64,000 nt of DNA from Balanoglossus misakiensis (taxonomy: Eukaryota; Animalia; Hemichordata): assembly GCA_040954595.2 (NCBI GenBank), contig JBECUI020000031.1, forward strand, positions 124,001-188,000, read 5' to 3'. Positions 1 through 64,000 of the stretch are shown here, one piece after another. Position 1 is the first letter of the stretch. The number at the start of each line of letters is the position of its first letter. The position numbers were made by a program, and so were the translations under genes. The notes below the pieces were generated by a model that saw only the letters and a list, made by a program, of their open reading frames with translations, was not told where the DNA came from and made no database searches.

Positions 1-716
1 AATGCTAACGCCGGGTAGGGGCTTGAGGGTGATGATGAGGCTTTGGTAAGCCTGTCTTATGTTTTCAATGACAGCGGGGTCCAAGGCCTGTTCTGGACCG
101 CCGAAGCCGCTCCAGAGGCCTTCAGTGTAGCCTGTTGTTTCTCCGATGGGGTAAAGGAGGGTGATCCCGGTCAAGGGGGCGGGAAAGGCCTCGGGAGGAC
201 TGCCTATAAAGCTGGGGGCCCTAGAGGCCAGGATGCTTAGCTTGTTGAGAGCCGTTCCGGCGAAGGCCAGATTGCCGATGGAGGTGATACCGTTACCTAT
301 CTGCACTTCGCTCAAGGAGGCAGCTGAGCTGAAGGCCTCGTCTCCTATAGTCGTGACGCTGTTGGGAATATTTATGCTGGTAAGGGTGGAATTTTTAAAG
401 GCTGCCTCGGCTATGGCCGTAACGGGCTTGTTATAAATGAAAGAGGGTATGCTGAGGTCGGTGCTGTCTTGTCTTGCCAGACCAGTTATAGTGATTTCCC
501 TGCCTTCGTCCTGGTAGGTAAGTGCGTCGAAACTAGGGGGGGCGGTGAGGTTGCTGCAGGAAGTTATCAGGTAGAAAACGAAAAGGAAAAGACCAACTTT
601 AGTGGCTAGGGTTTTTCTATGTTGTCTTACGCGGGGAAGTGAGTGAGTGAGTGAGTGAGTGAGTGAGTGAGTGAGTGAGTGAGTGAGTGAGTGAGTGAGT
701 TGATAGATAAATTCAT
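1..716 (-). CDS. 5' part of LRR/Fn3/GLUG surface lipoprotein paralog 1 (runs off the window); out of frame at the (ACTC)15 tract as assembled
   Basis: AAGGAG SD then ATG at 716. Downstream of the tract the body frame reads LPRVRQHRKTLATKVGLFLFVFYLITSC (lipobox), then sequence nearly identical to 2934-3570 and 6008-6640. In the ATG frame a TAA occurs at 629-627. Confidence 0.85.
638..700. repeat. Tetranucleotide microsatellite AGT(GAGT)15, i.e. (ACTC)15 on the coding strand, within the signal-peptide coding region
   Basis: Counted directly: 15 GAGT units at 641-700. Confidence 0.97.
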
Positions 717-748
717 ATGCTGGATCTCCTTACAAATTTGATTGGTCT

Positions 749-801
749 ATCCTATCGTAGGTATTCTTTTTTGTCAAGTCTTTTCTATAGGTAAAAGACT
801 T
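749..801 (-). promoter_or_regulatory. sigma70-type promoter (TTGACA-17-TAGGAT) with an inverted repeat AAGTCTTTT-N8-AAAAGACTT abutting the -35 box
   Basis: tgtcaa at 772-777, atccta at 749-754, IR at 776-801. The same layout recurs upstream of paralogs 2 and 3. Confidence 0.7.
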
Positions 802-964
802 TTTGATTGAGCAGTGATCTTGAATAAGGACACTACGCTTCTAAAGCTTATGACGTTTTAGAGAGAATGCTAAGTTTTTTGGAATTATTTTCTGTTTTTG
901 GGGAAGACTTCAGGGTTGGGGCGGCGATGGAGAGGTCCAGGGGGGGGCTGGTTGGGGGAGATGA

Positions 965-1049
965 GCCCTCCAAGGCCCGCACGGACTGCGGGGCTTGGAG
1001 GGCGGGATTGCTGGTAGAGGCATCATTCCCGCATTTGCGGGGGTGATGG
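965..1049 (-). terminator. Two GC-rich hairpins immediately downstream of paralog 2
   Basis: gccctccaaggcccgca-cggac-tgcggggcttggagggc (about 965-1003) and catcattccccgca-tt-tgcgggggtgatg (about 1021-1049). No clear U-tract. Confidence 0.5.
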
Positions 1050-3649
1050 CTAGGGGGTTGGTAGGGGGGTGTCGGGCTGGCCGGGGAAGTTGGTGATGTG
1101 GGGGTGGTAGGCGGGGGTGCCGTTCACCCGGCCTTCAATGACCCAATCGTTGACGGACCAGCCTAGCTTGCCAATTTCGGTTCCAGTGTACCAGCTTGGG
1201 GTTTTTAGTTGATCCAGGCTGACGGTGCTGCCAGAGGTGTTGGGGCTGGCTTGGGCATTGCCGTCAGGGTCTGTGAAACTCTGATTCACATAGCGGTAGC
1301 TGTTGGTTATGGTGCCTGTATCAATTAGTCCTATCAAACCACCCAGGTCGGCCCCTTGCCCCGAGACATTCCCAGTGGCATAGCTGTTTGTTATGCTACC
1401 GAAGCTGTGATTACCGACCAAACCACCCACGATGTTCCCTTGCCCCGAGAGATCCCCAGTGGCATAGCTGTTCTCTATGCTGCCTGAGTTGAATCCCGCC
1501 AAGCCGCCCAAATTGTCGCTGACCCCCGAAACAGTACCGGTGGCATAGCTGTCTGTTATGGAAGAAGTGTTGGTTCCAGCCAAACCACCCACAGTACCGT
1601 CCCCCGAGACATCTCCAGTGGCATAGTTGCCTGTCATGGAGGCTCTATTATTTCCAACCAAACCACCTACGTCCCTACCCTGACCTGAGACATTCCCGGT
1701 GGCATAGCTGCCTGTTATGGTGAATTGGCTGTGTCCAACCAAACCACCTACACTAGCGTCCCCCGAAACAGTACCAGTGGCATAGCTGTCTGTTATGGGA
1801 GCAAAGTTCCTTCCGACCAAACCACCTACAATGTGACTCTGCCCTGAGACATTCCCGGTGGCATAGCTGCTCGTTATGCTTCCCATTATCCAGCTGAATC
1901 CAACCAAACCACCCACGTAGTCCCCCTGACCCGAGACATCTCCAGTGGTATAGCTAGCCTTTATACTGCCGTCGTTGTACCCAGCCAAGCCACCCACATA
2001 CTCCTGCCCCGTGACAGAAGCCGCAGCATAGCTACCGCTTATGGTAGCAGCAGAGCGCCCGACCAAAGCACCCACATCGCGGTACCCCAAAACAGAGCCC
2101 CCAATCAGTCCCAGATCCTTTATCTCACTTCCAGCAACCGTGGTCCCCAAAAAACCGACTCTATTAGCTAAAGGTGTCGTGACGGTCATTCCCTCGATAC
2201 TGTGGTTTTTACCATCAAAACTCCCACCATACCCACCGCTTAGGTAGTTTCCATCGTCGTCATAAGTTCCAGGGCTAAGAGGGGTCCAGTTTCCGTTGTC
2301 GGCATCATCGTCGCTGTCGTAATGGTCGTTCATTACCCCATCGTTGTCGGCGTCGGCGAAGTTGAGGTCCATGCTTAGCTCGTAGTTCCAGTCCTCGGGG
2401 TAGTTTTCCGTATCCACTCCGATTTTGGCCAGTTCACTCAGGCGGTGGATGTACTGCTTGCCGTCGGCGGTGGGGATGAGGGGAGTGGAATAGCGGTATT
2501 CAGCGCTGCCGTCGCTGAGCTGGGCACGCAGGTAGTAGGGCCTTTCATTGCTGACCCCGCTGAGTTCCACTGCCTGAGGGCCGGGGCTGCCTGTAAAGGA
2601 AACCTTCTTGACCATGATGTTTAAAGCCTGGTCGGTGAAGGCTTGGAGTTCTGCTTCTAGTCCTAGGGGAATGCCAACTTCAACCATGATTTTTCCAGAA
2701 CGGGGAACGGCATCGGTAATGGCGATGCCATGGGGAGAGTAAGGATTAGGAAGCGTTATCCAATCCGTGGAGGCCTCCGGGGAGACCTGGCTCCCTTTGA
2801 CCCGCAGGTGGTAGGAGGTACCGTCGGTCAGGCCAGTCAGGCTTATCTCCTGGGATGTTGCTGCCGTCGGTTCGGAAACTGCTGTTGCGGTAGCTTCACT
2901 GCTAAAGTCAGCTTCGGTGTGAGCTTCTACGGTAATGCTAACGCCGGGTAGGGGCTTGAGGGTGATAATGAGGCTTTGGTAAGCCTGTCTTATGTTTTCA
3001 ATGACAGAGGGGTCCAAGGCCCGTTCTGGACCGCCGAAGCCGCTCCAGAGGCCTTCAGTGTAGCCTGTTGTTTCTCCGATGGGGTAAAGGAGGGTGATCC
3101 CGGTCAAGGGAGTGGGAAAGGCCTCAGCGGGGCTGCCTGTAAGGCTGGGGGCCCTTGGGGCCAGGATGCTTAGCTTGTTAAGGGCAGTTCCGGCGAATAC
3201 CAGATTGCCTATGGAGGTGATACCGTTACCTACATGTACTTCGCTCAAGGAGGCAGCTGAGTTGAAGGCCTCGTCTCCTATAGTCGTGACGCTGTTGGGA
3301 ATATTTATGCTGGTGAGGGGAGAGTTTTTAAAGGCTGCCTCGGCTATGGCCGTAACGGGCTTGTTGTGAATAAAAGAGGGTATGCTGAGGTCGGTGATGT
3401 CTCGTCTTGCCAGACCAGTTATAGTGATTTCCCTGCCTTCGTCCTGGTAGGTAAGTGCGTCGAAACTAGGGGGGGCGGTGAGGTTGCTGCAGGAAGTTAT
3501 CAGGTAGAACACAAAAAGGGAAAGACCAACTTTGCTGGCTAGGGTTTTTCTATGTTGTCTTACGCGGGGAAGTGAGTGAGTGAGTGAGTGAGTGAGTGAG
3601 TGAGTGAGTGAGTGAGTGAGTGAGTGAGTGAGTTGGTAAATAAATTCAT
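1050..3649 (-). CDS. LRR(BspA-type)/Fn3-like/GLUG-repeat surface lipoprotein paralog 2; out of frame at the (ACTC)15 tract as assembled
   Basis: ORF 1050..3512 contains LRR motif IPNSVTTIGDEAF, Fn3-like LTGLTDGTSYHLRV and about 11 GGLVG/SYATG repeats. The SD-preceded ATG at 3649 is one base out of frame with the lipobox FYLITSC. Confidence 0.9.
3571..3633. repeat. Tetranucleotide microsatellite AGT(GAGT)15 within the signal-peptide coding region of paralog 2
   Basis: Counted directly: 15 GAGT units at 3574-3633. Confidence 0.97.
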
Positions 3650-3681
3650 ATGCTGGATCTCCTTACAAATTTGATTGGTCT

Positions 3682-3734
3682 ATCCTATCGTAGTTATTCT
3701 TTTCTGTCAAGTCTTTGCCATAGGTAAAAGACTT
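3682..3734 (-). promoter_or_regulatory. sigma70-type promoter (TTGACA-17-TAGGAT) with the conserved inverted repeat
   Basis: tgtcaa at 3705-3710, atccta at 3682-3687, AAGTCTTTG-N8-AAAAGACTT at 3709-3734. Confidence 0.7.
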
Positions 3735-3894
3735 TTTGATTGAGCAGTGATATTGAATAAGGACACTACGCTTCAAAGCTTATTGCGTTTTAGAGGGAAT
3801 GCCAAATTTTTTGGAATTATTTTCTGTTTTTGGGGAAGACTTCAGGGTTGGGGCGGCGATGGAGAGGTCCAGGGGGGGGGTGGTTTGGGGAGAT

Positions 3895-4203
3895 GAGCCT
3901 TCCAAGGCCCGCACGGACTGCGGGCCTTGGAGGGCGGGACTGCTGGGTTGGGATAGGGCCGTTTGAGTTTATGGGAGAGATGCCGGGGTGAGATGGGGAA
4001 GTTTGGTCTTGGGGGGAGCCTCCCAGGGCCCGCCCGGATGGGGGGTCTTGGGGGGCGGAGATGATGCTTAGGGGGTTGGTAGGGAAGTGTCGGGCTGGCC
4101 GGGGGGGAGGTTCTCCGAGGGGGGTGAGAGGAGGGGGGCAGTTCGGTCTTTTGGGAAAGCTCTCCAAGTCCCACAGCTTCGGGGGGACTTGGAGGGGGGA
4201 TGG
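3895..4203 (-). repeat. Stack of three related GC hairpins separated by degenerate copies of the gene 3' end
   Basis: Hairpins at about 3895-3936, 4017-4056 and 4160-4200. Positions 4103-4068 read PGQPDTSLPTP-stop on the minus strand. Confidence 0.7.
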
Positions 4204-6665
4204 CTAGGATGTTGGTAGGGGAGTGTCGGGTTGGCCAGGGACGTCTTTGATGTGGGAGTGGTAGGGAGTGGTGCCGTTCACCCGGCCGTCGATGACCCAG
4301 TCTTCGGCGGACCAGCCTAGGTTCCCAGTGCCGATTATGGTGTACCAACTTGGAGTTTTTAGTTGAACCAGGCTAACGGTGCTGCCTAGGGTGTTGGGTG
4401 TAGCGAGGGCATTTCCGTCAGAGTCCGTGATACTCTGATTCGCATAGCGGTAGCTGTTCGTTATGGTGCCCAGGGATACTCCGACCAAACCACCCACCTG
4501 GGTGGAGCCACTCTCCCCCAAGACATTCCCTGTAGCATAGCTATTCGTTAAGATGCCTTGACTGATGTATCCTATCAAACCACCCGCACCATTGGTCCCC
4601 GAGACATCTCCAGTAGCATAGCTGCCTGTTATGCCAACACCTGAACTCTTCATATCCCCAACCAAACCACCCACGCTACTTCCCTGACCTGAGACATCCC
4701 CAGTGGCATAGCTGCCTGTTATGCTAGAAGCGTTGTACCCGGCCAAGCCGCCCACAACGTTGCTGCTACCCGTGACAGAACCCGTGGTATAGCTGCCTGT
4801 TATGACCCCACTATTATCTCCAACCAAACCACCCACTTTATTCCACTGACCTGAGACATCTCCAGTGGCATAGCTAGCCCTTATGCTACCACTGCTGTCT
4901 CCAGCCAAGCCACCCACGCTACTTCCCTGACCCGAGACAACCCCAGTGGCATGGCTATCTGTTATGGAGGCGCTATTATCTCCAACCAAACCACCCACTT
5001 TATTCCCCTGACCCGAGACATCTCCAGTGGCATAGCTAGCCCTTATGCTGCCGAAGTTGTACCCAGCCAAACCACCAACGCTTCTGCTACCCGTGACAGA
5101 AGCCGTAGCATAGCTGCCTATGATCTCTCCCTCGTTATACCCAACCAAACTACCTACGTTAGCATCCCCCGAGAAAGAGCCACCCAGCAGTTCCAGATCC
5201 TTTATCTCACTTCCAGCAACCGTGGTCCCAAAAAAACCGACTCTATTAGCTGAAGCTGTCGTGATGGTCATTCCCTCGATACTGTGGTTTTTACCATCAA
5301 AGTTCCCAGCATATCCACCGCTTAGGTAGTTTCCATCGTCGTCATAAATTCCAGGGCTAAGAGGGGTCCAGTTTCCGTTGTCGGCATCATCGTCGCTGTC
5401 GTAATGGTCGTTCATTACCCCATCGTTGTCGGCGTCGGTGAAGTTGAGGTCCATTCTTAACTCGTAGTTCCAGTTATCGGGGTAGTTTTCCGTATCCACT
5501 CCGATTTTGGCCAGTTCACTCAGGCGGTGGATGTACTGCTTGCCGTCGGCGGTGGGAATAAGGGGAGTGGAATAGCGGTATTCAGCGCTGCCGTCGCTGA
5601 GCTGGGCACGCAGGTAGTAGGCGGTCTCGTTACTGATCCCGCTGAGTTCCACTGTCTGAGGGCCGGGGCTGCCTGTCAAGGGAACCTCCTTGACCATGAT
5701 GCTTAAATCCTGGTCGGTGAAGGCTTGGAGTTGTGCTTCTAGTCCTACGGGAATGCCAACTTCAACCGTGATTTTTCCAGAACGGGGGACGGCATCGGTA
5801 ATGGCGATGCCATAGGGAGAGTAAGGATTAGGAAGTGTTATCCAATCCGTGGAGGTCTCCGGGAAGACCTGGCTCCCTCTGGCCCGCAGGCGGTAGGAGG
5901 TACCGTTGGTCAGGCCAGTCAGGCTTATCTTCTGGGATGTTGCTGCCGTCGGTTTGGAAACTGCTGTTGCGATGGTAGGGCCAGCTTCGGTGAGAGCTTC
6001 TACGGTAATGCTAACGCCGGGTAGGGGCTTGAGGGTGATGATGAGGCTTTGGTAAGCCTGTCTTATGTTTTCAATGACAGAGGGGTCCAAGGCCCGTTCC
6101 GGACCGCCGAAGCCGATCCAGGGGACTTCAGCGTAGCCTGTTGTTTCTCCGATGGGGTAAAGGAAGGTGATCCCGGTCAAGGGGGCGGGAAAGGCCTCGG
6201 CGGGGCTGCCTGTAAAGCTAGGGGCCCTTGGGGCCAGGATGATTAGCTTGTTAAGGGCCGTTCCGGCGAAGGCCAGATTGCCGATGGAGGTGATACCGTT
6301 ACCTATCTGCACTTCGCTCAAGGAGGCAGATGAGTTGAAGGCCTCGTCTCCTATAGTCGTGACGCTGTTGGGAATATTTATGCTGGTAAGGATAGAGTTT
6401 TTAAAGGCTGCCTCGGCTATGGCCGTAACGGGCTTGTTGTGAATAAAAGAGGGTATGCTGAGGTCAGTGCTCTCTCGTCTTGCCAGACCAGTTATAGTGA
6501 TTTCCCTGCCTTCGTCCTGGTAGGTAAGTGCGTCGAAACTAAGGGGGGCGGTGAGGTTGCTGCAGGAAGTTATCAGGTAGAAAACGAAAAGGAAAAGACC
6601 AACTTTGGCGGCTAGGGTTTTCTATGTTGTCTTACGCGGGGAAGAGGGTGTGTGTCTAAATTCAT
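4204..6665 (-). CDS. LRR/Fn3-like/GLUG-repeat surface lipoprotein paralog 3; frameshifted at A4 (A5 in paralogs 1 and 2) in the signal region
   Basis: ATG at 6665 reads MNLDTHPLPRVRQHRKP-stop. Adding one A at about 6618-6621 joins it to the lipobox FYLITSC and to ORF 4204..6321. Confidence 0.9.
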
Positions 6666-6697
6666 ATGTTGGATCTCCTTACAAACTTTATTGACCT

Positions 6698-6749
6698 ATT
6701 ATATAGCATGGCTGCGTTCTTGTCAAGGCTTGGCCATAGCCTAAGACTT
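6698..6749 (-). promoter_or_regulatory. Perfect consensus sigma70 promoter TTGACA-17-TATAAT with a degenerate copy of the inverted repeat
   Basis: tgtcaa at 6721-6726 and attata at 6698-6703. Confidence 0.8.
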
Positions 6750-6951
6750 TTTGATTGAGCAGTGATATTGAATAAGGACACTACACTTCTAAAGTTTATG
6801 ATGTTTTAGAGAGGATGCCAAATTTTTTGGAATTATTTTCTGTTTTTGGGGAAGACTTCAGGGTTAGGGTGGCGATGGAGAGGTCCAGGGGGGGGCTGGT
6901 TGGGGGAAATGAGCCTTCCCCTCCCCGCCCGGACTGCGGGGAGGGGGGGGG

Positions 6952-9900
6952 TTAGGGAGTTGGTAGGGGGGTGTCGGGCTGGCTGGGGACGTCTTTGATG
7001 TGGGGGTGGTAGGGAGTGGTGCCGTTTACCCGTCCGTCGATGATCCAGTCATCGACGGACCAGCCTAGGTTGCCTGAGTCGGTGGAGGTGTACCAAGCCA
7101 GGGTTTTTAGTTGATCCAGGGTGACGGCGCTGCCTTTGATATTAGGAACGACGCCCTCAGGAGTGCTGATGCTCTGCTGGTCATAGTAGTAACCGCTCTG
7201 TATGATAGTATACCGAGAGCTTCCTGCCACCCTCCCAATATTAACGCCAGTTCCCGAGACATTTCCGGTGGCATAGCTGTTGTCTACTCTCCTGCGGTAG
7301 AGGTATCCGACCAAACCACCCACATGAGTGTTACCTGAGACATTCCCAGTGGCATAGTTTCCCGCTATAGTGACAGAGCTGTACCCGATCAAACCACCCA
7401 CGTAATTCCGACCCACGACTTCTCCGGTGGCATAGCTGCTCCTTGAGGTATCAAAGCTCCTTCCGACCAAACCACCCACATAATCAGCCTGTCCCGTGAC
7501 TGACCCAAGAGCATAACTACTGGTTATACTGGTGCCGCTGTGGCTGTACCCGACCAAACCACCCACCTGATTACCCTGCCCCGTGACTGACCCAAGAGCA
7601 TAACTACTCGTTATGTCGCCATTGTTGCTCCCAACCAAACCACCTACAGACTCCTTTTCTCCCGTGACTGACCCAGTAGCATAGCTCCCCGTTAAGTTCC
7701 TATCGTTGCTCCCAGCCAAACCACCAACATCATTTCCCTTTCCAGAGACATCCCCGGTGGCATAACTGTCCGTTATAGTGCCAAAATTGACCCCGACCAA
7801 ACCACCCACGGAGTCTCCCTCCCCCATGACGGAACCGGTCGCAGAGCTCCCCGTTATGGTGCTGTAATTCAGTCCAGCCAGACCACCTATGGTGTTATGC
7901 TGCCCCGTGACTGACCCGGTGGCATAGCTATCCATTATGCTATCCCCACCACTCTCTCCAACCAAACCACCCACGTAAAAATACCCTGTGACATCCCCGG
8001 TAGCATAACTGTCTGTTATAGTGACTCCGCTGCCTCTGTATCCAACCCCAACCAAACCACCCACGTAATTATACCCCGTGACTGACCCGGTGGCATGGCT
8101 ATCGCTGATAAGGCCTTTACTGTCTCCAACCAAACCACCCACGTAGGCCTTCCCCAAGACAGAGCCGATGGCATAGCTGTTCCTTATGCTGCCTTCGCTG
8201 TACCCGACCAAGCCACCAACGTGGGAATCCTGCCCACTGACTTCCCCGGAAGCATAGCTGCCCGTTATAATACCTTTACTCTCTCCAACCAAACCACCCA
8301 CGTAGGCCTTCCCCAAGACAGCCACCCCTAAGAGTCCCAGGTCCTTGATCTCTCCTCCGAAATTCATCACCCCAAATAAACCGACTTCATCAGCTCCAGG
8401 GGCCTGAATGGTCATTCCATCAATGCTGTAACTTTGACCGTCAAAGATTCCGTTATATCCCCCACTTACATAGATTTCATTTTCATCATAAATTCCAGGA
8501 GTAAGGGGTGCCCAGTTCCCGTTCCTACCGTCGTCGTCACTATCGTAGGGGTCATCCCTAAACCCGTCGTTGTTGGCGTCGGCGAAGTTAAGGTTCGTTT
8601 TCAACTCGTAGGCCCAGTTATCGGGGTAGTTGTCCGAATCCACCCCGATTTTGGCCAGTTCGCTCAGGCGATGGATGTGCTGCTTACCATCGGCAGTGGG
8701 GATAAGAGGGGTAGAATAGTCCCCTTGAACGGTATTACCGTCCAATAAGGCACGCAAATAATAGGAATTATCATTGCCGAGCCCATCCAGCACCAGAGTT
8801 TCAGGGTTTCCGGTTCCTGTAAAGGTAAGTTCCTTGGTGATGCTGGCAAAGCCAGCCTCCGTGGAGACTTGAACTCTCCCATCACTACCGTTGGAAGCCT
8901 CGATTATGGCCATTATCTGCCCTGACCTTGGTATAGCGTCAAGAATATTGAGGCTGGAGAGCCTATGGGGGGGGTTGTCGGCTACCACCCAGGGGCTTAT
9001 GTCCCTCTGTGCATTAATCCCCCGGGCCCGAATATAATAGGAGGTTGCGCTTAAGATTTCATCCGAACTGCTAAAGCTTACCTCGTCGATATTGCCAGTG
9101 GCTGCAATGGTTTTGCTTGCAACAAGGCTGGCGGCGTCAAAGGCCGCATCGTTAGAAAACTCAACTTCAATCTTCATGCCGTCCGAGACATCGATGTTCT
9201 CTAAGGTAGCAACTTTGACAGTAAAAGTTTCTATAGCGGTTTCGACTCTTAAGGTGGTGATTGCGGGATTCATGTGAGGTGTGTAGGGATTGCCCACGGC
9301 CTCCACCCAGCCAGTCGAGTCATTGTGGGCATTGACCCCTTTGACCAGGATGGAGTAGCTATCTTTCCCGGACAGGTTGGTAAAGGTCCTCGTGTCCAGA
9401 CCTCCCGTAGCCGTAAACTCTTTTAACTCGACCACAGAATCCGATGGAAAACCGAGCTTGTTAACTTGGATGCTAATGCTAATGCCGGCCAAGGCACGGA
9501 CCGTGACCGTGAGAGCATCCACGCTGGTTTGAATGCTTTCAATGGTGACTGTGGGATCGGGGTTGGGAGTGTAGGGGTTGTTCCCGGCTTCCACCCAGGC
9601 ACTCTCCTCATTTTGAGGATTAGTTCCTTTAACTCGGAGGTAATAAGGAGTACCGCCGGTCAGGCCGCTTAGGGTAAGGGGCTCCGAAACTCCTGTAGCC
9701 ATAAGATTCCCGGAAAAGGGCGTCTGGTCTGAATAGTCCGCTGTGATATGGGCTTCGGCAGTCATCGTGATGCCAGCTAAGGCATTGACCCTAAGGGTGA
9801 GGGCAGCCCCTTGAATCTGAACACTTTCAATGGTGACTGTGGGATCGGGGTTGGGAGCGTAGGGGTTGTTCCCGGCTTCCACCCAGGCACTCTCCTCATT

Positions 9901-11526
9901 TTGAGGATTAGTTCCTTTAGCTCGGAGGTAATAAGGAGTACCACTGCTCAGACCGCTTAGGGTGAGGGTCTCCGAAACTCCTGTAGCCTCAAAGTTCTGA
10001 GTAATGGGCTGCTGGTCTGAATAGTCCGCTGTGGTATGAGCTTCGACGGTAATCGTAATGTCGGCCTCGACCTTGACTGCGATGATGATGGCATCCACAG
10101 CTGTCTGTATGTTCTCAATGGTGACTGTGGGGTCTGGGTTGGGGGTGTGGGGATTGTTCTCGCTCTCCACCCAGGCACTCTCTTCATTTTGAGGATTAGT
10201 TCCTTTAGCTCGGAGGTAATAAGGAATATTGCCAGTCAGGCCGCTAAGGCTAAGAATCTCCGAAGCTCCTGTGGCCCTAAGATTCCCGGAAATGGGCATC
10301 TGGTCTGAATAGTCCGCTGCGGTATGGGCTTCGACGGTAATCGTAATGCCGGCCAAGGCCTTGACCCCAACGGTGAGGGTCCCCCCTCCAATCTGAACGT
10401 TCTCGATGGTGACTGCGGGATCGGGGTTGAGTCGGTAAGGATTGGCCGCAGCTTCCACCCAAGCGCTCTTTATGCCTTGGGGATTGGTCCCCCGAGCCCG
10501 GATATAATAAGAAGTGTCGGGCAATAGACCGTCAAAGCTTACGGTATCCGTTTCTTCTGTAACAGTAATATCCTTTCTGGTTCCCGCACCGGAGAAATCA
10601 GGACTGTTATAGAGCCATATTTCAACGTCAATGCCGGCAGAGGCCCCGACCGTGACGGTGAGGCCCTCCAAACTGACCTGAACTTTATCGATAGTAACAG
10701 CAGGACTCAGGTTGGGGGTGTAGGGATTGCCCTCCACCGCCAACCAGCCACTTGAGACATCTTGGTCGTTGGTGCCCATGACCTGAAGGTAATAGGGAAT
10801 GTTCTCCAGCTCTGTGAAAACCAGCCTCAAAGTAGCATCTATGACTCGGACATTCGTGGGGGCAAGGGCTCCTCCCTCGGGGAAGCTTGGGTCGGTATGG
10901 GCTTCGGCATCGTAGGTAATGGCGGGGAAGGTATTGAGTACCAGAGTGATGCTCTGAGCTCCTACCATCACCTCTTTAATGGGATCAGCATTCATGGAAG
11001 CAGTTTTTTTGCCAAAGGAGACCCATGGGACAACATCGTAGCCCCCTGCCTGAAGAGGATATATCAAAGCAGCTTCGTTCAGAGAATCGGGAAAGACCTC
11101 AGCGGCGTTGCCCTGAAGCCTTGGGGCCGTGGTAGCCATGATGTTCAGCCTTTTCAAAGCCGTACCGGCAAAGGCCTGGCTTCCTATGAAAGTTATACCC
11201 GTTCCAATACGTACTTCTTCCAGCGATTGGGCCTGGCTGAAAGCCTCCTCACCTATGGTAGTGATGCTGTCGGGAATGATGGCGCTGGTGATGGCCGTTC
11301 CCTTAAAGGCTGCCGCTTGAATTCTTGTTACCCGTATATTGTCAATTTGGGAAGGGATACTTAGATCGGTTTCCCCATTGACTACAAGGCCGGTTATAGT
11401 GATTTCTGAACCTTCTGTCATATACTGGAAGTTATCTGATTCATGTACTCCTGTTGTAGCTGGATTCTGACATCCGCTGAAAACGAGCACAAGGGATACA
11501 AAGAAGGATCTAAGGATATTTCTCAA
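6952..11526 (-). CDS. Large (1524 aa) LRR/multi-Fn3-like/GLUG-repeat surface lipoprotein, paralog 4 (in frame)
   Basis: AGGAG SD then TTG. Lipobox LVFSGC, BspA-type LRR, about 8 Fn3-like modules (W.EA.NNPY), about 14 GGLVG/SYATG repeats, tail PSQPDTPLPTP. Confidence 0.9.
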   Translation of the reverse strand: MRNILRSFFVSLVLVFSGCQNPATTGVHESDNFQYMTEGSEITITGLVVNGETDLSIPSQIDNIRVTRIQAAAFKGTAITSAIIPDSITTIGEEAFSQAQSLEEVRIGTGITFIGSQAFAGTALKRLNIMATTAPRLQGNAAEVFPDSLNEAALIYPLQAGGYDVVPWVSFGKKTASMNADPIKEVMVGAQSITLVLNTFPAITYDAEAHTDPSFPEGGALAPTNVRVIDATLRLVFTELENIPYYLQVMGTNDQDVSSGWLAVEGNPYTPNLSPAVTIDKVQVSLEGLTVTVGASAGIDVEIWLYNSPDFSGAGTRKDITVTEETDTVSFDGLLPDTSYYIRARGTNPQGIKSAWVEAAANPYRLNPDPAVTIENVQIGGGTLTVGVKALAGITITVEAHTAADYSDQMPISGNLRATGASEILSLSGLTGNIPYYLRAKGTNPQNEESAWVESENNPHTPNPDPTVTIENIQTAVDAIIIAVKVEADITITVEAHTTADYSDQQPITQNFEATGVSETLTLSGLSSGTPYYLRAKGTNPQNEESAWVEAGNNPYAPNPDPTVTIESVQIQGAALTLRVNALAGITMTAEAHITADYSDQTPFSGNLMATGVSEPLTLSGLTGGTPYYLRVKGTNPQNEESAWVEAGNNPYTPNPDPTVTIESIQTSVDALTVTVRALAGISISIQVNKLGFPSDSVVELKEFTATGGLDTRTFTNLSGKDSYSILVKGVNAHNDSTGWVEAVGNPYTPHMNPAITTLRVETAIETFTVKVATLENIDVSDGMKIEVEFSNDAAFDAASLVASKTIAATGNIDEVSFSSSDEILSATSYYIRARGINAQRDISPWVVADNPPHRLSSLNILDAIPRSGQIMAIIEASNGSDGRVQVSTEAGFASITKELTFTGTGNPETLVLDGLGNDNSYYLRALLDGNTVQGDYSTPLIPTADGKQHIHRLSELAKIGVDSDNYPDNWAYELKTNLNFADANNDGFRDDPYDSDDDGRNGNWAPLTPGIYDENEIYVSGGYNGIFDGQSYSIDGMTIQAPGADEVGLFGVMNFGGEIKDLGLLGVAVLGKAYVGGLVGESKGIITGSYASGEVSGQDSHVGGLVGYSEGSIRNSYAIGSVLGKAYVGGLVGDSKGLISDSHATGSVTGYNYVGGLVGVGYRGSGVTITDSYATGDVTGYFYVGGLVGESGGDSIMDSYATGSVTGQHNTIGGLAGLNYSTITGSSATGSVMGEGDSVGGLVGVNFGTITDSYATGDVSGKGNDVGGLAGSNDRNLTGSYATGSVTGEKESVGGLVGSNNGDITSSYALGSVTGQGNQVGGLVGYSHSGTSITSSYALGSVTGQADYVGGLVGRSFDTSRSSYATGEVVGRNYVGGLIGYSSVTIAGNYATGNVSGNTHVGGLVGYLYRRRVDNSYATGNVSGTGVNIGRVAGSSRYTIIQSGYYYDQQSISTPEGVVPNIKGSAVTLDQLKTLAWYTSTDSGNLGWSVDDWIIDGRVNGTTPYHPHIKDVPSQPDTPLPTP
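9541..10430 (-). repeat. Intragenic 288-bp (96-aa) tandem repeats encoding Fn3-like modules
   Basis: The motif atggtgactg(t/c)ggg recurs at about 9542, 9830, 10118 and 10406. Confidence 0.9.
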
Positions 11527-11739
11527 GGACTATGTCTCCTACTGTTTTTGTGTGATTTACTACTCATTATATCTCATTGTTTCCAATACTCTTTCCAAGT
11601 TTCCATTTTACAGAAAAAATTTATGATTTCAAAACTAATCCGACATCTCCCCCGAAAACTCATCCAAATTCATCTTCAGTCTTACCTATCTGCCCATCAA
11701 TCAGGGACAAGGTCATGTTGGAGGCCCTGTCCTCCTATG

Positions 11740-11901
11740 GTAATGCCCCTACCCTACTCTCGGTAGATGAACACCTTGAAGGAAAAAGGGGGGGGGGAGA
11801 ATGAGTCAAAAGATAAAAGGCGAAGGGGGAAGCAGGGGTTTTAGTTTTAGCTAGGGTTAACCTATGCTATCCTAACGCAGGTAAATGAGCTTATACGCCA
11901 T
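11740..11901 (-). pseudogene. Decayed 5' fragment of a further lipoprotein paralog
   Basis: AAGGAG then ATG at 11901. Segments catagg.taaccctagct, ttcgccttttatcttttgact and tctaccgagagtagggtaggggcattaccata align by eye with the signal and TYQDEGREITI coding sequence of paralogs 1-3. Multiple stops. An upstream caag...aagactttttgatt block is conserved at 11933-11966. Confidence 0.6.
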
Positions 11902-12309
11902 ATCTCCTTTTGTACGCTGTGGTCCTTTTTTTCAAGTCCTTTTCATGGTTCAAGACTTTTTGATTAGGCAGCTACAGTACTTTTTTGACAGATGACATGT
12001 TGGGGAAGAAAATGAAAAAAATTGTAACAATATTTTCTCAGGTGTAGAGCTTAATGCTTTTGGGGAAAGCTTAGGTCTGAGATGGAGCCTATCGGTCTAG
12101 GAGCTAAACTTCCTGGTTTGCCCAGGAGATTGAGAGATTCTATGTTCGGAAGAGGAATTCTCCTGATTTTAGTGAACAATGTCATTTCCCAGCAGAAAGA
12201 AACTGTGAGCCTAGGGGAAGATTGTGGAAAGGCATGGTGACTGAAATCACTTTCTAACAGGCATTTTTCTTGCAAGCAGAGCACATAACTTCAGCGGAAT
12301 TCCTTCTTG

Positions 12310-12370
12310 TGTGTTATTTTGACACGCACCATGTTCCCATTTCTACACTTGTGTCAAAATGGCACAAGTG
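12310..12370. promoter_or_regulatory. Pair of enhancer-like palindromic sites (putative sigma54 activator UAS)
   Basis: CACTTGTG-TCAAAATGG-CACAAGTG at 12346-12370 and an inverted related copy TGTGTTATTTTGACAC at 12310-12325. Confidence 0.55.
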
Positions 12371-12462
12371 GGGATATTGTGTGAACTTCGAGATTTTCCA
12401 TGGAGGATTTTAATTTATTTAATTCTTTTCCATACAATACATTACTTAAAATAATAAAAACC

Positions 12463-12477
12463 TGGCACGGTTTATGC
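12463..12477 (+). promoter_or_regulatory. sigma54 (-24/-12) promoter
   Basis: TGGCAC-GGTTT-ATGC matches TGGCAC-N5-TTGC, about 40 nt upstream of the hsp20 start, preceded by an AT-rich tract. Confidence 0.7.
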
Positions 12478-12514
12478 TTATTAGAAAGTAGAGACATTCT
12501 AGGAGGTAAAAAAG

Positions 12515-12940
12515 ATGTACTTAATTAAGAATTCTTGGCCTAGAGCAGGCCTTAGTTATGCCGAGAGCATGCTTGACAGTTTTTTCGAAAACGGAATTTC
12601 TGGGACTCGCTCTTTCCCGGTAAACGTTGCTGAGACCCCAGATACCTATATTATTCAGGCAGAACTTCCCGGTTATAGTGCCGAAAATCTCAATATTAAG
12701 GTAGAGAACAACCTGTTGGTCATAGAAGGCCAGATAGCCGACAAGGAGTCAGAGGGGTCTTCAAAAAATTTCAAGTGGCTGTTCCGGGAATACCGCAGAA
12801 ATGAGGTGATGCGAAGTTTTGTTATTCCTCAGAATGTGGACCAGGATTCCTTGGTAGCAGAAATGGAGAATGGCTGCTTGAAGCTTACTCTGAAAAAATA
12901 TGACAAGGCCAAAACACGCTCCATACCCATTAGGTCCTGA
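12515..12940 (+). CDS. Hsp20/alpha-crystallin family small heat-shock protein
   Basis: AGGAGG SD; FPVNVAET...AELPG, RSFVIP...A.MENGCLKLTL.K and C-terminal IPI motif. Confidence 0.92.
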   Translation: MYLIKNSWPRAGLSYAESMLDSFFENGISGTRSFPVNVAETPDTYIIQAELPGYSAENLNIKVENNLLVIEGQIADKESEGSSKNFKWLFREYRRNEVMRSFVIPQNVDQDSLVAEMENGCLKLTLKKYDKAKTRSIPIRS

Positions 12941-12945
12941 AGGAG

Positions 12946-12984
12946 AGAAGCCGTCGTGGTCAGTACCGACGGCTTCTTTAGTTT
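12946..12984 (+). terminator. Intrinsic terminator after hsp20
   Basis: agaagccgtcg...cgacggcttct stem followed by ttagttt. Confidence 0.7.
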
Positions 12985-13073
12985 GAGAACATATTGAGGT
13001 GCTAAAGCTTTGCTAAGCATGGGAACTCATCTTTCTCCAGGGTTTGGGGAAGGATGAGTTTCGGTGAGACAGC

Positions 13074-14000
13074 TCAGGGATAATGGCGTTCCACAGGATA
13101 GACCTCGTTGTTTCCCCATTCAGCCCATCCTCCATTGTACAGTGCCACATTATCATACCCTGCTAAGGTTAGGGCAAGCCAATTATGAGCAGCCCGAATT
13201 CCAGTGTGGCTAAAAGTTACCACTTTTTTGTCAGGAGAAAGACCTTTGGAGGCATAAAAGCTTGCCAGTTCTTCGGAAACTCGAAAGTTCACAGGAAGAT
13301 CTTGGGTGTTATTGTGGATCCATTCTACCCAAATGGCCCCCGGAATATGACCGCCCCTGGCGGCCCGCACATCGGTACCAACATACTCCCCGAGGCCCCT
13401 GGCATCAACAATGACAAAATCGGGATTATCAAGATTCTTCAGGATATCTCTTCCCGTCAGTAAGAGTTGCTCTTGTATTTCCGGAACTAGAGAGCCCCGC
13501 AGAACCTGGGTAAATTCCAGGCTAAGGTCACGGCCCTCGGATTCCCAGAGGTCATAACCTCCGTTCAACAGTGACCAATTTTTATGCCCAAGATAGGCAA
13601 GGGTCCAGGCCAACCTGGCGGCCCAAAGTCCATTCCCCCCATCGTAGAGAACGACAACAGAATCGTTAGAGACTCCAGCTTCTTCTAAAAAGTATGTCAC
13701 TTCTTTTATTCTGCTCAGTATGCCCGCTGGGTTTGTTAATACTTTCTGAAAATTTCTGTAGTCCACAAAAACGGCCTGAGGAAGGTGCCCTGTCTGATAA
13801 TCTTCAAGGCTCCGTCCTATGTCTAGGATAACGAGTTCGGGGAATTCCTGGTTTGCAGCAAGCCAATCAGCATTTATTAAAAGCGAAGGGGGTTCTCCAA
13901 CGATGACTTCTTTTTCTTCTGGAAGATTTTTGCTTCCCCCCGCAATCACTACCTGAGCGGCAAGGAAAAGAAAGGTAAATAGGCTAAGTTTTTGTTTCAT
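13074..14000 (-). CDS. Exported tandem-domain rhodanese/sulfurtransferase homolog (catalytic Cys replaced by Ser)
   Basis: Signal peptide; GHLPQA, AARLAW, LNGG, DARG..EY.G, GHIPGA and LYNGGWAEW motifs; active-site loop reads FSHTGIRA. Confidence 0.88.
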   Translation of the reverse strand: MKQKLSLFTFLFLAAQVVIAGGSKNLPEEKEVIVGEPPSLLINADWLAANQEFPELVILDIGRSLEDYQTGHLPQAVFVDYRNFQKVLTNPAGILSRIKEVTYFLEEAGVSNDSVVVLYDGGNGLWAARLAWTLAYLGHKNWSLLNGGYDLWESEGRDLSLEFTQVLRGSLVPEIQEQLLLTGRDILKNLDNPDFVIVDARGLGEYVGTDVRAARGGHIPGAIWVEWIHNNTQDLPVNFRVSEELASFYASKGLSPDKKVVTFSHTGIRAAHNWLALTLAGYDNVALYNGGWAEWGNNEVYPVERHYP

Positions 14001-14235
14001 TCGTTACTTTCCTAATTAAAACAGAGAGGAGAACTTTCTCCGTAATTGAGTCGCTTTTGGGAACAGTAAGGGGTTACTTCAATTGAAGTTATTTTTTATT
14101 TTCATAGTATACAGCATGTTTTCCTTGATTTCATTAAAATCTTGAATATTTAAATTTTTGCGGCGGCCAGCAGAAATGCTGTCTACTGAAAACTGTTTCA
14201 TTAGCCAATTGATCCTATCCGTTTCCTTAAGTCCA

Positions 14236-15183
14236 TTAATTCCGTAACACAGTCGAGCGCAGGGCTAAGTTGTGGGACCGCCTGAACATTTCCGCCCGGA
14301 TTAGCATAGAAGAAATAATGAGGGAGCCTCCGAGAACAAGACGCCAAGTCACCGGCTCGTGAAAAAGAGCCACAGCCCACATAAGGGCAAAAATTACTTC
14401 CAAGTAAGATAAGTGACTTACTGCCGCAACGGAAAGACGGCTGAAAGCCGAGAAAAGAAAAACAAAGGCCAAAATTCCCACAATAAAGCCGTTTGCCACT
14501 GACCAAGCCAATGCAATCCAGGAAGTCTCGGGCAACACACCCAGAAAGGCGGGAAGAAAAACGAAGCCTCCCAGAAGGTTCTGCCAGAAGGTTGCCCTCA
14601 GACGGTCAATCCCTTCCTTGCGGATAAGAACAAGAACCAGTGCATAAATTGCGGCACTGCCTAGCATCAAAGTCATTCCCAGGAAGTCCTGATCATAAAA
14701 ACTGAATTTGCTTCCTGAATACAGTACCATGACTCCACTGAGAGCCAGGAGTGTAAAAAAAACATCACGTATTTCTAATTTTTCACCAAGGACAAGATAG
14801 GCAAAAAACAAGGAAAAGGCAGGCCAGGTGTAGAGGATTATAATAGCCTTTCCTATGGAAATCAGACGGAAAGACTCGAAATAGAGAAGGAGCCGTAGAG
14901 CATTGAGTGCCGAGGCAACAAGAAGCCGGATTGGTCTACCAAGACCTTGGCGGGGTGTTCTTGCTTTGGACAGATTCTCCCGAGAATAACTACGGGTTGC
15001 CGCTCGGTCCTTGAAAAAAAGCCAAAAACCCAAAAAAACTGCTGGGATAGCACAGCGAACAAAGGTCATTGCCCCAGAGGGAAGATTTGCCATACGGATA
15101 AAAGGTCCACTAAAGCCCATCAGAGCAGAAGATAGAACAACTTCTGTAACTCCAACCATCATGAGCCGACGATTTTGGTTCAT
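14236..15183 (-). CDS. EamA/DMT family transporter
   Basis: About 10 hydrophobic helices in two repeats; YTWP, LGEK, YLEV, FHEP motifs. Confidence 0.85.
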   Translation of the reverse strand: MNQNRRLMMVGVTEVVLSSALMGFSGPFIRMANLPSGAMTFVRCAIPAVFLGFWLFFKDRAATRSYSRENLSKARTPRQGLGRPIRLLVASALNALRLLLYFESFRLISIGKAIIILYTWPAFSLFFAYLVLGEKLEIRDVFFTLLALSGVMVLYSGSKFSFYDQDFLGMTLMLGSAAIYALVLVLIRKEGIDRLRATFWQNLLGGFVFLPAFLGVLPETSWIALAWSVANGFIVGILAFVFLFSAFSRLSVAAVSHLSYLEVIFALMWAVALFHEPVTWRLVLGGSLIISSMLIRAEMFRRSHNLALRSTVLRN

Positions 15184-15297
15184 AGGTACAAATATGAACT
15201 AATTAAGTAAGCTCTACCAGTAGCATTTTAAGAAAGCCTTTAAATATTTGCTTCTTCTCAGGGGGATTAAGCCATCATTCGTTATGCTGGAATGGTA

Positions 15298-15326
15298 TTG
15301 ACCATTTCTCTAGTTTTCTTTATAAT
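15298..15326 (+). promoter_or_regulatory. sigma70 promoter of tRNA-Leu
   Basis: TTGACC-17-TATAAT. Confidence 0.75.
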
Positions 15327-15339
15327 ACTTCCCTAGTAC

Positions 15340-15423
15340 GCTGGCGTGGTGAAATTGGTATACACGATAGACTCAAAATCTGTTGGAGGCGACTCCGTGT
15401 GGGTTCGAGTCCCACCGCCAGTA
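15340..15423 (+). tRNA. tRNA-Leu(CAA)
   Basis: Acceptor stem gctggcg/cgccagt, D-loop TGGTA, anticodon loop CTCAAAA, long variable arm, GGTTCGAGTCC; CCA not encoded. Confidence 0.95.
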
Positions 15424-15626
15424 ATTGTGTATTGGATGCCTGTTTTAAAAAACGGGCCTCTGAAAATTTCGCAATAATCAAATCTTCCTGCCATCATAAC
15501 CCACCACCTATCCGCCTCCAAAGCTTCCCTATCCAGCTAGAATTTCAGGCAGATATCTGGCAAGGTTGGATGCCTTATACAAAAATCCGCTACATCTTCC
15601 AGAAAAACAGCGCTGCCATTCCTGTG

Positions 15627-15664
15627 TATAATTTGTCCCCTGAATCTTGCAAGGGACAAATTAT
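15627..15664. terminator. Hairpin immediately after the stop of paralog 5
   Basis: ataatttgtccc-N13-gggacaaattat. Confidence 0.6.
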
Positions 15665-15666
15665 CG

Positions 15667-18308
15667 CTAAGGGATGGGAGTTTGGGGTTGATCAGGAACT
15701 TGTTCTGTAGTGTCACTGAGAAATATGTGGGGGTGATAGGCGGGGGTAGCATTCACAAAACCATCGAATTGCCAGTTGTTGTCGGACCAGTTTAGTTTGC
15801 TTGGATCGGTGTACCAATCTAGGGTTTTTAGTTCGGCTAGGGACACAATGAGGCCATCGGTGTTGGGGGTGCTGTAGGCATTGCCGTCAGGTCTAGTAAT
15901 GTTTTGGTTTCCATAGCGATAGGATTGGGTTGGGGTAAAAGTATTTTCATTTAACCCAAACAAACCGCCGAGGGAGCTCTGCCCCTGGACATCTCCGGTA
16001 GCGTAGCAGAAGTTTACGGTGGCAGAAGCTCCGAGTGATCCTACCAAAGCACCCACGCGACTGTTCCCGACCACATTCCCGGTAGCATAGCTGCCCATTA
16101 CTGCATACTCATTGTATCCAGCCAGTCCACCAGTATTGCTGTTTCCTGTTATCTTCCCGGTGGCATAGTTATCGGCTACGGTACCAACATTGTATCCGAC
16201 AAGTCCACCGATACTATCATTGCCTGAAACCTCTACAGAGGCATGGCTGCGGCTTAAATGAGAATTATTGTCATTGTGTCCAACGAGTCCACCGACATTG
16301 TCGTTGCCTGAAACCTTCCCAGAAGCATAGCTATTCCAAAGAATATTCTTATTGTATCCGGCAAGTCCACCGATATTATCATTGCCTGAAACCTCTACAG
16401 AGGCATGGCTGTGGTCTATTGTATTGCTATTGTAACCGACCAGTCCGCCGGTATTATCGCCTCCGATAACCTCCCCGACGGCATAGCTGTAGCTTACAAG
16501 ACCAGAGTTGTATCCAAGCAGAGCACCTACATAGTTTCCTTCTGAAACGTTCACCTCCAAGTCAAGAAGCCCAAGATTTTTAATTTCTCCATCGATATGA
16601 AGAGTGCCAAACAAACCGACGTCTGATCCTTCGCTGCTCAGTATACTCATATTACTAATCGTATGATTCCCGCCATCAAAGACGCCGGCATAACCTCCGT
16701 CTTCGAGGCTTCCATCTACCCCCAAAATCCCGGAGGTGAGAGGTGACCAGTTTCCGTTACCAACAACGTCGTCGCTATCGTAGAGGTCTCCCATAATCTC
16801 GTCGTTGTTGGCGTCGGCGAAGTTGAGGTCCATTTTCAACTCGTAGCTCCAGTCAAGGGGATAGTTTTCCTTATCCACTCCGATTTTGGCTAGTTCGCTC
16901 AGACGGTGGATGTACTGCTTGCCGTCGGCGACGGGGATGATGGGGGTAGAATAGTGGTACACATTGTCGTCGGCCTGGAGGACGACACGCAGGTAGTAGG
17001 TGCTATCATCACTGAGTCCGTTTAGTTCCAGTGTTTTCACGTTGCCCGGGCCCTCGCCTGTAAAGGTGAGTTCCTTGGAGATCGTCGTGAAATCTTCATT
17101 CATGGAGACCTGGATTTTTGCCTGGGTTCCTGTGATAGCCTCAACCATGGCGGTTATCTTTCCTGAACGAGGAACGACGTCAAGAATATGGAGACTGTGA
17201 AGAGTATAGGGATTGTTAGCGGCCTCTACCCAATTACCGGTTAACCCGGATGGAGTACTCCCCTGAATCCGAAGGTAGTAAGGGGTATCTAAGTTTAAGC
17301 CAGAAAGTGATAATATCAGTTGTTCACCTTCGGCCAAAACAGGTTCTGTTGCTATGCCCTGATCAGAATAATCCGCTGCGGTATGAGCCCAGGCAGTAAC
17401 GATAACACCTGGCAAGGTATCAACCTCCAGGATGAAGTTATCCCAATCACTTCGAATATTTCTTATGCTGGCTACGGCCCCAGGACTGGGGGAGATGGGG
17501 TTGCCCGGGAGTTCCATCCATTCAGAAACGTTTTCCAGGGGATCTTGTACCTTGACTTGCAGATAGTAAGGAGTTTCGTTGATCAAGCCGGCTAAGATTA
17601 CTTCCTGAGAAGTTGCTATGGTCGGATCGGAACTTGCGCTTGCTGCGGGAACGTCGCCAAAGGGAGCTTCTGTGTGAGCCTCTACGGTCAGGATGAAGCC
17701 AAGAGGGATAGTGATGGTAAGAGCAATACTTTGATCCTTCGGTTCTACATTTTCAACAACATTGGTATCGAGAAGGAAAATTTTTGTACCAAAATCGCTC
17801 CAGGGGGCAACATCATAACCTGTGCTTACAATGGGGCGACGAAGAATAACTTCTTCCAAAGAGGCGGAGAAGGTATTGGGGGGTCCGGACAAAGTTGGTG
17901 CCGTAGGGGCCAGAATGGTCAGATTTTGCAGGGAAGCCGTCCCCGAAAAAGCCAGACTGCCTATAAAGCTAAGGCCCCCTCCTATATGCACTTCCTCTAG
18001 TAAGGCGGCAAGATAAAAAGCCTTGTCTTCTATGGTTGTTACACTGTCTGGAATACTCACGCTGGTAATGGCCGACTGTTCAAAGGCTGACTTGGCTATC
18101 TTTGTCACCGATTTACTAAGAATACTGGAAGGAATTACGATAGGACCATTCTTCTCGGCCGCCAAGCCAGTTATGGTTACTCCCAAGCCTTCAACTTGGT
18201 AGGTAACCCCTGACTCATCGATATGAGAAGAAACAAGAGAATTATTGCAGGCAACAAGCAGGAAAACGAAGAAAAAAAGGAGCCCAACGTTTTATTAAAT
18301 ATTTTCAT
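15667..18308 (-). CDS. LRR/Fn3-like/GLUG-repeat surface lipoprotein paralog 5; frameshifted in the signal region near a T7 tract
   Basis: GGGAGG SD then ATG at 18308 (MKIFNKTLG...). Adding one base at the T7 tract (a7 at 18272-18278) or the preceding G run gives ...FFVFLLVACNNS... continuous with ORF 15667..18186. Same domains as paralogs 2-4. Confidence 0.88.
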
Positions 18309-18751
18309 CGGTAACGACCCTCCCTTAAACATTCTAGGAATCCTAAAAAGTCTACCACCAATCGAGAAAATAATCAAGTTGTACCATATTCTACCCTCAT
18401 CCCCACATGATTCCTTTTTGAACAGTCGCTCTTTTCCGCATTTGAAGAGAAATCCAGGGTGATGGAACTTCACATCCGTTTACCGCTTAAATTGAAAGAA
18501 CCGGAGAATAAAGAATTGCGAAACTTGGTAGACCACAAGTCTCCATAAAGCCCTAAGGGACAGATTCTTGACAAATGCCCCTTTCAGGGGAAGTACAGCC
18601 AGGACTGTGCCAGGGGAATGTGTCTTGGAAAATTGGATAGCTTCCCAAAGGTAGTCCTTCAGAATGAAAAACCCCTCACAACTGTCTCAGAAAGACATCA
18701 AAGCCAAGTTTGAAGTTCTGTTTCCCCGGTTTCCTGTATGCTGCATAAAGG

Positions 18752-20299
18752 TTAGGGATTTTTTCCCATACGTAGATAGTCTTGGACAATGCTCCTCATA
18801 TCATAAAGTAATTTCTTGTTATCCGTTTCAACTATGGGGGGAGAATACTTGTTGCGGTATACTCTAACAACCCCTAAGTCTAGTTCCAAATTCAACTTCT
18901 GCATCAATCTAGGAGGAAGTTGCTCAATGTCAGAAGCTGGTACAAGAAAGTACCTTACGCTGCTATCTATACGAACCGTGTGTATGCCGTTCATCCGATA
19001 CGAAAGGGTCTCTCCCTGAAAAGAAGAATACATGGGATTGAGAACTATTGGACGTTTCGCAAAGACATAGAAACTTGCAGGATTTGTCACCACAATATGG
19101 TCATCAGGATTGCTGTTCTTCAGGACATAACGCGAAGCTTGTTCCCATGCCGAACGCCCATTAACAAGAGAATTAACACCTGATGGACCATAGTACGATT
19201 GAAATACCTCTCGATACAGTCCCCACACTGTTTGACTAAAGATAAGAAGGGCCAGTATTGGCAGGAATTTCCGTCTTCCAATCGCATCTATGCCATTAGC
19301 AGCAAGAAAAATGCAAGGAATAACCAAGGGATACAGGTACCGAAAACTCAATATACGCAAGCTAAGAATAAGACTTATGTGACTAATAACACCGATGAAA
19401 GCAACAAGTCCGATGGTACGCTGGGGGGTATTCCAATGAAGAAAAATCCTCACGATACCGCTGAGTACCAGCAGTATCGTAACAAGTCCCAATCCATAAC
19501 TCCAGTTGTTCCAGAACTGCTGTATAACGGTAACAAAAGATTCCGAGGAATATACGTTCAACTGGCGAAAACGATCCAAAAAAGAGGAACCCATCAGAAC
19601 TATGCCTAAAAAAAGTGGTACAAATCCTGTAAGTAGAAAGAGAAAACCACGAAAAAAGTCGATAAAATACAAATTTAAGCGGCGTCGATTCAGCAAACAA
19701 TAACAAAACGGCAGGACAACCAGCGAAATGTGGGTATATTTGTATGCCAGACTAATACCAAAGAACAAAGAGGCCAGATATAAGGATCGTTTTCCTGTAC
19801 CCCTCGTTAATAAATAAAGGGAAATGGCGATCAGGAGTGTGTACCATACTTCTCCCATTGCCAAATGATTGTGAATCGTATAAAAGGGCATTCCAAGAAA
19901 GAGAAGGGTTGACCAGAAGGCTGTGCGCTCGTTCCAAAGTTTCTTGAATGTATAAAAAAGAAATCCCGCTGTAAGAGGAATACAGAACAATGTTATACCA
20001 CGAAGAACAACATCCATGGGAAAACGAAAAAGATAGGAAAAGAATATGAGTATGGGGCTATATATGTAGATGCCCAGCGGACCATTCATGCCGGTATCCG
20101 GCCATATCATAGTCAGAAAACTGGGCTTCTCCGTGAAGTTTTTTAAAAATCGGAATATGTCAAAAATAAGATTCGGCTCATCAACATGTGTCAGTCCCTG
20201 AAATGCGGCAACTCCGTTTACAAGCGTCACTAAAAAAACCAGTATTCCCAATACTCTGGTATAGCCCCAGCCAAACTTTGTGTTACGTGAAGTCAACAT
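18752..20299 (-). CDS. GT-C fold membrane glycosyltransferase (ArnT/PMT-like, GT39/GT83 type)
   Basis: DE motif after TM1 (THVDE), multiple TMs, GISLAYKY, RYLYP and a soluble C-terminal domain. Confidence 0.75.
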   Translation of the reverse strand: MLTSRNTKFGWGYTRVLGILVFLVTLVNGVAAFQGLTHVDEPNLIFDIFRFLKNFTEKPSFLTMIWPDTGMNGPLGIYIYSPILIFFSYLFRFPMDVVLRGITLFCIPLTAGFLFYTFKKLWNERTAFWSTLLFLGMPFYTIHNHLAMGEVWYTLLIAISLYLLTRGTGKRSLYLASLFFGISLAYKYTHISLVVLPFCYCLLNRRRLNLYFIDFFRGFLFLLTGFVPLFLGIVLMGSSFLDRFRQLNVYSSESFVTVIQQFWNNWSYGLGLVTILLVLSGIVRIFLHWNTPQRTIGLVAFIGVISHISLILSLRILSFRYLYPLVIPCIFLAANGIDAIGRRKFLPILALLIFSQTVWGLYREVFQSYYGPSGVNSLVNGRSAWEQASRYVLKNSNPDDHIVVTNPASFYVFAKRPIVLNPMYSSFQGETLSYRMNGIHTVRIDSSVRYFLVPASDIEQLPPRLMQKLNLELDLGVVRVYRNKYSPPIVETDNKKLLYDMRSIVQDYLRMGKNP

Positions 20300-20580
20300 A
20301 TAACCCCAAAACCCTCCACCTGTGTTGTTTCCTGATCAGGCTGAGTCAATGAAACACACGCATGCATGCCCTCAATAATAAAACAATTGACACTGTTACT
20401 TCTAAACCTTTCTATTAGACCAAGTATTTTATAACTCCTAACAAGAAGGTAGGGAAATTTTTAACTTTTTCGTGAAATTTTCTCAAGAAAACAAATCATA
20501 GAATTTTCTGTTTGCCTGTGTAAGAAAATTAATAAAGCCCTTAGCTATTTTTCCTTATGATCGTATGCAACTCAGAGGAG

Positions 20581-20751
20581 TTCTTCGTGCTAAACCTGAA
20601 GCTGCTAAGAAAGAACGACAGCTGGGACACAATTCCTAGTTGACTTTGGAACTTCCTCGATAGTGGTATAAGAAACCATACTGTTAGCCAATGGGAAAAA
20701 ATTCCTCCCTCCTGTGCTCAGCGGGGAACTGCAGCTGCCTCCTGGAACCCC
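20581..20751 (+). pseudogene. Decayed duplicate fragment of recQ
   Basis: Aligns by eye with 22222-22391, e.g. ccatactgttagccaatggg vs ccataccgtcagcgaatggg and agctgcctcctggaacccc vs agctgcttcctggaacccc; contains indels and stops. Confidence 0.8.
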
Positions 20752-21722
20752 TGGTTAAGTTTGTTACTATTGGAGGATACATATTCTAAAAAAGAAGAAA
20801 ACCATTCCCATTTTTATAACAAAGAATCCATGATGTCCAGGCAAAAAATTCCTTATTAAAAAAGTCCTCATATAAATCTAACTCATAAGACACAAGGTGC
20901 TGTAATAAGGTCAATCCAGAATATGGGTGATCCTTGGCTGAGCAAGGCCTTTACAACGACTCGGCTGCTATAGTTAAGAATAGGGTCAAGCTATTTTGAG
21001 TTGGGGAACATTGAAGTCAGGAATTCTCTTGTTTTTTCTGCATAACACCGAGATTTCCATACAATGGGGATAATACAGGATTGTGGGAGTAATTGAACTA
21101 CTGACTTGAAATATGCTTGTCGGGAGTTTTCGGTATTTCCATTGGGAAATCCACAACAATCGACCCCTTGACTAACTCCTTTTGACAAGTTTCTTCAGAA
21201 TCTTCTTAGGATTAGGAAAAAGCAAAGAAAAATTATTATTTTTCTTTGCTTAGCATTGAAACAACAGCATACTTTGCCCTGTTATAAAAGTTAAAAAGTA
21301 GGGGGAAGCCTGTAGGAGTTTCTGCTATCCTATTCAACCAGAGGCAAGTGCTCTTTAAAAGAAGAAAGCTGTATTTTTTATAGGTAGACAAGATCTTTGA
21401 AGAGCAGTTTAGGTTCATTTACCAGCATTTTGTGCAACGAGACAAGCGTGTTAACCGCTTATAAGCTTTTTAACTGGAGAATTCTTCTCCTTGGTGGTGG
21501 ATTGCTACAATTATTATGCAACCGTGTGGGATGGTTTGATTATTTTCCTATCTTCCCTTCTTTTAGCTAAGACAACATTCATGCCAAGAGGTTCACAATC
21601 ATAAAGAGGCTCTTGGAAGCAGGAGAATTGATGGGGAAAGATAGAATGCCGTTAAAGTCCCAACAGTTTTCAGAGTCAATCCTTGACTACTCTGCCTTCC
21701 TTTTGCTACATTTTCCCTGCAT

Positions 21723-21792
21723 GCGTCCGTCGTATAACGGCATTACCCCAGCTTCCAAGCTGGTGACGTGGGTTCGACTCCCATCGGACGCT
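21723..21792 (+). tRNA. tRNA-Gly(TCC); anticodon loop one base short as assembled
   Basis: Acceptor stem gcgtccg/cggacgc, ccagc-TTCCAA-gctgg, GGTTCGACTCC; upstream TTGACT-18-TACATT. Confidence 0.9.
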
Positions 21793-21836
21793 TTAGGGAG
21801 TCAACTCTTCTGAGCTTGTTAGATTAATCGAAGGAC

Positions 21837-23339
21837 ATGGAAGCTTTGGAAAGCTCCTTGGCGGATCCTGTTCTTCTAGTTTCTGAAAAAATCTTTGGTA
21901 TACCCTATCTCTATCCCTGGCAGCGGTTGATTATTGCTTCTATCCTAGATTGTTTAACTCCTGAAGAAGAAGGACAAATGCCGCCGCCTCTCCGTCAAAT
22001 GGCTGTTCTCCCCACTGGTGGAGGTAAGTCTCTTTGCTGGATGCTACCTGCAGTAATGATCCCAGGTCTCACCGTGGCGGTCTTTCCTCTTCTCTCTTTA
22101 ATGGCAGATCAGGAGCGACGACTTGAGGAAGTAGGTATTGCCTCGGTCACCCTGCGAGGGGGCCAGAGCAGAGAAGCAAGGCAGATCCTTTGGAGACGTC
22201 TGGAGAGCAAAGAAGTTAACATTCTTCTTGCTAACCCTGAGGTGCTAAGAACTGAGACCGTAACGAAACGCCTAGCTGTCTTGGGAGTCTCCCATCTAGT
22301 CGTGGATGAAACCCATACCGTCAGCGAATGGGGAGAAACCTTTCGCCCTGCTTGCGCTGAACTGGGAACGGTAGCTGCTTCCTGGAACCCCCAAGTAATA
22401 ACAGCCTTAACAGCCACCGCATCTCCCTTTGTTCAGGAACGGCTGACAGAGCTTCTCTTCCTAGGCGAAGCTCCACGACTCGCCCTGGCCAGTCCCGACA
22501 GACCAGGTATACATTACGGTGTTTATCCCACCCTATGTCAGTCCCAAGCCCTTATCCAGCTGATCCAGAAAGAACGCCGTCCTCTTATTGTTTTCGGTTC
22601 CACAAGAGAGGGAGTTGTCCAAGCAGCAAGGTTAATTCGCCGACGTCTTCGGGACGAGAAGGTTTGCTACTATCATGCAGGACTTTCTCCAAGAGAAAAA
22701 GAACGGTTGGAAGTTTGGTTTCGTTCCAGTTCCGACGGTATTCTCTGTGCCACCTGCGCTTATGGTATGGGAGTAGATAAGAAGAATGTAAGAACTGTGG
22801 TCCATCTAGAGCCGCCTGACAGTGTAGAATCCTACCTTCAGGAATCGGGGAGGGCAGGAAGAGATGGGCAAGAGGCCCGTGCTTGGCTCATTTCATCCCC
22901 TATAAACGTAGACCGAGGAAGGCAAGAACTCAGATCCGATGCTCAGAACCGGTACCAGCGCATGCTGCACTATGCCACCACAACACAGAATTGCCGCCGG
23001 AAGATGCTCCTGGAAGGATTGGGAGCAGAAATGGAGGATTGCACCGGCTGCGATGTTTGTGGAGGAGAAGCCTGGGAAAGACCTCCAGAAGAAAGTATTT
23101 TTACGGAATTCTTTAAGAAATATTCTTGGCGTTTTGGGCGAGGAAGGACGGCTCAAATTTTAAAGGGAAGGAAGACTCCCAGTTTACTTCAGGCTCTGGG
23201 AGACAGTTTGCCTGAGTTCGGGGTTTTAAAGAACTGGGAAATGGAAGAAATCAAGGAGGCTTTGATCAACTTAGAAAAGACTGAGAAAATCTGCCTAGGA
23301 AAATTTGCCTGGAGAAAAAGAAAATTGGGGGGGATATAA
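21837..23339 (+). CDS. recQ: RecQ-family ATP-dependent DNA helicase
   Basis: PTGGGKS, DETH..SEWG..FRP, TATA, YHAGL, QESGRAGRDG, Zn site CRR...CTGCDVC. Confidence 0.92.
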   Translation: MEALESSLADPVLLVSEKIFGIPYLYPWQRLIIASILDCLTPEEEGQMPPPLRQMAVLPTGGGKSLCWMLPAVMIPGLTVAVFPLLSLMADQERRLEEVGIASVTLRGGQSREARQILWRRLESKEVNILLANPEVLRTETVTKRLAVLGVSHLVVDETHTVSEWGETFRPACAELGTVAASWNPQVITALTATASPFVQERLTELLFLGEAPRLALASPDRPGIHYGVYPTLCQSQALIQLIQKERRPLIVFGSTREGVVQAARLIRRRLRDEKVCYYHAGLSPREKERLEVWFRSSSDGILCATCAYGMGVDKKNVRTVVHLEPPDSVESYLQESGRAGRDGQEARAWLISSPINVDRGRQELRSDAQNRYQRMLHYATTTQNCRRKMLLEGLGAEMEDCTGCDVCGGEAWERPPEESIFTEFFKKYSWRFGRGRTAQILKGRKTPSLLQALGDSLPEFGVLKNWEMEEIKEALINLEKTEKICLGKFAWRKRKLGGI

Positions 23340-23429
23340 AAAAAACTCCTTTACAAGCTTGACTTCATTGAATAAACATTATTAGAATTGTCTAAGGAAA
23401 TTTTATTGATACAAAAGAGGGTAATAAAT

Positions 23430-24614
23430 ATGCGTTATTGTGTTCGCTTAGTAGTTGGTTTAATGCTTGCTATGGTTTTATTTTCCTGCAATTCGACTTC
23501 TTCTGTGCTGCCAAAAGCTGCCATTAAAGAGGTTATATTTGAGGAAGGTAGAAAAGTTACAATACATATCGAAGCTCCGAATGCCTCCAGTTTTACACTT
23601 TCCCACAACTTTTTACCCAGTTACAACGAAGGGCGTCAAATATCTGGTCCAATAGTAGACAATAGAGCCTCTGTGACCTTATCGGAAGTACCCTTTTCAG
23701 CAACACACTATTTTTGGGTACAGGCTTATAACGATGCAGGGTCTAGAAGTTTATGGGAAGAAGCACCCAATAATCCTTACTCCCAGAGTTCTCTTACCTC
23801 AGTAGAATTTGCTCCAGGACATCATTTTTCTATAGGCAAGTATGAGGTAACAGACGTAGAGTTTATAGCCTTTTTAAATGCTAAGCGTTCAACCCTATCA
23901 AACTTTGATGGAGGAAATGCAGAAGCATTATTAAGAAGTGATTTGATAAACGATCCCGACTTGCAGAGTACTTACAACGGTAGGTACTCATTAGAAGATG
24001 AGGTTGATCCTGTGATTGGTTACATAGGACTAACCAGTGTTGTTGTTGTGGGAGAAGCCATAGACGATAGAACAACCTGGTACTATTTAATATCGGACTC
24101 GACGGCCATCCAGTATGATGAATCACAACAAGCTTACATATTTATAGGTGAGCAGGACAATGCTGTGGGGGGAGTAACCTGGTACGGTGCTAATGCGTAT
24201 GCCACTTGGGCAGGTGGACGCCTACCTACCTCAGAGGAATGGGAATATGCGGCTAATGGAGGGCATTTGAGCGAGGTTGACTACATTTATGCAGGAAGTA
24301 ATGACCTTAGCGCTGTCTCTAGTGATAAAAGAGATCCTCAACCTGTAGGAATGAAATTGCCCAATGAAATTGGTGCTTATGATATGAGCGGAAATGTCCA
24401 CGAATGGACTTCCTCTCTCTTTTCTAGCGAAAACAATGAAGAAGTTCTTAATCCGTTAAGGTACTACGCAACAATTGCTTATAGAGATTTTGACCTTCGG
24501 GCCATATTGCGAGGAGGTTCCCTCATTGACCCGCAAATAAAACTAGACACGGACTGGCCGCTATGGGAGGGCAAGGCCGACTGGGGCTTTCGCATTGTAT
24601 ATGACGAGCCATAG
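23430..24614 (+). CDS. Lipoprotein with an Fn3-like module and an FGE-sulfatase (SUMF1, C-type lectin fold) domain
   Basis: Lipobox VLFSC; KYEVT, VTWYGA.AYA.W.GGRLPT.EEWEYAA, PNE.G.YDMSGNV.EW, RGGS, GFR. Confidence 0.88.
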   Translation: MRYCVRLVVGLMLAMVLFSCNSTSSVLPKAAIKEVIFEEGRKVTIHIEAPNASSFTLSHNFLPSYNEGRQISGPIVDNRASVTLSEVPFSATHYFWVQAYNDAGSRSLWEEAPNNPYSQSSLTSVEFAPGHHFSIGKYEVTDVEFIAFLNAKRSTLSNFDGGNAEALLRSDLINDPDLQSTYNGRYSLEDEVDPVIGYIGLTSVVVVGEAIDDRTTWYYLISDSTAIQYDESQQAYIFIGEQDNAVGGVTWYGANAYATWAGGRLPTSEEWEYAANGGHLSEVDYIYAGSNDLSAVSSDKRDPQPVGMKLPNEIGAYDMSGNVHEWTSSLFSSENNEEVLNPLRYYATIAYRDFDLRAILRGGSLIDPQIKLDTDWPLWEGKADWGFRIVYDEP

Positions 24615-24786
24615 TTGAAACTGAAATGGCCAATTTTTCTGCAGGATACGCCTAGGCTGGTTCCATTAAGGAAAAATCCAAGCGGCTCTTTTAAAAGGGA
24701 TGGATATCCCAAAAATTCTCTAATTCTTTTAATTAATGCTTAGTTTAAGGTGATTGAGGTTTTGGGATCTTTACTGGGATACATCT

Positions 24787-25551
24787 ATGGAACCGTTTAA
24801 GGCTCTTCTTGAATCTCTGGAGCTTGGAGATTGGACCTTATTGGCTTTCCTGACTATGCTGATTGGTGCAGGGAAAGCAGGTCTGAGGGGAGGGGGGCTT
24901 CTTTCAGTTCCTTTTTTTGCCAGTTATTTTGGTGGCAAAGTCTCTGCTTCAATTATTCTTCCACTCTTAGTTGCAGCCGATATAGGAGCTGTTGGATTTT
25001 ATCGCCGTAAAATTGCCTTCCCCTTTGTAGCCAAGCTGCTTCCTGCCGCTCTGCTGGGTCTTGGAGGGGGCATGTTCCTTGGCAGAATGGTTTCAGACAG
25101 AACATTCCAGATTATCATAGCAACCCTGGTATCGGCCTGTTTAGTTTTAATGGCCTTCAGAGAGTTCACCCATAAGGAATTTATCTTGCCGGGGCATTGG
25201 ACGATCCATAGTACCGTGGGGGCTATGGGTGGACTTTCCACAATGATGGGAAATACTGGCGGGCCTATCATGTCAATCTATTTCCTCTCGTTAAATCTAC
25301 CAAAAGAAGTCTTTATTGGCACCGGAGCAATTTTTTTCTTCATAGTTAACCTAATCAAATTGCCCATACATCTTTTTGTCTGGGAGACAATGGAGCTTTT
25401 TACTCTGGGAATTTCTTTGATCCTCCTACCCTTTGTATTCTTGGGTTTCTTATTAGGTTTCTTCATTGTAAAAAAAATCCCTGAGAAGCATTTTCGTTTT
25501 TTCATCATGTTAGCAACCCTTGGAGGAACGGTGAAACTGTTTCTGGGTTAA
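24787..25551 (+). CDS. TauE/SafE (TSUP) family membrane transporter
   Basis: G.GKAG..GGG, LP.L..ADI, GGL.TMMGN.GGP, N.IK.P motifs. Confidence 0.85.
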   Translation: MEPFKALLESLELGDWTLLAFLTMLIGAGKAGLRGGGLLSVPFFASYFGGKVSASIILPLLVAADIGAVGFYRRKIAFPFVAKLLPAALLGLGGGMFLGRMVSDRTFQIIIATLVSACLVLMAFREFTHKEFILPGHWTIHSTVGAMGGLSTMMGNTGGPIMSIYFLSLNLPKEVFIGTGAIFFFIVNLIKLPIHLFVWETMELFTLGISLILLPFVFLGFLLGFFIVKKIPEKHFRFFIMLATLGGTVKLFLG

Positions 25552-25715
25552 AGGACCTTTGCTTTAAACTTCAAACACTGTCTCAAAAAATCAGCTCGGC
25601 ATTTTTCTCCAATGATATTTCTACTCGAAAGCCAAAAATCGTGACAAAAAAATCCCTTCCTTATCTTCAGAGATAAAAATTATTACACGTATAAGATAAT
25701 TCACATTAATTCCCC

Positions 25716-25750
25716 TTGACATAAAAAAGCATATAATGATAATGCTAGTT
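25716..25750 (+). promoter_or_regulatory. feoAB promoter with candidate Fur-type box
   Basis: TTGACA at 25716-25721; TATAATGATAATGCTAGTT at 25732-25750 matches 13/19 of GATAATGATAATCATTATC. Confidence 0.5.
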
Positions 25751-25780
25751 AACTTATAATTTAATAAGGTAGATAACCGT

Positions 25781-26026
25781 ATGCTAAAAACTTTTAAAGA
25801 TATGAAAATTGGTGATTCTGCGGAAATCGTTGGCTATGAGAATGTCCACAGAGCTTACCGCAGGAAACTTCTTTCTCTAGGTTTAACCAGGGGAGTTGTG
25901 TTAACCCTGACAAAAATGGCTCCTCTGGGAGATCCCTTGGAAATAGAAGTTCGAGGTTACAAGCTTTCACTTCGTAGAGTCGAAGCTGACATACTAAAAG
26001 TAAAAGATCTTCTAAGAGAAATCTGA
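25781..26026 (+). CDS. feoA: Ferrous iron transport protein A
   Basis: RRKLLSLGLTRG, APLGDP, LSLRR.EA. Confidence 0.95.
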   Translation: MLKTFKDMKIGDSAEIVGYENVHRAYRRKLLSLGLTRGVVLTLTKMAPLGDPLEIEVRGYKLSLRRVEADILKVKDLLREI

Positions 26027-28332
26027 ATGGCAGAATTTTCCATTGCCATAGTAGGTAATCCAAATTCAGGGAAAACCACTCTTTTCAACAACCTTACAGG
26101 CAGTTCCCAGCGAGTAGGCAACTGGCCCGGCGTTACAGTAGAAAAAAAATCTGGGTTTTTAAGCGATTCTGAAATTTCGACTGAAGTGGTCGATCTCCCG
26201 GGAATCTACTCCTTAGATGCCGAAAGTGAAGATGAGTGTATTGCCAGGGATCACATTCTCGACAAGCATTCCGATCTTATCGTCAACATCCTCGATGCCT
26301 CAAATCTGGAAAGAAACCTTTTCCTTACCTTAAACCTCCTGGAAATGCAGCGTCCGCTCTTGGTAGTTCTTACCATGATAGATTTGGCAGAAAAGAAGAA
26401 GTTGCATATCGATACAAAAAAACTCTCTACAGAGCTGGGATTGCCTATTGTGGGCATTAATAGCCATAAAGCTGGCGATATAGCCAAGGTAAAGCAAGCT
26501 ATAGGCAAGGCATTAAAAAAATCACAGACTTCCTCTATTTCTATCCCCTACCCTCCTGCCATCACCGAGGTTCTCAATAACTGGACACCGAGAATTGTGC
26601 AAGCGAAGAACTCCCCCTCAACCAATCCCCGTTTCTCCATACTGAAAATCCTGAACAAGGACGAGTCGCTTATCCGTAGATTTCTTCAGGCTGGAATCTT
26701 TCAGCCTGAAGAAATCGAGGAGACTATCAAACAGACCTCCGAGGCCCTGGAAGATTTCCCAGACATGGCCATAGCGGAAGCAAAATATGCTTATATTTCC
26801 AAGCTGGTGAAAAAATCTACCAAAAAGGACAGCCATTCGGTTAGTATCACGGAAAGAATCGACAACGTCATTCTCAACCGGTACCTGGGCATGCCTTTAT
26901 TCCTGGGCATCATGTATCTTCTTTTCTGGTCTGTCACCTACTTTGGCGGGGCCTTTATTGATTTTTTTGACATTGTTTTTGGACTTATTTTTGTCAATGG
27001 CCTTGGAACCCTGCTGAGTCTAATCTCCACTCCATCGTGGCTTATCAGCTTACTAGCCGGAGGTTTGGGGGCGGGTATACAGACTGTGGCCACGTTCATA
27101 CCCGTTATCTTCACAATGTTCTTTATGCTTTCCATTCTGGAATCTTCCGGCTACATGACCAGAGCTGCCTTTGTCGCAGACCGCTTCATCAGGATCCTGG
27201 GCTTGCCAGGAAAAGCCTTTATTCCCATGCTTGTAGGGTTTGGCTGCACAGTCCCAGCAGTTATGGCCTCACGAACCTTAGAAAATAAAAGGGATCGGTA
27301 CCTCACGATTTTCATGGTTCCCTTTATGTCCTGTGGGGCTCGACTGCCCGTTTATGCCCTCTTTGGAGCAGCCTTTTTTGGTGCCTGGTCGGGATTCATT
27401 ATCTTCAGTTTATATCTGACTGGAATTTTGCTGGCAGTCATCACCGGCCTTCTTCTCAAGAAAACGCTTTTTAAAGGCCAGGCCTCCCCCCTTGTCATGG
27501 AATTACCACCGTACCATGCCCCACGTTTCAAAGACATCCTCCGTCGTACATGGATACGCCTGAGGGTGTTTATTTTGAGAGCTGGAAAGGTTATTATCCT
27601 GGCCGTCCTGGTACTGAGCCTATTTAACTCCCTGGGTACAGATGGGATTTCGGCAATGACAATAGCAAAGAATCTGTGTTATCTGTAATCGGCCAGACTA
27701 TCACACCAATTTTCTCTCCCATGGGCCTGGAGAAGGACAATTGGCCTGCCACGGTAGCACTGTTTACGGGAATATTTGCCAAAGAAGTTATTGTGGGAAC
27801 CTTGAGTGGGCTTTACAGACAGGAAGATAAGACCCTTCTGGCCGGCAGTGGAAATGATGTAGGAATCACCAAGGACCGTGTTGATTTTATCGAAGGCATG
27901 AAACTAGCCTTTGCATCCATACCTGAGGGTTTCTCTGGATTATTCCAGGGTTTCATCGATCCCTTGGGTACCTCTATTATCCAGGAAGATCAGGAAATCC
28001 TTGCCCAGGAAGTTGGTGCAGAAATACAGACCTTGGGCTCTCTTCAGAAATTTTTTCAGAACAACCCAGTACGAGCCTATGCGTACTTGCTTTTTGTTCT
28101 TATTTATTTCCCCTGTGTGTCGGTTTTGGGGACCATGCTGCGAGAAGTTGGCCCCAAGTTCACCTGGCTAGCCATGTCTTATCTGACCATTCTGGCCTGG
28201 AGTGTGGCTACCCTTTTCTTCCAGATTGCCCAGGGGCATAATCTATGGCTCATAATGCTGGCCCTGGCCTTGGTAGCCCTGTTTATCCCCGTATTCAAAC
28301 TGAGCGCAGATAAAAAAGAGTCACTAGAATAA
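26027..28332 (+). pseudogene. feoB: Ferrous iron transporter B split by a 1-bp deletion near 27645 (possibly an assembly error)
   Basis: GNPNSGKT, GNWPGVTVE, DLPG, GFGC.VP, MSCGARLPVY. The expected GTDGSFGN motif is broken; the C-terminal half (FAKEVIVGTL, LIYFPC) is in the -1 frame. Confidence 0.9.
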
Positions 28333-28389
28333 AATTCCAGGAAACAGGTTTAAGCGGGGCTCAAAAAGAGCCACCATCAGTAACCATGC

Positions 28390-29685
28390 CTAAGCCCCCT
28401 CCATAACATCGCCAACAGCTTCATATAGCCGGGAAAAAAGAAGGGGGATCTGCTTCATCGGAAGGGAGGAATAGGCTATTCGGACCAGATCTCCCAAAGC
28501 TATTATTCCGGTATCGTACTTGTGTAACAGAAGCTGTCTTACTTGTTCCGCATCCCCGTTCTTCACACGCAGGCACATAAAATACCCTGAGTTAAAAGGT
28601 AGAGGAGAAAACCGCTCCTTGTATTCCGGATGCTTATCGAGTTCCTGCTGTACGGCATCATGCCGAGACTTCAGGAGCTGATAGGCCCGAAGCTTTTCCT
28701 TGGGGTATTGCGGATCCTTATAAGCCGCTAAGAGTAAGGACTGACCCAAATGAGAATCGTTGGAAATGCTTCCCCTTATCCTCCCGGCAGCCTTGTTTTC
28801 CAAGGCCCTGAGGCATCCTTCACTAAGCCCCTTGCCGGCAAAGGTAATAAAGCCCACCCTAAATCCCCACACATAATCCTCTTTGGTAGCACCGTCGAGT
28901 TTCACCGCCAAGACATTCTCGTGGAGATCCGCCAGCCCGGCAAAGGGAGAAATGCTTGCCACATCCGGGCGAAAGAACAATCCGAAGTAAGCATCGTCTA
29001 TTAACACAACCACATCCTTGCCTGCCTCGGCAGCAGTTCGGATAGTACTGATTATCTCCTGGTATTCCTTGGTCGTCGGACTATAACCCGTGGGATTGTT
29101 GGGGAAGTTCAGCAAAAGAATTTTCTTCTTACCGGAACCCAGCAAGGTTTCTCGGAGCCCCTCGACATTAAACCCTTCTCCTGAAAAAAGGTTGAAGGTT
29201 TTGAGAACCGCCCCATAAGCTTCACAGAAAATCAAGCGATAATTACCCCAGTAAAGATCAGGAAGTATAATCTCGTCGCCCTGATCAACAAAAAGATAAC
29301 CCGCCGTCGCAAGACCATGGGTAATGGCATTGCTTACCACCGGCCTGGAAAAGGGAATCTCTTTTAAAGGAGGATTTTTTTCACGAATAAACTGCCCCCA
29401 GACGTCTCTCATAGCAGGTTTACCAAAGCTGGAAGCATAGCTAAAGACTTCCATAGGGTCCAAATTGATTTTTTTAGCCAGGGAGGTTAAATGAAGAACA
29501 GAGCCATCGTCATTGGAAGCCATCCCTATAGAAGCATTGATGGCTTTTCCCTGGGCATCCGCCCCTTGGGCAACCAAGCCTTTATTAGGAAAAAATATGC
29601 TCCGCCCCAAAGAGGAGAGGAGTCGATACGCTACAGGTCCTTCTTCCTGAAGGATCCGGTTTAATTCTACAGCCTGAGGGTTCAT
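28390..29685 (-). CDS. PLP-dependent aminotransferase class I/II
   Basis: NFPNNPTGY, DDAY, DGATKE...WGFRVG. Confidence 0.9.
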   Translation of the reverse strand: MNPQAVELNRILQEEGPVAYRLLSSLGRSIFFPNKGLVAQGADAQGKAINASIGMASNDDGSVLHLTSLAKKINLDPMEVFSYASSFGKPAMRDVWGQFIREKNPPLKEIPFSRPVVSNAITHGLATAGYLFVDQGDEIILPDLYWGNYRLIFCEAYGAVLKTFNLFSGEGFNVEGLRETLLGSGKKKILLLNFPNNPTGYSPTTKEYQEIISTIRTAAEAGKDVVVLIDDAYFGLFFRPDVASISPFAGLADLHENVLAVKLDGATKEDYVWGFRVGFITFAGKGLSEGCLRALENKAAGRIRGSISNDSHLGQSLLLAAYKDPQYPKEKLRAYQLLKSRHDAVQQELDKHPEYKERFSPLPFNSGYFMCLRVKNGDAEQVRQLLLHKYDTGIIALGDLVRIAYSSLPMKQIPLLFSRLYEAVGDVMEGA

Positions 29686-29773
29686 CTTATCTCCTTTCTT
29701 GTTTTATTTAAAAGCTTAAATGAAACAAGCTAACTCGACAACTAGAAGATAAACACGTTATAATGGCTAAAAA

Positions 29774-31015
29774 GTGGAGAAAGTGATGACTCAAAGTAGG
29801 TTTTTGTTATTACTCTATATGATATGGTTATATTTTTTGCATTACTTATGCAAAGTTCCTCTATACATAGTTTTACGATTGCGATTAAGGGTCAAATACA
29901 GGAATCTGAAAAACTTCTATAAACTCAAACCACCTTACCTCTTACTTTCAAATCACGTAAACCAATGGGACCCTCTCGTCCTTTCTTGTGCAGCACCCCA
30001 TCCCATCCGATGGGTAGCAGCGGATGCTACCTTCCGCGGCTTGTCCAGGTTTGGCATGAGGCTACTGGGAACCATTCCAAAATCCAAAGAAAAGTCGGAT
30101 TTGGAAACAGTTCAGGAACTTCGGATAGTAAACGCCACCAAGGGGATAGCAGGAATCTTTCCTGAAGGCGGCCAGAACTGGGATGGGCTTACAGGGGAGT
30201 TTATTCCAGCAACAGCCAAGTTGGTGCGGTTACTAAAAGTCCCCGTGCTGACCTCAAGGGTTCAAGGGGGCTATCTTTCCAAGCCTCGATGGTCCTGGAC
30301 TATCAATCGCTGTAGGGTAGAAGTGGACTTTCAGATAGCCTTGGAAGCAAAAGAAGTAAAAACTCTTAAGCTCAGTGAAATTGAACAACGCCTGAAAAGT
30401 CATCTGGGACACGATGAGTACAGCTGGCAGAGGAAAGTACTTCAACCCCTTAGGGGGGAGGATAGAGCGGAGCATCTGGAGCTGGCCATCTGGTGCTGTC
30501 CATCCTGCCTGGACCTAGGAAGCTTCCATTCCGTAGGGAACTCCATGGCCTGTCGAGAATGCGGCTATCAGGTAAACATCGATAGGTATGGATTTTTTAT
30601 CTATCCTAAACAAGGACCCAGTTTTGCTTCTCCCCGGGACTGGGATCATTGGCAACGGCGGCGAATGATGGATATGTTTAGAAAAAACCTAGCTCTGGAT
30701 CGCGGTTCTCTGCTCCTTAAAGATGCTAACATCACTCTTATGCAAGCAAGTAAACGCAGTTCTTTCCGTCCTATACTCATCGGTGAGGCCCAGCTCTATG
30801 GCGACCGGCTTGATTTTTCTTCTCCTCCCTCTCCTACCCTTAGCTTTCCCCTTTCACAGATGTCTGGAATCACGGTGTTTAAACAGCATAAGCTTGAACT
30901 TCACTTTCAGAAATCTTCCTACAGATTTCACATGCCCACCAACTCACTGTCGGCCTACAAGTGGTATGTGGCTCTCAAGATTCTCAAGAACTTATCCGTA
31001 GCTGAAAATGTTTAG
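29774..31015 (+). CDS. Lysophospholipid acyltransferase (PlsC family) with C-terminal Cys-rich extension
   Basis: NHVNQWD and IFPEG motifs; CPSC...CREC. Confidence 0.85.
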   Translation: MEKVMTQSRFLLLLYMIWLYFLHYLCKVPLYIVLRLRLRVKYRNLKNFYKLKPPYLLLSNHVNQWDPLVLSCAAPHPIRWVAADATFRGLSRFGMRLLGTIPKSKEKSDLETVQELRIVNATKGIAGIFPEGGQNWDGLTGEFIPATAKLVRLLKVPVLTSRVQGGYLSKPRWSWTINRCRVEVDFQIALEAKEVKTLKLSEIEQRLKSHLGHDEYSWQRKVLQPLRGEDRAEHLELAIWCCPSCLDLGSFHSVGNSMACRECGYQVNIDRYGFFIYPKQGPSFASPRDWDHWQRRRMMDMFRKNLALDRGSLLLKDANITLMQASKRSSFRPILIGEAQLYGDRLDFSSPPSPTLSFPLSQMSGITVFKQHKLELHFQKSSYRFHMPTNSLSAYKWYVALKILKNLSVAENV

Positions 31016-31118
31016 CCAGAGTGCCGCTTTATACGAAAAACAGTTTTTTATGTTTTTTTTATGTTAAGGAAGCACTCTATATTGAATAAAGGCCTGTTAG
31101 GGTGTATGTTTTTATATA

Positions 31119-31493
31119 ATGATTCGATTTCGTATTCTTGATGTCGTTATTTTCCTCTTTGCTCTAGGAACCATTGCAGGAGCTGTGGCCTGGACCACAG
31201 GCAAGAGCGATGGGAACCCTCTGGTAGAAATTGAAACCTCCAAAGAAGTGTTACTGTATCCCTTAAATGTAGATAGAGTAATAGAACTGGAAGGTCCTAT
31301 TGGTATGACTACGGTCGTCATTGAGAATCAAAAGGCCAGGGTGACTGAATCGGATTGTAAAGAGAAGATTGCCATAGCCATGGGAGAAATTTACTCTCCG
31401 GACAGCTGGGTGGCCTGCCTCCCCAATCGGGTTTTTGTTAGGATAACCACAGAGAGTGGAAATTCTGGAACCACGGATGCCGGAGCTTTTTGA
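31119..31493 (+). CDS. NusG domain II-containing protein
   Basis: N-terminal TM; GP.G...V.IE...RV.ESDC..KI, ACLPNRV. Confidence 0.85.
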   Translation: MIRFRILDVVIFLFALGTIAGAVAWTTGKSDGNPLVEIETSKEVLLYPLNVDRVIELEGPIGMTTVVIENQKARVTESDCKEKIAIAMGEIYSPDSWVACLPNRVFVRITTESGNSGTTDAGAF

Positions 31494-32064
31494 ATCTTCC
31501 CGTTTTCAACGACGAGAAATCGTTGCTTTTTTTGGAGCCCTTTGTCTATTCCTGGCGGCGGTTGAATACCTTTTCCCAAAACCAGTTCCTTTTTTCCGGT
31601 GGGGATTGGCCAATCTTCCCCTATTGATCGGTTTGACATTTCTTTCCTTTCAAGATTTGTTACTGGTGCTGATTTTGAAGGTCATTGGACAGGGGCTGAT
31701 ACACGGCAGTTTAGCCTCTTACGTTATATTGCTCTCCTTGGCGGGCTCCACTTCCAGCGTTCTTGTTATGGTTGTAGTTCACCGTCTGGGACAAAAATAC
31801 GTCAGTCTTGTGGGTGTCTCCCTGGCGGGGGCACTAACGAGTTCCTTAATCCAAATAGTTTTTTCTGTGCTTTTCATCTTTGGCTCCTCAGCACGTCTGA
31901 TAGCACCCCTTTTTTTGACTTTGGGAAGTATCACAGGGCTGGTCATAGGAATTTCAGGTCAGATTTTTACCCAGAAATCTCTGTGGCTTGCCGCTTTAAA
32001 ACAACGATATACAGCAGTAACAGCAGTAGGGCAAGATATCGATGCGCCGTCCTCGTCGTCCTGA
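31477..32064 (+). CDS. Gx transporter family / heptaprenyl diphosphate synthase component I-like membrane protein
   Basis: E..FPKP.PFFR.GLAN, SLAG, SLVGVS..GA motifs; canonical neighbour of NusG-II genes. Confidence 0.8.
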   Translation: MPELFESSRFQRREIVAFFGALCLFLAAVEYLFPKPVPFFRWGLANLPLLIGLTFLSFQDLLLVLILKVIGQGLIHGSLASYVILLSLAGSTSSVLVMVVVHRLGQKYVSLVGVSLAGALTSSLIQIVFSVLFIFGSSARLIAPLFLTLGSITGLVIGISGQIFTQKSLWLAALKQRYTAVTAVGQDIDAPSSSS

Positions 32065-32680
32065 CCGATTAGCCCCAATAATGGCTTCTCTTCCCCGTTT
32101 TATGGCGGGTCTGTTGTCCATGCCAGCTTTCCTTCTTGTGGATACACTTCTTTTAAAAGGATTAATGGTGGCCTTCTATGCTTCTTTGGCCGTTTTGGCC
32201 GGAAAGAGGCTGCAGTGGGGTTATTTCATGCTTACTATCGTTACCATTGTCCTTTTTCAGCTTTTTATTCCCTGGGGGCGGGTTCTTTGGGAACTAGGCC
32301 CTTTACGGATCAGCACGGGAGCTCTTGAAAAGGGATTTCTAAGGGGCTTAACCTTGGTGGGAATGGTTTTTCTTTCTTTGGCTTCGGTAAAGCCAGACCT
32401 ACAGCTCCCGGGAAAGTTTGGGGGACTTTTTGGAAGAACTTTTTGGCATTTCGATAGGATTATCGAAGGGAAGAAAAAACTTACCCGTCGGGGGTTTTTG
32501 GAAAGCCTGGATAAGTACCTTATGGAAAGCTTCAATCCGGCACTGGTCGATTTTGGTTACGGCAGCAAAACCTTAAACAAAGAGAAAGACGCACATCCAT
32601 GGAGGGGAACAGGCTGGGCCATTCTTCTGCCTTTTGTTTCCTGGGGAGGATGGATAGTATCTCTTCTTCTGAAACGCTAG
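32042..32680 (+). CDS. Membrane protein, ECF transporter T-component-like
   Basis: Hydrophobic; P.GRVL...G.L.I..GAL..G motif; overlaps the previous gene. Confidence 0.5.
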   Translation: MRRPRRPDRLAPIMASLPRFMAGLLSMPAFLLVDTLLLKGLMVAFYASLAVLAGKRLQWGYFMLTIVTIVLFQLFIPWGRVLWELGPLRISTGALEKGFLRGLTLVGMVFLSLASVKPDLQLPGKFGGLFGRTFWHFDRIIEGKKKLTRRGFLESLDKYLMESFNPALVDFGYGSKTLNKEKDAHPWRGTGWAILLPFVSWGGWIVSLLLKR

Positions 32681-33318
32681 TCCAGGAAACCTTCTTCCCT
32701 GACATACCGTTCAGCAACGGCTATGTCGGCAGGGTCAATACGGTCAGAGTAGATATTTAAAAAATCACGCTCGTACTTGGTTGCACACCATAGGAGGGTC
32801 CAGGCAGAACCGTTTTTTTCGGGTCCCAGGTTCTTATAGATGTCGTAAACCTGAATATAGGCGTCAAGTATGACCTTTTTTTCCACGGAAGTGAAATAAT
32901 CCTCTGAGCCCAGACGGTTATAAATATCTACAACTTCCATAGGGAAGATCAGATCAGGATCGGAAGAAATCATGTTATTGCGCACATAAAGGTCTGGCCA
33001 AAGGAAAATATCAGTCCAATACTTTCCGGTAATCAAAGAAAAAGATTCCCCATCCACAACAATGTGCTGAGTAATAATATGCCTTTCAGGGGGTAGATCT
33101 ACGGGGACGGTTCCCATGCCGACAGGGTCTGTGCTTTCCTCAGGCAGAGTCTCTTCTACAAGAGGAATTTCCGACATAATGTCAGGTTTTTGAGAACGTA
33201 CACGGAGCCAAAGAAAGACTCCCCCAATAACTATTGCCAGTACTCCTAAAATGATTGCCAGAGTACGAAAAACATTCGGTGAACTTTCCACAGTTTTATC
33301 TATCGACCCCTTGAACAA
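32677..33318 (-). CDS. Membrane-anchored LysM-like domain protein
   Basis: N-terminal TM; HIVVDGESFSLIT..YW....LWP.LY..N....DPDLIFP. Confidence 0.7.
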   Translation of the reverse strand: MFKGSIDKTVESSPNVFRTLAIILGVLAIVIGGVFLWLRVRSQKPDIMSEIPLVEETLPEESTDPVGMGTVPVDLPPERHIITQHIVVDGESFSLITGKYWTDIFLWPDLYVRNNMISSDPDLIFPMEVVDIYNRLGSEDYFTSVEKKVILDAYIQVYDIYKNLGPEKNGSAWTLLWCATKYERDFLNIYSDRIDPADIAVAERYVREEGFLD

Positions 33319-33324
33319 GAAACA

Positions 33325-34110
33325 TTAGTGCTTTTGACGAATCCATGCCAAGATTTCTTCAATTACTTCTTCGCATTTGTCTCCCCGGATCAGATTATGC
33401 TCACTGTCTTCCACTATGTGGGCCCGGGATCCCTCTATGGGGAGTCGTTCCTTAAGCCATTCCCCCACTCCAGGACTAATCAGTCTATCGTTTCCCGCCT
33501 CCAGAATCAGGGCTGGTATGGAAACACGCTTGAGCTTCCGGCGAGTTTCTCTAATCAGAAACCACAAATGGGCAAGTTGCCTGTAATCGGCATAGGTCCA
33601 GTATTCCTGAGTAATAGAAGATACATCATCGTCATGAACAATATGACGCTGATAGTTGTGCCGAATTTTCGGCACAACAGGGGCAAATGGAGCCAAAATA
33701 GGAGAGAGGGCAAGAAAGCGATTACGAATGCGTATACCTGGAGCCAAAAGTGAGAGAGAAGCAGGAGTAAATTTGCTGGCCAGCTCCAAGGCCAGGAGAG
33801 CCCCCATGGACTGCCCCACTAGGTGGATCGTTTCATGGCCAGCCTTTATATCCAGCCAGGTATCTTTGATTTTTCGCTTCCAGGCATGACGTCCAGAAGT
33901 AGTAAAATCGGTAGCGCAGGTTCCATGACCTGGAAGCCTGGGCACGCACACAGTATAGCCTTCAGCGTTCAGTCCGTAGGCCAAAGGCATCATGGTCCCC
34001 GGATAATCGGTGTAGCCATGAATTATCATCACGGCTTCTTCTCCTCCAGACAACTGATAAGGCAGCGCAGAGGAAAATGTCTTTTCTTCCTTAACGTCCA
34101 CTCTAAACAT
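33325..34110 (-). CDS. Alpha/beta hydrolase (carboxylesterase-like)
   Basis: HGY, LPGHG, GQSMG nucleophile elbow, then Asp and His. Confidence 0.9.
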   Translation of the reverse strand: MFRVDVKEEKTFSSALPYQLSGGEEAVMIIHGYTDYPGTMMPLAYGLNAEGYTVCVPRLPGHGTCATDFTTSGRHAWKRKIKDTWLDIKAGHETIHLVGQSMGALLALELASKFTPASLSLLAPGIRIRNRFLALSPILAPFAPVVPKIRHNYQRHIVHDDDVSSITQEYWTYADYRQLAHLWFLIRETRRKLKRVSIPALILEAGNDRLISPGVGEWLKERLPIEGSRAHIVEDSEHNLIRGDKCEEVIEEILAWIRQKH

Positions 34111-34162
34111 GAACCTTCTCCTTAAGCCCGGATTGTAATATAAACCTGCTCATTGAACTACA

Positions 34163-35200
34163 TTAATGAGCAGGTTTCCGTACAGGAAGGAACTGACCCT
34201 TCGTGGATAAAAGGCCGCAAGCAGCACCAATGTCTAATCCTCGACTTCTTCGAATTGTAGCAATTAATCCACGACGATTCAAAAGGTCCTGGAAAGCGGT
34301 CAAACGCGAAGCGGAACTGGGCTTCCCTGGAAATTCCGGTATGGGATGGTAGGGAATCAGATTGACCCGGATTTTGGAACCTTCCAAAAGCTCAGAAAGT
34401 TTTTTAGCATGGGCAATGCTATCGTTAACTTCATGAATCATCAAATACTCTACAGTAAAACGACGGCGGCGATCCCAGGGATAGGACATAAGAAAAGAAA
34501 GGACTTGGTTTAAGGGATAGCGTCTTTCGTAGGGGATCAGATGGGCTCTTTCTTCTGGAAACGGAGTATGAACACTCAAGGCCAGCGAGCATTCGGATTC
34601 CCTTAGTAGTTGTGGAAGCTTGTCTAAAATACCTATGGTAGAAACCGTTATCTTCCGGGGACTGAGGCCCAGGCCCCAGGGAGCGGTAAAAATTTTCAAG
34701 GCATTGAGAAGGGCATCCAAATTATCCAAAGGCTCCCCCATACCCATAAAAACCACATGGGTAACACTACGACTTTCAGGAATAGAGAGGTATTGATTCA
34801 AGATCTCCCCAGCACTGAGATTCCCCTGAAATCCCTGCCTGGCAGTCATGCAGAACGTGCAGCCCCTTCGACAACCCATCTGAGTCGAAAGGCAGAGGGT
34901 AGCTCGGGTTTCTTCGGGAATCCAGACGGTTTCCACATAGTGACTCTCGGTCCCAAAAAGGTACTTTTTTGTCCCGTCGACAGACTGAGCCACAGAAAGA
35001 GGAGGGAATAAGCCCAGGTTGAACTTCTGCGCTAATGCTGCCCGAGCCGCTTTGGACACATCCGTCATCTCTGTAAAGCAGGAGGCCCTTTTCTTGTAGA
35101 TCCAGGTAGCTATTTGCTTGGAGGCATAATCAGGAAGGTCCAGCTTCCGGGTCAAAGGGAGCAATTCGTTAAACGTTTTCCCCAAAAGGAAAGTTTTCAT
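34163..35200 (-). CDS. rlmN: 23S rRNA m2A2503 methyltransferase (radical SAM)
   Basis: DGTKKYL, CRRGCTFC, FMGMGEPLDN, VNLIP, G.DI.AACG.L. Confidence 0.93.
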   Translation of the reverse strand: MKTFLLGKTFNELLPLTRKLDLPDYASKQIATWIYKKRASCFTEMTDVSKAARAALAQKFNLGLFPPLSVAQSVDGTKKYLFGTESHYVETVWIPEETRATLCLSTQMGCRRGCTFCMTARQGFQGNLSAGEILNQYLSIPESRSVTHVVFMGMGEPLDNLDALLNALKIFTAPWGLGLSPRKITVSTIGILDKLPQLLRESECSLALSVHTPFPEERAHLIPYERRYPLNQVLSFLMSYPWDRRRRFTVEYLMIHEVNDSIAHAKKLSELLEGSKIRVNLIPYHPIPEFPGKPSSASRLTAFQDLLNRRGLIATIRRSRGLDIGAACGLLSTKGQFLPVRKPAH

Positions 35201-35214
35201 CTTAGAAATGTAAT

Positions 35215-36150
35215 TTATACATTTCTAACGAGAATGTCAAGATTCTCCGGTAGTATATCGGCTTCTTCGAGGGCTTTGAGAAAGCGATGGGCATCTCTGG
35301 GATAACCTGCCGTAGGAGACAGAGTGGGGGCGCGTTGGGTCCAGTAAATGTTAAAGAGTTTCATGGCCGATTCCCGGATATATTTAGCCATTATCGAGGC
35401 CAGAGCTGTTTCCATTCTAAGAGAATCCGCCTTTACCAGAAACTCAATACCTAGCTCCCCAGCCTGATAGATGGATTGTGTTTTATCTTCTTTCAGAGTA
35501 ATAAGAGGGACTCCAGGCAAAGCTTCGGCAAGAAGCTCCCTATAATATTGCCGCCCTCCCTGGCGATCTACCGTTAGCTGCCCGGCTCTTCCGAGGTTAG
35601 TCCTGATAAGCGAAGCAATAATTCCCCAGGTTGTCACAGCCTTATTGCCTGTCTCAGCCAAGGAATTGTTAAAGCTCAGGGCCGAAAGTATTCTCAGCGA
35701 GCAATCCTCAGGGCTTATGCCTGCGGATTCCAATATGCGTTCCCAACGTTCAGCAGTTTTTTCTACATCTCGAAGCCTGGCAGCCCAGGGAAGGGGCAGA
35801 GGACCGGTCTGGGTGAACCAAGGTACTTTCTTCAGGGCTTCTCGATCTTCTCCCAGACCCCAACGCTCAAGAAGAGAAAAAAACTCCAAAGGGACTTCTC
35901 TGGACAGTAGGGTCAGAAAGGCCAGCGCCATAGTCTCCAGCAGGACAGGGCCCCGTGAAGGGGAATAGAGAACCTTGCTATCGGCTACGACAAGTCGGCC
36001 AGAAGAATCAGAGTGGTTTGTTATGCCGGCAGAAAGGATGCTGTAGAGTTCCCCTGGATCCGGGTGCGAAGAAGAAAACCGAACCGAAGCCGCCACAAAG
36101 GGACCCAGGCGAGGTCCCAATGCAGCTTCATCCAGACCCGCATAGATCAT
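35215..36150 (-). CDS. Ribonuclease HII-like protein (long variant)
   Basis: AGLDEA..GP.LGP, DSK, VDRQGGR, KAD, ALASIMAK..RE, GYP.D. Confidence 0.75.
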   Translation of the reverse strand: MIYAGLDEAALGPRLGPFVAASVRFSSSHPDPGELYSILSAGITNHSDSSGRLVVADSKVLYSPSRGPVLLETMALAFLTLLSREVPLEFFSLLERWGLGEDREALKKVPWFTQTGPLPLPWAARLRDVEKTAERWERILESAGISPEDCSLRILSALSFNNSLAETGNKAVTTWGIIASLIRTNLGRAGQLTVDRQGGRQYYRELLAEALPGVPLITLKEDKTQSIYQAGELGIEFLVKADSLRMETALASIMAKYIRESAMKLFNIYWTQRAPTLSPTAGYPRDAHRFLKALEEADILPENLDILVRNV

Positions 36151-37973
36151 TCCTGAAAAAGTTTGCTCCCCCGAGAAGGAAGGCTAACAAGAATCTCCGG
36201 ACTGTTGAGTATCATTTCTTCCCTTACCTTCAAGGGGCCAAGGGAACCCAGACGATCACGAAGTGCTTCTCGGTTAAGTTGTATGGTCCGACGACGGGAC
36301 GAGGTATTAAAAAGTCCAATGAAGCCCTGCTTATTGTGGGTAAGTACCAAAGGCTCTCGAGGCCGGGGAAAAAAGACCCGCATGTCTTGGTTTTGATATT
36401 CCTTGAAACGACGGCATAAATCGGCACAGGTATTCCAGAACTTCTCATCCCATGATTGGGGATTGCCTCCAAGGACCAGATCTCCCCCTGTTATGGCGAT
36501 GGCTTCACGAACGGTCTGCCAACCTTCACGATAACGCCCTTGGAAATGGCGGCCAATATCCAGAGGATCGGAGAAATTATGCCAATACAGACCCTGCCAA
36601 GGACAACGGGTCAGGTTTTGTAAGATGTAAAGTCCCCAACCCTTCTTGCCGGACCAACGGCTCTGATTCCTGGCTCCTGGGCCACGTGCCATTCTTTGCG
36701 CATCCCAAATCCCAGGAGCAGAAAGAAGCGGTACCCCAGAAGCGGCAAGCCATACCCTGTTGCCAGCGGCTTGACGGATAATCTTTGCAGCAAAGTTAGC
36801 TAATTCCCCAGGACTGAGACTGTCGTTCAGGCGTTTCCCTGGTAGAGCTGCATCCCCAATTCTATCCAAGCAAAAAAAACGGAAACCCCAATGGTCCCGA
36901 ACAACAGAAATATTCATCCTAAGATAATCACCTACCTGAGGATGGGTAATGTCCAGAACATATCCCCCTTCCCTGCCGGAGGGGTACTCCGGTAGGGTCA
37001 AGAGTCCTCCCCTGGGGCTGCGGACCAGCCAGTCTCTGTTTTCTTTGACAAGCTGCGACCGGCGGGAAACACTAAATGGAGCCCATTGCAGGCCAGGAAT
37101 CATTTTGGCCCCTTCAATCTCACGGGATAAAGACCACATTCGGTCCCGAAATGCGTCCCCTGGAACATGCCAGTCCCCTGATTTTGACACATAAGAAGGC
37201 CCTATAACGAACCAGTCCACCCCGATGTGTTTTTCTTTGAGAAGAGAAATCAGCGAAGAGATGGCCTTAGGGCTAGTGTTTTCCCTTCCAGCCATCCAGC
37301 CCACCCGATGACTTTTGGGTAAAGAAAAGGTTTCTCCGGAATTCCAGGATTGTCGCCATAAGGTGATGGAAGCTTCTCGTTCTCCCCGGTTTAGTTTAAG
37401 GGGGGCTAGTTCCAGAACCTCCTCCGCCTTGACCGTGCGGGCAAGGTTCCAAGTTATGCGAAGCTCAGATCTATAAGGGAACATACAAAAATGCACTATC
37501 TCCCGCAAGGGTGGTGCCTGACTGAGTAAAATTCCTTCGGCGTCCTGAGTTTCGGCAACCCAGAGGGCCCAGGCCCCCCGGCGAGAACTGCCATAGCTGA
37601 GTTCTCCGGCGGCCCTACTTGCTCTTAAGCCGGAAAAACCAAGTCCCACTTCATCATCCAAGCCCTCAGTCCAAACTTCCATATTCCGGCTGGAAGAAGA
37701 ACTGCGGACCCGAAAGGTTAAAGAAAGGGTTCGAATATAAAGATCTTTTTTAAAAGCTACCCTGCCTCCCAGCCCATCTCCTAACCAGTGAGCCTCCAGA
37801 GAGCCTGGGGGAAAGTCAAAAGGCTGTTTTTTGTTCCCCGAACCCAGCCGTCCCTGGGCAGTCCAACGCCGTATTCGAGTTCTACCGGTCACAATAACAG
37901 CCTTGACGGGGGTTTGGAACTTAATCATCCAACGCTCCTCAGAATTTCCTGCCAGCATACACCGCTCAACCAT
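36147..37973 (-). CDS. Divergent GH36 alpha-galactosidase-like protein
   Basis: GDW, PGLQWAPF, LDITHP.V..YL, WGF.FF.LD resemble the GH36 barrel; the DDGW motif is absent. Confidence 0.6.
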   Translation of the reverse strand: MVERCMLAGNSEERWMIKFQTPVKAVIVTGRTRIRRWTAQGRLGSGNKKQPFDFPPGSLEAHWLGDGLGGRVAFKKDLYIRTLSLTFRVRSSSSSRNMEVWTEGLDDEVGLGFSGLRASRAAGELSYGSSRRGAWALWVAETQDAEGILLSQAPPLREIVHFCMFPYRSELRITWNLARTVKAEEVLELAPLKLNRGEREASITLWRQSWNSGETFSLPKSHRVGWMAGRENTSPKAISSLISLLKEKHIGVDWFVIGPSYVSKSGDWHVPGDAFRDRMWSLSREIEGAKMIPGLQWAPFSVSRRSQLVKENRDWLVRSPRGGLLTLPEYPSGREGGYVLDITHPQVGDYLRMNISVVRDHWGFRFFCLDRIGDAALPGKRLNDSLSPGELANFAAKIIRQAAGNRVWLAASGVPLLSAPGIWDAQRMARGPGARNQSRWSGKKGWGLYILQNLTRCPWQGLYWHNFSDPLDIGRHFQGRYREGWQTVREAIAITGGDLVLGGNPQSWDEKFWNTCADLCRRFKEYQNQDMRVFFPRPREPLVLTHNKQGFIGLFNTSSRRRTIQLNREALRDRLGSLGPLKVREEMILNSPEILVSLPSRGSKLFQE

Positions 37974-38070
37974 CGACGGGAAGTAGAAATAAATCGTATC
38001 TTTTTCAAAACCTTTTCCCCCTCTGGTTTTGAGACTTTTTTTGTTGCTGGTTTTGTACTATTATAATTCT

Positions 38071-39021
38071 ATGATGAAACGTTTAATCACGACGATTCTT
38101 GTCCTTACGGTTTTCCTGAGTCTCCTGTCTGCTCAAGAAATCGGAGCCGATGATGCACGAAGGGGAAAATACTACTACGACCAGGAAGAATTTGACGCTG
38201 CTTGGCTTTTCTATTCCCGGTCTCTCTCTGCCGGCAATACCGACGGTATAGACTGGTACCGTGCCGCCAGAAGTTTCAAGTATCAGACGCTTATCACCAA
38301 CGAGGAACTCAAAACAACTCTGTATACGGTGGCCCGCTACTACTTACTGCAACAATATCCGGACCACCGATATGTGGGATATACCGAAAGTGCCGCCGAT
38401 CTGAATATTCAGGTAAACCGATGGTATCTGCTGCAAGCTCATAAAATTTTTGGAGTCCTGCCTTCCTTTGGAAGATTTGGCTTTGTGGGTATTCTCGAAT
38501 CAACCTTACTTTTTTTAGGTAGGCAGGTGAAGGTTTTAAGAAATTGGCTACAGGTTATCAAAGAAGAGGGGGTCCAGAATAGCCTACTGTGGGGCTGGAA
38601 AAATATTATCTCCTTAATCTTTGCCTGGACCACTTTATCCTTGCTCACCGGCATCCTGCTGCCCTTGGTCATGGGCTTAGCTGCAGCCAAAGAAGGACGG
38701 AAAAGCTATATAAGTGCTTACACTCTCTGGTTTCATTGGGGATTTTTGGGCATACACAGGTTCTACTTGGGCCGTTTTGTTACTGGAATCCTATGGTTAC
38801 TTAGCGGCGGATTGCTGGGGATTGGGCTTTTTCTGGACTTCTTTCTCCTGGGATCCTACATACAGCGGTGGAACCGAGAATCTTCCTTCGGCGAATCCCA
38901 GCGAAGACCCCCAAAAACCACAAGACCATCAAAGTCACAGCAGAGAAAGAGCAAAAAAACCATCTCTCCGCAAATGGTCATGGACAACGACTTTGACCTG
39001 GAAGATCTGGTCCAGCACTAG
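38071..39021 (+). CDS. Exported-domain membrane protein with TM2 domain
   Basis: Signal peptide, TPR-like helices, KS...AY.LW...GFLG.HRFYLG...TG.LWL..GG..GIG...D. Confidence 0.8.
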   Translation: MMKRLITTILVLTVFLSLLSAQEIGADDARRGKYYYDQEEFDAAWLFYSRSLSAGNTDGIDWYRAARSFKYQTLITNEELKTTLYTVARYYLLQQYPDHRYVGYTESAADLNIQVNRWYLLQAHKIFGVLPSFGRFGFVGILESTLLFLGRQVKVLRNWLQVIKEEGVQNSLLWGWKNIISLIFAWTTLSLLTGILLPLVMGLAAAKEGRKSYISAYTLWFHWGFLGIHRFYLGRFVTGILWLLSGGLLGIGLFLDFFLLGSYIQRWNRESSFGESQRRPPKTTRPSKSQQRKSKKTISPQMVMDNDFDLEDLVQH

Positions 39022-39053
39022 CTTGAGGTTCCTTGGCTTCGGGAATGCTTGAA

Positions 39054-39881
39054 TTACATCATTTTCATGCTTCCCTTCCAGTACCCGATATCCAGGGTAA
39101 AAAGCATAGCACCCTGTTTCTTTTCCAAATCTCCGGTAATTTTTTCTATTCCCTGAATGATCTCTGCCTCCTGGTCAACGGGGATGGTGGCCAGAATAGT
39201 ACAGCTGCGATTTTTCTTTTCATTCATAAAACCAATAAAGGTGGCAAAGAGTGGTATGGATGAAATATACTGCCCCATCCCCGAAGATTCCAGAATGGTG
39301 GCTCCTTCAATACCTTCCTGCAGAAAAAACTCCAGAACATGGTAGAGCATTTCTTCCATATAGAGAATCAAAACAAGGAGTTTCATCTTTCCTTGAGACG
39401 GTGGTGGAACATCATGTCCCTCCGCCACATGCCGAAGAAAACTTTCCTGGAGAACTTCCAAACTACCAGCAGCTAGAAGCTCCTTTTTGAGACTGGAGCC
39501 GCTAAGGGCCCGGGAAAGGGCCGCCAGGATCTGCACATGTTCGTTGGCCTGTTTCTCTGGTCCCAAAATAACAAAAAAGAGCTTTACCTTTTTTTTATCC
39601 AGGGCATCAAACTCATGGCCCTTCTTGTCTACAGCAATAAAAAGAACAAATTCTTCTAAACCCTTTATACGGGCATGGGGAATGGCAATTTCGTTCCCAA
39701 AACCAGTTGAGCCCTGACTTTCCCTCTCAGAGAGAGCTGTGTAAAGAGAAAAATCGTCCATTCTTGGTGTTTTTTCACTTTTGGCTGCCAGGATTCCCAG
39801 AAAGCGAAGAACCTCATCTTTGTTTTTCCCTTTGACTTCAAGGGAACAACTTCTTATTTCGAGAATTTTAGAAAGTTCCAT
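39054..39881 (-). CDS. PTS EIIA (Ntr/fructose-type) domain fused to a PII-like C-terminal domain
   Basis: ERE..GSTG.G..IAIPHAR, FDALD; C-terminal KLLVLIL...GIEGATILES.GMG...G.L....G.LFTL. Confidence 0.8.
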   Translation of the reverse strand: MELSKILEIRSCSLEVKGKNKDEVLRFLGILAAKSEKTPRMDDFSLYTALSERESQGSTGFGNEIAIPHARIKGLEEFVLFIAVDKKGHEFDALDKKKVKLFFVILGPEKQANEHVQILAALSRALSGSSLKKELLAAGSLEVLQESFLRHVAEGHDVPPPSQGKMKLLVLILYMEEMLYHVLEFFLQEGIEGATILESSGMGQYISSIPLFATFIGFMNEKKNRSCTILATIPVDQEAEIIQGIEKITGDLEKKQGAMLFTLDIGYWKGSMKMM

Positions 39882-41160
39882 TGGCGGAATTCTGCCCTCC
39901 CTCTATTTCCAGGGCGTTGACAACGGCATATTTGGAAATGGGTGGTCCCACTAGTTCATTGACAATAACAGAAAGTAAAACTATGTTGACCATCAAATTA
40001 ACTGTAGCAAGTTGTTCAGCAGACAATCCTACCGTTGCAAAAGAAGTCCGAATCATTAAAACCAGCCCAATGGCCACCCCCGCTTGAGGAAGCATACAAA
40101 AACCCATGTATCGACGCACATTCAAATGGCTTTTGGCTATGAGAGCACCTATATAAACCCCAAAATACTTTCCCAAGGCCCGGATAATAATATAAGCCCC
40201 CCCTAACATCAGAATTTCCTTTTGGAACAGGCTTGAGGGATTGATTTCGGCACCAGCTAGAACAAAAAAGATGGCGTAGAGGGGAGGAGTAAGGGGTTCC
40301 AGGTTCCTGAAGAGTCGATGGTTTCGGGGAGAAAGGTTAATAAGAGCTGTCCCAGCAGCCATGTTGGAGAGAAGAGGCGAAAGGTGAAAAATAACAGAGG
40401 CAGCACTAAGCAGAAAGATCCACCCGATAGTAATAATCAGACACTCGCCGCTGTGAGAACTTCTCCTGGTCATGAGATGAATAAGAAAACCAGTAATCAC
40501 CCCGAGAACCAGCGATATAGAAATTTCTTTAAACGCTCCCAATAAAGAGGCCAACGCCAGACCTTCTGTACCAGAGGCAATCCCTGTGGAAGTCAATATG
40601 CCTGAAACTACGGCAACAATCACACCAAAGATAATCACAGCTCCGGCATCATCCAAAGCCACCAGACCGTAAAGTCTGTCAACGAAGGGGCCATGGGCCC
40701 GTAGGGACTGAACAATGGCCACCGTAGAAGCGGGGGCCGTAGCCGTGGCGATGGCCCCTAGAAGCAGGGCGTAGGGAAGGGCCATCCGAAAAACCACAAG
40801 AATCACACTGACGGCTACAAAGGTTAAAACAATCTGCGCCACCGTAAGAATAACCACATCCTTGCCTATACGCCTGAGTTTGGCCAGGGAAAACTCCCCT
40901 CCTATGGTCAGAGCAATAAAGCCAAGTGCAACATCAGTGACAACGTTTCCCTTATCTTCCTGCGGAACAATTCCCAAAACAGCTTCTCCCAGGATGAGTC
41001 CGGCAATAACATAACCTGTAATTGCCGGCAACTTGACTTTTTGAGCCAACTTACCCAGAAAATAACCAAAGACAAGAAGAAGCCCTGTAGAAAAAAGCGT
41101 GTGGTGGGAAACAAGGTCCCTTAAACGGACCAAGTCATGGACAAAGCTGCTCACAAACAT
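39868..41160 (-). CDS. Cation:proton antiporter (Na+/H+ exchanger family)
   Basis: P.ITGY..AG, ALGFIA..IGGE, ATAPA, VALDD, FFVLAG, PQAGVAIGL. Confidence 0.9.
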   Translation of the reverse strand: MFVSSFVHDLVRLRDLVSHHTLFSTGLLLVFGYFLGKLAQKVKLPAITGYVIAGLILGEAVLGIVPQEDKGNVVTDVALGFIALTIGGEFSLAKLRRIGKDVVILTVAQIVLTFVAVSVILVVFRMALPYALLLGAIATATAPASTVAIVQSLRAHGPFVDRLYGLVALDDAGAVIIFGVIVAVVSGILTSTGIASGTEGLALASLLGAFKEISISLVLGVITGFLIHLMTRRSSHSGECLIITIGWIFLLSAASVIFHLSPLLSNMAAGTALINLSPRNHRLFRNLEPLTPPLYAIFFVLAGAEINPSSLFQKEILMLGGAYIIIRALGKYFGVYIGALIAKSHLNVRRYMGFCMLPQAGVAIGLVLMIRTSFATVGLSAEQLATVNLMVNIVLLSVIVNELVGPPISKYAVVNALEIEGGQNSANGTF

Positions 41161-41214
41161 CCTAACTCAGGCAGAACCCACCCCTTGACGGGGGGAGAAA
41201 CAGAAATTTCCCTA

Positions 41215-41721
41215 TTAATTTTTGACTGCTTTTAGGGCAGAATCGTAATCGGGTTCGTTCGTGATCTCCGCCACTTGTTCTGTATGAACGATACGACCCT
41301 CTTTGTCAATGACAACAACAGCCCTGCTAAGAAGCCCCTGTAAAGGACCGTCAGCAAAACGAACCTGGTAGGCATCGCTGAAGGAAGTATCTTTTATTTC
41401 CGAAGCTGGGATGATATGGCTTAAGTTCTCGGCCTTGTAAAAACGGCCCTGGGCAAAGGGAGTATCCCGGGAGATACAGATAACAACAACTTCATTCCCC
41501 AATTTAGCAACTTCTTTTTCGAACTTCTGCGTAGAAATGGCGCAAACCCCCGTATCGATACTAGGAAAAATATTCAAGATTACATTTTTCCCTGAATAGA
41601 GGGAAAGTTTAATATCTTGCAGGTCAAGGGACGTCAGCGTGAAGTCGGGTGCCTTGGAACCTTGAGCTGGAAGATTACCAATCGTCTTCATCGGGTTACC
41701 GTTAAAAGTTACTACTGCCAT
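41215..41721 (-). CDS. tpx: Thiol peroxidase (Tpx-type peroxiredoxin)
   Basis: IFPSIDTGVC, IS.D.PFAQ.RF, GLLSRAV, EI..EPDY; AGGAG SD before the ATG at 41721. Confidence 0.93.
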   Translation of the reverse strand: MAVVTFNGNPMKTIGNLPAQGSKAPDFTLTSLDLQDIKLSLYSGKNVILNIFPSIDTGVCAISTQKFEKEVAKLGNEVVVICISRDTPFAQGRFYKAENLSHIIPASEIKDTSFSDAYQVRFADGPLQGLLSRAVVVIDKEGRIVHTEQVAEITNEPDYDSALKAVKN

Positions 41722-42332
41722 AAAAACTCCTATGATATCTGTATTAATTTTTAAGACTATACCCAGACTCTCAAAAAATGGCAAGTATGCACAGACTTCG
41801 AAACCTTCCTTCTGACTGGCAGCATAGAAGTTTTATTTGACGTTCTAAGCTTTAAGGGCCTGTACCTGATAGGACAGTACACTTAGAGAATCTTTCTTCA
41901 AGGCTGGTTATTTCGGCAAGTTATGCTATAAATTGTTGTGAGTCATAGTTGCTGAATAACTTCGATCTGCAATGTTTAGCTTTTTTGAAGATTAACTTGT
42001 GTTTTTTAGAAAAAGTGCTATAGTGATAGTAGAAGGTTTTCCCTACACTTCGGTTAAGGAGTTGCCTATCGAAGAAAGTATAAAAAAGGGCTTGAATACC
42101 CCACATTTTTATTGAGTTACCGTATGCGGGGGGAAGTTTACAGAAAATTTCTTATCAGCCTGGGAGTATAGAGGCTGTGCTGGAGATAAGTAAGAAATAT
42201 CCCCTAGGGAGCTTCGATAGAACAAAAAACTTATAGTAAGTATAAGGTGAAGTTAGTTAATATCTGGTGTATATAAGCCCTAATAAAACAAAAGACATTG
42301 AAACATCAACAGCGAATGCTGAAAAACAATAA

Positions 42333-42383
42333 CCCTAGGGCTATGGCCCAGGGATAAAGGCTGGTTTTATGCCAGCCTTTTTT
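42333..42383 (+). terminator. Hairpin plus strong intrinsic terminator with no upstream plus-strand gene
   Basis: ccct(a)gggc-tatg-gcccaggg, then aaaggctgg-ttttatg-ccagcc-T6. Confidence 0.7.
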
Positions 42384-42572
42384 CATCAGCGGACACAAGA
42401 ACGTTAAAGACCGAAGAAAAAGCCTCGTGGTGAGTTCATCAGAACAACCAGGCTTGAGAGGATCTTCCAAATCCAGATCAGTTCTTCATGGAAAACTTAC
42501 CTGGTTTCTGAAGGCTTCTTTGACTAAAGGACAAGAAAGGTTCCTGTGCTTTGGGAAAGATCCGATAGGAAA

Positions 42573-42872
42573 TCAGTACCGGCGGCTCCGGGACAGGAAA
42601 ACAATAAAACCAAGTGCCAGAAACACATAGGGTATTACCGCCAAAATTAGCTTAAGAAGAGAGATACCTTCTCCAATAACAATGTTGTAGGGAAATATTC
42701 CCAGACTGACCAACACCGTATAGAGGCTCTCGGCAAAAAGAAAAAGGGTCCCCAACACAACAAGCATCCAGGCGGGGTCCCGGGTTCGTGACCAGAGAGC
42801 TATAGCTGGAAATGCCGCCACAAAGGCTGCCGCCAACCTGGCAAAGTGCGTCATAACTATTTCAAATTCCAT
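42573..42872 (-). CDS. Small 3-TM hypothetical membrane protein
   Basis: 99 aa, three hydrophobic segments, AI.LWS.TRD.AWML; AAGGA SD-like sequence. Confidence 0.7.
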   Translation of the reverse strand: MEFEIVMTHFARLAAAFVAAFPAIALWSRTRDPAWMLVVLGTLFLFAESLYTVLVSLGIFPYNIVIGEGISLLKLILAVIPYVFLALGFIVFLSRSRRY

Positions 42873-43105
42873 AAATCTCTTCCTTAAGTTCCCGAGGTAA
42901 ACTGTATTCTAAACAAGACCACCATTTTTTCCTACTATCGACCTAGATAAAGAAGGTCCCATTGAACTCTTTTGACTGCGTTTTGCGTTTTAGAATGAGG
43001 AAATGATGGGCAGACATAGGATGTTTTTCCAAAATGTTATACTATCTTCCAAGCTTGGTGTTCAAAGCAAGGACTTTGGAAAACTGGAGAACTTTCAAGA
43101 GGCAT

Positions 43106-44023
43106 ATGAAACTGATACATAAACCCTTATTGATTCTGGATGGTGCCTGTGGTACCAGTATCCAGAATATGAAATTACCTGATACAGTATGGGATGGCAA
43201 TGATGGCTGCAATGAATACTTGAATCTCAGCTGTCCTGAAAAGATAAGCATGATGCACCGGGAGTTTCTTGAGGCCGGGGCAGATCTTATTGAAACCAAT
43301 ACCTTTGGCGGCACAAGGATAGTGCTTAGCGAATACGATTTACAAGATAAGACCAGAGCAATTAATCTGGCAGGGGTGGAGGCTGCCCGTAAGGCTGTTG
43401 CGGATTTCGGCTACGGGTGGGTGGCTGGTTCCTGCGGTCCTGGAACAAAGCTTCCCTCCATGGGGCATATCAGCCCCCAGGAACTTACAAATGCCTACAG
43501 AGAACAGGTAGAAGCTTTGCTGGAAGCTGGGGTGGATCTTCTGATTTTTGAAACGTCCCAAGATATCTTGCAATTAAAGTTAGCCCTGACAAGCGCATAC
43601 GAGGTTATGGGAGACCAAAGTATTCCTATCATCGCCTCTGTTACTATAGAAAAAACTGGAACTATGTTAACCGGAACGGATATTGCGGCGGCAGCAAGCA
43701 TCATTGAGCCATTCCCGGTTTTTGCCTTTGGCTTAAACTGTGCCACGGGGCCTGAAGACATGCAGTCCAGTATTCATTGGCTGAATCACAACTGGGAAGG
43801 GCGTATCTCCTGCGTGCCGAACCAGGGTCTGCCTTCAATTGTGGATGGGAAGCCTAGCTATCCTCTGGAACCCGATAAATTTGCCGAAGAGATGAAAGCC
43901 TTTGTACAGAAATGGGGAATCTCCGTAGTGGGAGGGTGCTGTGGTTCCACCCCATCCCATATCGCTGCAATGAAACGGAAGCTGGAAGGTATTGTTCCTG
44001 CTCCTCGGGAAGTCAATAAATGA
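43106..44023 (+). CDS. metH: Cobalamin-dependent methionine synthase, homocysteine-binding domain (N-terminal part)
   Basis: DGA.GT.IQ, GAD.IETNTFG, GLNCATGP, GGCCG.TP.HI. Confidence 0.88.
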   Translation: MKLIHKPLLILDGACGTSIQNMKLPDTVWDGNDGCNEYLNLSCPEKISMMHREFLEAGADLIETNTFGGTRIVLSEYDLQDKTRAINLAGVEAARKAVADFGYGWVAGSCGPGTKLPSMGHISPQELTNAYREQVEALLEAGVDLLIFETSQDILQLKLALTSAYEVMGDQSIPIIASVTIEKTGTMLTGTDIAAAASIIEPFPVFAFGLNCATGPEDMQSSIHWLNHNWEGRISCVPNQGLPSIVDGKPSYPLEPDKFAEEMKAFVQKWGISVVGGCCGSTPSHIAAMKRKLEGIVPAPREVNK

Positions 44024-46473
44024 AACCTAGCATAGCAAGTCTTTACGAATCCGTAGAGCTAATCCAACCCATCAGACCTCTCATCATCGGGGAACGATGC
44101 AACGCCAATGGGTCTAAAAAGTTCCTTAAGAATCTTTTAGCGGATGATTATGACTCCTGTTTGGTCATGGCACGAGAACAGGAACAAGCCGGGGCCCATG
44201 TGATAGATCTGTGTACCGCCTATGCAGGACGAGATGAAAGCAAGGATATGGAGGCTCTGATTCCTCTGTTTGCCAGTTCTCTGAAAATCCCTTTGATGAT
44301 CGATTCCACCACTCCCGACGTGATTGAACGCAGCCTGCAACTCTATCCAGGAAGATGCGTTATCAATTCGGTAAATTTAGAAGATGGCGGAAAAAACATC
44401 TACAGGGTGCTGAAGCTGGTAAAAAAGTATGGTGCTACCGTAGTTGCCTTGACCATTGATGCCGATGGTATGGCAAGAACCGCCGAGGCAAAACTGGCTA
44501 TAGCAAAGAAAATACACAGCATCGCCATAAACGAAATAGGACTGCGCCCCAAGGATCTTCTGTTTGATACACTAACCTTTACCGTAGGGGCAGGTGACGA
44601 AAGTCTGCGGGATGCAGCTATCCAGACCATCAATGCCATCAGAGGGATCAAAGAAACTCTCCCCGGATGCCTGACCATACTGGGCTTGAGCAATATATCC
44701 TTTGGTCTTTCCGCTCCTTCCCGGCGTATTTTAAATGCGGTGTTTCTTGCCGAAGCTCTGGAAGCTGGCCTGGATTCCTGTATTATCGATGCGGCAAAGA
44801 TTATTCCTCTGGCTTCCATTAACCAGGAAGATCGAGAAATCTGCCTGGATCTTCTTTATGACAGGGTTAAGGACGACAAAAAATCACCACTTCTGCTGTT
44901 CATTGACCACTTCTCCGATGCCACAACAGACAAGGACAATAAGGAAGAGGATCAGAAACAAAAGCCAGTAGAGCTACAACTTTACAATAAGCTTGTGGCA
45001 GGAGATAAGGAGGACTTGACCGATGTGCTGGATATTCTGCTCCAGCGCCGGTCTCCCATGGGAATTATCAACGACATTCTGATTCCTGCCATGCGGCATG
45101 TTGGGGAGTTCTTTGGCAGAGGGGAAATCTTGCTGCCTTTTGTTTTGCAGTCGGCAGAAATCATGAAGGCATCGGTTCGTTACCTGGAACCGATGCTTGA
45201 AAAAGCCGACAACGAGAATCAGATTAAAATTCTTCTGGCCACAGTACAGGGAGATGTTCACGACATCGGAAAGAACCTGGTGGACATTATTTTGAGCAAC
45301 AACGGCTACAAAGTATACAATATAGGAATCAAGGTTCCAGCAGAAACCATTATCCAAAAATCCAAAGAGTTTAATGTGGACATCATCGGACTAAGCGGCT
45401 TACTGGTCAAGTCTGCGATGATAATGCAGGAAAGCATGAGCCAATACGAAGAAGCGGGTCTGAAGGTTCCCATTTTTCTAGGCGGTGCAGCTCTAACCAG
45501 AAAGTTTGTGGCCGAAAGCTGCGTTCCTGATTACACCCCGCCGGTTGTGTACAATTCCGATGCCTTTGCTGCGTTGAAAAACCTTCGGGACTTTGAAGAG
45601 GGTACCCTTAAAGCTACAACCTGGGAAGAAGAAAGCGGAGCTGGAGCTGTGCTGCCGGGAAGAAAGGATGCTTCCATACAAAGGGATAATCCTGTTCCCG
45701 AGCCCCCCTTCCTTGGTGACCGTATTGTCCGCGACATAGACCTGGAAGAAGTTTTGTCTTATATCAACAAGCAGGCACTGTTCCGAGGGCGCTGGGGATA
45801 CCGCCGGGCGAAAATGTCGGCTGAGGAATACCAAGAGCTGATTGCGACCAAGGTGGAGCCTCTTTATCAGGAGTTTCGTCGACAGTTTCTCCAGGAAGGT
45901 TTGATCCAACCGGCAGCAGCCTACGGGTATTTTGCCTGTGAGAGCCGAGAAAATCATTTGATCATGCATCATGAAGGTAGAGAATACGACTTTGGCTTTC
46001 CACGGCAGGACGAGCTTCCCTTCTTGTGTCTTTCCGATTATTATAAATCCTCCGAAGAAGGCAGCGATGTGGCGGGACTTTTTGTTGTAACCATTGGCCC
46101 GGAAGTCTCAAAGCAGACGGCCAAATTATTCGAGGCGGATGCCTATCATGACTATCTGATGCTCCATGCCTTCAGTGTGGAAGTCACCGATGCCCTGGCG
46201 GAATACTGGCATAAACGCATGCGTAAGGAACTGGGGATAGCCGATAATGAGCCGGAAAATATTCATGGATACGTGACTCAACAGTACCAAGGGTCCCGTT
46301 ACGGTTTTGGTTATCCCTCATGTCCCGACATCGAAGCCCATGGCCTGGTCTTCGACATGCTAAAGCCCGAACGCATAGGGATCACTTTGACCGAAAGCTA
46401 CGAGATGGTCCCTGAACAGAGCACTTCCGCCTTGGTGGCTCATCATCCCCAAGCAAAGTATTTTGCCGTATAA
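44020..46473 (+). CDS. metH: Cobalamin-dependent methionine synthase, pterin-binding, B12-binding and reactivation domains
   Basis: [55 protein letters not shown]. Confidence 0.92.
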
Positions 46474-46483
46474 AAGGATAACT

Positions 46484-46642
46484 GTGACCTATATTTGTAT
46501 TAACTGCGGCTATATTTATGACCCACAAGAAGGCGATCCCATGGGGAAAATTCCTCCCGGGACGGCCTTTGAAGACCTGCCGGATACCTGGGTCTGTCCC
46601 ATGTGTTACTCCGGGAAGGATCTCTTTGACCCCATGGATTAG
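46484..46642 (+). CDS. Rubredoxin (52 aa, not in the ORF track)
   Basis: AAGGA SD, GTG start; [52 protein letters not shown] with two CxxC motifs. Confidence 0.95.
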
Positions 46643-46652
46643 GTGATTTGAA

Positions 46653-48512
46653 ATGCAATCTATTGCAAAACGATTGGAGGAAAAACCTCTGATATTTGAT
46701 GGTGCCATGGGGACCATGCTTTACGACAGGGGAGTATTCCTTAACCGCTGTTTTGATGAACTGAACCTGAGTTCTCCAAACCTGGTTGATAAAATTCATC
46801 GGGAATACCAGGAAGCCGGAGCCGAAGTTCTGGAAACCAACTCTTTTGGAGCCAACAGAATCAGACTTACTCCCTATGGACTGGAAAAAAAGGTAGAGGA
46901 AATCAATATAGCCGCCGCCGAACTGGCCCGCCGGAATGCCAAGGAGGGAATGTATGTGGCCGGCTCCATGGGTCCCTGCCTCAAACCTGGTCAGTTGCTT
47001 ACCAAAGACAGGACTGAAAAGTTAGCTGAGGTATACCGGGAGCAAGCTGAAGCTCTTAAAAAAGGAGGGGTGGATATGCTCCTTCTGGAAACCTTTAGCC
47101 ACAGCGATGAACTCTTGATAGCCGCCAAAACCTGCTCGGCCCTAGGCTTACCCATAGGCGCCTCTTTTACTCTTACCGACGAAGGCGGCTCCCCGGGCGG
47201 TGAGAACCTGCACAGCATAATGCAGAAACTTGACAAAAGTCCAGATATCCTAATAATCGGCATGAATTGCGGTACTGGTCCATCTCATCTCTACGAATGG
47301 CTGCGGGAAGCAAGAGAATACACTAAAAAGCCGCTTATTGTGCTTCCCAATGCAGGATTCCCCCAGGAAAAAGATGGTCGGATGGTTTACCTGGCTAACC
47401 CGGAGTATTTTGCTGAATACGCAAAAAAATTTCTCGAATTGGGGGCTCGGGGACTGGGAGGTTGCTGTGGAACCACACCGAAGCATATCAGGATCTTGTC
47501 CCGGAGTATTGGGTCAATAAACGTAGTCAGGAAGCCTATAAAAGTCAGGCCCATTGTAGAGGAATCTCTGGATTTTCAAGCCATGCCCCAGGAAAAAAAA
47601 TCCAGGCTGGCCAGCCTGCTTAAACAGGGGACCAAAGTTACTTCCGTAGAAATTACTCCTCCAAGAAGCTCAGATTTAAGCTCCTTTATCAGCAAAGCCT
47701 GTATCTGTGCCGAGCATGGGGTTGATGCCGTCAACATCCCCGACGGGCCTAGGGCCAGCGCCAGAGTATCTCCCATGATCGCTGCAGCGGCTGTACAGAA
47801 AGAAGGAGATATTGAAGCTATTCTCCATTACACCTGCCGAGATAGGAATCTTTTGGGTATACAGTCGGATATTCTAGGCAGTGTAACTTTAGGACTGAAA
47901 AATTTTCTCATTATTACCGGCGACTCTCCTAAGGTAGGGGATTACCCTGATGTGACAGGAGTCTTTGATGTGGACGCCATTGGCCTTACCCAGTTAGTTC
48001 ATAACCTGAACTATGGGAAAGACTTCGGCGGAAAACCCATAAGCCCTCCCACCTCCCTTTTAATTGGCGTAGGAGCCAATCCCTGTGCGGTTTCCCTGGA
48101 ACGGGAACTGGAGCGCTATCGCATGAAAATTGAAGCTGGTGCAGAGTTCACCATCACCCAGCCTGTTTTTTCCCCCCAGGCTCTTATAGATTTTCTAGAA
48201 AAAGCATCGGCCTTTAAAGAGATCCCGGTGATTGCGGGAGTATGGCCCTTAGTGAGTTTTAAAAACGCCGAATTTATGCGTAATGAGGTTCTCGGTGTGG
48301 AGGTCCCCGACTCGGTGATGGAACGGATGAGCCAATGCCAAACCCGAGAAGAAGGCATTGCCGAGGGATTGAAAATTGCTTCGGAGATATGCAGGGCCAT
48401 TGATTCCTACGTTCAAGGTTTTCAAGTAAGTGCTCCCTTCGGTAAGGTGGAGCTTGCTCTGGAAGTACTGGGCAAGAATAAAAGAACAGAGATTGAGAGT
48501 AATAGATTATGA
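46653..48512 (+). CDS. Bifunctional homocysteine S-methyltransferase / methylenetetrahydrofolate reductase (YitJ-like)
   Basis: DGAMGT, GMNC, PNAG.P, GGCCGTTP.HI fused to VEI.PP, NIPD.P, H.TCRDRN, TGD, ITQPVF. Confidence 0.92.
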   Translation: MQSIAKRLEEKPLIFDGAMGTMLYDRGVFLNRCFDELNLSSPNLVDKIHREYQEAGAEVLETNSFGANRIRLTPYGLEKKVEEINIAAAELARRNAKEGMYVAGSMGPCLKPGQLLTKDRTEKLAEVYREQAEALKKGGVDMLLLETFSHSDELLIAAKTCSALGLPIGASFTLTDEGGSPGGENLHSIMQKLDKSPDILIIGMNCGTGPSHLYEWLREAREYTKKPLIVLPNAGFPQEKDGRMVYLANPEYFAEYAKKFLELGARGLGGCCGTTPKHIRILSRSIGSINVVRKPIKVRPIVEESLDFQAMPQEKKSRLASLLKQGTKVTSVEITPPRSSDLSSFISKACICAEHGVDAVNIPDGPRASARVSPMIAAAAVQKEGDIEAILHYTCRDRNLLGIQSDILGSVTLGLKNFLIITGDSPKVGDYPDVTGVFDVDAIGLTQLVHNLNYGKDFGGKPISPPTSLLIGVGANPCAVSLERELERYRMKIEAGAEFTITQPVFSPQALIDFLEKASAFKEIPVIAGVWPLVSFKNAEFMRNEVLGVEVPDSVMERMSQCQTREEGIAEGLKIASEICRAIDSYVQGFQVSAPFGKVELALEVLGKNKRTEIESNRL

Positions 48513-49241
48513 GTAATTGGATAAAGGACAAGACAACCATGCTATTCATCGGTGATAGCATTACCGACTGTGAACGACTTCAGACGGAGCATTCCCTTGG
48601 GGTTGGCTATGTAAGCATCTACTATGAGCTGCTCACCGCCATGTATCCGGAACGTGTTCTTCGTTGCATCAATAGGGGAATTAACGGCAACCGCATTACC
48701 GATCTAAAAGAACGCTGGCATAAGGATGTGCTTCTCCACAGACCTAACAGGCTTTCTCTCCTGATCGGTATTAACGATCTGCACAGCGTGCTGAGAGACG
48801 AACCCGACGCCGTGCCGCCGAAGTTATTCAGAAAGATCTACGATGAGTTGTTGTCACTGACAGGAAAAAGAATTGGGGTGTCCGGTAGTCCTGTTAACAC
48901 CTTTTTACATATTGGAGCATAACTCAAAGGACAGCTTTGGGACCAAGGTCTTGGATCTCCTCTCTCACTACATAGAAACGGTTGAAGAGATGAGCCGTAA
49001 GTACAACACCATACTGGTAAATGTCCATAATACTTTTAAACGACAGCTAAAATTCAGGGCGGCAGAAATTTTCTGTGAGGAACCCGTGCACCCTAACCAT
49101 ACAGGACACGTGGTCATAGCCCAGGCTCTTCTGGAAGCGACAGAGGATGGAGCAAGGAATCAGGGGCATAGAACAGCACCAGAAAGCAAGGCTAGGAGAA
49201 GATCGTCAGGACAGGTTCTGAAGGTCATGAAGAAGCCTTGA
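48509..49241 (+). pseudogene. SGNH/GDSL hydrolase split by a frameshift near 48865
   Basis: FIGDSITD, NRGING, IGIND in the first frame; VHPN..GH in the second frame. Confidence 0.8.
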
Positions 49242-49287
49242 GGGGTTGGGGACCTTGGGGCTCAGGAAATCTAGGCTACTTGAGAAT

Positions 49288-50430
49288 TCAGGCACAATTT
49301 ACCCAAAGGCCGCCTTTTTTTGAGCTTTCCACGCATTTTTCAATGAATCTGACCCCTTGAAGTCCTTCTTCGACACTGGGGAAGTCCAGATCGTTCTCAT
49401 CCAGAGTCTCACCTGCCTGCTTTTTCCTCAAAGCTCCAATGTAAGTTTTGTACAGGTTGGCAAGTGCCTCAAAAAAGCCCTCAGGATGGCCGGAAGGAAT
49501 CCGGGAAAGGCCAGAGGCCCTGGAAGAAAGGGGTCCCCGACCCCTAGAGAGGCGTGTGGCCGGCTTATCTTTTTGGGTAAGATGCAAATAATTGGGATCT
49601 TCCTGACGCCAGATAAGAGAACCCTGGCTACCGTAGACCCGCAACACTAAACCATTACTGTGGCCAATGGCAATTTGGCTGCACCAGTAAAGCCCCTTGG
49701 CACCCTCTTGATAGTCACCAGAATCGAGGCATTGTCATCCAAGGCTCTGCCAGATACCATAATGTCCAGCCGGGCACAGAGCCGACTAATTTTCAGTCCT
49801 GTCAGATAAGACACCATATTTTCAATATGACTTCCTATATCGCCGACGCAGTTGGATGGTCCACTGAAGGCCGGATCAGTACGCCAGGCGGCCTGCTTGT
49901 GCCCTTCCCGCTCTATGGGATCAACCAGCCATTCCTGGAGATATTCAGCCTGCACAAAGCGGATAGAACCAAGGTCACCCTGCGCAACCATGTCCCGGGC
50001 ATGTTTAACCAAGGGATAACCAGTGTAGGTGTAGGTAACTCCAAAAAGGAGATTCTTCTTTTTAGCCAGAGAGGAGAGTTCTTCAGCCTGGAAAGAATCC
50101 GTGCTAAGGGCTTATCGCAGACTACATTGATGTTTTTTTCCAAAAAGGTCTTAGCTATGGCATAATGGGACTCATTGGTGGTCACAATCACCACAAATTC
50201 AATACCATCTTTTCGGCTCGCTTCTTTAACGGCCATCTCCTCATAGTTTTGGTAAAGCCTGTCCCGAGATAGCCCCAAGGCCAGTCCCGTATCCAGAGTT
50301 TTAGCGGACTGCGGCTAAAACACCCGGCAGTCAGACAGGCCATGCCATCCAAACTTATGGCCTTACGATGAACATCTCCGATTAAAGCTCCTTTGCCTCC
50401 GCCTACCATACCGTATCTCATGGATATCAT
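49288..50430 (-). pseudogene. Gfo/Idh/MocA oxidoreductase in four frameshifted pieces
   Basis: GMVGGG.GA.IG.VH, CDKP, WRTDP..SG...GDIGSH, LDD.A, P.GHPEG..EA.AN.Y spread across ORFs 50188-50454, 49913-50278, 49647-50012 and 49288-49647. Confidence 0.85.
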
Positions 50431-50590
50431 TGGGAATACTCCTGAAAGCAACATTGAAATTCTACTGGGATGTCCCCTCGGAAATTTCCTTCAGATTGAG
50501 ACTAACATAGCAGCAGGGAAGGAACAAGGGAAAACCCAGCTAGGTTTATCCTTAGGTACCTATCCGATTTTCTGATACACAAGGAAACCC

Positions 50591-50619
50591 TTGACATTTC
50601 CTGACTATGTTTTTAAACT
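50591..50619 (+). promoter_or_regulatory. sigma70 promoter of tRNA-Phe
   Basis: TTGACA-17-TAAACT. Confidence 0.75.
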
Positions 50620-50632
50620 ATCTCTAGTCATT

Positions 50633-50705
50633 GCCGCTGTAGCTCAGGTGGTAGAGCAGTGGACTGAAAATCCATGTGTCAAGAGTTCAAATCTCTTCGG
50701 TGGCA
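50633..50705 (+). tRNA. tRNA-Phe(GAA)
   Basis: Acceptor stem gccgctg/cggtggc, AGCTCAG.TGGTAGAGC, anticodon loop CTGAAAA, GTTCAAATC. Confidence 0.95.
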
Positions 50706-50762
50706 TAGAGAGTGATTTTTCTTTTGTAAGTGAAAATCTTTTCTTTTTGAGCGCTACGCTTA

Positions 50763-51391
50763 TCAAGGACGGCTCTGGGGAATCAGGGCCGTTCCGTCAA
50801 AGGGGCATACATCGCTCTCCAGATCGTAGAAGATTGCATCGTCCTCTGGACAGCGCTTGTAACGGCCCTCATGCAAAAAGTTAATCTGCTTTATCCCCCA
50901 TGAGCCATCCAAACCAGGGCATAAATTCCCAGTTCCTCATCGATTCCTCCCAAGTAGCCATCGCTTTTAACCTGCACTTCAAGAACCTGTCCATCGCTCA
51001 AGGTCAGGGTGGCCGGGGTATAAAAGGGTAGAGTTCCGCCATAGGTCCCATGAAATTCAATGCTGCGAATTTTCTGGAAGGGAAGTGAATAGGGTTATCA
51101 TTCCCTGTTCACCCCCTCGCCTGAACCAGAAATAGAATTTTTCTTCTTCAAGGTTTCCTTCTACAGGCCTGTTCTCAAACCATCGCTTTCAGGCCAGGGA
51201 AGGGCCGATCCGTCAAAGACGGCCACGGCAAACAAACGGTAGTCTTCCCCTTGAGAATCAAGCAGTTGAATAGCATAAAAAGGATCGTATCGGAGCCCAT
51301 CGGCGAATACCAGAGAAGGAATCTCTTCCTGAGCCCAAAGCTTAGGGGAAAAGAGAAGTCCCAAGAATAGCAACAGTCGATAAGGTTTCAT
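50763..51391 (-). pseudogene. Exported hypothetical protein, frameshifted
   Basis: Signal peptide MKPYRLLLFLGLLFSPKLWA; protein-like continuation in other frames (LPFQKIRSIEF...DGYLGGIDEELG...CPEDDAIFY...CPFDGTAL). Confidence 0.55.
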
Positions 51392-53232
51392 TTGAGTATT
51401 TCAGTACCTTGAAAACCACCATGGTATCAGGAATATCAAGTCCCTTGAGAGTTAGGAGTACCTCCGTTCCCAGCTCCAGATCTGTTTGAAGAGGAATATG
51501 GTTCTCCAAGGCAAGTTCGGGAATCAGGAAAATGCCATGGATGTCTCTTTTATCCACAAGAATCGCCCGTCCCTGCCAATTAGGATGATAGCTAAGGTAG
51601 ATCAACTTCCAGTGCAAATTGGATATCCGTTCCGCCTGGATGAGATTCCCGATAAGGCTATCGTAAGCAACAAGCCTTTCCAAGACCTCCTCAGCACTCA
51701 GAACCTTCTTGCCTGCAAGAAAGGCCCGAATCTGCTGGGAAACAAGAAGATCCGGGTAACGCCGGAGCGGACTGGTCACCCGGCTGTAACCCATAAGTCC
51801 CAATCCTGCATGAAGTCCGGGGCCAGGGTTGTGCTACTCCGCTTCATGAAGCGGCGCAGCCTGTACTGCCCGGGAAGATCGTCTTCTCCTATCAAGTCGG
51901 ATTTGCTTTTGGGAAGATCGGGAGAAGGCTGCACGGCATAGGGAATGGGTACTTGCCGTTCCTGACAATACTTCACCACCCCATGTCCGACCAGGAGCAT
52001 GGCCTCGGTTACCATTCTCCTGCTCTTTAGATCAGGGAGTTGGGTTAAAGTTGGCTGGCCATTACTAACAGAAATTTTTATTTTCGGTAGATTGATAGAA
52101 ATGGCCCCGGAGGCCTGTCGAGCCGCCATGAAGGCCTTGGCAAAGCCATACATGGAGGCAAAAGGTTCCCTATCCATTTGCTCATTGACCTCGGCATAGC
52201 TAAGGCGCAGCACCTTGACCAGGAGGGTTCCACCCGGAAATCTTCTATAGTCCCTCCTTTTCCTGGAATAAAGGAATAAGACAGGGCCGGAGAAACTTCC
52301 TGAATTCCCAGCCCCATACGGCGGGTGACCTCTGGAGGGAGCATGGGAACTACACCTCCAGGCAAATAGAGACTGCTGCCCCGTTCCCGGGCTATAATGT
52401 CTGCCTTGGAATCCGCCGGAATAAGGGCAGCCACATCGGCAACATGGACCCAAAAACGCTCTTTGTCCCAAGAAATAGCATCATCAGGGTCGGTGTTGCC
52501 TGCATCATCGATGGCAAAGGCTTCTAAATGCCGCAGATCCAGGCGCGGTTCCTCTGGCAGAGGAAGCAGTTCGCAGGAGGGGGTGTCTAGGGGAATACCA
52601 AATCTGAGAGGATGGGGGTTCCAGAACTTTTTTTTGATATTCAGCTGAATAAGGCAACGGTGCGCGTTAGCTGGAGTTTGAATTTTTCCAAGAGCCTTGA
52701 GGATTCTAGAGCCCTTGTTCTTTCCCAGGGCAAGCATTTCTAAATCTCTTAAATAAGTCTCGTCCTCTTTAGGATCAGCCTTACCAACTTGAAGGCGTTC
52801 TAAGAAGGATTCCCACTGCTTTTCCGCATTTTTTTTCTCTCTGACTGCTTTTTCCTGAGCCGCTACCTTTCCCGGGGACAGTACCATTATGTTATCGGGG
52901 CTGCCCTGGAACCAGGGAGTACGGTTAAGGAGCTTAAAGGTCATCCAGGCCGTCTCGGGAGTCCATGCACCATAAACCAGCTCCGCCAGTTCCATCAGGG
53001 TAGGAGATTCCCCCTGTAGCAGTTCCCAAGCCTCCTTAGGCTGCCCTTCTCCCATCACCGATTCCAAATCAGGATAGCGGGGTACAGGTCCGGGGTGAAG
53101 AAAGATAACATCTTTTTCCCTTACGCTCCTGGTCTTACCAGTAGGAAGGCGTATTTCTACCTTGTCTCCAACGGCGGTTACCAGGGCAGGAGCCTGCTTG
53201 TAGAGAACTAGACTATTTTTTATTGGCTTCAT
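51342..53232 (-). pseudogene. RNB-domain ribonuclease (RNase II/R family) in three frameshifted pieces
   Basis: AIDD....DPDDAIS, VHVADV, RG.SLYLP...PMLP, MV.EAML, Y...TSPLRRY.DL. Confidence 0.85.
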
Positions 53233-55230
53233 AGGTACTCTGTAAAACTGCAAAAGCTAAGTGAACATCTTCTAAGAATTTGGAAAGTTCTTGATTGCCC
53301 TTCTGGGCAGCTTTTTCCAAAATCATGACCTTCTCGGCCAAAAAATCGGCCATTACATTAAGGGCCCCGCCTCTGAGAGTGTGCATCTCCCTATGCAGAC
53401 ATGAGTAGTCTTTTTGAGCCAGGGCCTTATCGATAAGAGACAGCCGCTTGGTGGTATTTTCTATAAATCCTTCAATAATTTCTCGAACCAGTTCTTTATC
53501 ACCACCCATTTCCTCAAGAAAATCATTATAGCGGAAATCTGTGGGAATGGATTCTGTATCTTGTTTATTCTCCAGAGGAGGCGGTGAAAACGCATTGTTC
53601 CCCTGCTGTACCCAGGCGCTCAGCTTTGCCCGTAAATCGTCCCGGTACAGGGGTTTGGTAATAAAATCATCCATGCCCACTGCCAGACATTGGGTTCTAT
53701 CTTGAGGACTTGTGCTTGCCGTCATTCCAACGATAGGAAGCTTTAAACCACGAGAACGCAGTATTTTTGTGGCCTCCAGCCCGTTCATGTCCGGCATGTG
53801 CACATCCATGAGTACAAGATCATAATCCTGGGTTTCCATCTTTTCCAAGGCTTCCAAACCAGTTGCCGCCACAAAACCATGGCAGCCGAAGTCCTTGAGA
53901 TGATGCATAACAATTTCTTGGTTAATCTCGTAATCTTCCACAGAAGCACACGAAAATCCTTAAGACTATCGGAAGAAACGGAACGACGGGAAAGAGAAAA
54001 GTTCGGTGCCTCCAGGGGACTGGCCTTTTCAAACCATAAGGTAAAGGAAAAAATACTCCCCTTTCCCACCTGACTTTCCAATGCCAGTTCTCCTCCCATA
54101 AGGGCCACCAACTCATGAGTAATGGCCATTCCCAGACCTGTACCCCCATAACGCCTGTAGATACTGGAATCAGCCTGTTCAAATCTCTGAAAAACCGCTG
54201 CTTTTTTATCTTGAGAAATTCCAATGCCCGTATCAGCAATCTGAAACTTTATCTCTACAGTGTTCTCCCTTTCTCCCACCAAAAAAATTTCCAGGGCTAC
54301 TTCTCCCCAATCGGTAAATTTTATAGCATTGGACAGAAGATTCGTAAGAATCTGACGCAGTCTAAGGGGATCGCCGTTGAGCCAGGAAGGCAGACCTGGA
54401 GCCAAGTGCTGCCGATAATGCAATCCCTTTTTCTCCATCCCGACACGCAGCGGCCCTACGGTTTCTTCAAAACCTGCTCAAAACTAAAGGGAATCAGTTC
54501 CAATTGGATTTTCTTGGCCTCCAGTCGAGAGAATTCCAGAAAATGATTGAGTAGACGCAGCAAACTGTTAGTTTCATCGAATATTTTTTTGGGATAACTT
54601 CTATAAGATTCCAATTTTTCCGAATCCATCATAATTTCCGAATAACCAAGAATTCCGCTTAGGGGGGTGCGGATTTCATGGGACATGGTAGCCAGAAAAA
54701 GGCTTTTAAAGGCATTGGCTTCTTCAGCCTCGGCCTTGGCCTGCCTGGAAGCCATAAGTGCAGATTTCAGCCTTTCCACCGCCAGAACTCTATCGGTAAC
54801 ATCCCGGATGAAACCCTCAATATAGGCCTCATCTTCCAAGTAACACAGAAGAGCCTGTGCCCAAAACGTGGTTCCGTCTCTTCGCCCGCATTCTGGCTGA
54901 GAAGGAACAGCTCCCTGCCACCCTCATTCTTTCCAACGGGGAAAAGTTGCTAAGAATCCCAAATTTTCCAGGGGAGGCATTGACAACGGTTTTAAAATCT
55001 TCAATCGAATCATATCCACATATTCTTGCGGCTACCAGATTGGCTTTGAGAAGATGCTTATCCTTTGACCGAATCACAAATAATCCCGTTGGGTCCATTT
55101 CCATAAGATTTTGCAAAGATTGTTCTGCTTCCTGATTTTGCTTTTTCAGAAAAAGAATTTCTTGCTCTACAGTTTTCAAGTCTGCCATCAGTGCTGTATT
55201 CAGGTTTTTTCTATTACTTCCGTAACCCAT
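53213..55230 (-). pseudogene. Hybrid sensor histidine kinase (PAS-like/HisKA/HATPase/REC/Hpt) in four frameshifted pieces
   Basis: FLATMSHEIRTPL, GDPLRLRQIL.NL.SNAIKFT, DTGIG, GGTGLG, MDVHMP.MNG, KP, HTLRG. Confidence 0.85.
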
Positions 55231-55364
55231 GGGGATCCCCTGATCAGTCTAACACGAAACTTAAAAAGGTCCATTCCTGTAACTGTTGCATGTAGAAAAT
55301 ACTCTAAAGACAACCTACCTTCCATGAAAAGAATGGCTGATTGGAGGGTTGTTGACAAGGGGTT

Positions 55365-56690
55365 TTAATTTGTCAAGGCAGCAACCGCTGCGCCAATAAG
55401 AGGAGCATTTTCCACCCGGACAATCTCATAGTAGCTACCGCGGGAGTTAAGGAAAGGTTGTAAAAGTCCTTCAACCCTCTGGCGGAAACGATAGTAGGCA
55501 TAATAGGTGGTACCGTCTATGTTCAGGCATACAGGTTTTAAAGGGGTTGGGCCCCCTTTACTCTTAAGGATAACCGAGGCTATGACGATTACCGTGAGCC
55601 GAGCCGCCCGTTCCAGCAGAGCATCCACAAGAAACCAGAGACGCTGGGCATCGGCCACCGTTCCCGATTGTTTCATCAGTGCCGCCAGGGGATTGTTCAT
55701 GTCATGGGGATTGTGGAGGTAGTTGTCGGTGTCCCGAGTGCTAAGGGGCCCAAGAATTCTTAGAGCTTCCACAGCTGCAGGGCTGAAAAGCTCCTGTGCA
55801 GCCAGGGCAATTGTGTGAGCAGCCAAGGCTCCAAAGTATTCCCCTGCAACCATTTTCTCCAACAGAGATTTCCCGGGATAGACAGTATTGGAATCAAGAA
55901 TCTCATCGGCTTTTCCCTGGGAAACAGAGGAAAAGAATCCAGACTCCACATTGATAATTTGGTGCTGCCGGGGATCAAGTCCCTTTACCTTGCCCAGTGC
56001 TGCGTTGGTTTCGGAATAGCAGCAGTTTGTTCCAGTACCTAAAATAAAACCGATGTAACGATCCCACTGCTTATGCTCCATGGAGGCTTTCCCAGCCAGT
56101 AGGGTTGCCACGGTATCGTTAAGAATCACTACCTCTGGAGGGGATGACACCCCAAGTTCGAAGAAAGCCTGCCTTAGTTCTTCACCGATTTTCTTTCCCA
56201 CCACTCCTGGGGCCCGCATTTCCTTGGTACAACGAATAAGCTCCCCATCCCGATTGGGGTACATATGTGTGGGGTAGGAAAAACAGAAACCAATTTTATC
56301 TCCTCTATTGATGAGAGGCCGAAGATACTCCGCCAAGGTAGAGAAAAATTCTTCCGACGAGACTTCTTTGTCCGTGCCGGGCATGGTATATCTGCTGTAA
56401 TTCTGAATTATGGGGCCACCGTCTTCGCCAAAGGAAAGCAGGGCTACCCGCAGGTTGGTACCTCCGGCATCCAGCACAGCCACCTGCTGTCCCCGGGGGA
56501 TGATCACATCGGCGTTGAGGTAAGTGGGAAGCATACCTAAGGTAGTTTCCTTCCCTGCCAACCCCTGCTCCATTTCTTTGAGGAAGCTGTTAACCATTGA
56601 TTCCAGGTCAAGTTCCTGGGGATGCATTCCTACTTTTCTCAAGAAACGATCTACATGGCTTTTTTCACTCACCATAACGTAGCTCTTCAC
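55365..56690 (-). CDS. Hexokinase (eukaryote-type family also found in spirochaetes and Bacteroidota)
   Basis: L.MLPTY, LDAGGTNLRV, GFCFSYP, NDTVATL, ILGTGTNC.Y.E, IN.ESG, EKM..G.Y.G, DG, GAA. Confidence 0.9.
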   Translation of the reverse strand: MKSYVMVSEKSHVDRFLRKVGMHPQELDLESMVNSFLKEMEQGLAGKETTLGMLPTYLNADVIIPRGQQVAVLDAGGTNLRVALLSFGEDGGPIIQNYSRYTMPGTDKEVSSEEFFSTLAEYLRPLINRGDKIGFCFSYPTHMYPNRDGELIRCTKEMRAPGVVGKKIGEELRQAFFELGVSSPPEVVILNDTVATLLAGKASMEHKQWDRYIGFILGTGTNCCYSETNAALGKVKGLDPRQHQIINVESGFFSSVSQGKADEILDSNTVYPGKSLLEKMVAGEYFGALAAHTIALAAQELFSPAAVEALRILGPLSTRDTDNYLHNPHDMNNPLAALMKQSGTVADAQRLWFLVDALLERAARLTVIVIASVILKSKGGPTPLKPVCLNIDGTTYYAYYRFRQRVEGLLQPFLNSRGSYYEIVRVENAPLIGAAVAALTN

Positions 56691-57057
56691 CTTTCACCCT
56701 GAAGTATGGCAATAAAAGGAGAAATAGACAAGAGCAACAAAGGTTTACAATTTGTGCATAAAAGTTTTTTCTGAGGTCAGCATCGTTCCCTGTGTCAATG
56801 CCTGAGCTATACTACGTGTGAAGCACCTCCCCATCTCAGTTGAAGTCGATTCGCTGGCTGGCCAAGGGCTTGAGTCAAGTCCGCCACGGTCTTTATCCCT
56901 TTAGCCAGTTCGGCAATTATCTCCTCTAAACTATCTTCACTAAGGAGAACACTGTTCACCTTAGTTCCTCGTTGCCAAGTTTTGCTTATTAAAAATGAGG
57001 CAGTTCACGATTTCCTTTACAAATTTACTTTGTCTACGATTCACTCCGCAGGAAAAA

Positions 57058-57086
57058 TGGAGGGTAAATCTTCATCACCCTCCATA
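57058..57086. terminator. Hairpin downstream of the 1695-aa lipoprotein gene
   Basis: atggagggt-N11-accctccat, followed by a T run on the minus strand. Confidence 0.6.
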
Positions 57087-57207
57087 AGACTAGTATGCCA
57101 ATACCAGCCTACCCCGCTTTTTTACATCAATTTCGGATGGGAGGCACCACCTCTCCTACCTGAGGCAAGCAGCAGGTCAAGAACCCTGTTCCCACGAATC
57201 TGAGATC

Positions 57208-60200
57208 CTAGGGGCCTGTCTTAGAATCAAGCTGTTCACCAAAATATTCCTTATCAATGGTGTCCCAGAGGCTCGGCCATTTACCATCTCCGATCCAGAC
57301 CAGATCTCCCAGCTGATCCGGTAAACCATCACCATCACCATCCGTGCCATTACCAAAAGACGGTTGAAAGTCAACATTCTGGAAAATCTCGACACCACCT
57401 GTTGTTGCCGGATTTCCATCATCAGCATAGTAGGTATAGGAACCCGCCGTCCCCCTTCGTTCCAGATTTGCTTCTTGGCTGACTTCAGAGACAACACCTC
57501 CTGATCCATTGCTACCAGACCCAAAAGTATTTAAGGGTAGTCCTGATGCAAAAGTATCACCTGCTGAGTTTCGATCAAAATGGGCGTCCATAACAACGTC
57601 ATTGTCATTTATTCCAACAAGAGCACCTATATTGGTATTGGTACTACCTGCCTTCCGTGTTACGGTAGCCGTTGAATAACCGCTGAATGTTCCAACTTTA
57701 TTTGCCCCGACTAATCCCCCAACAGTAACTTCGCCAAGTACAGATCCTAGATTATAACCTGCGGTAACTCCATGATCCTCGGCTACAAGTCCCCCAACAA
57801 CGTTATTTCCAGTAACCGTAGAGGCCACATACCCAATTACTTCACCAGTGCCTCCATTGTATCCTGATCTAAAATTATATGATGCAAGCCCACCAACATA
57901 ATTAAAACCTTGTATGGATGCTGTATCTGAAACGTAACCAATGACCATGCCGCCTAGATTGTTCACCACCAAACCTCCCACTAAAGAACCAGACGAATTG
58001 ATGGTACCCTCCATAGAACCAATTATCACACCCGGGAACTCGTTGACTCCAACCAAACCACCCGCTTGATCGGAAGTCTCCATCGTACCACGCATTACTC
58101 CTTTTACCGTGCCGCGATTCAATCCAACTAGTCCACCGACTCTCGTCCCTCCTGTCATCGTGCCTGTTACCACCCCCCGTATGTTACCTCCATCATTCAT
58201 ACCTACCAAACCGCCAGAAGAATTTTGTGTAATTTCTACTTCTGCTTCACTTTCCACATCGTAAAGATTTCCATCCCCATCGACAAAACCGGCAATTCCT
58301 CCAACAAAAGTCCCTGTCCCTCCGCTGAGAGTGGTGGTATTGGATCCCGTTACTGTACTACCTGTCCGTGAAACAATCTGCACACTGACATTGCTTATTG
58401 TGCCTGCATAGAGACGGCCTACAACCACACCAGCTACAAAAGTTGCTTGAATATAAGGATCAACAAAATCAATATCACTAACCACAACCTTATCCGCACT
58501 GTCGGCTTCTATTGCTCCAAAAAGTCCCACATCAGGCATATAAAAGCCGTCTATATACAAATTGGTAATTTTGAAGCGTCCACCTCCAGTTTTGGCACCT
58601 GTCAGAGTTCCGGTAAACCTGTTCATATCCGAACCAACGGGAAAGAATCCCGGAAACTCTTGAATGCCGTATGTTCCCGCTTCAGGCATAGTAATGTCTG
58701 TTTTCAAGCTGTAGTCATTCGACAGGTTGTTCCTCATTGCCTGCAAGTCACGCCACGAATAAATATCGCCGCTTGCGCTTTTAGGTCTGTTTATTGTGAC
58801 GACTCCGCGGTTGTACAAAGGAGACTCTGATACATGCAATTCTATTGTTACAAAGTTACCCAGACTCTCCCAATGCTGCGCATGAGTCATTGACGGTCCA
58901 ATACCCACACGGTTATCATCAGTGCGAACAATCAACGCTGTATTACTATCATAGACAACAGTCTGGGAGATGGTGTTTCGGATAAGCATCCTTGCCGACA
59001 CATCTGATCCATCAGTCATATCAGTTAACGTTATGAGGAAGGGATTATCAATGTCGCCAATGCTGAAATATTGCTGCGAGAGTGCTTCAAGTTCATTTTT
59101 GTAAGCAAAGTTTGGTGTTACTGTAATAGTCATGTATGCCAAACTATTATCGATGTAGTTCACAGATTCGGAACTAGCAGTAACAACAATGTCAAAGAGA
59201 CCGGCAGGAACACTATCTGTAAGCGTTACGGTCCCATCCGAGGTAACAGAGATACCACCATCCATGGAGTAGTTAGAATCCGCCGCAGCGACACTATAGG
59301 TGATTTGTGCTTCCTGAGGAAGGTTTGTCGTTGCTATAGCATAGCTGTCTTGCGTACCCTTTGCTATGGTAACCGGTGTGTCATAGTCAAAGCTATACGA
59401 AGCCAGGGACTTCGGATTCACGGTAAGGACTAGCTCTATTACCGAGCTACCATGGTAATTGGCACTGGTGGGAACGGCAGTCACGGCAACATTGTAGCTA
59501 CCGGCAGCAATAAAATCGCTTACATTGATAGCTCCTCCATTGAAAGAAATGCCTATTCCTATATCCAAAGTTTCGTTTGGATCAGCAGCACTAATGCTAT
59601 AGGTTACGTTGGCATTCGTAGGAATATTTGATCCCAGTATCGAATAGCTTTTTGACTCCTTGTACTCTGCCGGTTCTATGTTACCATAGGTAAAGAGGTG
59701 CTCGCTTATGGAGACAGACACCACTTCCAATACCACATCAACTGTTACGGTGCCGCTGTAGTTATTGTTACCAGGTGTTGCCATTACTGTAAGAGCATAG
59801 GTGCCAACAGAACGAGATTGGTGGATGCCTACAGCGCCTTCAATAGTAATTCCTATCCACGCAGTATCATCATCTGGATTAGTCGCCTGGATGCTATAGC
59901 GTACATCGGCATCGTCGGGAATGGTCGTCTGTATGGGATACAATGTTGCAGTACCATACACAGCTGATTCGGAGGTGTCATAGGTCAAAACGTATTGATT
60001 CAAGGCTTGTGGTTCTATGCTTATTACGGCTGTTGCTGCCAGAACGCCTAGATGCTGGTCGCTCAATGCTTCAATATCTATTTGATAATCTCCCGCTGGT
60101 ATTGTGTCCGAAAGGATTATGCTCCCTTTAGCCGCATCCCCATCAATGATATTAAGAGAGAATCCTGGATTGAGAATACTCTGACCTGAAGCTCGTACGT

Positions 60201-62295
60201 TGGTCATAGAATAGTTTAGTTCGTTATTCTGGAACCCTGTAGTGCTCGGGGGGTAGTTACGGGCAACACCGTATTGGGCCGGATCTCCACTTGTGTCATA
60301 CGACAGACTGCCACTGATGTTAGGTAGTATCACTGTCACTGCGATACTATCGCTTTTGTTACTATCTACGCTGGAAGTCACGGTAATAATGCTCTCGCCT
60401 TCTGCTCCCTGTGTAGCAAAAGTGCCCATAGCATCTACCGTAATAATTCCAGGCATGCTGCTACTCCAGTCAACTTCCTCCGACACGTTCTCTGCTTCAA
60501 CACTTGCCGTCAGGGGTAAGGCATCTCCATGAGTAATCTCCACTGTTTCGGGAGCCGTAGATCCATCCAAAATCAAAAGCACATCAATAACACCGTTACT
60601 TCGTAGAACAACGGTGCTGCTCCAATCGCTAAACTTTGCCGTATTGTCGGGATTGATAGCCCTGACCCTGATTTCATAGTCAAGAGCACTACCTAAATTT
60701 TCAATTGTTATTGTTTGATCTGTGAGAGAAGCATCCTCAGGCTCAATCCATTCACTACTCCCTAGCTCTCGATAATTAACGGAATACAAAGATTCTGTCC
60801 CTTCATCACCGTTAATCTTTTTCCCATGGCTTACTGGCTGCCAACTCAGCTCCAGAACATTCGTACTCTGAGTCCCGATATCTTTTACAATACCGTCTGG
60901 AATTCCCGGAACCGTAGAGCTATCTGTGGATATCGTCGTGCTTACCGTTTGCACCGTCCCTAGAGATGAAGCCCCTTCACTGTTTGTTGCGCGTACCACA
61001 ACAAAGTACGTAGTTTCAGGACTGAGGGAGTCAATGACAATCTGAGTGTCCTGATTGTCAGTGTCTACCTGCAAGTTTCCCTGTATAGCGATTGCTTCGG
61101 CTGTATCAAATGTCGGAGACAGATAGACATCGTAGGTGGTATCCAGTTCATAACCACGGCTGTCCCGGCCTTTTGGCACCGCTGTCCATTCCAGGGTTAT
61201 AGACCGTTCTTCCTGTTTGCTCAGAAGAATACTTCCAACAGCTGCTGGTGCTGAAGCAAGAGAAAGCGTGGTAACCTGGAACAATTCGCTTGCTGCCCCT
61301 TCCAGACCTTGGGGCAACACATTGCTGGTAGCGGTTATCCTCAGGGCATAACTGCTATCTCCAACAAGGTCGCGAATTGCTGCAGAAGTTATGTTACCAT
61401 TGACATTCAGGGTGTTTAGGTCAGGATCCGTTGTTGCTATTGTCGTTCCTTCTTTCCAATAAACAGTGTATTGGGTAATGCTGGCAGGTTCTTCTTCTGA
61501 AAGATTTCCTGCCAATGCAGCCTTCCAGCTAAGGGAGAGTAGAGCTGTGGCACCATCGACGGAGGCAGAAGAAGAAGCACTGAGTTCTGTTGGTGGTCCC
61601 GGTGCTTGCAGTAGTCCTGTGGGTATTCCCCAAATAATGCCAGCAGCGGCCGTACCGTTTGCATTGATTGCCGCCACACTGAAGGCATAATTGACATTAT
61701 TGACCAAGCCTTCAATATGCAAGGTTTTGCTATCGTTATCCCCACTTTCTATAACTCCATCATAGGGGAGCATCTCCGTTGCGTTCTGACCATAGTATAC
61801 CTCGTAACCAGCTATAGGTTGGCCGTTATCCTGCGGCTCTGTCCATCTCAGCCAGACTTCTGTATCGCCAACAAAAATTTGCAGATCATCTATCCGATCT
61901 GGAACAATTATGGTCCTTACCTCCTCAAGAACTACGTCCTCAGACTGACCTCCTTCTGTAACAAGAGCAACAGCTATGCTGTACCCTGATCCGGAGAATA
62001 ATTCTGTTATGGTATAAAGAGACCTCCCATCCTCATCTGTCTCTATATCATTTACAGTCGGTTTTTTGACAATAGGACTTCTATTTTCTGTAGAGCTTAG
62101 AGTAATAATATAATTGGTAATCTCTATCTCTTCTGGAGCTATCCAACCTATTTTGATACTACTCCCCATAACTTCCACGACGCTCAGATCTGCGATGGGG
62201 GGAATTTCCTCAGGCTGTTCATCCGCGCATGAAAGTAAAACGAGAGCTAGTATCAGACAGCTCATTATTTCCCTAAAACGACGATATTGACTCAT
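57208..62295 (-). CDS. Giant (1695 aa) surface lipoprotein with Fn3 domains, Ig-like/cadherin-like modules and GLUG-type repeats
   Basis: Lipobox LLSC; five Fn3-like units (e.g. W..P.DNG.PI.GY, L.P.T.Y...VRA.N), Big_2-like V.WSSS...I.TVD..G, GGLVG repeats, DGDGDGLPD. Confidence 0.85.
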   Translation of the reverse strand: MSQYRRFREIMSCLILALVLLSCADEQPEEIPPIADLSVVEVMGSSIKIGWIAPEEIEITNYIITLSSTENRSPIVKKPTVNDIETDEDGRSLYTITELFSGSGYSIAVALVTEGGQSEDVVLEEVRTIIVPDRIDDLQIFVGDTEVWLRWTEPQDNGQPIAGYEVYYGQNATEMLPYDGVIESGDNDSKTLHIEGLVNNVNYAFSVAAINANGTAAAGIIWGIPTGLLQAPGPPTELSASSSASVDGATALLSLSWKAALAGNLSEEEPASITQYTVYWKEGTTIATTDPDLNTLNVNGNITSAAIRDLVGDSSYALRITATSNVLPQGLEGAASELFQVTTLSLASAPAAVGSILLSKQEERSITLEWTAVPKGRDSRGYELDTTYDVYLSPTFDTAEAIAIQGNLQVDTDNQDTQIVIDSLSPETTYFVVVRATNSEGASSLGTVQTVSTTISTDSSTVPGIPDGIVKDIGTQSTNVLELSWQPVSHGKKINGDEGTESLYSVNYRELGSSEWIEPEDASLTDQTITIENLGSALDYEIRVRAINPDNTAKFSDWSSTVVLRSNGVIDVLLILDGSTAPETVEITHGDALPLTASVEAENVSEEVDWSSSMPGIITVDAMGTFATQGAEGESIITVTSSVDSNKSDSIAVTVILPNISGSLSYDTSGDPAQYGVARNYPPSTTGFQNNELNYSMTNVRASGQSILNPGFSLNIIDGDAAKGSIILSDTIPAGDYQIDIEALSDQHLGVLAATAVISIEPQALNQYVLTYDTSESAVYGTATLYPIQTTIPDDADVRYSIQATNPDDDTAWIGITIEGAVGIHQSRSVGTYALTVMATPGNNNYSGTVTVDVVLEVVSVSISEHLFTYGNIEPAEYKESKSYSILGSNIPTNANVTYSISAADPNETLDIGIGISFNGGAINVSDFIAAGSYNVAVTAVPTSANYHGSSVIELVLTVNPKSLASYSFDYDTPVTIAKGTQDSYAIATTNLPQEAQITYSVAAADSNYSMDGGISVTSDGTVTLTDSVPAGLFDIVVTASSESVNYIDNSLAYMTITVTPNFAYKNELEALSQQYFSIGDIDNPFLITLTDMTDGSDVSARMLIRNTISQTVVYDSNTALIVRTDDNRVGIGPSMTHAQHWESLGNFVTIELHVSESPLYNRGVVTINRPKSASGDIYSWRDLQAMRNNLSNDYSLKTDITMPEAGTYGIQEFPGFFPVGSDMNRFTGTLTGAKTGGGRFKITNLYIDGFYMPDVGLFGAIEADSADKVVVSDIDFVDPYIQATFVAGVVVGRLYAGTISNVSVQIVSRTGSTVTGSNTTTLSGGTGTFVGGIAGFVDGDGNLYDVESEAEVEITQNSSGGLVGMNDGGNIRGVVTGTMTGGTRVGGLVGLNRGTVKGVMRGTMETSDQAGGLVGVNEFPGVIIGSMEGTINSSGSLVGGLVVNNLGGMVIGYVSDTASIQGFNYVGGLASYNFRSGYNGGTGEVIGYVASTVTGNNVVGGLVAEDHGVTAGYNLGSVLGEVTVGGLVGANKVGTFSGYSTATVTRKAGSTNTNIGALVGINDNDVVMDAHFDRNSAGDTFASGLPLNTFGSGSNGSGGVVSEVSQEANLERRGTAGSYTYYADDGNPATTGGVEIFQNVDFQPSFGNGTDGDGDGLPDQLGDLVWIGDGKWPSLWDTIDKEYFGEQLDSKTGP

Positions 62296-62575
62296 TGCGA
62301 CCTGCCTCTAATCCATCTGTCTATAGAAGGATTTTTTAAACTGAAACAAAATTAAGTATAAGATGGGTTAAATCACATTTCAAATTTATGCCTATAAAGC
62401 GTATAGTTTATTTTTATATAGTGGCTATTACTTTTCTGACAATGAAATATAGAGGGCGTTTTACACAAAGCAGGAGATGGGTTCAAGGATAGGCCCCCCC
62501 TTAGCAAGATACGGTGAGACAAGGGGATTTTTTTATTGGTAGGCAGGAGTGCTAAGTTCTTGGAGACCTTGCCTC

Positions 62576-63106
62576 CTAGGCAAGGTACCTTTTTATATTG
62601 GCAACATAGTGAGCCGCATTAATTCGGAGATTTTCTTTCTCTTCTTCTCTAACGCGTCGAATCATCCGTGCCGGAGCCCCCACAATCAGAGAGTTGTCAT
62701 CAAAATCGGCTTTGCCTGTTACCAGAGCTCCAGCACCAACAATACAGTTTTTACCAATACGGGCCCCCGAAAGAATTATGGCTCCCATACCAATAAGACT
62801 GCCATCGCCGATAGAACAACCGTGAATAATCGCATTATGCCCAATGGTGACTCCTTCACCAACAAGGCAGGGATTTTCTCTATCTGTGTGTAGAACGGAA
62901 CCATCTTGAACATTGGAGCCCTGCCCCACAACAATACGTTCAATATCTCCTCTGAGTACGGCGTGAAACCAGATGCCGACATCCTGATGGAGAACCACAT
63001 TGCCAATAACGTCGGCACTGGGGGCTACAAAAATCCTCTCCCCTTCCAAGCGGGGGCTAATTCCTTCAAAACTGCTTAACATAGTTTCATTATGGCAGAA
63101 TTTCAT
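62576..63106 (-). CDS. Gamma carbonic anhydrase family protein (YrdA/CaiE-like hexapeptide repeat)
   Basis: A.VIG.V, LRGD, SNVQD..VLH, TIGH.A.IHGC, G.PA..R. Confidence 0.9.
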   Translation of the reverse strand: MKFCHNETMLSSFEGISPRLEGERIFVAPSADVIGNVVLHQDVGIWFHAVLRGDIERIVVGQGSNVQDGSVLHTDRENPCLVGEGVTIGHNAIIHGCSIGDGSLIGMGAIILSGARIGKNCIVGAGALVTGKADFDDNSLIVGAPARMIRRVREEEKENLRINAAHYVANIKRYLA

Positions 63107-63149
63107 GGTTTAAACCACTGGAAGCAGCCGTTTCCCCGAGAAGACCCCA

Positions 63150-64000
63150 CTACAAAAGAAGAAGTTTACGTATAGCCTGATCTTCTGTAACTTCAGCAGG
63201 GCGGCGTCCCTTGTTGTCCAGGGCCTCTTTATCTCCTCCTGCCCTCAGAAGCTCCTCCACGGCTTTCAGAGCACCTGCGTAGGCAGCATGATGAAGAGGA
63301 GTCCAGCCTTCTGAATCAACACCTTGGGGAAGGGCCCCAGCCTGAAGGAGCTCCCTAAGTATGTCCCAGTGATGCAGCCTGGCAGCCACCAGAATCAAGG
63401 AGTAGTTCCGAGGATCTAGAACATTGGGATCGGCGCCGTTTTGAAGCCTGGAGCGAACAAGATAGGTCTGGCCATTGATTACCGCTGCTACCAAAGACTG
63501 ATGAGGATCCGATAGCTTAGAAAAACCTACAAGCAAATGTCCCCCTACAAACCGATAATGGGCGTCTTCCTTATCTTCTGGATACTCCAACAAAACAACA
63601 ACAATCCGTTCTTCAAACGGGCTGCTCAAGCAGCCCAGCAGAGTTAATTCCCGCGGGGGGGGAGAAGCTGAACGATAAAGTTCCTTTTCATCGCGGCGGG
63701 AGGTCTTGAGGACAACGCTGTAAAATTTTTTGGAAGAAGTAGGAGGGAGAACCTCTAGAGAATAAGTAATTCCATCCTTGTTAAAACTGGGCCCACTGTC
63801 TCGGATCTCAAAGTCTTTCTCTAAGCCGAAACGCTGAGAGAGGCGGTCAAAAAAAGCCTGGTTCCTATTCCAGAATGCCTCCAGATAATTGGGGCCGGCA
63901 ACCTCTGCAGGGTCTGAATTGTAGAGAATATCATCCGTAACGGTGTCCACAACCGAAACGTGATAGGCCGCAATCCCCCCTGAGGAAGCTTCCTTATAGA
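63150..64000 (-). CDS. Ankyrin-repeat-containing protein (5' end outside the window)
   Basis: Frame open to the window end; GADPN, GWTPLHHAA..G....V..LL..G, G.RP. Confidence 0.8.
   Translation of the reverse strand, partial: YKEASSGGIAAYHVSVVDTVTDDILYNSDPAEVAGPNYLEAFWNRNQAFFDRLSQRFGLEKDFEIRDSGPSFNKDGITYSLEVLPPTSSKKFYSVVLKTSRRDEKELYRSASPPPRELTLLGCLSSPFEERIVVVLLEYPEDKEDAHYRFVGGHLLVGFSKLSDPHQSLVAAVINGQTYLVRSRLQNGADPNVLDPRNYSLILVAARLHHWDILRELLQAGALPQGVDSEGWTPLHHAAYAGALKAVEELLRAGGDKEALDNKGRRPAEVTEDQAIRKLLLL

What the first reader, a model, noticed from the sequence alone, without database searches (positions are those of the whole stretch)
1..18308. Candidate phase-variable, diversified adhesin repertoire: 4 of 5 paralogous LRR-Fn3-GLUG lipoproteins are switched off in the signal peptide
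Seen: five paralogs share one architecture. Paralogs 1, 2, 3 and 5 each have an SD-preceded ATG that needs exactly +1 base to reach the lipobox, and the lesion lies at a simple repeat: (ACTC)15, (ACTC)15, A4 vs A5, and T7. Only paralog 4 is in frame. The 2.3-4.6 kb bodies of paralogs 2-5 have no frameshift despite many G/C runs, so the lesions are concentrated in under 130 nt per gene. Established: slipped-strand tetranucleotide repeats at 5' ends switch genes on and off in Haemophilus and Neisseria contingency loci, and BspA-type LRRs mediate host binding. Inference: a combinatorial ON/OFF display system for variable binders in a probably host-associated spirochaete. I do not know of this family being described.
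Basis: partly seen in the sequence, partly recalled or inferred. Interest (0 to 1): 0.85.

Follow-up and report, generated by a model that had tools for sequence, protein, structure and literature searches.

The report
Repeat-switched surface lipoproteins of a spirochaete
An uncultured spirochaete, likely living on an acorn worm, carries a family of related lipoprotein genes, two of which have a 15-unit four-base repeat inside the signal peptide that likely flips them on and off at random, while a third apparent 'off' gene is in frame in an independent assembly (likely an error in this one) and a fourth cannot be settled, so this is a known switching trick in an undescribed protein family.

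Summary
Five paralogous lipoprotein genes (LRR, Fn3-like sandwiches, GLUG beta-helix) lie on the minus strand of 1-18308. As assembled, four 5' ends are one base short of frame. The four cases are not equal.
P1 and P2: an (ACTC)15 tract sits five codons after the ATG, the only such tracts in 64 kb. They are in frame only at 1, 4 ... 13, 16 units, which is textbook contingency-locus anatomy. Switching itself was not observed.
P5: a 107-kb contig of run X1 lacks two homopolymer bases there and is in frame, so 'off' is likely a consensus error.
P3: A4 is unresolved. The only covering contig is a 63x pile of paralogs carrying A5. The window also has at least nine frameshifts in ordinary genes and a tRNA one base short.
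That depth suggests about eight such 5' ends genome-wide. N-terminal halves of P2 and P3 are 92-97% identical, their GLUG arrays 73-90%.
The organism is a spirochaete with no close genome on record; unreviewed scan notes place the assembly in an acorn worm. No full-length relative was found, and the scan had not noted this before.
Verdict: a likely opa-like switchable surface repertoire, 2 of 5 genes rather than 4 of 5.

The parts
1..716 (-). P1: lipoprotein paralog, signal peptide and LRR, cut by the window edge; out of frame as assembled
   Evidence: 94.6% identical to the P2 5' region over 1014 nt
638..700 (-). (ACTC)15 tract of P1, in the n-region of the signal peptide; in frame at n = 1 mod 3
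749..777 (-). sigma70-like promoter of P1 (10 of 12 consensus bases), followed by an AAGGAG ribosome-binding site
   Evidence: consensus match only
1050..3649 (-). P2: lipobox Cys at 3491, LRR, Fn3-like region, 9 GLUG repeats; out of frame as assembled
3571..3633 (-). (ACTC)15 tract of P2
3682..3710 (-). sigma70-like promoter of P2 (10 of 12)
4204..6665 (-). P3: same 5' type as P1/P2 but no tract (14-nt segment, the length of a one-unit allele); Cys at 6564; 8 GLUG repeats; out of frame as assembled
6618..6621 (-). A4 run of P3 (A5 in P1, P2 and in the collapsed X1 contig); status unresolved
6698..6726 (-). perfect sigma70 consensus promoter of P3 (12 of 12)
6952..11526 (-). P4: in-frame 1524-aa paralog with a different signal peptide, an expanded Fn3-like stalk (about 288-nt repeats) and 13 GLUG repeats
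   Evidence: 5' end identical in X1 contig 6
11780..11990 (-). decayed P1-P3-type promoter and 5' end with no gene body
15667..18308 (-). P5: Cys at 18249, 7 GLUG repeats; out of frame in the window, in frame in X1's contig
18272..18285 (-). T7 and G3 runs of P5, each one base longer than in X1's contig (likely consensus errors)

Best explanation
P1 and P2 are lipoprotein genes with a 15-unit ACTC tract five codons into the signal peptide, which likely acts as a slipped-strand ON/OFF switch in a multi-copy family of predicted surface binders, whereas P5's frameshift is likely an assembly error and P3's is unresolved. Shown: with 15 units the reading stops after 29 residues; with 13 or 16 units the frame runs through the lipobox (one ON length for two OFF). 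The tract only lengthens the n-region ahead of the basic and hydrophobic parts. The tract-less P3 segment has exactly the length of a one-unit allele, so the tract likely grew from a single seed in an in-frame ancestor. Inferred: each tract gains or loses units during replication independently, so a population mixes cells that display different subsets of paralogs. Predicted product: a lipid-anchored LRR cap, an Fn3-like stalk of variable length and a distal GLUG beta-helix. Its repeat number (9, 8, 13, 7) and loop residues differ between paralogs while the N-terminal halves of P1-P3 stay over 90% identical. The beta-helix or LRR likely binds host mucus or surface molecules; no ligand is shown.
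For: Tract uniqueness and chance level. Frame rule and early stop. Promoter and SD for each of P1-P3. Fifteen units exceed the published cut-off of 5 for tetranucleotides (PMC5953494, passages) and match the Haemophilus pattern of 15+ units with one ON per two OFF (PMC4235727, passages). The bodies are intact with pN < pS in 8 of the 10 segment comparisons made, all except P2/P3 Fn3-like (0.089 vs 0.075) and within noise for the short signal segments, which argues against long-dead pseudogenes. P5 is in frame in X1's contig, and all three X1 indels there are one-base differences in homopolymer runs. Background errors: RNase II has 2 frameshifts, a hybrid histidine kinase 3 and the 50.8-51.3 kb gene at least 1 against intact relatives; FeoB and a Gfo/Idh/MocA gene have split Pfam domains; a tRNA has a two-base anticodon. 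Family size: one contig at depth 63 over the shared 5' end against 5.7-8.5 for unique contigs, plus loose ends unlike any window copy. Fold: pLDDT 80.4, with LRR, beta-sandwiches and beta-helix. Spirochaete.
Against: No tract-length variation was seen: the read-laying tool skips the two tracts and the runs are held only as contigs. Both tracts have exactly 15 units, which independent hypermutable loci would not often show; this may be chance, conversion between copies or a consensus artefact. If the true length were 16 the genes would simply be ON. The region around P1-P4 is otherwise accurate (seven X1 contigs, about 9.4 kb, 0 differences), so P3's A4 could be real. One of two X1 substitutions in the P5 body is synonymous, so the P5 patch may be a second strain rather than error. 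Summed contig depth is not a copy number, and all runs come from one sample. No tetranucleotide tract was found in 17 of 17 GLUG-gene loci from 7 other genomes of the class, so there is no comparative support. The test for gene conversion among P1-P3 was inconclusive (P = 0.005 on 45 sites, 0.33 on 34 thinned sites). Binding function and host rest on inference.
Confidence: 0.68

Rival explanations
1. All four out-of-frame 5' ends are real switches: ACTC tracts in P1/P2, an A-run in P3 and a T-run in P5 give a 4-of-5 OFF combinatorial display.
For: All four need +1 as assembled. P3 has a perfect promoter and lies in an otherwise accurate stretch. The P5 T-run does differ between the window (7) and X1 (6).
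Against: P5 differs from X1 by two separate homopolymer bases 5 nt apart inside a 275-nt patch with six differences. The published cut-off for poly-A/T is 11 or more (PMC5953494), and short runs arise by chance (PMC11868660 section 6). More than 30 A7+/T7+ runs lie in this window. At least nine frameshifts sit in ordinary genes.
Confidence: 0.1
2. The tracts are real but not a working switch: either they drift neutrally in redundant, decaying copies, or the true length is an ON length and 15 is a consensus slip shared by both copies.
For: Both tracts have the same length. The assembly is error-prone. A decayed sixth 5' end lies at about 11.8 kb. No switching was observed.
Against: No other tetranucleotide run of 4 or more units exists in 64 kb, so microsatellites do not accumulate freely here. 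The tract sits where contingency tracts sit. The bodies are intact under purifying selection. Even an ON consensus would leave a hypermutable non-triplet tract in the frame.
Confidence: 0.17
3. The switch is real but the proteins are not host adhesins: they are glycan-capture or nutrient-binding lipoproteins, or phage or predator targets whose loss is the point of switching.
For: GLUG lipoproteins are common in other genomes of the class, with up to 107 first-look candidates per genome. The best structural matches include Bacteroides surface proteins of unknown function. Beta-helices are general scaffolds (PMC9637739, passage).
Against: The LRR belongs to the BspA/TpLRR/PcpA type, whose members bind host surfaces (recalled knowledge). 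There is no HExxH motif and no M26 catalytic region.
Confidence: 0.3

Closest known systems
Neisseria opa family (PMC5953494 and PMC4235727, passages read)
   Same: A multi-copy surface-protein family, each copy with its own non-triplet repeat switch; conserved ends with variable binding regions; some copies have too few repeats to switch (as P3 here). That the opa repeat lies in the signal-peptide coding region is recalled, not read.
   Different: Opa are integral beta-barrels with CTCTT pentamers in human pathogens and commensals. These are lipoproteins of LRR, Fn3-like and beta-helix domains with an ACTC tetramer in the n-region, partly in tandem, and switching is not demonstrated.
Haemophilus influenzae tetranucleotide contingency loci (PMC4235727, passages)
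   Same: Tetranucleotide tracts of 15+ units in 5' coding regions; one ON state per two OFF states.
   Different: A different phylum and an unrelated protein family; here the tract is shared by paralogs of one family.
Treponema pallidum tpr / tp0126 poly-G phase variation (PMC7864442, passages)
   Same: Simple-repeat phase variation of a paralogous surface family in a spirochaete.
   Different: Poly-G tracts in promoters that act on transcription of outer-membrane proteins; here a tetranucleotide frameshift in a lipoprotein leader.
Mycoplasma Vlp/Vpma combinatorial lipoproteins (PMC11868660, passages)
   Same: Combinatorial display of lipoprotein paralogs with variable repeat regions.
   Different: The review ascribes that switching to site-specific recombination; unrelated proteins.
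BspA/TpLRR-type LRR proteins (PF13306) and the GLUG beta-helix of M26 IgA1 proteases (PF07581)
   Same: Sequence and fold matches to 6mlx, 4oju, 4cp6 (LRR) and to 3n6z, 6xjb, 7uvk (beta-helix).
   Different: No HExxH motif or M26 catalytic region; no database protein with the whole LRR-Fn3-GLUG architecture was found.

Membership tests
SSR-mediated translational phase variation (P1, P2) | Non-triplet repeat tract in the 5' coding region above the length cut-off (5 or more tetranucleotide units) | tested here: met
   15 units; cut-off from PMC5953494
SSR-mediated translational phase variation (P1, P2) | Tract longer than genome composition predicts | tested here: met
   Only two such tracts in 64 kb; at most 3 units in 100 of 100 simulations
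SSR-mediated translational phase variation (P1, P2) | Unit number sets the frame and no downstream start bypasses the tract | tested here: met
   In frame at n = 1 mod 3. No in-frame ATG/TTG lies between tract and lipobox; P2's GTG at 3512 lies seven codons before the Cys, inside the hydrophobic stretch
SSR-mediated translational phase variation (P1, P2) | Tract length varies within a population | not testable with these tools
   Runs are held as contigs and the tool skips the tracts
SSR-mediated translational phase variation (P1, P2) | Reversible switching at a rate detectable without selection | not testable with these tools
   Criterion from PMC11868660 section 6
SSR-mediated translational phase variation (P5) | Tract above cut-off (poly-A/T of 11 or more) and a lesion explained by that one tract | tested here: not met
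   T7; X1's contig is in frame through two separate one-base differences
SSR-mediated translational phase variation (P3) | Tract above cut-off | tested here: not met
   A4/A5 and (AC)4 are below the cut-offs; the true allele is unresolved
Bacterial lipoprotein | Basic n-region, hydrophobic stretch and lipobox Cys | tested here: met
   Seen by eye in all five body frames; no signal-peptide predictor was run
BspA-type LRR adhesin | LRR_5 domain | tested here: met
   PF13306 above the gathering cut-off in P2-P5
BspA-type LRR adhesin | Surface exposure and binding to host ligands | not testable with these tools
   No experiment available
M26 IgA1 metalloprotease | HExxH zinc motif and catalytic region | tested here: not met
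   No HExxH in P2-P5; no Peptidase_M26_C hit; motif defined in PMC9637739

The most novel reading that the evidence does not exclude
The spirochaete carries a genome-wide bank of about eight or more LRR-Fn3-beta-helix lipoproteins, most with their own ACTC switch, whose beta-helix repeats are shuffled between copies. That would be an opa-like ON/OFF plus mosaic display system in the symbiont of an invertebrate without antibodies, driven by innate receptors, phages or niche changes.
Probability: 0.35. Interest if true: 0.72.

Novelty: new member of a known kind. Interest (0 to 1): 0.5.

Why it matters
[quoted passage not shown] A Haemophilus-length tetranucleotide switch in a paralogous lipoprotein family of an uncultured spirochaete, likely from an acorn worm, would be a test case outside antibody-bearing hosts, and it can be tested from existing raw reads. 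The spirochaete phase variation I found in print is promoter poly-G in Treponema pallidum; four searches for a tetranucleotide or invertebrate-symbiont case gave no match or only that review and the TprL paper. The case also warns that '+1 at a short homopolymer' in a bacterial contig of this quality is not evidence of switching.

Tried and rejected
No whole genome is held, so paralogs could not be counted directly.
Relatives of the family: none in GTDB contigs (14 pattern hits, 0 confirmed). The 7 metagenome loci match the GLUG part only; the two inspected had no tetranucleotide tract. The best 120 of 240 protein hits cover at most 52% of P2. The middle region gave 0 hits and, by exhaustive search, 115 partial hits with best E 1.8e-15. 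33 of 121 related genomes hit either the LRR or the GLUG part and no listed match spans both; at most 4 candidates were scored per genome.
An (ACTC)6 pattern was found in 1 of 121 genomes, not in a lipoprotein gene. The shared 5' motif was not found in viral contigs.
No RNA holder was listed; this says nothing on expression. X2 covers little and X3 nothing.
Joints between GLUG repeats in X1 contigs (table 5) may be further paralogs or mis-laid repeats and were not used as proof of recombination. The gene-conversion runs test was inconclusive. Positive selection is not shown: pN < pS in the GLUG region (0.24 vs 0.44), and the paired repeats may not be orthologous.
Rejected: M26 protease; a structured RNA at the 5' ends (only two tRNAs in 1-22000); a host microsatellite pasted in by misassembly (the tract sits at the homologous place in two diverged copies).
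The Atlas search returned only generic GLUG clusters at 0.89-0.90. Paper searches for GLUG as an adhesin or for the Haemophilus hgp CCAA case gave nothing usable. The frameshifts in ordinary genes were not checked against reads, so their being errors rather than pseudogenes is inferred. No earlier scan note on this sequence or theme was found. No supplements were read.
Full report
Observation. Five paralogous genes lie on the minus strand between 1 and 18308: P1 (cut by the window edge), P2, P3 and P4 in tandem, and P5 beyond four unrelated genes (HSP20, rhodanese, EamA, tRNA-Leu). From start codon to lipobox Cys there are 158, 158, 101, 54 and 59 nt, so P1, P2, P3 and P5 are each one base short of frame and P4 is in frame. 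The bodies of P2-P5 are open. P1 and P2 carry perfect (ACTC)15 tracts at 638-700 and 3571-3633, the only tetranucleotide runs of four or more units in the window; none of 100 Markov simulations exceeded three units.

The assembly is not clean. Against intact genes of related genomes, the window's RNase II is split over three frames, a hybrid histidine kinase over four pieces and the gene at 50.8-51.3 kb over at least two. Four of the five breaks placed in the first two genes fall at runs of three or four identical bases. FeoB and a Gfo/Idh/MocA gene have Pfam domains split between frames, and the tRNA at 21723-21792 has a two-base anticodon. That is at least nine frameshifts outside the family, most of them in 48.8-55.2 kb. 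I infer that they are consensus errors; they were not checked with reads. Error is patchy: seven X1 contigs covering about 9.4 kb of 6909-17134 match the window with no difference.

P5 and P3. Three runs of one sample and one study were listed, two holding part of the stretch, all kept as contigs; X1 may be the source sample. A 107-kb X1 contig spans the P5 5' end and lacks one base at 18278 and one at 18283, which makes the start-to-Cys distance 57 nt, in frame. The same contig differs at 18339, 18419, 18478 and 18551, and at 17415 and 17582 in the body. All three indels are one-base differences in homopolymer runs. Two separate extra bases 5 nt apart in a patch of six differences are better explained by a low-quality consensus than by a switch. 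A second strain is not excluded, since one of the two body substitutions is synonymous. T7 is below the published cut-off of 11 for poly-A/T (PMC5953494, passages). At P3 only one contig covers the A-run: depth 63, A5, with P1- and P2-type letters nearby, so it is a majority of collapsed paralogs and P3's own allele is not resolved. It ends where tract-bearing and tract-less 5' ends diverge, which is what a graph holding both types would give; this is indirect.

P1 and P2. Each has a sigma70-like promoter and an AAGGAG site. The tract begins at codon 5-6, ahead of the basic and hydrophobic parts of the leader. The frame is open at 1, 4, 7, 10, 13, 16 or 19 units; at 15 the reading stops after 29 residues. 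P3's tract-less segment is 14 nt, exactly a one-unit allele, so the tract likely expanded from a seed in an in-frame ancestor. No usable in-frame start bypasses it. This matches Haemophilus contingency loci, where most tracts have 15 or more units and one state in three is ON (PMC4235727, passages). The defining traits of phase variation, reversibility and rate (PMC11868660 section 6, read), could not be tested, because the read-laying tool skips the tracts. That both tracts have 15 units is unexplained.

The proteins. LRR_5 and GLUG pass the Pfam cut-offs in P2-P5; fn3 is hit only in P4. An AlphaFold2 model of mature P3 on a 30-row alignment (mean pLDDT 80.4, pTM 0.64) shows an LRR, beta-sandwiches and a long beta-helix. 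Sequence and fold searches match TpLRR/PcpA-type LRRs, Fn3 pairs and the beta-helix of M26 IgA1 proteases and of Bacteroides 3n6z. There is no HExxH motif, so these are not M26 proteases (PMC9637739, passages). The GLUG arrays have 9, 8, 13 and 7 repeats by my pattern, with fixed glycines and variable loop positions (37 units). P2 and P3 are 92-97% identical in 150-nt windows up to the beta-helix and 73-90% after it. pN is below pS in most segments, so there is purifying selection but no shown positive selection. Gene conversion among P1-P3 is inconclusive. The 63x contig against 5.7-8.5x unique contigs, and loose ends unlike any window copy, suggest about eight P1-P3-type 5' ends in the genome or population; the tool warns that depth is not copy number.

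Organism and relatives. The named RlmN hits among the top ten are Spirochaetes at 63-64% identity (best hit overall 65%). RNase II is 57-63% identical to the nearest of 401 genomes of the class, so no close genome is on record. No protein with the whole architecture was found. GLUG lipoproteins as such are common in other genomes of the class, but none of 17 loci from 7 genomes had a tetranucleotide tract. Unreviewed scan notes describe other pieces of this assembly as acorn-worm-like (not tested here). A single spirochaete OTU dominated the Spirochaetes that made up 36% of the microbiome of the acorn worm Saccoglossus bromophenolosus (PMC6315191, passages); whether it is this organism is unknown.

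Mechanism and rivals. Most likely (0.68), P1 and P2 are slipped-strand contingency genes in a larger family of lipid-anchored binders with exchangeable beta-helix tips, P5 is an ordinary intact paralog, and P3 is either intact or singly mutated. The 4-of-5 version is unlikely (0.1). Neutral or mis-called tracts remain possible (0.17). Apart from the switch, the binding target could be nutrient glycans or the proteins could be phage targets rather than adhesins (0.3).

Comparison and novelty. It works like Neisseria opa and the Haemophilus tetranucleotide loci; membership is met on anatomy and untested on switching. In spirochaetes I found promoter poly-G variation in T. pallidum (PMC7864442, passages) and no tetranucleotide leader frameshift (searches; the library lacks most subscription papers). 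Searches for an invertebrate-symbiont case gave nothing. The mechanism is known; the family and the lineage appear undescribed. I rate it a new member of a known kind, interest 0.5.

Noticed in passing
window:57208-62295 (-): A 1695-aa predicted lipoprotein with several Fn3 domains and a C-terminal GLUG-like region, in frame and without a leader tract; a more distant relative of the family's domains.
   Followed up: partly
window:48800-55250: A cluster of frameshifts in GDSL hydrolase, Gfo/Idh/MocA, RNase II, histidine kinase and one more gene; probably a low-quality stretch of the assembly.
   Followed up: partly
window:21723-21792 (+): A tRNA with a six-base anticodon loop (two-base anticodon in ARAGORN), probably tRNA-Gly missing one base.
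   Followed up: partly
window:27628-27688: FeoB is split in two frames near its second Gate domain.
   Followed up: partly
window:720-1050, 3650-4200, 6670-6950: A repeated intergenic block between P1-P4 with G8-G9 runs about 160-200 nt upstream of the promoters; X1 contigs show one-base length differences at 940, 3872 and 4193, which may be paralog differences or errors.
   Followed up: partly
window:11780-11990 (-): A decayed promoter and leader of the P1-P3 type with a C10 run and no gene body.
   Followed up: partly
L041:2340 and L041:4050 (G045); L034:7048 (G210): (TA)6 tracts about 100 nt upstream of two tandem GLUG lipoprotein reading frames, and a G9 run about 110 nt upstream of another; possible promoter-type switches in other genomes of the class.
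   Followed up: no
G045, G075, G013, G007, G210: 30-107 first-look candidates per genome for the family profile (only 4 scored each), suggesting large GLUG-lipoprotein expansions in several genomes of the class.
   Followed up: partly
window:23388-24614 (+): A lipoprotein-like FGE-sulfatase-domain gene.
   Followed up: no
window:20300-21700: About 1.4 kb of AT-rich sequence with no ORF of 100 aa.
   Followed up: no
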